DNA of 60,000 bases from Laetmonice hystrix (lineage: Eukaryota), in the NCBI GenBank assembly GCA_965235115.1, contig OZ249436.1, forward strand, positions 12,960,001-13,020,000, read 5' to 3'. A program made the translations under genes and the position numbers. How positions within the stretch are numbered: the stretch's first letter is position 1; each line of letters begins with the position of its first letter. Under the pieces are notes generated by a model. The model made no database searches. It saw nothing but the letters and a program-made list of their open reading frames with translations, and was not told where the DNA came from. Of the stretch, positions 1 to 60,000 are shown one piece after another.

Positions 1-195
1 AAGACAGGTTTATGCAATGATAAGCGAAAAATGGCTTCATTTTTGATACGTCAAATTGAAATTTGCCCCCAAAATTATGATTGTTAGGCCAGATGTATAA
101 CTGTCAACCGTATAGGTCTCGTACGTTCGCTTTAGATAAATGGTTGTGATATGTCTACTTCCCATTTGAGTATCTTCTCCAAATTTTAACATTAG

Positions 196-3100
196 ATGCC
201 CCTCGCCTATACCTTTCATTTCCACTACCTCACTGAACTGTTTGCATGGGTAGTAGGCCAGCCTATCAGATGTAGGGACTTCTCAGTATACTGTTTGGCC
301 TCTCATAGTGCTTGTCCTCACAGTATACGGTTTGGCCTCACTGTACTGTTCGGCCTCACTGTAGTGTTTGCTTGGGTACTAGGCAATGCAGTACCTTGTA
401 GGGATTCGTCACTGTACTGTTTGGCCTCCCTGTACTCTTGGGCCTCACTGTACTGTTTGCTTCTATACAACTGTCGCCAGTAATATAGGGACGCCTCATG
501 TTGCATGTTTCCATGCCTTTATTGTCCAAGAGGCAGGCCATCCGTTTCGTCCATCATTTACTCCCATGTAATCTGTGTCCCCTACTGACCACCTGTAAGC
601 GTCCGACAACGTTGTATGGTAGACCCAGTGGATGTTTGCCGTAAAGACTTAATTAACAAAGGCAAATGACGTTGTTCGCCTTTCTATATCAGATATCCCA
701 TCCCAAGTAGAAACAGATGGCAGAGATGTTGCAAGCAAACACCATGGTGCGGTACTGAAGGGTCCGACTGCACTGCCACCTTCCGGCTACCGATGTAATC
801 ACCACCTTAGACCTGGCTGGGCTGGCAGGCACGTATGGCGCTTAGGGGAGAGACAGGTTTATGCAATGATAAGCGAAAAATGGCTTCATTTTTGATACGT
901 CAAATTGAAATTACGGCCCAAAATTATGATTGTTAGGCCAGATGTATAACTGTCAACCGTATAGATCTCGTACGTTCGCTATATGATATGTCTACTTCCC
1001 ATTTGAGTATCTTCTCCAAATTTTAGCATTAGATACCCTCGCCTATACCTTTCTTTTCCACTACCTCACTGAACTGTTTGCATGGGTAGTAGGCCAGCCT
1101 ATCAGATGTAGGAACCTCTCAGTGTACTGTTTGGCCTCTCATAGTGCTTGTCCTCACAGCATACGGTTTGGCCTCACTGTACTGTTCGGCCTCACTGTAG
1201 TGTCTGCTGGGGTATTAGGCAAGGCAGTACCTTGTAGGGATTCGTCACTGTACTGTTTGGCCTCCCTGTACCCTTAAGCCTCACTGTACTGTTTGCTTCT
1301 ACAACTGTCGCCAGTAATATAGGGACGCCTCAGTCATGTTTCATGTTTCCATGCCTTTATTGTCCAAGAGGCAGGCCATCCGTTTCGTCCATCATTTACT
1401 CCCATGTAATCTGTGTCCCCTACTGACCACCTGTAAGCGTCCGACAACGTTGTATGATAGACCCAGTGGATGTTTGCCGTAAAGACTTAATTAACAATGA
1501 CAAATGACGTTGTTCCCCTTTCTATATCAGATATCCCATCCCCAAGTAGAAACGAATGACAGAGATGTTGCAAGCAAACACCAGGGTGCGGTACTGAAGG
1601 GTCCGACTGCACTGCCACCTTCCGGCTACCGATGTAATCACCACCTTAGACCTGGCCGGGCTGGCAGGCACGTATGGCGCCTTGGGGAGAGACAGGTTTA
1701 TGCAATGATAAGCGAAAAATGGCTTCATTTTTGATACGTCAAATTGAAATTACGCCCCCAAAATTATGATTGTTAGGCCAGATGTATAACTGTCACTCTT
1801 ATAGGTCTCGTACGTTCGCTATAGATAAATGGTTGTGATATGTCTACTTCCAATTTGAGTATCTTCTCCAAATTTTAACATTAGATGCCCCTCGCCTATA
1901 CCTTTCACTTCCACTACCTCACTGAACTGTTTGCATCGGTAGTAGGCCAGCCGATAGGATGTAGGGACGTCCCAGTGTACTGTTTGGCCTCTCATAGTGC
2001 TTGTCCTCACAGTATACGGTTTGGCCTCACTGTACTGTTCGGCCTCACTGTAGTGTTTGCTTGGGTATTAGGCAAGGTAGTACCACCTTGTAGGGATTCG
2101 TCACTGTACTGTTTGGCCTCCCTGTACTCTTTGGCCTCACTGTACTGTTTGCTTCTATACAACTGTCGCCAGTAATATATGGACGCCTCATGTTTCATGT
2201 TTCCATGCCTTTATTGTCCAAGAGGCAGGCCATCCGTTTCGTCCATCATTTAGGCCTACTCCCATGTAATGTGTGTCCCCTACTGACCACCTGTAAGCGT
2301 CCGACAACGTTGTATGGTAGACCCAGTGGATGTTTGCCGTAAAGACCTAATTATCAAAGGCAAATGACGTTGTTCCCCTTTCTATATCAGATATCCCATC
2401 CCAAGTAGAAACAGATGGCAGAGATGTTGCAGGCAAACACCAGGGTGCGGTACTGAAGGGTCCGACTGCACTGCCACCTTCCGGCTAACGATGTAATCAC
2501 CACCTTAGACCTGGCCGGGCTGGCAGGCACGTATGGCGCTTAAGGGAGAGACAGGTTTATGCAATGATAAGCGAAAAATGGCTTTATTTTTGATACGTCA
2601 AATTGAAATTACCCCCTGCAAAAATTATGATTGTTAGGCCAGATGTATAACTGTCACCCGTATAGGTCTCGTACGTTCGCTAGAGATAAATGGTTGTGAT
2701 ATGTCTACTTCCCATTTGAGTATCTTCTCCAAATTTTAACATTAGATGCGCCTCGCCTATACCTTTCATTTCTACTACCTCACTGAATTGTTTGCATGGG
2801 TAGTAGGCCAGCCGATCAGATGTAGGGACTTCTCAGTGTACTGTTTGGCCTCTCATAGTGCTTGTCCTCACAGTATACGGTTTGGCCTCACTGTACTGTT
2901 CGGCCTCACTGTAGTGTTTGCTTGGGTATTAGGCAAGGCAGTACCTTGTAGGGATTCGTCACTGTACTGTTTGGCCTCCCTGTACTCTTTGGCCTCACTG
3001 TACTGTTTGCTTCTACAACTGTCGCCAGTAATATAGGGACGCCTCATGTTTCATGTTTCCATGCCTTTATTGTCCAAGAGGCAGGCCATCCGTTTCGTCC

Positions 3101-3598
3101 ATCATTTAGGCCTACTCCCATGTAATGTGTGTCCCCTACTGACCACCTGTAAGCGTCCGACAACGTTGTATGGTAGACCCAGTGGATGTTTGCCGTAAAG
3201 ACCTAATTAACAAAGGCAAATGACGTTGTTCGCCTTTCTATATCAGATATCCCATCCCAAGTAGAAACGGATGACAGAGATGTTGCAAGCAAACACCAGG
3301 GTGCGGTACTAAAGGGTCCGACTGCACTGCCACCTTCCGACTACCGATGTAATCACCACCTTAGACCTGGCCGGGCTGGCAGGCACGTATGGCGCTTAGG
3401 GGAAAGACAGGTTTATGCAATGATAAGCGAAAAATGGCTTCATTTTTGATACGTCAAATTGAAATTTGCCCCCAAAATTATGATTGTTAGGCCAGATGTA
3501 TAACTGTCAACCGTATAGGTCTCGTACGTTCGCTTTAGATAAATGGTTGTGATATGTCTACTTCCCATTTGAGTATCTTCTCCAAATTTTAACATTAG
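196..3598. repeat. One representative 4-monomer HOR unit, A(837)-B(852)-C(861)-D(853) = 3,403 bp (usually 3,402 bp later)
   Basis: Type-specific markers recur every ~3,402 bp (196/3599/7001; 1885/5287/8689; 2746/6148/9550). They include a 12-bp deletion just before the B anchor, a 4-bp insertion in B (CCTCAGTCATG), a 3-bp insertion in C (GTACCACCTT), ATGCGC in D, and a 6-bp GGCCTA insertion in C and D. Confidence 0.97.
228..497. repeat. Internal degenerate 18-bp subrepeat cluster (consensus GGCCTCACTGTACTGTTT), present in every monomer; first copy shown
   Basis: Adjacent 18-bp copies lie at 334-351, 352-369, 423-440 and 441-458. Further degenerate copies lie at about 228-245, 282-333 and 408-422. 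Confidence 0.93.
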
Positions 3599-6500
3599 AT
3601 GCCCCTCGCCTATACCTTTCATTTCCACTACCTCACTGAACTGTTTGCATGGGTAGTAGGCCAGCCTATCAGATGTAGGGACTTCTCAGTATACTGTTTG
3701 GCCTCTCATAGTGCTTGTCCTCACAGTATACGGTTTGGCCTCACTGTACTGTTCGGCCTCACTGTAGTGTTTGCTTGGGTACTAGGCAATGCAGTACCTT
3801 GTAGGGATTCGTCACTGTACTGTTTGGCCTCCCTGTACTCTTGGGCCTCACTGTACTGTTTGCTTCTATACAACTGTCGCCAGTAATATAGGGACGCCTC
3901 ATGTTGCATGTTTCCATGCCTTTATTGTCCAAGAGGCAGGCCATCCGTTTCGTCCATCATTTACTCCCATGTAATCTGTGTCCCCTACTGACCACCTGTA
4001 AGCGTCCGACAACGTTGTATGGTAGACCCAGTGGATGTTTGCCGTAAAGACTTAATTAACAAAGGCAAATGACGTTGTTCGCCTTTCTATATCAGATATC
4101 CCATCCCAAGTAGAAACAGATGGCAGAGATGTTGCAAGCAAACACCATGGTGCGGTACTGAAGGGTCCGACTGCACTGCCACCTTCCGGCTACCGATGTA
4201 ATCACCACCTTAGACCTGGCTGGGCTGGCAGGCACGTATGGCGCTTAGGGGAGAGACAGGGTTATGCAATGATAAGCGAAAAATGGCTTCATTTTTGATA
4301 CGTCAAATTGAAATTACGGCCCAATATTATGATTGTTAGGCCAGATGTATAACTGTCAACCGTATAGATCTCGTACGTTCGCTATATGATATGTCTACTT
4401 CCCATTTGAGTATCTTCTCCAAATTTTAGCATTAGATACCCTCGCCTATACCTTTCTTTTCCACTACCTCACTGAACTGTTTGCATGGGTAGTAGGCCAG
4501 CCTATCAGATGTAGGAACCTCTCAGTGTACTGTTTGGCCTCTCATAGTGCTTGTCCTCACAGCATACGGTTTGGCCTCACTGTACTGTTCGGCCTCACTG
4601 TAGTGTCTGCTGGGGTATTAGGCAAGGCAGTACCTTGTAGGGACTTGTCACTGTACTGTTTGGCCTCCCTGTACCCTTGAGCCTCACTGTACTGTTTGCT
4701 TCTACAACTGTCGCCAGTAATATAGGGACGCCTCAGTCATGTTTCATGTTTCCATGCCTTTATTGTCCAAGAGGCAGGCCATCCGTTTCATCCATCATTT
4801 ACTCCCATGTAATCTGTGTCCCTACTGACCACCTGTAAGCGTCCGACAACGTTGTATGGTAGACCCAGTGGATGTTTGCCGTAAAGACTTAATTAACAAT
4901 GACAAATGACGTTGTTCCCCTTTCTAAATCAGATATCCCATCCCCAAGTAGAAACGAATGACAGAGATGTTGCAAGCAAACACCAGGGTGCGGTACTGAA
5001 GGGTCCGACTGCACTGCCACCTTCCGGCTACCGATGTAATCACCACCTTAGACCTGGCCGGGCGTGCAGGCACGTATGGCGCCTAGGGGAGAGACAGGTT
5101 TATGCAATGATAAGCGAAAAATGGCTTCATTTTTGATACGTCAAATTGAAATTACGCCCCCAAAATTATGATTGTTAGGCCAGATGTATAACTGTCACTC
5201 TTATAGGTCTCGTACGTTCGCTATAGATAAATGGTTGTGATATGTCTACTTCCAATTTGAGTATCTTCTCCAAATTTTAACATTAGATGCCCCTCGCCTA
5301 TACCTTTCACTTCCACTACCTCACTGAACTGTTTGCATCGGTAGTAGGCCAGCCGATAGGATGTAGGGACGTCCCAGTGTACTGTTTGGCCTCTCATAGT
5401 GCTTGTCCTCACAGTATACGGTTTGGCCTCACTGTACTGTTCGGCCTCACTGTAGTGTTTGCTTGGGTATTAGGCAAGGTAGTACCACCTTGTAGGGATT
5501 CGTCACTGTACTGTTTGGCCTCCCTGTACTCTTTGGCCTCACTGTACTGTTTGCTTCTATACAACTGTCGCCAGTAATATATGGACGCCTCATGTTTCAT
5601 GTTTCCATGCCTTTATTGTCCAAGAGGCAGGCCATCCGTTTCGTCCATCATTTAGGCCTACTCCCATGTAATGTGTGTCCCCTACTGACCACCTGTAAGC
5701 GTCCGACAACGTTGTATGGTAGACCCAGTGGATGTTTGCCGTAAAGACCTAATTATCAAAGGCAAATGACGTTGTTCCCCTTTCTATATCAGATATCCCA
5801 TCCCAAGTAGAAACAGATGGCAGAGATGTTGCAGGCAAACACCAGGGTGCGGTACTGAAGGGTCCGACTGCACTGCCACCTTCCGGCTAACGATGTAATC
5901 ACCACCTTAGACCTGGCCGGGCTGGCAGGCACGTATGGCGCTTAAGGGAGAGACAGGTTTATGCAATGATAAGCGAAAAATGGCTTTATTTTTGATACGT
6001 CAAATTGAAATTACCCCCTGCAAAAATTATGATTGTTAGGCCAGATGTATAACTGTCACCCGTATAGGTCTCGTACGTTCGCTAGAGATAAATGGTTGTG
6101 ATATGTCTACTTCCCATTTGAGTATCTTCTCCAAATTTTAACATTAGATGCGCCTCGCCTATACCTTTCATTTCTACTACCTCACTGAATTGTTTGCATG
6201 GGTAGTAGGCCAGCCGATCAGATGTAGGGACTTCTCAGTGTACTGTTTGGCCTCTCATAGTGCTTGTCCTCACAGTATACGGTTTGGCCTCACTGTACTG
6301 TTCGGCCTCACTGTAGTGTTTGCTTGGGTATTAGGCAAGGCAGTACCTTGTAGGGATTCGTCACTGTACTGTTTGGCCTCCCTGTACTCTTTGGCCTCAC
6401 TGTACTGTTTGCTTCTACAACTGTCGCCAGTAATATAGGGACGCCTCATGTTTCATGTTTCCATGCCTTTATTGTCCAAGAGGCAGGCCATCCGTTTCGT

Positions 6501-9500
6501 CCATCATTTAGGCCTACTCCCATGTAATGTGTGTCCCCTACTGACCACCTGTAAGCGTCCGACAACGTTGTATGGTAGACCCAGTGGATGTTTGCCGTAA
6601 AGACCTAATTAACAAAGGCAAATGACGTTGTTCGCCTTTCTATATCAGATATCCCATCCCAAGTAGAAACGGATGACAGAGATGTTGCAAGCAAACACCA
6701 GGGTGCGGTACTAAAGGGTCCGACTGCACTGCCACCTTCCGACTACCGATGTAATCACCACCTTAGACCTGGCCGGGCTGGCAGGCACGTATGGCGCTTA
6801 GGGGAAAGACAGGTTTATGCAATGATAAGCGAAAAATGGCTTCATTTTTGATACGTCAAATTGAAATTTGCCCCCAAAATTATGATTGTTAGGCCAGATG
6901 TATAACTGTCAACCGTATAGGTCTCGTACGTTCGCTTTAGATAAATGGTTGTGATATGTCTACTTCCCATTTGAGTATCTTCTCCAAATTTTAACATTAG
7001 ATGCCCCTCGCCTATACCTTTCATTTCCACTACCTCACTGAACTGTTTGCATGGGTAGTAGGCCAGCCTATCAGATGTAGGGACTTCTCAGTATACTGTT
7101 TGGCCTCTCATAGTGCTTGTCCTCACAGTATACGGTTTGGCCTCACTGTACTGTTCGGCCTCACTGTAGTGTTTGCTTGGGTACTAGGCAATGCAGTACC
7201 TTGTAGGGATTCGTCACTGTACTGTTTGGCCTCCCTGTACTCTTGGGCCTCACTGTACTGTTTGCTTCTATACAACTGTCGCCAGTAATATAGGGACGCC
7301 TCATGTTGCATGTTTCCATGCCTTTATTGTCCAAGAGGCAGGCCATCCGTTTCGTCCATCATTTACTCCCATGTAATCTGTGTCCCCTACTGACCACCTG
7401 TAAGCGTCCGACAACGTTGTATGGTAGACCCAGTGGATGTTTGCCGTAAAGACTTAATTAACAAAGGCAAATGACGTTGTTCGCCTTTCTATATCAGATA
7501 TCCAATCCCAAGTAGAAACAGATGGCAGAGATGTTGCAAGCAAACACCATGGTGCGGTACTGAAGGGTCCGACTGCACTGCCACCTTCCGGCTACCGATG
7601 TAATCACCACCTTAGACCTGGCTGGGCTGGCAGGCACGTATGGCGCTTAGGGGAGAGACAGGGTTATGCAATGATAAGCGAAAAATGGCTTCATTTTTGA
7701 TACGTCAAATTGAAATTACGGCCCAAAATTATGATTGTTAGGCCAGATGTATAACTGTCAACCGTATAGATCTCGTACGTTCGCTATATGATATGTCTAC
7801 TTCCCATTTGAGTATCTTCTCCAGATTTTAGCATTAGATACCCTCGCCTATACCTTTCTTTTCCACTACCTCACTGAACTGTTTGCATGGGTAGTAGGCC
7901 AGCCTATCAGATGTAGGAACCTCTCAGTGTACTGTTTGGCCTCTCATAGTGCTTGTCCTCACAGCATACGGTTTGGCCTCACTGTACTGTTCGGCCTCAC
8001 TGTAGTGTCTGCTGGGGTATTAGGCAAGGCAGTACCTTGTAGGGATTCGTCACTGTACTGTTTGGCCTCCCTGTACCCTTGAGCCTCACTGTACTGTTTG
8101 CTTCTACAACTGTCGCCAATAATATAGGGACGCCTCAGTCATGTTTCATGTTTCCATGCCTTTATTGTCCAAGAGGCAGGCCATCCGTTTCATCCATCAT
8201 TTACTCCCATGTAATCTGTGTCCCTACTGACCACCTGTAAGCGTCCGACAACGTTGTATGGTAGACCCAGTGGATGTTTGCCGTAAAGACTTAATTAACA
8301 ATGACAAATGACGTTGTTCCCCTTTCTAAATCAGATATCCCATCCCCAAGTAGAAACGAATGACAGAGATGTTGCAAGCAAACACCAGGGTGCGGTACTG
8401 AAGGGTCCGACTGCACTGCCACCTTCCGGCTACCGATGTAATCACCACCTTAGACCTGGCCGGGCGTGCAGGCACGTATGGCGCCTAGGGGAGAGACAGG
8501 TTTATGCAATGATAAGCGAAAAATGGCTTCATTTTTGATACGTCAAATTGAAATTACGCCCCCAAAATTATGATTGTTAGGCCAGATGTATAACTGTCAC
8601 TCTTATAGGTCTCGTACGTTCGCTATAGATAAATGGTTGTGATATGTCTACTTCCAATTTGAGTATCTTCTCCAAATTTTAACATTAGATGCCCCTCGCC
8701 TATACCTTTCACTTCCACTACCTCACTGAACTGTTTGCATCGGTAGTAGGCCAGCCGATAGGATGTAGGGACGTCCCAGTGTACTGTTTGGCCTCTCATA
8801 GTGCTTGTCCTCACAGTATACGGTTTGGCCTCACTGTACTGTTCGGCCTCACTGTAGTGTTTGCTTGGGTATTAGGGAAGGTAGTACCACCTTGTAGGGA
8901 TTCGTCACTGTACTGTTTGGCCTCCCTGTACTCTTTGGCCTCACTGTACTGTTTGCTTCTATACAACTGTCGCCAGTAATATATGGACGCCTCATGTTTC
9001 ATGTTTCCATGCCTTTATTGTCCAAGAGGCAGGCCATCCGTTTCGTCCATCATTTAGGCCTACTCCCATGTAATGTGTGTCCCCTACTGACCACCTGTAA
9101 GCGTCCGACAACGTTGTATGGTAGACCCAGTGGATGTTTGCCGTAAAGACCTAATTATCAAAGGCAAATGACGTTGTTCCCCTTTCTATATCAGATATCC
9201 CATCCCAAGTAGAAACAGATGGCAGAGATGTTGCAGGCAAACACCAGGGTGCGGTACTGAAGGGTCCGACTGCACTGCCACCTTCCGGCTAACGATGTAA
9301 TCACCACCTTAGACCTGGCCGGGCTGGCAGGCACGTATGGCGCTTAAGGGAGAGACAGGTTTATGCAATGATAAGCGAAAAATGGCTTTATTTTTGATAC
9401 GTCAAATTGAAATTACCCCCTGCAAAAATTATGATTGTTAGGCCAGATGTATAACTGTCACCCGTATAGGTCTCGTACGTTCGCTAGAGATAAATGGTTG

Positions 9501-12500
9501 TGATATGTCTACTTCCCATTTGAGTATCTTCTCCAAATTTTAACATTAGATGCGCCTCGCCTATACCTTTCATTTCTACTACCACACTGAATTGTTTGCA
9601 TGGGTAGTAGGCCAGCCGATCAGATGTAGGGACTTCTCAGTGTACTGTTTGGCCTCTCATAGTGCTTGTCCTCACAGTATACGGTTTGGCCTCACTGTAC
9701 TGTTCGGCCTCACTGTAGTGTTTGCTTGGGTATTAGGCAAGGCAGTACCTTGTAGGGATTCGTCACTGTACTGTTTGGCCTCCCTGTACTCTTTGGCCTC
9801 ACTGTACTGTTTGCTTCTACAACTGTCGCCAGTAATATAGGGACGCCTCATGTTTCATGTTTCCATGCCTTTATTGTCCAAGAGGCAGGCCATCCGTTTC
9901 GTCCATCATTTAGGCCTACTCCCATGTAATGTGTGTCCCCTACTGACCACCTGTAAGCGTCCGACAACGTTGTATGGTAGACCCAGTGGATGTTTGCCGT
10001 AAAGACCTAATTAACAAAGGCAAATGACGTTGTTCGCCTTTCTATATCAGATATCCCATCCCAAGTAGAAACGGATGACAGAGATGTTGCAAGCAAACAC
10101 CAGGGTGCGGTACTAAAGGGTCCGACTGCACTGCCACCTTCCGACTACCGATGTAATCACCACCTTAGACCTGGCCGGGCTGGCAGGCACGTATGGCGCT
10201 TAGGGGAAAGACAGGTTTATGCAATGATAAGCGAAAAATGGCTTCATTTTTGATACGTCAAATTGAAATTTGCCCCCAAAATTATGATTGTTAGGCCAGA
10301 TGTATAACTGTCAACCGTATAGGTCTCGTACGTTCGCTTTAGATAAATGGTTGTGATATGTCTACTTCCCATTTGAGTATCTTCTCCAAATTTTAACATT
10401 AGATGCCCCTCGCCTATACCTTTCATTTCCACTACCTCACTGAACTGTTTGCATGGGTAGTAGGCCAGCCTATCAGATGTAGGGACTTCTCAGTATACTG
10501 TTTGGCCTCTCATAGTGCTTGTCCTCACAGTATACGGTTTGGCCTCACTGTACTGTTCGGCCTCACTGTAGTGTTTGCTTGGGTATTAGGCAATGCAGTA
10601 CCTTGTAGGGATTCGTCACTGTACTGTTTGGCCTCCCTGTACTCTTTGGCCTCACTGTACTGTTTGCTTCTATACAACTGTCGCCAGTAATATATGGACG
10701 CCTCATGTTTCATGTTTCCATGCCTTTATTGTCCAAGAGGCAGGCCATCCGTTTCGTCCATCATTTAGGCCTACTCCCATGTAATGTGTGTCCCCTACTG
10801 ACCACCTGTAAGCGTCCGACAACGTTGTATGGTAGACCCAGTGGATGTTTGCCGTAAAGACCTAATTATCAAAGGCAAATGACGTTGTTCCCCTTTCTAT
10901 ATCAGATATCCCATCCCAAGTAGAAACAGATGGCAGAGATGTTGCAGGCAAACACCAGGGTGCGGTACTGAAGGGTCCGACTGCACTGCCACCTTCCGGC
11001 TAACGATGTAATCACCACCTTAGACCTGGCCGGGCTGGCAGGCACGTATGGCGCTTAAGGGAGAGACAGGTTTATGCAATGATAAGCGAAAAATGGCTTT
11101 ATTTTTGATACGTCAAATTGAAATTACCCCCTGCAAAAATTATGATTGTTAGGCCAGATGTATAACTGTCACCCGTATAGGTCTCGTACGTTCGCTAGAG
11201 ATAAATGGTTGTGATATGTCTACTTCCCATTTGAGTATCTTCTCCAAATTTTAACATTAGATGCGCCTCGCCTATACCTTTCATTTCTACTACCTCACTG
11301 AATTGTTTGCATGGGTAGTAGGCCAGCCGATCAGATGTAGGGACTTCTCAGTGTACTGTTTGGCCTCTCATAGTGCTTGTCCTCACAGTATACGGTTTGG
11401 CCTCACTGTACTGTTCGGCCTCACTGTAGTGTTTGCTTGGGTATTAGGCAAGGCAGTACCTTGTAGGGATTCGTCACTGTACTGTTTGGCCTCCCTGTAC
11501 TCTTTGGCCTCACTGTACTGTTTGCTTCTACAACTGTCGCCAGTAATATAGGGACGCCTCATGTTTCATGTTTCCATGCCTTTATTGTCCAAGAGGCAGG
11601 CCATCCGTTTCGTCCATCATTTAGGCCTACTCCCATGTAATGTGTGTCCCCTACTGACCACCTGTAAGCGTCCGACAACGTTGTATGGTAGACCCAGTGG
11701 ATGTTTGCCGTAAAGACCTAATTAACAAAGGCAAATGACGTTGTTCGCCTTTCTATATCAGATATCCCATCCCAAGTAGAAACGGATGACAGAGATGTTG
11801 CAAGCAAACACCAGGGTGCGGTACTAAAGGGTCCGACTGCACTGCCACCTTCCGACTACCGATGTAATCACCACCTTAGACCTGGCCGGGCTGGCAGGCA
11901 CGTATGGCGCTTAGGGGAAAGACAGGTTTATGCAATGATAAGCGAAAAATGGCTTCATTTTTGATACGTCAAATTGAAATTTGCCCCCAAAATTATGATT
12001 GTTAGGCCAGATGTATAACTGTCAACCGTATAGGTCTCGTACGTTCGCTTTAGATAAATGGTTGTGATATGTCTACTTCCCATTTGAGTATCTTCTCCAA
12101 ATTTTAACATTAGATGCCCCTCGCCTATACCTTTCATTTCCACTACCTCACTGAACTGTTTGCATGGGTAGTAGGCCAGCCTATCAGATGTAGGGACTTC
12201 TCAGTATACTGTTTGGCCTCTCATAGTGCTTGTCCTCACAGTATACGGTTTGGCCTCACTGTACTGTTCGGCCTCACTGTAGTGTTTGCTTGGGTACTAG
12301 GCAATGCAGTACCTTGTAGGGATTCGTCACTGTACTGTTTGGCCTCCCTGTACTCTTGGGCCTCACTGTACTGTTTGCTTCTATACAACTGTCGCCAGTA
12401 ATATAGGGACGCCTCATGTTGCATGTTTCCATGCCTTTATTGTCCAAGAGGCAGGCCACCCGTTTCGTCCATCATTTACTCTCATGTAATCTGTGTCCCC

Positions 12501-15500
12501 TACTGACCACCTGTAAGCGTCCGACAACGTTGTATGGTAGACCCAGTGGATGTTTGCCGTAAAGACTTAATTAACAAAGGCAAATGACGTTGTTCGCCTT
12601 TCTATATTGGATATCCCATCCCAAGTAGAAACAGATGGCAGAGATGTTGCAAGCAAACACCATGGTGCGGTACTGAAGGGTCCGACTGCACTGCCACCTT
12701 CCGGCTACCGATGTAATCACCACCTTAGACCTGGCTGGGCTGGCAGGCACGTATGGCGCTTAGGGGAGAGACAGGGTTATGCAATGATAAGCGAAAAATG
12801 GCTTCATTTTTGATACGTCAAATTGAAATTTGCCCCCAAAATTATGATTGTTAGGCCAGATGTATAACTGTCAACCGTATAGATCTCGTACGTTCGCTAT
12901 ATGATATGTCTACTTCCCATTTGAGTATCTTCTCCAAATTTTAGCATTAGATACCCTCGCCTATACCTTTCTTTTCCACTACCTCACTGAACTGTTTGCA
13001 TGGGTAGTAGGCCAGCCTATCAGATGTAGGAACCTCTCAGTGTACTGTTTGGCCTCTCATAGTGCTTGTCCTCACAGCATACGGTTTGGCCTCACTGTAC
13101 TGTTCGGCCTCACTGTAGTGTCTGCTGGGGTATTAGGCAAGGCAGTACCTTGTAGGGACTTGTCACTGTACTGTTTGGCCTCCCTGTACCCTTGAGCCTC
13201 ACTGTACTGTTTGCTTCTACAACTGTCGCCAGTAATATAGGGACGCCTCAGTCATGTTTCATGTTTCCATGCCTTTATTGTCCAAGAGGCAGGCCATCCG
13301 TTTCATCCATCATTTACTCCCATGTAATCTGTGTCCCTACTGACCACCTGTAAGCGTCCGACAACGTTGTATGGTAGACCCAGTGGATGTTTGCCGTAAA
13401 GACTTAATTAACAATGACAAATGACGTTGTTCCCCTTTCTAAATCAGATATCCCATCCCCAAGTAGAAACGAATGACAGAGATGTTGCAAGCAAACACCA
13501 GGGTGCGGTACTGAAGGGTCCGACTGCACTGCCACCTTCCGGCTACCGATGTAATCACCACCTTAGACCTGGCCGGGCGTGCAGGCACGTATGGCGCCTA
13601 GGGGAGAGACAGGTTTATGCAATGATAAGCGAAAAATGGCTTCATTTTTGATACGTCAAATTGAAATTACGCCCCCAAAATTATGATTGTTAGGCCAGAT
13701 GTATATCTGTCACTCTTATAGGTCTCGTACGTTCGCTATAGATAAATGGTTGTGATATGTCTACTTCCAATTTGAGTATCTTCTCCAAATTTTAACATTA
13801 GATGCCCCTCGCCTATACCTTTCACTTCCACTACCTCACTGAACTGTTTGCATCGGTAGTAGGCCAGCCGATAGGATGTAGGGACGTCCCAGTGTACTGT
13901 TTGGCCTCTCATAGTGCTTGTCCTCACAGTATACGGTTTGGCCTCACTGTACTGTTCGGCCTCACTGTAGTGTTTGCTTGGGTATTAGGCAAGGTAGTAC
14001 CACCTTGTAGGGATTCGTCACTGTACTGTTTGGCCTCCCTGTACTCTTTGGCCTCACTGTACTGTTTGCTTCTATACAACTGTCGCCAGTAATATATGGA
14101 CGCCTCATGTTTCATGTTTCCATGCCTTTATTGTCCAAGAGGCAGGCCATCCGTTTCGTCCATCATTTAGGCCTACTCCCATGTAATGTGTGTCCCCTAC
14201 TGACCACCTGTAAGCGTCCGACAACGTTGTATGGTAGACCCAGTGGATGTTTGCCGTAAAGACCTAATTATCAAAGGCAAATGACGTTGTTCCCCTTTCT
14301 ATATCAGATATCCCATCCCAAGTAGAAACAGATGGCAGAGATGTTGCAGGCAAACACCAGGGTGCGGTACTGAAGGGTCCGACTGCACTGCCACCTTCCG
14401 GCTAACGATGTAATCACCACCTTAGACCTGGCCGGGCTGGCAGGCACGTATGGCGCTTAAGGGAGAGACAGGTTTATGCAATGATAAGCGAAAAATGGCT
14501 TTATTTTTGATACGTCAAATTGAAATTACCCCCTGCAAAAATTATGATTGTTAGGCCAGATGTATAACTGTCACCCGTATAGGTCTCGTACGTTCGCTAG
14601 AGATAAATGGTTGTGATATGTCTACTTCCCATTTGAGTATCTTCTCCAAATTTTAACATTAGATGCGCCTCGCCTATACCTTTCATTTCTACTACCTCAC
14701 TGAATTGTTTGCATGGGTAGTAGGCCAGCCGATCAGATGTAGGGACTTCTCAGTGTACTGTTTGGCCTCTCATAGTGCTTGTCCTCACAGTATACGGTTT
14801 GGCCTCACTGTACTGTTCGGCCTCACTGTAGTGTTTGCTTGGGTATTAGGCAAGGCAGTACCTTGTAGGGATTCGTCACTGTACTGTTTGGCCTCCCTGT
14901 ACTCTTTGGCCTCACTGTACTGTTTGCTTCTACAACTGTCGCCAGTAATATAGGGACGCCTCATGTTTCATGTTTCCATGCCTTTATTGTCCAAGAGGCA
15001 GGCCATCCGTTTCGTCCATCATTTAGGCCTACTCCCATGTAATGTGTGTCCCCTACTGACCACCTGTAAGCGTCCGACAACGTTGTATGGTAGACCCAGT
15101 GGATGTTTGCCGTAAAGACCTAATTAACAAAGGCAAATGACGTTGTTCGCCTTTCTATATCAGATATCCCATCCCAAGTAGAAACGGATGACAGAGATGT
15201 TGCAAGCAAACACCAGGGTGCGGTACTAAAGGGTCCGACTGCACTGCCACCTTCCGACTACCGATGTAATCACCACCTTAGACCTGGCCGGGCTGGCAGG
15301 CACGTATGGCGCTTAGGGGAAAGACAGGTTTATGCAATGATAAGCGAAAAATGGCTTCATTTTTGATACGTCAAATTGAAATTTGCCCCCAAAATTATGA
15401 TTGTTAGGCCAGATGTATAACTGTCAACCGTATAGGTCTCGTACGTTCGCTTTAGATAAATGGTTGTGATATGTCTACTTCCCATTTGAGTATCTTCTCC

Positions 15501-18500
15501 AAATTTTAACATTAGATGCCCCTCGCCTATACCTTTCATTTCCACTACCTCACTGAACTGTTTGCATGGGTAGTAGGCCAGCCTATCAGATGTAGGGACT
15601 TCTCAGTATACTGTTTGGCCTCTCATAGTGCTTGTCCTCACAGTATACGGTTTGGCCTCACTGTACTGTTCGGCCTCACTGTAGTGTTTGCTTGGGTACT
15701 AGGCAATGCAGTACCTTGTAGGGATTCGTCACTGTACTGTTTGGCCTCCCTGTACTCTTGGGCCTCACTGTACTGTTTGCTTCTATACAACTGTCGCCAG
15801 TAATATAGGGACGCCTCATGTTGCATGTTTCCATGCCTTTATTGTCCAAGAGGCAGGCCATCCGTTTCGTCCATCATTTACTCCCATGTAATCTGTGTCC
15901 CCTACTGACCACCTGTAAGCGTCCGACAACGTTGTATGGTAGACCCAGTGGATGTTTGCCGTAAAGACTTAATTAACAAAGGCAAATGACGTTGTTCGCC
16001 TTTCTATATCAGATATCCCATCCCAAGTAGAAACAGATGGCAGAGATGTTGCAAGCAAACACCATGGTGCGGTACTGAAGGGTCCGACTGCACTGCCACC
16101 TTCCGGCTACCGATGTAATCACCACCTTAGACCTGGCTGGGCTGGCAGGCACGTATGGCGCTTAGGGGAGAGACAGGGTTATGCAATGATAAGCGAAAAA
16201 TGGCTTCATTTTTGATACGTCAAATTGAAATTACGGCCCAAAATTATGATTGTTAGGCCAGATGTATAACTGTCAACCGTATAGATCTCGTACGTTCGCT
16301 ATATGATATGTCTACTTCCCATTTGAGTATCTTCTCCAGATTTTAGCATTAGATACCCTCGCCTATACCTTTCTTTTCCACTACCTCACTGAACTGTTTG
16401 CATGGGTAGTAGGCCAGCCTATCAGATGTAGGAACCTCTCAGTGTACTGTTTGGCCTCTCATAGTGCTTGTCCTCACAGCATACGGTTTGGCCTCACTGT
16501 ACTGTTCGGCCTCACTGTAGTGTCTGCTGGGGTATTAGGCAAGGCAGTACCTTGTAGGGATTCGTCACTGTACTGTTTGGCCTCCCTGTACCCTTGAGCC
16601 TCACTGTACTGTTTGCTTCTACAACTGTCGCCAGTAATATAGGGACGCCTCAGTCATGTTTCATGTTTCCATGCCTTTATTGTCCAAGAGGCAGGCCATC
16701 CGTTTCATCCATCATTTACTCCCATGTAATCTGTGTCCCTACTGACCACCTGTAAGCGTCCGACAACGTTGTATGGTAGACCCAGTGGATGTTTGCCGTA
16801 AAGACTTAATTAACAATGACAAATGACGTTGTTCCCCTTTCTAAATCAGATATCCCATCCCCAAGTAGAAACGAATGACAGAGATGTTGCAAGCAAACAC
16901 CAGGGTGCGGTACTGAAGGGTCCGACTGCACTGCCACCTTCCGGCTACCGATGTAATCACCACCTTAGACCTGGCCGGGCGTGCAGGCACGTATGGCGCC
17001 TAGGGGAGAGACAGGTTTATGCAATGATAAGCGAAAAATGGCTTCATTTTTGATACGTCAAATTGAAATTACGCCCCCAAAATTATGATTGTTAGGCCAG
17101 ATGTATAACTGTCACTCTTATAGGTCTCGTACGTTCGCTATAGATAAATGGTTGTGATATGTCTACTTCCAATTTGAGTATCTTCTCCAAATTTTAACAT
17201 TAGATGCCCCTCGCCTATACCTTTCACTTCCACTACCTCACTGAACTGTTTGCATCGGTAGTAGGCCAGCCGATAGGATGTAGGGACGTCCCAGTGTACT
17301 GTTTGGCCTCTCATAGTGCTTGTCCTCACAGTATACGGTTTGGCCTCACTGTACTGTTCGGCCTCACTGTAGTGTTTGCTTGGGTATTAGGCAAGGTAGT
17401 ACCACCTTGTAGGGATTCGTCACTGTACTGTTTGGCCTCCCTGTACTCTTTGGCCTCACTGTACTGTTTGCTTCTATACAACTGTCGCCAGTAATATATG
17501 GACGCCTCATGTTTCATGTTTCCATGCCTTTATTGTCCAAGAGGCAGGCCATCCGTTTCGTCCATCATTTAGGCCTACTCCCATGTAATGTGTGTCCCCT
17601 ACTGACCACCTGTAAGCGTCCGACAACGTTGTATGGTAGACCCAGTGGATGTTTGCCGTAAAGACCTAATTATCAAAGGCAAATGACGTTGTTCCCCTTT
17701 CTATATCAGATATCCCATCCCAAGTAGAAACAGATGGCAGAGATGTTGCAGGCAAACACCAGGGTGCGGTACTGAAGGGTCCGACTGCACTGCCACCTTC
17801 CGGCTAACGATGTAATCACCACCTTAGACCTGGCCGGGCTGGCAGGCACGTATGGCGCTTAAGGGAGAGACAGGTTTATGCAATGATAAGCGAAAAATGG
17901 CTTTATTTTTGATACGTCAAATTGAAATTACCCCCTGCAAAAATTATGATTGTTAGGCCAGATGTATAACTGTCACCCGTATAGGTCTCGTACGTTCGCT
18001 AGAGATAAATGGTTGTGATATGTCTACTTGCCATTTGAGTATCTTCTCCAAATTTTAACATTAGATGCGCCTCGCCTATACCTTTCATTTCTACTACCTC
18101 ACTGAATTGTTTGCATGGGTAGTAGGCCAGCCGATCAGATGTAGGGACTTCTCAGTGTACTGTTTGGCCTCTCATAGTGCTTGTCCTCACAGTATACGGT
18201 TTGGCCTCACTGTACTGTTCGGCCTCACTGTAGTGTTTGCTTGGGTATTAGGCAAGGCAGTACCTTGTAGGGATTCGTCACTGTACTGTTTGGCCTCCCT
18301 GTACTCTTTGGCCTCACTGTACTGTTTGCTTCTACAACTGTCGCCAGTAATATAGGGACGCCTCATGTTTCATGTTTCCATGCCTTTATTGTCCAAGAGG
18401 CAGGCCATCCGTTTCGTCCATCATTTAGGCCTACTCCCATGTAATGTGTGTCCCCTACTGACCACCTGTAAGCGTCCGACAACGTTGTATGGTAGACCCA

Positions 18501-18900
18501 GTGGATGTTTGCCGTAAAGACCTAATTAACAAAGGCAAATGACGTTGTTCGCCTTTCTATATCAGATATCCCATCCCAAGTAGAAACGGATGACAGAGAT
18601 GTTGCAAGCAAACACCAGGGTGCGGTACTAAAGGGTCCGACTGCACTGCCACCTTCCGACTACCGATGTAATCACCACCTTAGACCTGGCCGGGCTGGCA
18701 GGCACGTATGGCGCTTAGGGGAAAGACAGGTTTATGCAATGATAAGCGAAAAATGGCTTCATTTTTGATACGTCAAATTGAAATTTGCCCCCAAAATTAT
18801 GATTGTTAGGCCAGATGTATAACTGTCAACCGTATAGGTCTCGTACGTTCGCTTTAGATAAATGGTTGTGATATGTCTACTTCCCATTTGAGTATCTTCT
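2100..18900. repeat. 8,515-bp (10-monomer) tandem duplication within the array, junction at ~10,600-10,650; outer limits approximate
   Basis: Private variants recur at exactly +8,515: GGACTTGTCA at 4644/13159 and CCAGATTTT at 7824/16339. Anchors pair as 2746/11261, 3599/12114 and 7001/15516. Confidence 0.8.
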
Positions 18901-21900
18901 CCAAATTTTAACATTAGATGCCCCTCGCCTATACCTTTCATTTCCGCTACCTCACTGAACTGTTTGCATGGGTAGTAGGCCAGCCTATCAGATGTAGGGA
19001 CTTCTCAGTATACTGTTTGGCCTCTCATAGTGCTTGTCCTCACAGTATACGGTTTGGCCTCACTGTACTGTTCGGCCTCACTGTAGTGTTTCCTTGGGTA
19101 CTAGGCAAGGCAGTACCTTGTAGGGATTCGTCACTGTACTGTTTGGCCTCCCTGTACTCTTGGGCCTCACTGTACTGTTTGCTTCTATACAACTGTCGCC
19201 AGTAATATAGGGACGCCTCATGTTGCATGTTTCCATGCCTTTATTGTCCAAGAGGCAGGCCATCCGTTTCGTCCATCATTTACTCCCATGTAATCTGTGT
19301 CCCCTACTGACCACCTGTAAGCGTCCGACAACGTTGTATGGTAGACCCAGTGGATGTTTGCCGTAAAGACTTAATTAACAAAGGCAAATGACGTTGTTCG
19401 CCTTTCTATATCAGATATCCCATCCCAAGTAGAAACAGATGGCAGAGATGTTGCAAGCAAACACCATGGTGCGGTACTGAAGGGTCCGACTGCACTGCCA
19501 CCTTCCGGCTACCGATGTAATCACCACCTTAGACCTGGCTGGGCTGGCAGGCACGTATGGCGCTGAGGGGAGAGACAGGTTTATGCAATGATAAGCGAAA
19601 AATGGCTTCATTTTTGATACGTCAAATTGAAATTACGGCCCAAAATTATGATTGTTAGGCCAGATGTATAACTGTCAACCGTATAGATCTCGTACGTTCG
19701 CTATATGATATGTCTACTTCCCATTTGAGTCTCTTCTCCAAATTTTAGCATTAGATACCCTCGCCTATACCTTTCTTTTCCACTACCTCACTGAACTGTT
19801 TGCATGGGTAGTAGGCCAGCCTATCAGATGTAGGAACCTCTCAGTGTACTGTTTGGCCTCTCATAGTGCTTGTCCTCACAGCATACGGTTTGGCCTCACT
19901 GTACTGTTCGGCCTCACTGTAGTGTCTGCTGGGGTATTAGGCAAGGCAGTACCTTGTAGGGATTCGTCACTGTACTGTTTGGCCTCCCTGTTCCCTTGAG
20001 CCTCACTGTACTGTTTGCTTCTACAACTGTCGCCAGCAATATAGGGACGCCTCAGTCATGTTTCATGTTTCCATGCCTTTATTGTCCAAGAGGCAGGCCA
20101 TCCGTTTCATCCATCATTTACTCCCATGTAATCTGTGTCCCCTACTGACCACCTGTAAGCGTCCGACAACGTTGTATGGTAGACCCAGTGGATGTTTGCC
20201 GTAAAGACTTAATTAACAATGACAAATGACGTTGTTCCCCTTTCTAAATCAGATATCCCATCCCCAAGTAGAAACGAATGACAGAGATGTTGCAAGCAAA
20301 CACCTGAAGGGTCCGACTGCACTGCCACCTTCCGGCTACCGATGTAATCACCACCTTAGACCTGGCCGGGCTGGCAGGCACGTATGGCGCCTAGGGGAGA
20401 GACAGGTTTATGCAATGATAAGCGAAAAATGGCTTCATTTTTGATACGTCAAATTGAAATTACGCCCCCAAAATTATGATTGTTAGGCCAGATGTATAAC
20501 TGTCACTCTTATAGGTCTCGTACGTTCGCTATAGATAAATGGTTGTGATATGTCTACTTCCAATTTGAGTATCTTCTCCAAATTTTAACATTAGATGCCC
20601 CTCGCCTATACCTTTCACTTCCACTACCTCACTGAACTGTTTGCATCGGTAGTAGGCCAGCCGATAGGATGTAGGGACGTCCCAGTGTACTGTTTGGCCT
20701 CTCATAGTGCTTGTCCTCACAGTATACGGTTTGGCCTCACTGTACTGTTCGGCCTCACTGTAGTGTTTGCTTGGGGATTAGGCAAGGTAGTACCACCTTG
20801 TAGGGATTCGTCACTGTACTGTTTGGCCTCCCTGTACTCTTTGGCCTCACTGTACTGTTTGCTTCTATACAACTGTCGCCAGTAATATATGGACGCCTCA
20901 TGTTTCATGTTTCCATGCCTTTATTGTCCAAGAGGCAGGCCATCCGTTTCGTCCATCATTTAGGCCTACTCCCATGTAATGTGTGTCCCCTACTGACCAC
21001 CTGTAAGCGTCCGACAACGTTGTATGGTAGACCCAGTGGATGTTTGCCGTAAAGACCTAATTATCAAAGGCAAATGACGTTGTTCCCCTTTCTATATCAG
21101 ATATCCCATCCCAAGTAGAAACAGATGGCAGAGATGTTGCAGGCAAACACCAGGGTGCGGTACTGAAGGGTCCGACTGCACTGCCACCTTCCGGCTAACG
21201 ATGTAATCACCACCTTAGACCTGGCCGGGCTGGCAGGCACGTATGGCGCTTAAGGGAGAGACAGGTTTATGCAATGATAAGCGAAAAATGGCTTTATTTT
21301 TGATACGTCAAATTGAAATTACCCCCTGCAAAATTATGATTGTTAGGCCAGATGTATAACTGTCACCCGTATAGGTCTCGTACGTTCGCTAGAGATAAAT
21401 GGTTGTGATATGTCTACTTCCCATTTGAGTATCTTCTCCAAATTTTAACATTAGATGCGCCTCGCCTATACCTTTCATTTCTACTACCTCACTGAATTGT
21501 TTGCATGGGTAGTAGGCCAGCCGATCAGATGTAGGGACTTCTCAGTGTACTGTTTGGCCTCTCATAGTGCTTGTCCTCACAGTATACGGTTTGGCCTCAC
21601 TGTACTGTTCGGCCTCACTGTAGTGTTTGCTTGGGTATTAGGCAAGGCAGTACCTTGTAGGGATTCGTCACTGTACTGTTTGGCCTCCCTGTACTCTTTG
21701 GCCTCACTGTACTGTTTGCTTCTACAACTGTCGCCAGTAATATAGGGACGCCTCATGTTTCATGTTTCCATGCCTTTATTGTCCAAGAGGCAGGCCATCC
21801 GTTTCGTCCATCATTTAGGCCTACTCCCATGTAATGTGTGTCCCCTACTGACCACCTGTAAGCGTCCGACAACGTTGTATGGTAGACCCAGTGGATGTTT

Positions 21901-24900
21901 GCCGTAAAGACCTAATTAACAAAGGCAAATGACGTTGTTCGCCTTTCTATATCAGATATCCCATCCCAAGTAGAAACGGATGACAGAGATGTTGCAAGCA
22001 AACACCAGGGTGCGGTACTAAAGGGTCCGACTGCACTGCCACCTTCCGACTACCGATGTAATCACCACCTTAGACCTGGCCGGGCTGGCAGGCACGTATG
22101 GCGCTTAGGGGAAAGACAGGTTTATGCAATGATAAGCGAAAAATGGCTTCATTTTTGATACGTCAAATTGAAATTTGCCCCCAAAATTATGATTGTTAGG
22201 CCAGATGTATAACTGTCAACCGTATAGGTCTCGTACGTTCGCTTTAGATAAATGGTTGTGATATGTCTACTTCCCATTTGAGTATCTTCTCCAAATTTTA
22301 ACATTAGATGCCCCTCGCCTATACCTTTCATTTCCACTACCTCACTGAACTGTTTGCATGGGTAGTAGGCCAGCCTATCAGATGTAGGGACTTCTCAGTA
22401 TACTGTTTGGCCTCTCATAGTGCTTGTCCTCACAGTATACGGTTTGGCCTCACTGTACTGTTCGGCCTCACTGTAGTGTTTCCTTGGGTACTAGGCAAGG
22501 CAGTACCTTGTAGGGATTCGTCACTGTACTGTTTGGCCTCCCTGTACTCTTGGGCCTCACTGTACTGTTTGCTTCTATACAACTGTCGCCAGTAATATAG
22601 GGACGCCTCATGTTGCATGTTTCCATGCCTTTATTGTCCAAGAGGCAGGCCATCCGTTTCGTCCATCATTTACTCCCATGTAATCTGTGTCCCCTACTGA
22701 CCACCTGTAAGCGTCCGACAACGTTGTATGGTAGACCCAGTGGATGTTTGCCGTAAAGACTTAATTAACAAAGGCAAATGACGTTGTTCGCCTTTCTATA
22801 TCAGATATCCCATCCCAAGTAGAAACAGATGGCAGAGATGTTGCAAGCAAACACCATGGTGCGGTACTGAAGGGTCCGACTGCACTGCCACCTTCCGGCT
22901 ACCGATGTAATCACCACCTTAGACCTGGCTGGGCTGGCAGGCACGTATGGCGCTTAGGGGAGAGACAGGTTTATGCAATGATAAGCGAAAAATGGCTTCA
23001 TTTTTGATACGTCAAATTGAAATTACGGCCCAAAATTATGATTGTTAGGCCAGATGTATAACTGTCAACCGTATAGATCTCGTACGTTCGCTATATGATA
23101 TGTCTACTTCCCATTTGAGTATCTTCTCCAAATTTTAGCATTAGATACCCTCGCCTATACCTTTCTTTTCCACTACCTCACTGAACTGTTTGCATGGGTA
23201 GTAGGCCAGCCTATCAGATGTAGGAACCTCTCAGTGTACTGTTTGGCCTCTCATAGTGCTTGTCCTCACAGCATACGGTTTGGCCTCACTGTACTGTTCG
23301 GCCTCACTGTAGTGTCTGCTGGGGTATTAGGCAAGGCAGTACCTTGTAGGGATTCGTCACTGTACTGTTTGGCCTCCCTGTTCCCTTGAGCCTCACTGTA
23401 CTGTTTGCTTCTACAACTGTCGCCAGCAATATAGGGACGCCTGAGTCATGTTTCATGTTTCCATGCCTTTATTGTCCAAGAGGCAGGCCATCCGTTTCAT
23501 CCATCATTTACTCCCATGTAATCTGTGTCCCCTACTGACCACCTGTAAGCGTCCGACAACGTTGTATGGTAGACCCAGTGGATGTTTGCCGTAAAGACTT
23601 AATTAACAATGACAAATGACGTTGTTCCCCTTTCTAAATCAGATATCCCATCCCCAAGTAGAAACGAATGACAGAGATGTTGCAAGCAAACACCAGGGTG
23701 CGGTACTGAAGGGTCCGACTGCACTGCCACCTTCCGGCTACCGATGTAATCACCACCTTAGACCTGGCCGGGCTGGCAGGCACGTATGGCGCCTAGGGGA
23801 GAGACAGGTTTATGCAATGATAAGCGAAAAATGGCTTCATTTTTGATACGTCAAATTGAAATTACGCCCCCAAAATTATGATTGTTAGGCCAGATGTATA
23901 ACTGTCACTGTTATAGGTCTCGTACGTTCGCTATAGATAAATGGTTGTGATATGTCTACTTCCCATTTGAGTATCTTCTCCAAATTTTAACATTAGATGC
24001 CCCTCGGCTATACCTTTCATTTCCACTACCTCACTGAACTGTTTGCATCGGTAGTAGGCCAGCCGATAGGATGTAGGGACGTCCCAGTGTACTGTTTGGC
24101 CTCTCATAGTGCTTGTCCTCACAGTATACGGTTTGGCCTCACTGTACTGTTCGGCCTCACTGTAGTGTTTGCTTGGGTATTAGGCAAGGTAGTACCACCT
24201 TGTAGGGATTCGTCACTGTACTGTTTGGCCTCCCTGTACTCTTTGGCCTCACTGTACTGTTTGCTTCTATACAACTGTCGCCAGTAATATATGGACGCCT
24301 CATGTTTCATGTTTCCATGCCTTTATTGTCCAAGAGGCAGGCCATCCGTTTCGTCCATCATTTAGGCCTACTCCCATGTAATGTGTGTCCCCTACTGACC
24401 ACCTGTAAGCGTCCGACAACGTTGTATGGTAGACCCAGTGGATGTTTGCCGTAAAGACCTAATTATCAAAGGCAAATGACGTTGTTCCCCTTTCTATATC
24501 AGATATCCCATCCCAAGTAGAAACAGATGGCAGAGATGTTGCAGGCAAACACCAGGGTGCGGTACTGAAGGGTCCGACTGCACTGCCACCTTCCGGCTAA
24601 CGATGTAATCACCACCTTAGACCTGGCCGGGCTGGCAGGCACGTATGGCGCTTAAGGGAGAGACAGGTTTATGCAATGATAAGCGAAAAATGGCTTTATT
24701 TTTGATACGTCAAATTGAAATTACCCCCTGCAAAATTATGATTGTTAGGCCAGATGTATAACTGTCACCCGTATAGGTCTCGTACGTTCGCTAGAGATAA
24801 ATGGTTGTGATATGTCTACTTCCCATTTGAGTATCTTCTCCAAATTTTAACATTAGATGCGCCTCGCCTATACCTTTCATTTCTACTACCTCACTGAATT

Positions 24901-25701
24901 GTTTGCATGGGTAGTAGGCCAGCCGATCAGATGTAGGGACTTCTCAGTGTACTGTTTGGCCTCTCATAGTGCTTGTCCTCACAGTATACGGTTTGGCCTC
25001 ACTGTACTGTTCGGCCTCACTGTAGTGTTTGCTTGGGTATTAGGCAAGGCAGTACCTTGTAGGGATTCGTCACTGTACTGTTTGGCCTCCCTGTACTCTT
25101 TGGCCTCACTGTACTGTTTGCTTCTACAACTGTCGCCAGTAATATAGGGACGCCTCATGTTTCATGTTTCCATGCCTTTATTGTCCAAGAGGCAGGCCAT
25201 CCGTTTCGTCCATCATTTAGGCCTACTCCCATGTAATGTGTGTCCCCTACTGACCACCTGTAAGCGTCCGACAACGTTGTATGGTAGACCCAGTGGATGT
25301 TTGCCGTAAAGACCTAATTAACAAAGGCAAATGACGTTGTTCGCCTTTCTATATCAGATATCCCATCCCAAGTAGAAACGGATGACAGAGATGTTGCAAG
25401 CAAACACCAGGGTGCGGTACTAAAGGGTCCGACTGCACTGCCACCTTCCGACTACCGATGTAATCACCACCTTAGACCTGGCCGGGCTGGCAGGCACGTA
25501 TGGCGCTTAGGGGAAAGACAGGTTTATGCAATGATAAGCGAAAAATGGCTTCATTTTTGATACGTCAAATTGAAATTTGCCCCCAAAATTATGATTGTTA
25601 GGCCAGATGTATAACTGTCAACCGTATAGGTCTCGTACGTTCGCTTTAGATAAATGGTTGTGATATGTCTACTTCCCATTTGAGTATCTTCTCCAAATTT
25701 T

Positions 25702-28700
25702 AACATTAGATGCCCCTCGCCTATACCTTTCATTTCCACTACCTCACTGAACTGTTTGCATGGGTAGTAGGCCAGCCTATCAGATGTAGGGACTTCTCAG
25801 TATACTGTTTGGCCTCTCATAGTGCTTGTCCTCACAGTATACGGTTTGGCCTCACTGTACTGTTCGGCCTCACTGTAGTGTTTGCTTGGGTATTAGGCAA
25901 GGCAGTACCTTGTAGGGATTCGTCACTGTACTGTTTGGCCTCCCTGTACTCTTGGGCCTCACTGTACTGTTTGCTTCTATACAACTGTCGCCAGTAATAT
26001 AGGGACGCCTCATGTTGCATGTTTCCATGCCTTTATTGTCCAAGAGGCAGGCCATCCGTTTCGTCCATCATTTACTCCCATGTAATCTGTGTCCCCTACT
26101 GACCACCTGTAAGCGTCCGACAACGTTGTATGGTAGACCCAGTGGATGTTTGCCGTAAAGACTTAATTAACAAAGGCAAATGACGTTGTTCGCCTTTCTA
26201 TATCAGATATCCCATCCCAAGTAGAAACAGATGGCAGAGATGTTGCAAGCAAACACCATGGTGCGGTACTGAAGGGTCCGACTGCACTGCCACCTTCCGG
26301 CTACCGATGTAATCACCACCTTAGACCTGGCTGGGCTGGCAGGCACGTATGGCGCTTAGGGGAGAGACAGGTTTATGCAATGATAAGCGAAAAATGGCTT
26401 CATTTTTGATACGTCAAATTGAAATTACGGCCCAAAATTATGATTGTTAGGCCAGATGTATAACTGTCAACCGTATAGATCTCGTACGTTCGCTATATGA
26501 TATGTCTACTTCCCATTTGAGTATCTTCTCCAAATTTTAGCATTAGATACCCTCGCCTATACCTTTCTTTTCCACTACCTCACTGAACTGTTTGCATGGG
26601 TAGTAGGCCAGCCTATCAGATGTAGGAACCTCTCAGTGTACTGTTTGGCCTCTCATAGTGCTTGTCCTCACAGCATACGGTTTGGCCTCACTGTACTGTT
26701 CGGCCTCACTGTAGTGTCTGCTGGGGTATTAGGCAAGGCAGTACCTTGTAGGGATTCGTCACTGTACTGTTTGGCCTCCCTGTACCCTTGAGCCTCACTG
26801 TACTGTTTGCTTCTACAACTGTCGCCAGTAATATAGGGACGCCTCAGTCATGTTTCATGTTTCCATGCCTTTATTGTCCAAGAGGCAGGCCATCCGTTTC
26901 ATCCATCATTTACTCCCATGTAATCTGTGTCCCCTACTGACCACCTGTAAGCGTCCGACAACGTTGTATGGTAGACCCAGTGGATGTTTGCCGTAAAGAC
27001 TTAATTAACAATGACAAATGACGTTGTTCCCCTTTCTATATCAGATATCCCATCCCCAAGTAGAAACGAATGACAGAGATGTTGCAAGCAAACACCAGGG
27101 TGCGGTACTGAAGGGTCCGACTGCACTGCCACCTTCCGGCTACCGATGTAATCACCACCTTAGACCTGGCCGGGCTGGCAGGCACGTATGGCGCCTAGGG
27201 GAGAGACAGGTTTATGCAATGATAAGCGAAAAATGGCTTCATTTTTGATACGTCAAATTGAAATTACGCCCCCAAAATTATGATTGTTAGGCCAGATGTA
27301 TAACTGTCACTGTTATAGGTCTCGTACGTTCGCTATAGATAAATGGTTGTGATATGTCTACTTCCCATTTGAGTATCTTCTCCAAATTTTAACATTAGAT
27401 GCCCCTCGGCTATACCTTTCATTTCCACTACCTCACTGAACTGTTTGCATCGGTAGTAGGCCAGCCGATAGGATGTAGGGACGTCCCAGTGTACTGTTTG
27501 GCCTCTCATAGTGCTTGTCCTCACAGTATACGGTTTGGCCTCACTGTACTGTTCGGCCTCACTGTAGTGTTTGCTTGGGTATTAGGCAAGGTAGTACCAC
27601 CTTGTAGGGATTCGTCACTGTACTGTTTGGCCTCCCTGTACTCTTGGGCCTCACTGTACTGTTTGCTTCTACAACTGTCGCCAGTAATATAGGGACGCCT
27701 CATGTTTCATGTTTCCATGCCTTTATTGTCCAAGAGGCAGGCCATCCGTTTCGTCCATCATTTAGGCCTACTCCCATGTAATGTGTGTCCCCTACTGACC
27801 ACCTGTAAGCGTCCGACAACGTTGTATGGTAGACCCAGTGGATGTTTGCCGTAAAGACCTAATTAACAAAGGCAAATGACGTTGTTCGCCTTTCTATATC
27901 AGATATCCCATCCCAAGTAGAAACGGATGACAGAGATGTTGCAAGCAAACACCAGGGTGCGGTACTAAAGGGTCCGACTGCACTGCCACCTTCCGACTAC
28001 CGATGTAATCACCACCTTAGACCTGGCCGGGCTGGCAGGCACGTATGGCGCCTTGGGGAGAGACAGGTTTATGCAATGATAAGCGAAAAATGGCTTCATT
28101 TTTGATACGTCAAATTGAAATTTGCCCCCAAAATTATGATTGTTAGGCCAGATGTATAACTGTCAACCGTATAGGTCTCGTACGTTCGCTTTAGATAAAT
28201 GGTTGTGATATGTCTACTTCCCATTTGAGTATCTTCTCCAAATTTTAACATTAGATGCCCCTCGGCTATACCTTTCATTTCCACTACCTCACTGAACTGT
28301 TTGCATCGGTAGTAGGCCAGCCGATAGGATGTAGGGACGTCCCAGTGTACTGTTTGGCCTCTCATAGTGCTTGTCCTCACAGTATACGGTTTGGCCTCAC
28401 TGTACTGTTCGGCCTCACTGTAGTGTTTGCTTGGGTATTAGGCAAGGTAGTACCACCTTGTAGGGATTCGTCACTGTACTGTTTGGCCTCCCTGTACTCT
28501 TGGGCCTCACTGTACTGTTTGCTTCTACAACTGTCGCCAGTAATATAGGGACGCCTCATGTTTCATGTTTCCATGCCTTTATTGTCCAAGAGGCAGGCCA
28601 TCCGTTTCGTCCATCATTTAGGCCTACTCCCATGTAATGTGTGTCCCCTACTGACCACCTGTAAGCGTCCGACAACGTTGTATGGTAGACCCAGTGGATG

Positions 28701-31700
28701 TTTGCCGTAAAGACCTAATTAACAAAGGCAAATGACGTTGTTCGCCTTTCTATATCAGATATCCCATCCCAAGTAGAAACGGATGACAGAGATGTTGCAA
28801 GCAAACACCAGGGTGCGGTACTAAAGGGTCCGACTGCACTGCCACCTTCCGACTACCGATGTAATCACCACCTTAGACCTGGCCGGGCTGGCAGGCACGT
28901 ATGGCGCCTTGGGGAGAGACAGGTTTATGCAATGATAAGCGAAAAATGGCTTCATTTTTGATACGTCAAATTGAAATTTGCCCCCAAAATTATGATTGTT
29001 AGGCCAGATGTATAACTGTCAACCGTATAGGTCTCGTACGTTCGCTTTAGATAAATGGTTGTGATATGTCTACTTCCCATTTGAGTATCTTCTCCAAATT
29101 TTAACATTAGATGCCCCTCGCCTATACCTTTCATTTCCGCTACCTCACTGAACTGTTTGCATGGGTAGTAGGCCAGCCTATCAGATGTAGGGACTTCTCA
29201 GTATACTGTTTGGCCTCTCATAGTGCTTGTCCTCACAGTATACGGTTTGGCCTCACTGTACTGTTAGGCCTTACTGTAGTGTTTCCTTGGGTACTAGGCA
29301 AGGCAGTACCTTGTAGGGATTCGTCACTGTACTGTTTGGCCTCCCTGTACTCTTGGGCCTCACTGTACTGTTTGCTTCTATACAACTGTCGCCAGTAATA
29401 TAGGGACGCCTCATGTTGCATGTTTCCATGCCTTTATTGTCCAAGAGGCAGGCCATCCGTTTCGTCCATCATTTACTCCCATGTAATCTGTGTCCCCTAC
29501 TGACCACCTGTAAGCGTCCGACAACGTTGTATGGTAGACCCAGTGGATGTTTGCCGTAAAGACTTAATTAACAAAGGCAAATGACGTTGTTCGCCTTTCT
29601 ATATCAGATATCCCATCCCAAGTAGAAACAGATGGCAGAGATGTTGCAAGCAAACACCATGGTGCGGTACTGAAGGGTCCGACTGCACTGCCACCTTCCG
29701 GCTGCCGATGTAATCACCACCTTAGACCTGGCTGGGCTGGCAGGCACGTATGGCGCTTAGGGGAGAGACAGGTTTATGCAATGATAAGCGAAAAATGGCT
29801 TCATTTTTGATACGTCAAATTGAAATTACGGCCCAAAATTATGATTGTTAGGCCAGATGTATAACTGTCAACCGTATAGATCTCGTACGTTCGCTATATG
29901 ATATGTCTACTTCCCATTTGAGTATCTTCTCCAAATTTTAGCATTAGATACCCTCGCCTATACCTTTCTTTTCCACTACCTCACTGAACTGTTTGCATGG
30001 GTAGTAGGCCAGCCTATCAGATGTAGGAACCTCTCAGTGTACTGTTTGGCCTCTCATAGTGCTTGTCCTCACAGCATACGGTTTGGCCTCACTGTACTGT
30101 TCGGCCTCACTGTAGTGTCTGCTGGGGTATTAGGCAAGGCAGTACCTTGTAGGGATTCGTCACTGTACTGTTTGGCCTCCCTGTACCCTTGAGCCTCACT
30201 GTACTGTTTGCTTCTACAACTGTCGCCAGTAATATAGGGACGCCTCAGTCATGTTTCATGTTTCCATGCCTTTATTGTCCAAGAGGCAGGCCATCCGTTT
30301 CATCCATCATTTACTCCCATGTAATCTGTGTCCCCTACTGACCACCTGTAAGCGTCCGACAACGTTGTATGGTAGACCCAGTGGATGTTTGCCGTAAAGA
30401 CTTAATTAACAATGACAAATGACGTTGTTCCCCTTTCTAAATCAGATATCCCATCCCCAAGTAGAAACGAATGACAGAGATGTTGCAAGCAAACACCAGG
30501 GTGCGGTACTGAAGGGTCCGACTGCACTGCCACCTTCCGGCTACCGATGTAATCACCACCTTAGACCTGGCCGGGCTGGCAGGCACGTATGGCGCCTAGG
30601 GGAGAGACAGGTTTATGCAATGATAAGCGAAAAATGGCTTCATTTTTGATACGTCAAATTGAAATTACGCCCCCAAAATTATGATTGTTAGGCCAGATGT
30701 ATAACTGTCACTCTTATAGGTCTCGTACGTTCGCTATAGATAAATGGTTGTGATATGTCTACTTCCAATTTGAGTATCTTCTCCAAATTTTAACATTAGA
30801 TGCCCCTCGCCTATACCTTTCACTTCCACTACCTCACTGAACTGTTTGCATCGGTAGTAGGCCAGCCGATAGGATGTAGGGACGTCCCAGTGTACTGTTT
30901 GGCCTCTCATAGTGCTTGTCCTCACAGTATACGGTTTGGCCTCACTGTACTGTTCGGCCTCACTGTAGTGTTTGCTTGGGTATTAGGCAAGGTAGTACCA
31001 CCTTGTAGGGATTCGTCACTGTACTGTTTGGCCTCCCTGTACTCTTTGGCCTCACTGTACTGTTTGCTTCTATACAACTGTCGCCAGTAATATATGGACG
31101 CCTCATGTTTCATGTTTCCATGCCTTTATTGTCCAAGAGGCAGGCCATCCGTTTCGTCCATCATTTAGGCCTACTCCCATGTAATGTGTGTCCCCTACTG
31201 ACCACCTGTAAGCGTCCGACAACGTTGTATGGTAGACCCAGTGGATGTTTGCCGTAAAGACCTAATTATCAAAGGCAAATGACGTTGTTCCCCTTTCTAT
31301 ATCAGATATCCCATCCCAAGTAGAAACAGATGGCAGAGATGTTGCAGGCAAACACCAGGGTGCGGTACTGAAGGGTCCGACTGCACTGCCACCTTCCGGC
31401 TAACGATGTAATCACCACCTTAGACCTGGCCGGGCTGGCAGGCACGTATGGCGCTTAAGGGAGAGACAGGTTTATGCAATGATAAGCGAAAAATGGCTTT
31501 ATTTTTGATACGTCAAATTGAAATTACCCCCTGCAAAATTATGATTGTTAGGCCAGATGTATAACTGTCACCCGTATAGGTCTCGTACGTTCGCTAGAGA
31601 TAAATGGTTGTGATATGTCTACTTCCCATTTGAGTATCTTCTCCAAATTTTAACATTAGATGCGCCTCGCCTATACCTTTCATTTCTACTACCTCACTGA

Positions 31701-34700
31701 ATTGTTTGCATGGGTAGTAGGCCAGCCGATCAGATGTAGGGACTTCTCAGTGTACTGTTTGGCCTCTCATAGTGCTTGTCCTCACAGTATACGGTTTGGC
31801 CTCACTGTACTGTTCGGCCTCACTGTAGTGTTTGCTTGGGTATTAGGCAAGGCAGTACCTTGTAGGGATTCGTCACTGTACTGTTTGGCCTCCCTGTACT
31901 CTTTGGCCTCACTGTACTGTTTGCTTCTACAACTGTCGCCAGTAATATAGGGACGCCTCATGTTTCATGTTTCCATGCCTTTATTGTCCAAGAGGCAGGC
32001 CATCCGTTTCGTCCATCATTTAGGCCTACTCCCATGTAATGTGTGTCCCCTACTGACCACCTGTAAGCGTCCGACAACGTTGTATGGTAGACCCAGTGGA
32101 TGTTTGCCGTAAAGACCTAATTAACAAAGGCAAATGACGTTGTTCGCCTTTCTATATCAGATATCCCATCCCAAGTAGAAACGGATGACAGAGATGTTGC
32201 AAGCAAACACCAGGGTGCGGTACTAAAGGGTCCGACTGCACTGCCACCTTCCGACTACCGATGTAATCACCACCTTAGACCTGGCCGGGCTGGCAGGCAC
32301 GTATGGCGCTTAGGGGAAAGACAGGTTTATGCAATGATAAGCGAAAAATGGCTTCATTTTTGATACGTCAAATTGAAATTTGCCCCCAAAATTATGATTG
32401 TTAGGCCAGATGTATAACTGTCAACCGTATAGGTCTCGTACGTTCGCTTTAGATAAATGGTTGTGATATGTCTACTTCCCATTTGAGTATCTTCTCCAAA
32501 TTTTAACATTAGATGCCCCTCGCCTATACCTTTCATTTCCACTACCTCACTGAACTGTTTGCATGGGTAGTAGGCCAGCCTATCAGATGTAGGGACTTCT
32601 CAGTATACTGTTTGGCCTCTCATAGTGCTTGTCCTCACAGTATACGGTTTGGCCTCACTGTACTGTTCGGCCTCACTGTAGTGTTTCCTTGGGTACTAGG
32701 CAAGGCAGTACCTTGTAGGGATTCGTCACTGTACTGTTTGGCCTCCCTGTACTCTTGGGCCTCACTGTACTGTTTGCTTCTATACAACTGTCGCCAGTAA
32801 TATAGGGACGCCTCATGTTGCATGTTTCCATGCCTTTATTGTCCAAGAGGCAGGCCATCCGTTTCGTCCATCATTTACTCCCATGTAATCTGTGTCCCCT
32901 ACTGACCACCTGTAAGCGTCCGACAACGTTGTATGGTAGACCCAGTGGATGTTTGCCGTAAAGACTTAATTAACAAAGGCAAATGACGTTGTTCGCCTTT
33001 CTATATCAGATATCCCATCCCAAGTAGAAACAGATGGCAGAGATGTTGCAAGCAAACACCATGGTGCGGTACTGAAGGGTCCGACTGCACTGCCACCTTC
33101 CGGCTACCGATGTAATCACCACCTTAGACCTGGCTGGGCTGGCAGGCACGTATGGCGCTTAGGGGAGAGACAGGTTTATGCAATGATAAGCGAAAAATGG
33201 CTTCATTTTTGATACGTCAAATTGAAATTACGGCCCAAAATTATGATTGTTAGGCCAGATGTATAACTGTCAACCGTATAGATCTCGTACGTTCGCTATA
33301 TGATATGTCTACTTCCCATTTGAGTATCTTCTCCAAATTTTAGCATTAGATACCCTCGCCTATACCTTTCTTTTCCACTACCTCACTGAACTGTTTGCAT
33401 GGGTAGTAGGCCAGCCTATCAGATGTAGGAACCTCTCAGTGTACTGTTTGGCCTCTCATAGTGCTTGTCCTCACAGCATACGGTTTGGCCTCACTGTACT
33501 GTTCGGCCTCACTGTAGTGTCTGCTGGGGTATTAGGCAAGGCAGTACCTTGTAGGGATTCGTCACTGTACTGTTTGGCCTCCCTGTACCCTTGAGCCTCA
33601 CTGTACTGTTTGCTTCTACAACTGTCGCCAGTAATATAGGGACGCCTCAGTCATGTTTCATGTTTCCATGCCTTTATTGTCCAAGAGGCAGGCCATCCGT
33701 TTCATCCATCATTTACTCCCATGTAATCTGTGTCCCCTACTGACCACCTGTAAGCGTCCGACAACGTTGTATGGTAGACCCAGTGGATGTTTGCCGTAAA
33801 GACTTAATTAACAATGACAAATGACGTTGTTCCCCTTTCTATATCAGATATCCCATCCCCAAGTAGAAACGAATGACAGAGATGTTGCAAGCAAACACCA
33901 GGGTGCGGTACTGAAGGGTCCGACTGCACTGCCACCTTCCGGCTACCGATGTAATCACCACCTTAGACCTGGCCGGGCTGGCAGGCACGTATGGCGCCTA
34001 GGGGAGAGACAGGTTTATGCAATGATAAGCGAAAAATGGCTTCATTTTTGATACGTCAAATTGAAATTACGCCCCCAAAATTATGATTGTTAGGCCAGAT
34101 GTATAACTGTCACTGTTATAGGTCTCGTACGTTCGCTATAGATAAATGGTTGTGATATGTCTACTTCCCATTTGAGTATCTTCTCCAAATTTTAACATTA
34201 GATGCCCCTCGGCTATACCTTTCATTTCCACTACCTCACTGAACTGTTTGCATCGGTAGTAGGCCAGCCGATAGGATGTAGGGACGTCCCAGTGTACTGT
34301 TTGGCCTCTCATAGTGCTTGTCCTCACAGTATACGGTTTGGCCTCACTGTACTGTTCGGCCTCACTGTAGTGTTTGCTTGGGTATTAGGCAAGGTAGTAC
34401 CACCTTGTAGGGATTCGTCACTGTACTGTTTGGCCTCCCTGTACTCTTGGGCCTCACTGTACTGTTTGCTTCTACAACTGTCGCCAGTAATATAGGGACG
34501 CCTCATGTTTCATGTTTCCATGCCTTTATTGTCCAAGAGGCAGGCCATCCGTTTCGTCCATCATTTAGGCCTACTCCCATGTAATGTGTGTCCCCTACTG
34601 ACCACCTGTAAGCGTCCGACAACGTTGTATGGTAGACCCAGTGGATGTTTGCCGTAAAGACCTAATTAACAAAGGCAAATGACGTTGTTCGCCTTTCTAT

Positions 34701-37700
34701 ATCAGATATCCCATCCCAAGTAGAAACGGATGACAGAGATGTTGCAAGCAAACACCAGGGTGCGGTACTAAAGGGTCCGACTGCACTGCCACCTTCCGAC
34801 TACCGATGTAATCACCACCTTAGACCTGGCCGGGCTGGCAGGCACGTATGGCGCCTTGGGGAGAGACAGGTTTATGCAATGATAAGCGAAAAATGGCTTC
34901 ATTTTTGATACGTCAAATTGAAATTTGCCCCCAAAATTATGATTGTTAGGCCAGATGTATAACTGTCAACCGTATAGGTCGCGTACGTTCGCTTTAGATA
35001 AATGGTTGTGATATGTCTACTTCCCATTTGAGTATCTTCTCCAAATTTTAACATTAGATGCCCCTCGCCTATACCTTTCATTTCCACTACCTCACTGAAC
35101 TGTTTGCATGGGTAGTAGGCCAGCCTATCAGATGTAGGGACTTCTCAGTATACTGTTTGGCCTCTCATAGTGCTTGTCCTCACAGTATACGGTTTGGCCT
35201 CACTGTACTGTTCGGCCTCACTGTAGTGTTTGCTTGGGTATTAGGCAAGGCAGTACCTTGTAGGGATTCGTCACTGTACTGTTTGGCCTCCCTGTACTCT
35301 TGGGCCTCACTGTACTGTTTGCTTCTATACAACTGTCGCCAGTAATATAGGGACGCCTCATGTTGCATGTTTCCATGCCTTTATTGTCCAAGAGGCAGGC
35401 CATCCGTTTCGTCCATCATTTACTCCCATGTAATCTGTGTCCCCTACTGACCACCTGTAAGCGTCCGACAACGTTGTATGGTAGACCCAGTGGATGTTTG
35501 CCGTAAAGACTTAATTAACAAAGGCAAATGACGTTGTTCGCCTTTCTATATCAGATATCCCATCCCAAGTAGAAACAGATGGCAGAGATGTTGCAAGCAA
35601 ACACCATGGTGCGGTACTGAAGGGTCCGACTGCACTGCCACCTTCCGGCTACCGATGTAATCACCACCTTAGACCTGGCTGGGCTGGCAGGCACGTATGG
35701 CGCTTAGGGGAGAGACAGGTTTATGCAATGATAAGCGAAAAATGGCTTCATTTTTGATACGTCAAATTGAAATTACGGCCCAAAATTATGATTGTTAGGC
35801 CAGATGTATAACTGTCAACCGTATAGATCTCGTACGTTCGCTATATGATATGTCTACTTCCCATTTGAGTATCTTCTCCAAATTTTAGCATTAGATACCC
35901 TCGCCTATACCTTTCTTTTCCACTACCTCACTGAACTGTTTGCATGGGTAGTAGGCCAGCCTATCAGATGTAGGAACCTCTCAGTGTACTGTTTGGCCTC
36001 TCATAGTGCTTGTCCTCACAGCATACGGTTTGGCCTCACTGTACTGTTCGGCCTCACTGTAGTGTCTGCTGGGGTATTAGGCAAGGCAGTACCTTGTAGG
36101 GATTCGTCACTGTACTGTTTGGCCTCCCTGTACCCTTGAGCCTCACTGTACTGTTTGCTTCTACAACTGTCGCCAGTAATATAGGGACGCCTCAGTCATG
36201 TTTCATGTTTCCATGCCTTTATTGTCCAAGAGGCAGGCCATCCGTTTCATCCATCATTTACTCCCATGTAATCTGTGTCCCCTACTGACCACCTGTAAGC
36301 GTCCGACAACGTTGTATGGTAGACCCAGTGGATGTTTGCCGTAAAGACTTAATTAACAATGACAAATGACGTTGTTCCCCTTTCTATATCAGATATCCCA
36401 TCCCCAAGTAGAAACGAATGACAGAGATGTTGCAAGCAAACACCAGGGTGCGGTACTGAAGGGTCCGACTGCACTGCCACCTTCCGGCTACCGATGTAAT
36501 CACCACCTTAGACCTGGCCGGGCTGGCAGGCACGTATGGCGCCTAGGGGAGAGACAGGTTTATGCAATGATAAGCGAAAAATGGCTTCATTTTTGATACG
36601 TCAAATTGAAATTACGCCCCCAAAATTATGATTGTTAGGCCAGATGTATAACTGTCACTGTTATAGGTCTCGTACGTTCGCTATAGATAAATGGTTGTGA
36701 TATGTCTACTTCCCATTTGAGTATCTTCTCCAAATTTTAACATTAGATGCCCCTCGGCTATACCTTTCATTTCCACTACCTCACTGAACTGTTTGCATCG
36801 GTAGTAGGCCAGCCGATAGGATGTAGGGACGTCCCAGTGTACTGTTTGGCCTCTCATAGTGCTTGTCCTCACAGTATACGGTTTGGCCTCACTGTACTGT
36901 TCGGCCTCACTGTAGTGTTTGCTTGGGTATTAGGCAAGGTAGTACCACCTTGTAGGGATTCGTCACTGTACTGTTTGGCCTCCCTGTACTCTTGGGCCTC
37001 ACTGTACTGTTTGCTTCTACAACTGTCGCCAGTAATATAGGGACGCCTCATGTTTCATGTTTCCATGCCTTTATTGTCCAAGAGGCAGGCCATCCGTTTC
37101 GTCCATCATTTAGGCCTACTCCCATGTAATGTGTGTCCCCTACTGACCACCTGTAAGCGTCCGACAACGTTGTATGGTAGACCCAGTGGATGTTTGCCGT
37201 AAAGACCTAATTAACAAAGGCAAATGACGTTGTTCGCCTTTCTATATCAGATATCCCATCCCAAGTAGAAACGGATGACAGAGATGTTGCAAGCAAACAC
37301 CAGGGTGCGGTACTAAAGGGTCCGACTGCACTGCCACCTTCCGACTACCGATGTAATCACCACCTTAGACCTGGCCGGGCTGGCAGGCACGTATGGCGCC
37401 TTGGGGAGAGACAGGTTTATGCAATGATAAGCGAAAAATGGCTTCATTTTTGATACGTCAAATTGAAATTTGCCCCCAAAATTATGATTGTTAGGCCAGA
37501 TGTATAACTGTCAACCGTATAGGTCTCGTACGTTCGCTTTAGATAAATGGTTGTGATATGTCTACTTCCCATTTGAGTATCTTCTCCAAATTTTAACATT
37601 AGATGCCCCTCGGCTATACCTTTCATTTCCACTACCTCACTGAACTGTTTGCATCGGTAGTAGGCCAGCCGATAGGATGTAGGGACGTCCCAGTGTACTG

Positions 37701-40700
37701 TTTGGCCTCTCATAGTGCTTGTCCTCACAGTATACGGTTTGGCCTCACTGTACTGTTCGGCCTCACTGTAGTGTTTGCTTGGGTATTAGGCAAGGTAGTA
37801 CCACCTTGTAGGGATTCGTCACTGTACTGTTTGGCCTCCCTGTACTCTTGGGCCTCACTGTACTGTTTGCTTCTACAACTGTCGCCAGTAATATAGGGAC
37901 GCCTCATGTTTCATGTTTCCATGCCTTTATTGTCCAAGAGGCAGGCCATCCGTTTCGTCCATCATTTAGGCCTACTCCCATGTAATGTGTGTCCCCTACT
38001 GACCACCTGTAAGCGTCCGACAACGTTGTATGGTAGACCCAGTGGATGTTTGCCGTAAAGACCTAATTAACAAAGGCAAATGACGTTGTTCGCCTTTCTA
38101 TATCAGATATCCCATCCCAAGTAGAAACGGATGACAGAGATGTTGCAAGCAAACACCAGGGTGCGGTACTAAAGGGTCCGACTGCACTGCCACCTTCCGA
38201 CTACCGATGTAATCACCACCTTAGACCTGGCCGGGCTGGCAGGCACGTATGGCGCCTTGGGGAGAGACAGGTTTATGCAATGATAAGCGAAAAATGGCTT
38301 CATTTTTGATACGTCAAATTGAAATTTGCCCCCAAAATTATGATTGTTAGGCCAGATGTATAACTGTCAACCGTATAGGTCTCGTACGTTCGCTTTAGAT
38401 AAATGGTTGTGATATGTCTACTTCCCATTTGAGTATCTTCTCCAAATTTTAACATTAGATGCCCCTCGCCTATACCTTTCATTTCCGCTACCTCACTGAA
38501 CTGTTTGCATGGGTAGTAGGCCAGCCTATCAGATGTAGGGACTTCTCAGTATACTGTTTGGCCTCTCATAGTGCTTGTCCTCACAGTATACGGTTTGGCC
38601 TCACTGTACTGTTCGGCCTCACTGTAGTGTTTCCTTGGGTACTAGGCAAGGCAGTACCTTGTAGGGATTCGTCACTGTACTGTTTGGCCTCCCTGTACTC
38701 TTGGGCCTCACTGTACTGTTTGCTTCTATACAACTGTCGCCAGTAATATAGGGACGCCTCATGTTTCATGTTTCCATGCCTTTATTGTCCAAGAGGCAGG
38801 CCATCCGTTTCGTCCATCATTTACTCCCATGTAATCTGTGTCCCCTACTGACCACCTGTAAGCGTCCGACAACGTTGTATGGTAGACCCAGTGGATGTTT
38901 GCCGTAAAGACTTAATTAACAAAGGCAAATGACGTTGTTCGCCTTTCTATATCAGATATCCCATCCCAAGTAGAAACAGATGGCAGAGATGTTGCAAGCA
39001 AACACCATGGTGCGGTACTGAAGGGTCCGACTGCACTGCCACCTTCCGGCTGCCGATGTAATCACCACCTTAGACCTGGCTGGGCTGGCAGGCACGTATG
39101 GCGCTTAGGGGAGAGACAGGTTTATGCAATGATAAGCGAAAAATGGCTTCATTTTTGATACGTCAAATTGAAATTACGGCCCAAAATTATGATTGTTAGG
39201 CCAGATGTATAACTGTCAACCGTATAGATCTCGTACGTTCGCTATATGATATGTCTACTTCCCATTTGAGTATCTTCTCCAAATTTTAGCATTAGATACC
39301 CTCGCCTATACCTTTCTTTTCCACTACCTCACTGAACTGTTTGCATGGGTAGTAGGCCAGCCTATCAGATGTAGGAACCTCTCAGTGTACTGTTTGGCCT
39401 CTCATAGTGCTTGTCCTCACAGCATACGGTTTGGCCTCACTGTACTGTTCGGCCTCACTGTAGTGTCTGCTGGGGTATTAGGCAAGGCAGTACCTTGTAG
39501 GGATTCGTCACTGTACTGTTTGGCCTCCCTGTACCCTTGAGCCTCACTGTACTGTTTGCTTCTACAACTGTCGCCAGTAATATAGGGACGCCTCAGTCAT
39601 GTTTCATGTTTCCATGCCTTTATTGTCCAAGAGGCAGGCCATCCGTTTCATCCATCATTTACTCCCATGTAATCTGTGTCCCCTACTGACCACCTGTAAG
39701 CGTCCGACAACGTTGTATGGTAGACCCAGTGGATGTTTGCCGTAAAGACTTAATTAACAATGACAAATGACGTTGTTCCCCTTTCTAAATCAGATATCCC
39801 ATCCCCAAGTAGAAACGAATGACAGAGATGTTGCAAGCAAACACCAGGGTGCGGTACTGAAGGGTCCGACTGCACTGCCACCTTCCGGCTACCGATGTAA
39901 TCACCACCTTAGACCTGGCCGGGCTGGCAGGCACGTATGGCGCCTAGGGGAGAGACAGGTTTATGCAATGATAAGCGAAAAATGGCTTCATTTTTGATAC
40001 GTCAAATTGAAATTACGCCCCCAAAATTATGATTGTTAGGCCAGATGTATAACTGTCACTCTTATAGGTCTCGTACGTTCGCTATAGATAAATGGTTGTG
40101 ATATGTCTACTTCCAATTTGAGTATCTTCTCCAAATTTTAACATTAGATGCCCCTCGCCTATACCTTTCACTTCCACTACCTCACTGAACTGTTTGCATC
40201 GGTAGTAGGCCAGCCGATAGGATGTAGGGACGTCCCAGTGTACTGTTTGGCCTCTCATAGTGCTTGTCCTCACAGTATACGGTTTGGCCTCACTGTACTG
40301 TTCGGCCTCACTGTAGTGTTTGCTTGGGTATTAGGCAAGGTAGTACCACCTTGTAGGGATTCGTCACTGTACTGTTTGGCCTCCCTGTACTCTTTGGCCT
40401 CACTGTACTGTTTGCTTCTATACAACTGTCGCCAGTAATATATGGACGCCTCATGTTTCATGTTTCCATGCCTTTATTGTCCAAGAGGCAGGCCATCCGT
40501 TTCGTCCATCATTTAGGCCTACTCCCATGTAATGTGTGTCCCCTACTGACCACCTGTAAGCGTCCGACAACGTTGTATGGTAGACCCAGTGGATGTTTGC
40601 CGTAAAGACCTAATTATCAAAGGCAAATGACGTTGTTCCCCTTTCTATATCAGATATCCCATCCCAAGTAGAAACAGATGGCAGAGATGTTGCAGGCAAA

Positions 40701-43700
40701 CACCAGGGTGCGGTACTGAAGGGTCCGACTGCACTGCCACCTTCCGGCTAACGATGTAATCACCACCTTAGACCTGGCCGGGCTGGCAGGCACGTATGGC
40801 GCTTAAGGGAGAGACAGGTTTATGCAATGATAAGCGAAAAATGGCTTTATTTTTGATACGTCAAATTGAAATTACCCCCTGCAAAATTATGATTGTTAGG
40901 CCAGATGTATAACTGTCACCCGTATAGGTCTCGTACGTTCGCTAGAGATAAATGGTTGTGATATGTCTACTTCCCATTTGAGTATCTTCTCCAAATTTTA
41001 ACATTAGATGCGCCTCGCCTATACCTTTCATTTCTACTACCTCACTGAATTGTTTGCATGGGTAGTAGGCCAGCCGATCAGATGTAGGGACTTCTCAGTG
41101 TACTGTTTGGCCTCTCATAGTGCTTGTCCTCACAGTATACGGTTTGGCCTCACTGTACTGTTCGGCCTCACTGTAGTGTTTGCTTGGGTATTAGGCAAGG
41201 CAGTACCTTGTAGGGATTCGTCACTGTACTGTTTGGCCTCCCTGTACTCTTTGGCCTCACTGTACTGTTTGCTTCTACAACTGTCGCCAGTAATATAGGG
41301 ACGCCTCATGTTTCATGTTTCCATGCCTTTATTGTCCAAGAGGCAGGCCATCCGTTTCGTCCATCATTTAGGCCTACTCCCATGTAATGTGTGTCCCCTA
41401 CTGACCACCTGTAAGCGTCCGACAACGTTGTATGGTAGACCCAGTGGATGTTTGCCGTAAAGACCTAATTAACAAAGGCAAATGACGTTGTTCGCCTTTC
41501 TATATCAGATATCCCATCCCAAGTAGAAACGGATGACAGAGATGTTGCAAGCAAACACCAGGGTGCGGTACTAAAGGGTCCGACTGCACTGCCACCTTCC
41601 GACTACCGATGTAATCACCACCTTAGACCTGGCCGGGCTGGCAGGCACGTATGGCGCTTAGGGGAAAGACAGGTTTATGCAATGATAAGCGAAAAATGGC
41701 TTCATTTTTGATACGTCAAATTGAAATTTGCCCCCAAAATTATGATTGTTAGGCCAGATGTATAACTGTCAACCGTATAGGTCTCGTACGTTCGCTTTAG
41801 ATAAATGGTTGTGATATGTCTACTTCCCATTTGAGTATCTTCTCCAAATTTTAACATTAGATGCCCCTCGCCTATACCTTTCATTTCCACTACCTCACTG
41901 AACTGTTTGCATGGGTAGTAGGCCAGCCTATCAGATGTAGGGACTTCTCAGTATACTGTTTGGCCTCTCATAGTGCTTGTCCTCACAGTATACGGTTTGG
42001 CCTCACTGTACTGTTCGGCCTCACTGTAGTGTTTCCTTGGGTACTAGGCAAGGCAGTACCTTGTAGGGATTCGTCACTGTACTGTTTGGCCTCCCTGTAC
42101 TCTTGGGCCTCACTGTACTGTTTGCTTCTATACAACTGTCGCCAGTAATATAGGGACGCCTCATGTTGCATGTTTCCATGCCTTTATTGTCCAAGAGGCA
42201 GGCCATCCGTTTCGTCCATCATTTACTCCCATGTAATCTGTGTCCCCTACTGACCACCTGTAAGCGTCCGACAACGTTGTATGGTAGACCCAGTGGATGT
42301 TTGCCGTAAAGACTTAATTAACAAAGGCAAATGACGTTGTTCGCCTTTCTATATCAGATATCCCATCCCAAGTAGAAACAGATGGCAGAGATGTTGCAAG
42401 CAAACACCATGGTGCGGTACTGAAGGGTCCGACTGCACTGCCACCTTCCGGCTACCGATGTAATCACCACCTTAGACCTGGCTGGGCTGGCAGGCACGTA
42501 TGGCGCTTAGGGGAGAGACAGGTTTATGCAATGATAAGCGAAAAATGGCTTCATTTTTGATACGTCAAATTGAAATTACGGCCCAAAATTATGATTGTTA
42601 GGCCAGATGTATAACTGTCAACCGTATAGATCTCGTACGTTCGCTATATGATATGTCTACTTCCCATTTGAGTATCTTCTCCAAATTTTAGCATTAGATA
42701 CCCTCGCCTATACCTTTCTTTTCCACTACCTCACTGAACTGTTTGCATGGGTAGTAGGCCAGCCTATCAGATGTAGGAACCTCTCAGTGTACTGTTTGGC
42801 CTCTCATAGTGCTTGTCCTCACAGCATACGGTTTGGCCTCACTGTACTGTTCGGCCTCACTGTAGTGTCTGCTGGGGTATTAGGCAAGGCAGTACCTTGT
42901 AGGGATTCGTCACTGTACTGTTTGGCCTCCCTGTACCCTTGAGCCTCACTGTACTGTTTGCTTCTACAACTGTCGCCAGTAATATAGGGACGCCTCAGTC
43001 ATGTTTCATGTTTCCATGCCTTTATTGTCCAAGAGGCAGGCCATCCGTTTCATCCATCATTTACTCCCATGTAATCTGTGTCCCCTACTGACCACCTGTA
43101 AGCGTCCGACAACGTTGTATGGTAGACCCAGTGGATGTTTGCCGTAAAGACTTAATTAACAATGACAAATGACGTTGTTCCCCTTTCTATATCAGATATC
43201 CCATCCCCAAGTAGAAACGAATGACAGAGATGTTGCAAGCAAACACCAGGGTGCGGTACTGAAGGGTCCGACTGCACTGCCACCTTCCGGCTACCGATGT
43301 AATCACCACCTTAGACCTGGCCGGGCTGGCAGGCACGTATGGCGCCTAGGGGAGAGACAGGTTTATGCAATGATAAGCGAAAAATGGCTTCATTTTTGAT
43401 ACGTCAAATTGAAATTACGCCCCCAAAATTATGATTGTTAGGCCAGATGTATAACTGTCACTGTTATAGGTCTCGTACGTTCGCTATAGATAAATGGTTG
43501 TGATATGTCTACTTCCCATTTGAGTATCTTCTCCAAATTTTAACATTAGATGCCCCTCGGCTATACCTTTCATTTCCACTACCTCACTGAACTGTTTGCA
43601 TCGGTAGTAGGCCAGCCGATAGGATGTAGGGACGTCCCAGTGTACTGTTTGGCCTCTCATAGTGCTTGTCCTCACAGTATACGGTTTGGCCTCACTGTAC

Positions 43701-44398
43701 TGTTCGGCCTCACTGTAGTGTTTGCTTGGGTATTAGGCAAGGTAGTACCACCTTGTAGGGATTCGTCACTGTACTGTTTGGCCTCCCTGTACTCTTGGGC
43801 CTCACTGTACTGTTTGCTTCTACAACTGTCGCCAGTAATATAGGGACGCCTCATGTTTCATGTTTCCATGCCTTTATTGTCCAAGAGGCAGGCCATCCGT
43901 TTCGTCCATCATTTAGGCCTACTCCCATGTAATGTGTGTCCCCTACTGACCACCTGTAAGCGTCCGACAACGTTGTATGGTAGACCCAGTGGATGTTTGC
44001 CGTAAAGACCTAATTAACAAAGGCAAATGACGTTGTTCGCCTTTCTATATCAGATATCCCATCCCAAGTAGAAACGGATGACAGAGATGTTGCAAGCAAA
44101 CACCAGGGTGCGGTACTAAAGGGTCCGACTGCACTGCCACCTTCCGACTACCGATGTAATCACCACCTTAGACCTGGCCGGGCTGGCAGGCACGTATGGC
44201 GCCTTGGGGAGAGACAGGTTTATGCAATGATAAGCGAAAAATGGCTTCATTTTTGATACGTCAAATTGAAATTTGCCCCCAAAATTATGATTGTTAGGCC
44301 AGATGTATAACTGTCAACCGTATAGGTCGCGTACGTTCGCTTTAGATAAATGGTTGTGATATGTCTACTTCCCATTTGAGTATCTTCTCCAAATTTTA
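25702..44398. repeat. 9,348-bp (11-monomer) tandem duplication, two copies of A-B-CD-CD-A-B-C-D-A-B-CD
   Basis: All anchors pair at +9,348 (25710/35058, 27399/36747, 28255/37603, 29111/38459, 30800/40148, 31660/41008, 32513/41861, 34202/43550). Private SNPs are shared at 29704/39052 and 34981/44329. Confidence 0.92.
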
Positions 44399-45545
44399 GC
44401 ATTAGATACCCTCGCCTATACCTTTCTTTTCCACTACCTCACTGAACTGTTTGCATGGGTAGTAGGCCAGCCTATCAGATGTAGGGACTTCTCAGTGTAC
44501 TGTTTGGCCTCTCATAGTGCTTGTCCTCACAGTATACGGTTTGGCCTCACTGTACTGTTCGGCCTCACTGTAGTGTTTGCTTGGGTACTAGGCAATGCAG
44601 TACCTTGTAGGGATTCGTCACTGTACTGTTTGGCCTCCCTGTACTCTTGGGCCTCACTGTACTGTTTGCTTCTATACAACTGTCGCCAGTAATATAGGGA
44701 CGCCTCATGTTGCATGTTTCCATGCCTTTATTGTCCAAGAGGCAGGCCATCCGTTTCGTCCATCATTTACTCCCATGTAATCTGTGTCCCCTACTGACCA
44801 CCTGTAAGCGTCCGACAACGTTGTATGGTAGACCCAGTGGATGTTTGCCGTAAAGACTTAATTAACAAAGGCAAATGACGTTGTTCGCCTTTCTATATCA
44901 GATATCCCATCCCAAGTAGAAACAGATGGCAGAGATGTTGCAAGCAAACACCATGGTGCGGTACTGAAGGGTCCGACTGCACTGCCACCTTCCGGCTACC
45001 GATGTAATCACCACCTTAGACCTGGCTGGGCTGGCAGGCACGTATGGCGCTTAGGGGAGAGACAGGTTTATGCAATGATAAGCGAAAAATGGCTTCATTT
45101 TTGATACGTCAAATTGAAATTACGGCCCAAAATTATGATTGTTAGGCCAGATGTATAACTGTCAACCGTATAGATCTCGTACGTTCGCTATATGATATGT
45201 CTACTTCCCATTTGAGTATCTTCTCCAAATTTTAGCATTAGATACCCTCGCCTATACCTTTCTTTTCCACTACCTCACTGAACTGTTTGCATGGGTAGTA
45301 GGCCAGCCTATCAGATGTAGGAACCTCTCAGTGTACTGTTTGGCCTCTCATAGTGCTTGTCCTCACAGCATACGGTTTGGCCTCACTGTACTGTTCGGCC
45401 TCACTGTAGTGTCTGCTGGGGTATTAGGCAAGGCAGTACCTTGTAGGGATTCGTCACTGTACTGTTTGGCCTCCCTGTACCCTTGAGCCTCACTGTACTG
45501 TTTGCTTCTACAACTGTCGCCAGTAATATAGGGACGCCTCAGTCA

Positions 45546-48500
45546 TGTTTCATGTTTCCATGCCTTTATTGTCCAAGAGGCAGGCCATCCGTTTCATCCA
45601 TCATTTACTCCCATGTAATCTGTGTCCCCTACTGACCACCTGTAAGCGTCCGACAACGTTGTATGGTAGACCCAGTGGATGTTTGCCGTAAAGACTTAAT
45701 TAACAATGACAAATGACGTTGTTCCCCTTTCTAAATCAGATATCCCATCCCCAAGTAGAAACGAATGACAGAGATGTTGCAAGCAAACACCAGGGTGCGG
45801 TACTGAAGGGTCCGACTGCACTGCCACCTTCCGGCTACCGATGTAATCACCACCTTAGACCTGGCCGGGCTGGCAGGCACGTATGGCGCCTAGGGGAGAG
45901 ACAGGTTTATGCAATGATAAGCGAAAAATGGCTTCATTTTTGATACGTCAAATTGAAATTACGCCCCCAAAATTATGATTGTTAGGCCAGATGTATAACT
46001 GTCACTCTTATAGGTCTCGTACGTTCGCTATAGATAAATGGTTGTGATATGTCTACTTCCAATTTGAGTATCTTCTCCAAATTTTAACATTAGATGCCCC
46101 TCGCCTATACCTTTCACTTCCACTACCTCACTGAACTGTTTGCATCGGTAGTAGGCCAGCCGATACGATGTAGGGACGTCCCAGTGTACTGTTTGGCCTC
46201 TCATAGTGCTTGTCCTCACAGTATACGGTTTGGCCTCACTGTACTGTTCGGCCTCACTGTAGTGTTTGCTTGGGTATTAGGCAAGGTAGTACCACCTTGT
46301 AGGGATTCGTCACTGTACTGTTTGGCCTCCCTGTACTCTTTGGCCTCACTGTACTGTTTGCTTCTATACAACTGTCGCCAGTAATATATGGACGCCTCAT
46401 GTTTCATGTTTCCATGCCTTTATTGTCCAAGAGGCAGGCCATCCGTTTCGTCCATCATTTAGGCCTACTCCCATGTAATGTGTGTCCCCTACTGACCACC
46501 TGTAAGCGTCCGACAACGTTGTATGGTAGACCCAGTGGATGTTTGCCGTAAAGACCTAATTATCAAAGGCAAATGACGTTGTTCCCCTTTCTATATCAGA
46601 TATCCCATCCCAAGTAGAAACAGATGGCAGAGATGTTGCAGGCAAACACCAGGGTGCGGTACTGAAGGGTCCGACTGCACTGCCACCTTCCGGCTAACGA
46701 TGTAATCACCACCTTAGACCTGGCCGGGCTGGCAGGCACGTATGGCGCTTAAGGGAGAGACAGGTTTATGCAATGATAAGCGAAAAATGGCTTTATTTTT
46801 GATACGTCAAATTGAAATTACCCCCTGCAAAATTATGATTGTTAGGCCAGATGTATAACTGTCACCCGTATAGGTCTCGTACGTTCGCTAGAGATAAATG
46901 GTTGTGATATGTCTACTTCCCATTTGAGTATCTTCTCCAAATTTTAACATTAGATGCGCCTCGCCTATACCTTTCATTTCTACTACCTCACTGAATTGTT
47001 TGCATGGGTAGTAGGCCAGCCGATCAGATGTAGGGACTTCTCAGTGTACTGTTTGGCCTCTCATAGTGCTTGTCCTCACAGTATACGGTTTGGCCTCACT
47101 GTACTGTTCGGCCTCACTGTAGTGTTTGCTTGGGTATTAGGCAAGGCAGTACCTTGTAGGGATTCGTCACTGTACTGTTTGGCCTCCCTGTACTCTTGGG
47201 CCTCACTGTACTGTTTGCTTCTACAACTGTCGCCAGTAATATAGGGACGCCTCATGTTTCATGTTTCCATGCCTTTATTGTCCAAGAGGCAGGCCATCCG
47301 TTTCGTCCATCATTTAGGCCTACTCCCATGTAATGTGTGTCCCCTACTGACCACCTGTAAGCGTCCGACAACGTTGTATGGTAGACCCAGTGGATGTTTG
47401 CCGTAAAGACCTAATTAACAAAGGCAAATGACGTTGTTCGCCTTTCTATATCAGATATCCCATCCCAAGTAGAAACGGATGACAGAGATGTTGCAAGCAA
47501 ACACCAGGGTGCGGTACTAAAGGGTCCGACTGCACTGCCACCTTCCGACTACCGATGTAATCACCACCTTAGACCTGGCCGGGCTGGCAGGCACGTATGG
47601 CGCTTAGGGGAAAGACAGGTTTATGCAATGATAAGCGAAAAATGGCTTCATTTTTGATACGTCAAATTGAAATTTGCCCCCAAAATTATGATTGTTAGGC
47701 CAGATGTATAACTGTCAACCGTATAGGTCTCGTACGTTCGCTTTAGATAAATGGTTGTGATATGTCTACTTCCCATTTGAGTATCTTCTCCAAATTTTAA
47801 CATTAGATGCCCCTCGCCTATACCTTTCATTTCCACTACCTCACTGAACTGTTTGCATGGGTAGTAGGCCAGCCTATCAGATGTAGGGACTTCTCAGTAT
47901 ACTGTTTGGCCTCTCATAGTGCTTGTCCTCACAGTATACGGTTTGGCCTCACTGTACTGTTCGGCCTCACTGTAGTGTTTCCTTGGGTACTAGGCAAGGC
48001 AGTACCTTGTAGGGATTCGTCACTGTACTGTTTGGCCTCCCTGTACTCTTGGGCCTCACTGTACTGTTTGCTTCTATACAACTGTCGCCAGTAATATAGG
48101 GACGCCTCATGTTTCATGTTTCCATGCCTTTATTGTCCAAGAGGCAGGCCATCCGTTTCATCCATCATTTACTCCCATGTAATCTGTGTCCCCTACTGAC
48201 CACCTGTAAGCGTCCGACAACGTTGTATGGTAGACCCAGTGGATGTTTGCCGTAAAGACTTAATTAACAATGACAAATGACGTTGTTCCCCTTTCTAAAT
48301 CAGATATCCCATCCCCAAGTAGAAACGAATGACAGAGATGTTGCAAGCAAACACCAGGGTGCGGTACTGAAGGGTCCGACTGCACTGCCACCTTCCGGCT
48401 ACCGATGTAATCACCACCTTAGACCTGGCCGGGCTGGCAGGCACGTATGGCGCCTAGGGGAGAGACAGGTTTATGCAATGATAAGCGAAAAATGGCTTCA

Positions 48501-50674
48501 TTTTTGATACGTCAAATTGAAATTACGCCCCCAAAATTATGATTGTTAGGCCAGATGTATAACTGTCACTCTTATAGGTCTCGTACGTTCGCTATAGATA
48601 AATGGTTGTGATATGTCTACTTCCAATTTGAGTATCTTCTCCAAATTTTAACATTAGATGCCCCTCGCCTATACCTTTCACTTCCACTACCTCACTGAAC
48701 TGTTTGCATCGGTAGTAGGCCAGCCGATACGATGTAGGGACGTCCCAGTGTACTGTTTGGCCTCTCATAGTGCTTGTCCTCACAGTATACGGTTTGGCCT
48801 CACTGTACTGTTCGGCCTCACTGTAGTGTTTGCTTGGGTATTAGGCAAGGTAGTACCACCTTGTAGGGATTCGTCACTGTACTGTTTGGCCTCCCTGTAC
48901 TCTTTGGCCTCACTGTACTGTTTGCTTCTATACAACTGTCGCCAGTAATATATGGACGCCTCATGTTTCATGTTTCCATGCCTTTATTGTCCAAGAGGCA
49001 GGCCATCCGTTTCGTCCATCATTTAGGCCTACTCCCATGTAATGTGTGTCCCCTACTGACCACCTGTAAGCGTCCGACAACGTTGTATGGTAGACCCAGT
49101 GGATGTTTGCCGTAAAGACCTAATTATCAAAGGCAAATGACGTTGTTCCCCTTTCTATATCAGATATCCCATCCCAAGTAGAAACAGATGGCAGAGATGT
49201 TGCAGGCAAACACCAGGGTGCGGTACTGAAGGGTCCGACTGCACTGCCACCTTCCGGCTAACGATGTAATCACCACCTTAGACCTGGCCGGGCTGGCAGG
49301 CACGTATGGCGCTTAAGGGAGAGACAGGTTTATGCAATGATAAGCGAAAAATGGCTTTATTTTTGATACGTCAAATTGAAATTACCCCCTGCAAAATTAT
49401 GATTGTTAGGCCAGATGTATAACTGTCACCCGTATAGGTCTCGTACGTTCGCTAGAGATAAATGGTTGTGATATGTCTACTTCCCATTTGAGTATCTTCT
49501 CCAAATTTTAACATTAGATGCGCCTCGCCTATACCTTTCATTTCTACTACCTCACTGAATTGTTTGCATGGGTAGTAGGCCAGCCGATCAGATGTAGGGA
49601 CTTCTCAGTGTACTGTTTGGCCTCTCATAGTGCTTGTCCTCACAGTATACGGTTTGGCCTCACTGTACTGTTCGGCCTCACTGTAGTGTTTGCTTGGGTA
49701 CTAGGCAAGGCAGTACCTTGTAGGGATTCGTCACTGTACTGTTTGGCCTCCCTGTACTCTTGGGCCTCACTGTACTGTTTGCTTCTACAACTGTCGCCAG
49801 TAATATAGGGACGCCTCATGTTTCATGTTTCCATGCCTTTATTGTCCAAGAGGCAGGCCATCCGTTTCGTCCATCATTTAGGCCTACTCCCATGTAATGT
49901 GTGTCCCCTACTGACCACCTGTAAGCGTCCGACAACGTTGTATGGTAGACCCAGTGGATGTTTGCCGTAAAGACCTAATTAACAAAGGCAAATGACGTTG
50001 TTCGCCTTTCTATATCAGATATCCCATCCCAAGTAGAAACGGATGACAGAGATGTTGCAAGCAAACACCAGGGTGCGGTACTAAAGGGTCCGACTGCACT
50101 GCCACCTTCCGACTACCGATGTAATCACCACCTTAGACCTGGCCGGGCTGGCAGGCACGTATGGCGCTTAGGGGAAAGACAGGTTTATGCAATGATAAGC
50201 GAAAAATGGCTTCATTTTTGATACGTCAAATTGAAATTTGCCCCCAAAATTATGATTGTTAGGCCAGATGTATAACTGTCAACCGTATAGGTCTCGTACG
50301 TTCGCTTTAGATAAATGGTTGTGATATGTCTACTTCCCATTTGAGTATCTTCTCCAAATTTTAACATTAGATGCCCCTCGCCTATACCTTTCATTTCCAC
50401 TACCTCACTGAACTGTTTGCATGGGTAGTAGGCCAGCCTATCAGATGTAGGGACTTCTCAGTATACTGTTTGGCCTCTCATAGTGCTTGTCCTCACAGTA
50501 TACGGTTTGGCCTCACTGTACTGTTCGGCCTCACTGTAGTGTTTCCTTGGGTACTAGGCAAGGCAGTACCTTGTAGGGATTCGTCACTGTACTGTTTGGC
50601 CTCCCTGTACTCTTGGGCCTCACTGTACTGTTTGCTTCTATACAACTGTCGCCAGTAATATAGGGACGCCTCAT
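45546..50674. repeat. 2,564-bp (3-monomer) tandem duplication, junction at ~48,110-48,150; limits approximate
   Basis: Anchors pair as 46094/48658, 46954/49518 and 47807/50371. The private SNP CGATACGATG occurs only at 46166 and 48730. Confidence 0.88.
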
Positions 50675-51459
50675 GTTGCATGTTTCCATGCCTTTATTGT
50701 CCAAGAGGCAGGCCATCCGTTTCGTCCATCATTTACTCCCATGTAATCTGTGTCCCCTACTGACCACCTGTAAGCGTCCGACAACGTTGTATGGTAGACC
50801 CAGTGGATGTTTGCCGTAAAGACTTAATTAACAAAGGCAAATGACGTTGTTCGCCTTTCTATATCAGATATCCCATCCCAAGTAGAAACAGATGGCAGAG
50901 ATGTTGCAAGCAAACACCATGGTGCGGTACTGAAGGGTCCGACTGCACTGCCACCTTCCGGCTACCGATGTAATCACCACCTTAGACCTGGCTGGGCTGG
51001 CAGGCACGTATGGCGCTTAGGGGAGAGACAGGTTTATGCAATGATAAGCGAAAAATGGCTTCATTTTTGATACGTCAAATTGAAATTACGACCCAAAATT
51101 ATGATTGTTAGGCCAGATGTATAACTGTCAACCGTATAGATCTCGTACGTTCGCTATATGATATGTCTACTTCCCATTTGAGTATCTTCTCCAAATTTTA
51201 GCATTAGATACCCTCGCCTATACCTTTCTTTTCCACTACCTCACTGAACTGTTTGCATGGGTAGTAGGCCAGCCTATCAGATGTAGGAACCTCTCAGTGT
51301 ACTGTTTGGCCTCTCATAGTGCTTGTCCTCACAGCATACGGTTTGGCCTCACTGTACTGTTCGGCCTCACTGTAGTGTCTGCTGGGGTATTAGGCAAGGC
51401 AGTACCTTGTAGGGATTCGTCACTGTACTGTTTGGCCTCCCTGTACCCTTGAGCCTCAC

Positions 51460-54400
51460 TGTACTGTTTGCTTCTACAACTGTCGCCAGTAATATAGGGA
51501 CGCCTCAGTCATGTTTCATGTTTCCATGCCTTTATTGTCCAAGAGGCAGGCCATCCGTTTCATCCATCATTTACTCCCATGTAATCTGTGTCCCCTACTG
51601 ACCACCTGTAAGCGTCCGACAACGTTGTATGGTAGACCCAGTGGATGTTTGCCGTAAAGACTTAATTAACAATGACAAATGACGTTGTTCCCCTTTCTAT
51701 ATCAGATATCCCATCCCCAAGTAGAAACGAATGACAGAGATGTTGCAAGCAAACACCAGGGTGCGGTACTGAAGGGTCCGACTGCACTGCCACCTTCCGG
51801 CTACCGATGTAATCACCACCTTAGACCTGGCCGGGCTGGCAGGCACGTATGGCGCCTAGGGGAGAGACAGGTTTATGCAATGATAAGCGAAAAATGGCTT
51901 CATTTTTGATACGTCAAATTGAAATTACGCCCCCAAAATTATGATTGTTAGGCCAGATGTATAACTGTCACTGTTATAGGTCTCGTACGTTCGCTATAGA
52001 TAAATGGTTGTGATATGTCTACTTCCCATTTGAGTATCTTCTCCAAATTTTAACATTAGATGCCCCTCGGCTATACCTTTCATTTCCACTACCTCACTGA
52101 ACTGTTTGCATCGGTAGTAGGCCAGCCGATAGGATGTAGGGACGTCCCAGTGTACTGTTTGGCCTCTCATAGTGCTTGTCCTCACAGTATACGGTTTGGC
52201 CTCACTGTACTGTTCGGCCTCACTGTAGTGTTTGCTTGGGTATTAGGCAAGGTAGTACCACCTTGTAGGGATTCGTCACTGTACTGTTTGGCCTCCCTGT
52301 ACTCTTGGGCCTCACTGTACTGTTTGCTTCTACAACTGTCGCCAGTAATATAGGGACGCCTCATGTTTCATGTTTCCATGCCTTTATTGTCCAAGAGGCA
52401 GGCCATCCGTTTCGTCCATCATTTAGGCCTACTCCCATGTAATGTGTGTCCCCTACTGACCACCTGTAAGCGTCCGACAACGTTGTATGGTAGACCCAGT
52501 GGATGTTTGCCGTAAAGACTTAATTAACAAAGGCAAATGACGTTGTTCGCCTTTCTATATCAGATATCCCATCCCAAGTAGAAACAGATGGCAGAGATGT
52601 TGCAAGCAAACACCATGGTGCGGTACTGAAGGGTCCGACTGCACTGCCACCTTCCGGCTACCGATGTAATCACCACCTTAGACCTGGCTGGGCTGGCAGG
52701 CACGTATGGCGCTTAGGGGAGAGACAGGTTTATGCAATGATAAGCGAAAAATGGCTTCATTTTTGATACGTCAAATTGAAATTACGGCCCAAAATTATGA
52801 TTGTTAGGCCAGATGTATAACTGTCAACCGTATAGATCTCGTACGTTCGCTATATGATATGTCTACTTCCCATTTGAGTATCTTCTCCAAATTTTAGCAT
52901 TAGATACCCTCGCCTATACCTTTCTTTTCCACTACCTCACTGAACTGTTTGCATGGGTAGTAGGCCAGCCTATCAGATGTAGGAACCTCTCAGTGTACTG
53001 TTTGGCCTCTAGTAGTGCTTGTCCTCACAGCATACGGTTTGGCCTCACTGTACTGTTCGGCCTCACTGTAGTGTCTGCTGGGGTATTAGGCAAGGCAGTA
53101 CCTTGTAGGGATTCGTCACTGTACTGTTTGGCCTCCCTGTACCCTTAAGCCTCACTGTACTGTTTGCTTCTACAACTGTCGCCAGTAATATAGGGACGCC
53201 TCAGTCATGTTTCATGTTTCCATGCCTTTATTGTCCAAGAGGCAGGCCATCCGTTTCATCCATCATTTACTCCCATGTAATCTGTGTCCCCTACTGACCA
53301 CCTGTAAGCGTCCGACAACGTTGTATGGTAGACCCAGTGGATGTTTGCCGTAAAGACTTAATTAACAATGACAAATGACGTTGTTCCCCTTTCTATATCA
53401 GATATCCCATCCCCAAGTAGAAACGAATGACAGAGATGTTGCAAGCAAACACCAGGGTGCGGTACTGAAGGGTCCGACTGCACTGCCACCTTCCGGCTAC
53501 CGATGTAATCACCACCTTAGACCTGGCCGGGCTGGCAGGCACGTATGGCGCCTAGGGGAGAGACAGGTTTATGCAATGATAAGCGAAAAATGGCTTCATT
53601 TTTGATACGTCAAATTGAAATTACGCCCCCAAAATTATGATTGTTAGGCCAGATGTATAACTGTCACTGTTATAGGTCTCGTACGTTCGCTATAGATAAA
53701 TGGTTGTGATATGTCTACTTCCCATTTGAGTATCTTCTCCAAATTTTAACATTAGATGCCCCTCGGCTATACCTTTCATTTCCACTACCTCACTGAACTG
53801 TTTGCATCGGTAGTAGGCCAGCCGATAGGATGTAGGGACGTCCCAGTGTACTGTTTGGCCTCTCATAGTGCTTGTCCTCACAGTATACGGTTTGGCCTCA
53901 CTGTACTGTTCGGCCTCACTGTAGTGTTTGCTTGGGTATTAGGCAAGGTAGTACCACCTTGTAGGGATTCGTCACTGTACTGTTTGGCCTCCCTGTACTC
54001 TTGGGCCTCACTGTACTGTTTGCTTCTACAACTGTCGCCAGTAATATAGGGACGCCTCATGTTTCATGTTTCCATGCCTTTATTGTCCAAGAGGCAGGCC
54101 ATCCGTTTCGTCCATCATTTAGGCCTACTCCCATGTAATGTGTGTCCCCTACTGACCACCTGTAAGCGTCCGACAACGTTGTATGGTAGACCCAGTGGAT
54201 GTTTGCCGTAAAGACTTAATTAACAAAGGCAAATGACGTTGTTCGCCTTTCTATATCAGATATCCCATCCCAAGTAGAAACAGATGGCAGAGATGTTGCA
54301 AGCAAACACCATGGTGCGGTACTGAAGGGTCCGACTGCACTGCCACCTTCCGGCTACCGATGTAATCACCACCTTAGACCTGGCTGGGCTGGCAGGCACG

Positions 54401-54950
54401 TATGGCGCTTAGGGGAGAGACAGGTTTATGCAATGATAAGCGAAAAATGGCTTCATTTTTGATACGTCAAATTGAAATTACGGCCCAAAATTATGATTGT
54501 TAGGCCAGATGTATAACTGTCAACCGTATAGATCTCGTACGTTCGCTATATGATATGTCTACTTCCCATTTGAGTATCTTCTCCAAATTTTAGCATTAGA
54601 TACCCTCGCCTATACCTTTCTTTTCCACTACCTCACTGAACTGTTTGCATGGGTAGTAGGCCAGCCTATCAGATGTAGGAACCTCTCAGTGTACTGTTTG
54701 GCCTCTAGTAGTGCTTGTCCTCACAGCATACGGTTTGGCCTCACTGTACTGTTCGGCCTCACTGTAGTGTCTGCTGGGGTATTAGGCAAGGCAGTACCTT
54801 GTAGGGATTCGTCACTGTACTGTTTGGCCTCCCTGTACCCTTAAGCCTCACTGTACTGTTTGCTTCTACAACTGTCGCCAGTAATATAGGGACGCCTCAG
54901 TCATGTTTCATGTTTCCATGCCTTTATTGTCCAAGAGGCAGGCCATCCGT
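51460..54950. repeat. 1,696-bp (2-monomer) tandem duplication near the array end; limits approximate
   Basis: ORF starts fall at 51679/53375/55071 and 52060/53756. The private dinucleotide change CTCTAGTAGTG occurs at 53011 and 54707. Confidence 0.88.
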
Positions 54951-57344
54951 TTCGTCCATCATTTACTCCCATGTAATCTGTGTCCCCTACTGACCACCTG
55001 TAAGCGTCCGACAACGTTGTATGATAGACCCAGTGGATGTTTGCCGTAAAGACTTAATTAACAATGACAAATGACGTTGTTCCCCTTTCTATATCAGATA
55101 TCCCATCCCCAAGTAGAAACGAATGACAGAGATGTTGCAAGCAAACACCAGGGTGCGGTACTGAAGGGTCCGACTGCACTGCCACCTTCCGGCTACCGAT
55201 GTAATCACCACCTTAGACCTGGCCGGGCTGGCAGGCACGTATGGCGCCTTGGGGAGAGACAGGTTTATGCAATGATAAGCGAAAAATGGGTTCATTTTTG
55301 ATACGTCAAATTGAAATTACGCCCCCAAAATTATGATTGTTAGGCCATATGTATAACTGTCACTCTTATAGGTCTCGTACGTTCGCTATAGATAAATGGT
55401 TGTGATATGTCTACTTCCCATTTGAGTATCTTCTCCAAATTTTAACATTAGATGCCCCTCGCCTATACCTTTCATTTCCACTACCTCACTGAACTGTTTG
55501 CATCGGTAGTAGGCCAGCCGATAGGATGTAGGGACGTCCCAGTGTACTGTTTGGCCTCTCATAGTGCTTGTCCTCACAGTATACGGTTTGGCCTCACTGT
55601 ACTGTTCGGCCTCACTGTACTGTTTGCTTGGGTATTAGGCAAGGTAGTACCACCTTGTAGGGATTCGTCACTGTACTGTTTGGCCTCCCTGTACTCTTTG
55701 GCCTCACTGTACTGTTTGCTTCTATACAACTGTCGCCAGTAATATATGGACGCCTCATGTTTCATGTTTCCATGCCTTTATTGTCCAAGAGGCAGGCCAT
55801 CCGTTTCGTCCATCATTTAGGCCTACTCCCATGTAATGTGTGTCCCCTACTGACCACCTGTAAGCGCCCGACAACGTTGTATGGTAGACCCACTGGATGT
55901 TTGCCGTAAAGACCTAATTAACAAAGGCAAATGACGTTGTTCGCCTTTCTATATCAGATATCCCATCCCAAGTAGAAACAGATGGCAGAGATGTTGCAAG
56001 CAAACACCATGGTGCGGTACTGAAGGGTCCGACTGCACTGCCACCTTCCGGCTACCGATGTAATCACCACCTTAGACCTGGCTGGGCTGGCAGGCAAGTG
56101 TGGCGCGTAGGGGAGAGACAGGTTTATGCAATGATAAGCGAAAAATGGCTTCATTTTTGATACGTCAAATTGAAATTACGGCCCAAAATTATGATTGTTA
56201 GGCCAGATGTATAACTGTCAACCGTATAGATCTCGTACGTTCGCTATATGATATGTCTACTTCCCATTTGAGTATCTTCTCCAAATTTTAACATTAGATA
56301 CCCTCGCCTATACCTTTCATTTCTACTACCTCACTGAATTGTTTGCATGGGTAGTAGGCCAGCCTATCAGATGTAGGGACTTCTCAGTGTACTGTTTGGC
56401 CTCTCATAGTGCTTGTCCTTACAGCTTTTTGTTTGGCCTCACTGTACTGTTCGGCCTCACTGTAGTGTTTGCTTGGGTATTAGGCAAGGCAGTACCTTGT
56501 AGGGATTCGTCACTGTACTGTTTGGCCTCCCTGTACTCTTGGGCCTCACTGTACTGTTTGCTTCTACAACTGTCGCCAGTAATATATGGACGCCTCATGT
56601 TTCATGTTTCCATGCCTTTATTGTCCAAGAGGCAGGCCATCCGTTTCGTCCATCATTTAGGCCTACTCCCATGTAATGTGTGTCCCCTACTGACCACCTG
56701 TAAGCGTCCGACAACGTTGTATGGTAGACCCAGTGGATGTTTGCCGTAAAGACTTAATTATCAAAGGCAAATGACGTTGTTCGCCTTTCTATATCAGATA
56801 TCCCATCCCAATTAGAAACAGATGGCAGAGATGTTGCAAGCAAACACCAGGGTGCGGTACTGAAGGGTCCAACTGCACTGCCACCTTCCGGCTACCGATG
56901 TAATCACCACCTAAGACCTGGCCGGGCTGGCAGGCACGTGTGGCGCGTAGGGGAGAGACAGGTTTATGCAATGATAAGCGAAAAATGGCTTCATTTTTGA
57001 TACGTCAAATTGAAATTACGCCCCAAAAATTATGATTGTTAGGCCAGATGTATAACTGTCACCCGTATAGGTCTCGTACGTTCGCTATAGATAAATGGTT
57101 GTGATATGTCTACTTCCCATTTGAGTATCTTCTCCAAATTTTAACATTAGATGCCCCTCGCCTATACCTTTCATGTCCACTACCTCACTGAACTGTTTGC
57201 ATGGGTAGTAGGCCAGTGTATCAGATGTAGGGACTTCTCAGTGTACTGTTTGGCCTCTTATAGTGCTTGTCCTCACAGTATACGGTTTGGCCTCACTGTA
57301 TTGATTGCGAACGCACTTATGTTGAATTTAATACCAGACGGCAG

Positions 57345-57978
57345 CACTTCCTCCAGCCTCAAAACACTCGTTTGGCATCGAAACACTCCTTTAAAGTTGT
57401 ATTTCTCCTATATTCATGATCGGAAAAAATGCAACTTACATTATTCAACCACACGATGTAATTTATTCTTTGTGGATTTTATTATGCTAATTCTAGTATA
57501 CGAATACAGTATAAGAAACGTATCAGAAATGTAACACATTTCTATTATAAGAAATACAGACCTTCGTCTACATGTGGAAGGAATTTTAGAGACATTTTTT
57601 TTAAATAATGAGTGCACTGGTGTTTATGAGACTGATGTTCCAACAAGGTGGTAGAGAAAGTCTAGAAGTGTAAATGATGAAAAGAACATGACTGTGAATA
57701 TGATTAGGGAGTTAATTAATGTTAGGGATGAAAGGATGAGTTGTGATGGTTTTACAAGAGATGATGTTAGAATTGTTATAGATTACCTTTGTACCTTTGG
57801 GGAGTTTTTGGGGACTGTAAGGTCAAGTATATTCAGGCTAGCGGGAGTGTTTTGAGACTAGCCAGAAATCACCCTAGAATGTTTTCGGGCTAGCCTCAAA
57901 ACACTGTGTAAGGGGGAGTTTATTCAGACACTGTGGAGTGTTTTGGGGCTGGAAAGTGTTTTGGGACTCCTACACCGG
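57345..57978. mobile_element. Candidate degenerate non-autonomous DNA element with inverted (sub)terminal AAAACACT-containing repeats
   Basis: TCCAGCCTCAAAACACTC (57352-57369) is a 17/18 inverted match to GAGTGTTTTGGGGCTGGA (57936-57953). There is also an internal 17/18 inverted pair at 57846-57863/57888-57905. The right side ends in TACACCGG (57971-57978). No target-site duplication was identified. Confidence 0.45.
57552..57798 (+). mobile_element. Decayed 3' fragment of a non-LTR retrotransposon (LINE) ORF2, possibly RTE-X-like
   Basis: Manual translation gives KYRPSSTCGRNFRDI (57552-57596), a frameshift in the T-run at 57595-57602, an in-frame TAG at 57652, then MTVNMIRELINVRDERMSCDGFTRDDVRIVIDYLCTF (57688-57798). 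The S-x-x-G-R-N-x-R and EL-x3-RD...F-x10-YLCT pattern resembles C-termini I recall from invertebrate LINE ORF2 proteins. The clade call is from memory only. Confidence 0.6.
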
Positions 57979-57995
57979 CTTTGCTGAAAAGAACG

Positions 57996-58108
57996 CGGAC
58001 ATATAGATCTAGTCCCGGTCGGACATATCGTGCCTTCTTTTTTTTGGGGGGGGGGGGGGGGGGACTCCGGACATATCGTGCCAGGCGGACATATCGTGCC
58101 ACAACAGG
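57996..58108. repeat. 15-bp direct repeats CGGACATATCGTGCC (three perfect copies, one partial) around a T8-G18 run; probable MITE subterminal region
   Basis: Perfect copies at 58020-58034, 58068-58082 and 58086-58100; partial CGGACATAT at 57996-58004; G-run at 58046-58063. Confidence 0.8.
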
Positions 58109-58147
58109 GCTTAAGCCCCCAAAGCCCCACCGCTGGATCTGCCACTG
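58109..58147 (-). mobile_element. Single terminus resembling CAGTGGCGGATCCAG-type invertebrate MITE ends
   Basis: The minus strand reads CAGTGGCAGATCCAGCGGTGGGGCTTTGGGGGCTTAAGC from 58147. No partner end is seen in the window. Confidence 0.5.
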
Positions 58148-58773
58148 CACGGGACTAGAGGAACACCACCTGTCCCTGTTTAGTATAACTGTTCATATTG
58201 CACATCGAGGGACGGGTTGGCGTATTTCAGAATCTCATTTCCTCTTCTTCTTGCACCTAAGGTGTCCATGATAACGAACGGGAAAACAACATGGGGACCA
58301 CGACAAAAATACAATAGCATACAATAGAAACACATTTTATTTCAGTAACAAACATCCATAAACATGGAATTCAATGGCCAGCATTCAGTGCAATGTAAAT
58401 AAAATATTCTCTGCAGAGTTACAGGCTACACCGGACCATTATCGCACGACGCTCTTCGTCTGCTGGCGCCAAACAGTAGGCCTAGTAGGCCTACTAGTCA
58501 TTGTTTACAATTATCTATGGAGTAGGGCAGGGTGACGCGGGTCAGTTTGCGTACACTGAGAACCACTAACCATAAAAACAAATGGGAGATGAACAAGATT
58601 CAGGCACCATATAATTAATATTCAAGGAAATTAGATCTACGTTTCATCCGCCTCCCTCTCATGGTAAGTTCAGTATGTAACTGGTGACAAACAAAGGCTG
58701 GTTATTTCCATGGCTGGCGCAGCAGCAGGGTTTCTTGAGCACAACATTTCATCCTACAATAGAGGTGTAATGT

Positions 58774-58853
58774 AGGTGGCGCTATCAATCGAAGAACGTC
58801 GGGGTCGGTCGTTATTCAGCCGAACACGTCGTCACGTTATGCACGTGACCAAT
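58774..58853. promoter_or_regulatory. Possible regulatory motif cluster: CTCF-like half site, three CACGT cores, E-box next to a CCAAT box
   Basis: AGGTGGCGCTA at 58774-58784; CACGT at 58825, 58833 and 58842; CACGTGACCAAT at 58842-58853, in a CpG-rich patch. These are motif matches only. Confidence 0.25.
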
Positions 58854-59340
58854 CGAGAGGTAAAGAGGACTGTAGGGTCGCCTGGACATTTTGCAAGATT
58901 GCACATATTTGGTAGATCAAGTTTCATCATAATCATTACCATTACTGGACAACACCTGCCCTGGGCCGGGCAACTGATTTAAAGCGCTGAACTGGACACT
59001 GAACACTGAACGGTGGCACTTGGCCAGTCGTCTGAGGACCGGCCTAAGAAATATCTCGGCCAATAGCAGCAAGCTATACACTGACAGGTTCAAGTGACCT
59101 ATCGGTAACACGTACCAAAACATCACCCCTGTAAGTCTACTGGTACGTCGCTATATAATTGTAGTACATATACACACTTTCGTATCTGCCGTTACTCGGA
59201 TTGGGTGTTGGTGGTTAATGTGTTGAAGGGGGCACAGACTGAGGTTGTCAGCAAATGCTGGCTTTGTCATTATCCGGGGTCGTATCGCCGATACTACATG
59301 GGCTTATGTAACGCAAACAGCCACGCTGCTTAAGACTCTA

Positions 59341-59519
59341 AGCCAGCTACACACTTGGCAACTTTTATCGCCGCAACTTTTCTCCTGAAACTGGCGGCGA
59401 CTCTTTTCTAAGCAACCTTCCGATGGACCCTAATCAAGAGACCGACTTTTCAATATAAACCGGAGATTATGTTTTTTAACCTGACTCTGGGCGACAAAAG
59501 CTGCGAAGTATGGCCAGTT
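59341..59519. mobile_element. Candidate ~180-bp MITE with imperfect terminal inverted repeats (PIF/Harbinger-like left end)
   Basis: CACACTTGGCAACTTTTATCGCC (59350-59372) matches the reverse complement of GGCGACAAAAGCTGCGAAGTATG (59490-59512) at 19/23. The left end reads TAAGCCAGCTACACAC. The right tip is degenerate and the TSD is unclear. Confidence 0.5.
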
Positions 59520-60000
59520 TTGGGCTGTTTAGAATGCCAATAAGATAATTGGCTTTTCTGCAAAGAAGCGGAGAGTTAACCTGTCGACGTGGCCTGTCAG
59601 CCATCCGTCACCAGTCATCGGATTTCTGGTTGCTTTGACTGCACCCTCCTGTCGACCACATGTGATCAGTATATCAGGCCAGCCAAATATCACTTAAACT
59701 GGATTAACTCAGCTCGTCTTTGCAGAGACGGCACTGAGGTTATCAGCATTTCGGTGCTTAGCCACAATTCGAATTCAAAAGAACTAGGTCTAATGCCGGG
59801 ATAGTAAGGTGTACTTTAGTATATCCTTCAGTCTCTAGCCATTCGAAATCTGCTAGAATTAGTATTATATGACCTGACAAGAACCTTATAAACACAATCA
59901 CACACAAATCACGGTCTACCCTTTTGTTTGTACGTAAGAGGACCACTATAGATATAACCTCAACAACTGCGATATAATCTATGTGTATGTATGCATACAT

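Follow-up and report, generated by a model that had tools for sequence, protein, structure and literature searches.

An abundant, non-coding ~850-bp satellite with higher-order repeats at an array edge in Laetmonice hystrix

Results

Array and Monomer

We consider it probable (about 0.8) that the window, a 60,000-nucleotide stretch of Laetmonice hystrix DNA (contig OZ249436.1, positions 12,960,001 to 13,020,000), captures the right-hand end of a single array belonging to a major satellite family that is non-coding. The higher-order repeat (HOR) layout and the monomer size are both already known kinds and neither is new; what is new here is high genomic abundance with diverged subfamilies, and the interstitial position of the array. 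The principal features of the repeat unit are

1..57300, + strand: satellite array, open at the left edge of the window and with its true end at 57300
2776..3017, + strand: internal sub-repeat zone, present in every monomer (here in a monomer D, ~229-470), with 18-bp sub-repeats and an old 126-bp (7 x 18) duplication

All 68 matches to a 15-base anchor fall on the + strand and none on the - strand; they delimit 67 full monomers (827-859 bp), arranged head to tail, and a last one of 346 bp that is cut short at 57300. The preliminary description of a satellite with ~850-bp monomers in a single orientation over more than 57 kb is thus borne out, with one monomer repeated on one strand for at least 57.3 kb. 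No transposon insertions interrupt these 57 kb (the largest monomer is 859 bp, and N is absent). Monomer GC is 46%, the observed/expected CpG ratio is 0.60 in the array vs 0.76 in the flank, and a 171-bp period is absent from the top autocorrelation lags. The array is interstitial: its chromosome piece is at least 24 Mb long and continues for 11 Mb or more on both sides, and the array lies near its middle.

Within the sub-repeat zone, periodicity is strong at lags 18 (z 4.7) and 126 (z 8.0), and the two halves of the 126-bp duplication retain 76% identity over 99 bp (E 2e-15). The possibility that the whole monomer is an 18-bp multimer was rejected, the 18-bp period being absent outside positions 229-466. 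The monomer shows no ten-base AT periodicity.

Monomer Types and Higher-Order Repeats

Four monomer types, A-D, differ pairwise by 3.0-5.2% substitutions and 3-8 indels, and their consensus sequences differ at 91 alignment columns. Many of the columns private to one type are fixed in all its members (4/8 in A, 32/37 in B, 17/20 in C, and 10/11 in D), so the claim of four types with fixed differences stands, although "many" differences is a relative term for types that are 95-97% alike by substitutions: alpha-satellite monomers within an HOR are reported to be only 50-70% identical (PMC8125562). The close likeness of the types indicates that the HOR is young. The types are arranged into the following units

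1..3403, + strand: canonical HOR A(849)-B(839)-C(859)-D(856), ~3402 bp, found in 10 copies 0.09-0.68% apart
1, 3404, 6806, 11919, 15321, 18723, 22113, 28916, 38264, and 44211, + strand: starts of the intact ABCD units
10208..11918, + strand: two-monomer variant (A/C hybrid, then D), with a switch at alignment columns 443-447
25515..44210, + strand: an 11-monomer super-repeat of 9348 bp, present twice in tandem and arranged AB-C/D, A/C/D, ABCD, AB-C/D
47612..50175, + strand: three-monomer variant (A/B hybrid, C, D)
51864..55255, + strand: dimer (C/D/A hybrid and B) in two copies (1693 identical positions, 3 mismatches)
55256..57300, + strand: edge of the array, with a C/A hybrid followed by a mosaic monomer that has diverged and by the truncated final monomer

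Across the 45 pairs formed by the ten intact tetramers, divergence averages 0.39% and shows no significant relation to distance (rho 0.25, Mantel p 0.086). The mean distance between monomers at lag 4 is 15.2 differences, as against 30.0 +/- 1.8 in shuffled monomer orders, and since none of 10,000 shuffles is as low, the tetramer periodicity is not due to chance. Under the definition of regimented HORs taken from an atlas of 325 genomes (bioRxiv 10.64898/2026.09.17.752431), which we applied as periodically spaced blocks of four or more monomers with a likeness of at least 96% to their paired blocks, both the tetramers and the 11-mer pair qualify. The near identity of tetramers proposed earlier is therefore confirmed, but its extent over more than 57 kb is not: intact ABCD units hold only 40/67 monomers, the remainder being 2- and 3-mers, hybrid monomers, and the duplicated 11-mer, and in monomers 31-67 no period does better than 11 (15.0, against 20.9 for period 4).

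Hybrid monomers number 12/67 by clustering, and 13/67 show a type switch when painted, with switch points scattered along the monomer (columns 114-120, 204-222, 242-252, 443-447, 448-471, 506-514, 590-666, and 666-673). The dimer at 10208..11918 is a tetramer minus two monomers, deleted in register. The two 11-mer copies align with 9343 identical positions, 5 mismatches, and 0 gaps (99.95%), and the second autocorrelation peak of the array lies at lag 9348. Taken together, hybrid monomers, 2- and 3-mers, and a duplicated 11-mer form a signature of unequal exchange.

Array Edge and Flank

HOR disorder increases toward the array edge, where the mosaic monomer carries 31 differences from its nearest neighbor in the window and the last monomer is truncated within the sub-repeat zone. 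Beyond it lie

57345..57953, no strand assigned: dispersed repeat adjoining the array, with 18-bp inverted arms (57352-57369 / 57936-57953, 94%); MITE-like, unclassified
57995..58147, no strand assigned: second dispersed repeat, in which a 10-nt word occurs four times about a T/G run; unclassified
58245..60000, no strand assigned: unique DNA that served as the reference for single-copy depth (33.4, 57.4, and 44.3 in the three runs)

The first dispersed repeat has a depth ~25-30x that of the unique flank and the second is more abundant still; the monomer resembles neither. The edge is abrupt, with unique DNA within ~0.9 kb of the last monomer and no more than two diverged monomers at the array end, and the broad layer of old monomers or transposons that is wide in human centromeres (PMC9549924) is absent. 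The unique flank sits in a 4.2-kb contig that extends ~2.3 kb past the window.

Genomic Abundance and Subfamilies

We estimated copy number from summed contig depth over one monomer relative to the unique flank, in three runs from one sample. Summed depth is 15,000-165,000x that of the unique flank in 3/3 runs, a ratio that is not itself a copy number. Dividing the highest bin by 31, the largest inflation for 31-letter words, gives a lower bound of 3,585-5,318 copies, and the lowest depth bin gives an upper bound of 15,180-20,501, both under the assumption that flank depth equals two-haplotype depth. These contig-depth bounds from one sample place the family at roughly 3,600-20,000 copies, or about 3-17 Mb; even by the conservative bound of about 3,600 copies or more, this is a high-copy satellite. 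Depth is high over all seven monomer bins, and we do not take differences between bins as conservation because contig fragmentation alone can produce them.

Many contigs are 90-95% identical to the monomer, and more diverged pieces reach only ~80% identity (one has 42 differing letters out of 220 and another, at depth 466, has 32 out of 160). In the sub-repeat zone, contigs also show joints and loose ends absent from the window. These observations point to several diverged subfamilies on other arrays. Confinement to one short locus, which the preliminary description had named as evidence against a centromeric role, is contradicted by both copy number and position.

It is scarcely credible that the higher-order pattern is an assembly artefact. 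No contig bridges the junction at 57300 among the 24 of 63,786 pieces listed, and the best run contains only about half (0.51) of the sampled words of the tetramer, as an artefact might predict; against this, the copies share nested private variants and clean hybrids, and the very high family depth recurs in every run.

Absence of a Conserved Cassette

The array is non-coding and without a conserved cassette, as befits a satellite. The 91 mutation events are evenly spread over ten bins (chi-square p 0.80), the longest invariant stretch is 37 bp (simulated median 43), and types A, B, and C each have fixed indels that shift the reading frame. None of 25 ORFs, out of 64 listed for 55000-60000, matches Pfam at the cut-off, and three weak matches (E 0.15-0.42) fall far under it. 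Rfam yields 0 matches at E<=1 on 52000-60000 and one chance match (E 3.1) on 600-1800, and tRNAs number 0.

Arrays of 5S or snRNA genes have units of similar size. A tandem gene array, in which an unknown small RNA or short protein gene alternates with spacers, would fit this unit size and the few windows that fold at z -1.9 to -2.9, yet we regard it as very improbable: the monomer has no invariant gene region within variable spacers, it lacks Rfam, tRNA, and Pfam matches, its frame-shifting indels are fixed, and folding windows below z -1.8 (6/88) are near chance.

CpG sites are mutated at 6/56 and other C/G sites at 24/342 (p 0.41), with 53 transitions and 61 transversions; with the CpG rate not raised, nothing points to heavy germ-line methylation in the recent past, even though the observed/expected CpG ratio is lower in the array than in the flank. 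Most monomers carry, on the - strand, a 15-mer within one mismatch of the CTCF consensus. We rejected this CTCF-like motif because 42/3,000 shuffles contain one, it was among eight motifs tried, and it is missing from type D and from six hybrids with a D tail. Exact-pattern scans of metagenome contigs (0 and 0) and viral contigs (0) and a blastn search against phages gave no match, these collections being poor tests for an animal repeat.

Discussion

Comparison with Known Satellites

A satellite with HORs and no assigned known family remains an accurate account of this DNA, but the surprise implied earlier at HORs on an ~850-bp monomer is not warranted. Regimented HORs are common across plants and animals in the 325-genome atlas, where 103/263 candidate centromeric families have a monomer length in the 201 bp-5 kb range (bioRxiv 10.64898/2026.09.17.752431); its supra-nucleosomal satellites resemble the present array in this monomer class, in periodic HORs, and in weaker order at the edge. 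Centromeric SatI of goat has an 816-bp monomer with HOR classes (PMC11579321). Architecture and monomer size alone would thus not surprise a specialist. The main text of the atlas contains 0 occurrences of "annelid," "polychaet," or "worm," and none of the papers found in searches for annelid satellites and centromeres, judged by titles and abstract starts, describes such a family.

The array is not alpha satellite. Great-ape alpha satellite shares with it ordered blocks whose copies are about 0.5-2% apart or less, as well as hybrid monomers, structural variants, and edge disorder (PMC8125562, PMC9549924, PMC8336445), but its monomer is 171 bp and AT-rich, in contrast to 827-859 bp and 46% GC here, and its types are far less alike. 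The likeness is in layout only, and no sequence relation is expected. Goat and sheep SatI (816 bp) and SatII (702 bp) are closer in monomer size, megabase abundance, and HOR classes, but these mammalian satellites are far more abundant (118 Mb), have CENP-A signal, and are likened here by description, not sequence (PMC11579321). Satellites of Vicia faba (687-2033 bp) also have long monomers without likeness to known repeats, but are plant, AT-rich, mostly without sub-repeats, and mostly at one locus each (PMC5895790).

Possible Centromeric Role

Whether the satellite marks a (peri)centromere, as the preliminary description proposed, is a guess to which we give even odds; that it carries the kinetochore or is CENP-A-bound is a more doubtful guess. 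HOR structure alone does not indicate centromere function. A functional centromeric satellite would form one large array per chromosome with CENP-A and chromosome-specific HORs as in great apes, and its surroundings would be poor in genes and rich in transposons. This reading is consistent with a megabase-scale family with diverged subfamilies, an interstitial position near the middle of its chromosome piece, homogeneous HORs (0.39%) whose disorder rises edgewards as the atlas reports (bioRxiv 10.64898/2026.09.17.752431), and the description of annelids as monocentric. It nevertheless seems unlikely given the abrupt edge into unique DNA and dyad symmetry whose excess in monomer A (z 2.9) is not shared by D (z 0.8; unique flank z 1.2-1.5). 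The CENP-B box found in some alpha-satellite monomers has no match at one mismatch on either strand of monomer D. Long-monomer satellites, moreover, are often pericentric only: in Vicia faba, only 4/17 are centromeric and CenH3-bound, the others being mostly pericentric (PMC5895790). A genome study of annelids, in which centromeres cluster, likewise reports no dominant satellite coinciding with inferred centromeres in clitellates.

If the array were centromeric in this functional sense, it would represent an annelid kinetochore satellite with ape-like chromosome-specific HORs and super-HORs on ~5x the usual monomer length, in a phylum where our searches turned up no described centromeric satellite, and types only 3-5% apart would mean an HOR caught soon after birth, each exchange point readable.

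An intercalary or sex/B-chromosome block of heterochromatin, unrelated to the centromere, is possible, though short of an even chance; the family would then be confined to one or a few chromosomes, in a small number of very large arrays. The abrupt edge, the lack of transposon insertions in 57 kb, the recent amplification seen in the 11-mer copies, and the precedent of single-locus long-monomer satellites (PMC5895790) all agree with such a block, but the ~80%-identity pieces and the many 90-95% contigs point instead to several old subfamilies.

Annelid centromeric DNA is almost uncharted, and a multi-megabase family provides a ready FISH probe and CENP-A target.

Origin and Recombination

It is improbable that the monomer descends from a non-autonomous transposon (Helentron/HINE, MITE, or SINE) that decayed and was amplified in tandem. 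Satellites derived from transposons are known, and the central tandem sub-repeats in a non-coding unit recall the layout of HINE/DINE-1 non-autonomous Helentrons (PMC4067079). Those elements, however, have 12-15-bp subterminal inverted repeats, a terminal 3' hairpin, and a T-rich junction (PMC4067079), and here no such subterminal pair turned up together with a 3' hairpin and T-rich junction. The longest perfect inverted pair is 11 bp, is reached by 37/100 shuffles, and is absent from types B and C; a tRNA head and an A/B-box pair are also missing, and neither the high depth in all seven bins nor the lack of likeness to the flanking repeats favors a transposon.

We propose instead that the ~850-bp monomer had a single origin, from unique-looking DNA and an 18-bp minisatellite zone that was duplicated as a 126-bp block. 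Monomers would first have drifted 3-5% apart, and one ABCD run would later, and recently, have been block-amplified. A recombination mechanism probably lies behind the array variants: out-of-register unequal exchange and gene conversion would delete or duplicate whole monomers and so produce the hybrids, the dimer and trimer variants, and the 11-mer super-repeat, with a greater effect near the edge. The array would then serve as structural heterochromatic DNA under concerted evolution. The long, low-divergence monomer makes recombination products readable, with eight switch intervals and a 9.3-kb block duplication in this array, and such products suit tests of unequal crossover versus conversion.

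Monomer Types and Higher-Order Structure

Word-distance and autocorrelation analyses of the window yield peaks at ~838–860, 3402, and 9348 bases. Cutting the array at a 15-base anchor (68 starts on the + strand, 0 on the − strand) gives 67 full monomers of 827–859 bp and a 346-bp partial monomer up to 57300, bearing out the single orientation over more than 57 kb noted in the preliminary description. No full monomer is long enough to contain an insertion, the window has 0 N bases, and GC content is 46–47% along the whole array versus 43.6% in the flank. The shortest monomer (monomer 24, window 19572–20398; 827 bp) has a private 12-bp deletion.

Clustering of the 67 monomers separates types A (n = 15), B (n = 17), C (n = 11), and D (n = 12) from 12 others. 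Mean substitutions between types are 3.0–5.2%, plus 3–8 indel events, and within-type divergence is 0.09–0.63%. The 10 intact ABCD tetramers, the canonical higher-order repeat (HOR) of ~3.4 kb, differ pairwise by 0.09–0.68% (45 pairs), and mean monomer distance at lag 4 is 15.2 versus 30.0 ± 1.8 in shuffled orders (as low in 0 of 10,000). The four types and their tetramer periodicity, as first described, are thereby upheld; tetramers do not extend across the entire array as had been claimed, since just 40 of the 67 monomers lie inside intact units.

The best period is 4 in monomers 1–30 (mean distance 8.6) and 11 in monomers 31–67 (15.0, versus 20.9 for period 4). Positions 34863–44210 repeat 25515–34862 with 5 mismatches in 9348 bases, forming a repeat of repeats of 11 monomers each. 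Painting each of the 67 monomers against A–D reveals a type switch in 13.

Hybrid monomers found by painting against the four types (window positions)
10208: A/C hybrid
12768, 47612: A/B hybrids
27203, 34006, 36551, 43354: C/D hybrids
28060, 37408: A/C/D hybrids
51864, 53560: C/D/A hybrids
55256: C/A hybrid
56115: diverged mosaic

Switch points are scattered over the monomer length. Because in-register deletions and hybrid junctions are the expected product of unequal exchange, we infer that this mechanism produced both here, and the short foreign tracts within intact tetramers (monomers 16 and 53) suggest that conversion may have acted too. Human centromeres also contain hybrid monomers (PMC8336445).

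Abundance and Subfamilies

Abundance was estimated from contigs of three runs of one sample, compared over 56460–60000 (one monomer length plus flank). Over the unique flank (58245–60000), summed contig depth is 33.4, 57.4, and 44.3, compared with 0.67–8.0 million over the monomer; the latter does not equal copy number, since overlapping short contigs enter the sum repeatedly. As no base can lie in more than 31 words of length 31, the highest bin divided by 31 sets a floor of 3,585–5,318 copies; the lowest bin gives a ceiling of 15,180–20,501. This would correspond to ~3–17 Mb in the one sample, with the copy estimate halved if flank depth represents one haplotype. No more than about 2% of the family falls within the window. 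Among 26,268 contig records on 56460–60000 in run X1, 12,770 are 90–95% identical and 5,149 are <90% identical. Further subfamilies and length variants are indicated by long contig pieces ~80% identical to the monomer and by joints and loose contig ends, located in the sub-repeat zone, that have no counterpart in the window.

The Array Edge

The array is interstitial on its sequence piece and terminates at 57300, within a zone of 18-bp sub-repeats. The transition out of the array is abrupt, with two diverged monomers followed by two abundant repeats and, from ~58150, by unique DNA that lies in a 4.2-kb contig extending past the window end. No contig bridges the 57300 junction among the pieces listed (24 of 63,786).

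Repeats at the array edge
57345–57953: MITE-like dispersed repeat bearing inverted arms of 18 bp, ~25–30× unique depth
57995–58147: second, short abundant repeat in which a 10-nt word occurs four times around a T8/G17 run; depth sums to 7,000–9,000

Relative to the commonest contig, the MITE-like copy is ~10% divergent, and it includes 112 additional bases, among them a 26-bp hairpin (57846–57905), that deep contigs skip.

Probable Heterochromatic and Possible Centromeric Function

The best reading, to which we assign a probability of about 80%, is that of a major heterochromatic satellite whose copies evolve in concert. A link to the centromere draws on the high abundance, multiple subfamilies, mid-chromosome position, and homogeneous core with a disordered edge; it is weakened by the sharp edge without old layers (contrast PMC9549924), by the lack of a consistent dyad excess, by Vicia faba, where only 4 of 17 long-monomer satellites are centromeric (PMC5895790), and by inferred clitellate centromeres without a dominant satellite (bioRxiv 10.1101/2024.05.16.594344). 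The chances that the family is (peri)centromeric are roughly even, and binding by CENP-A seems rather doubtful.

The organization resembles that of alpha satellite but differs in monomer length and divergence (PMC8125562). Membership in alpha satellite is rejected on these two grounds and on the CENP-B box, which has no match at one mismatch on either strand of monomer D. Long monomers have precedents: the centromeric SatI of goat has an 816-bp monomer (PMC11579321), and a 325-genome centromere atlas (bioRxiv 10.64898/2026.09.17.752431) reports 103 of 263 families with monomers of 201 bp–5 kb and describes regimented HORs as common. We found no published description of the ~850-bp family in the literature partially covered, and Supplementary Table 2 of the atlas may list it.

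Coding, RNA, and Transposon Signals

Rfam gives 0 matches at E ≤ 1 in 52000–60000 and one chance match in 600–1800, no tRNA genes were found, and 0 of 25 ORFs tested reach the Pfam cut-off; frame-shifting indels are fixed in three of the four types. The monomer therefore contains no protected cassette: its 91 mutation events are evenly distributed (p 0.80), and at 37 bp its longest invariant run is under the simulated median of 43. Transposon-derived satellites are known (PMC12692304, a review; PMC11121367). A search for transposon ends found none: the monomer's best inverted pair is 11 bp, is equaled in 37 of 100 shuffles, and is absent from types B and C, whereas HINEs are defined by subterminal repeats of 12–15 bp (PMC4067079).

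Internal Structure of the Monomer

Within the monomer, sub-repeats of 18 bp occupy positions ~229–470 together with a 126-bp duplication whose copies are 76% identical over 99 bp; neither period occurs in the remaining monomer. In types C/D this zone is flanked by an imperfect 18-bp inverted pair (window 2792–2809 / 3109–3125), which could represent old MITE ends, though the match is at chance level (E 0.31). A CTCF-like 15-mer on the − strand (positions ~775–795), present in most monomers and absent from type D, was discarded as weak after multiple testing (one mismatch to the consensus). Joints in the sub-repeat zone (window 56498–56565 and 57190–57264) occur in contigs of depth 1,300–3,300 and mark monomer variants elsewhere carrying more or fewer sub-repeats. 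With one frequent loose contig end, the second 126-bp copy becomes more similar in sequence to the first.
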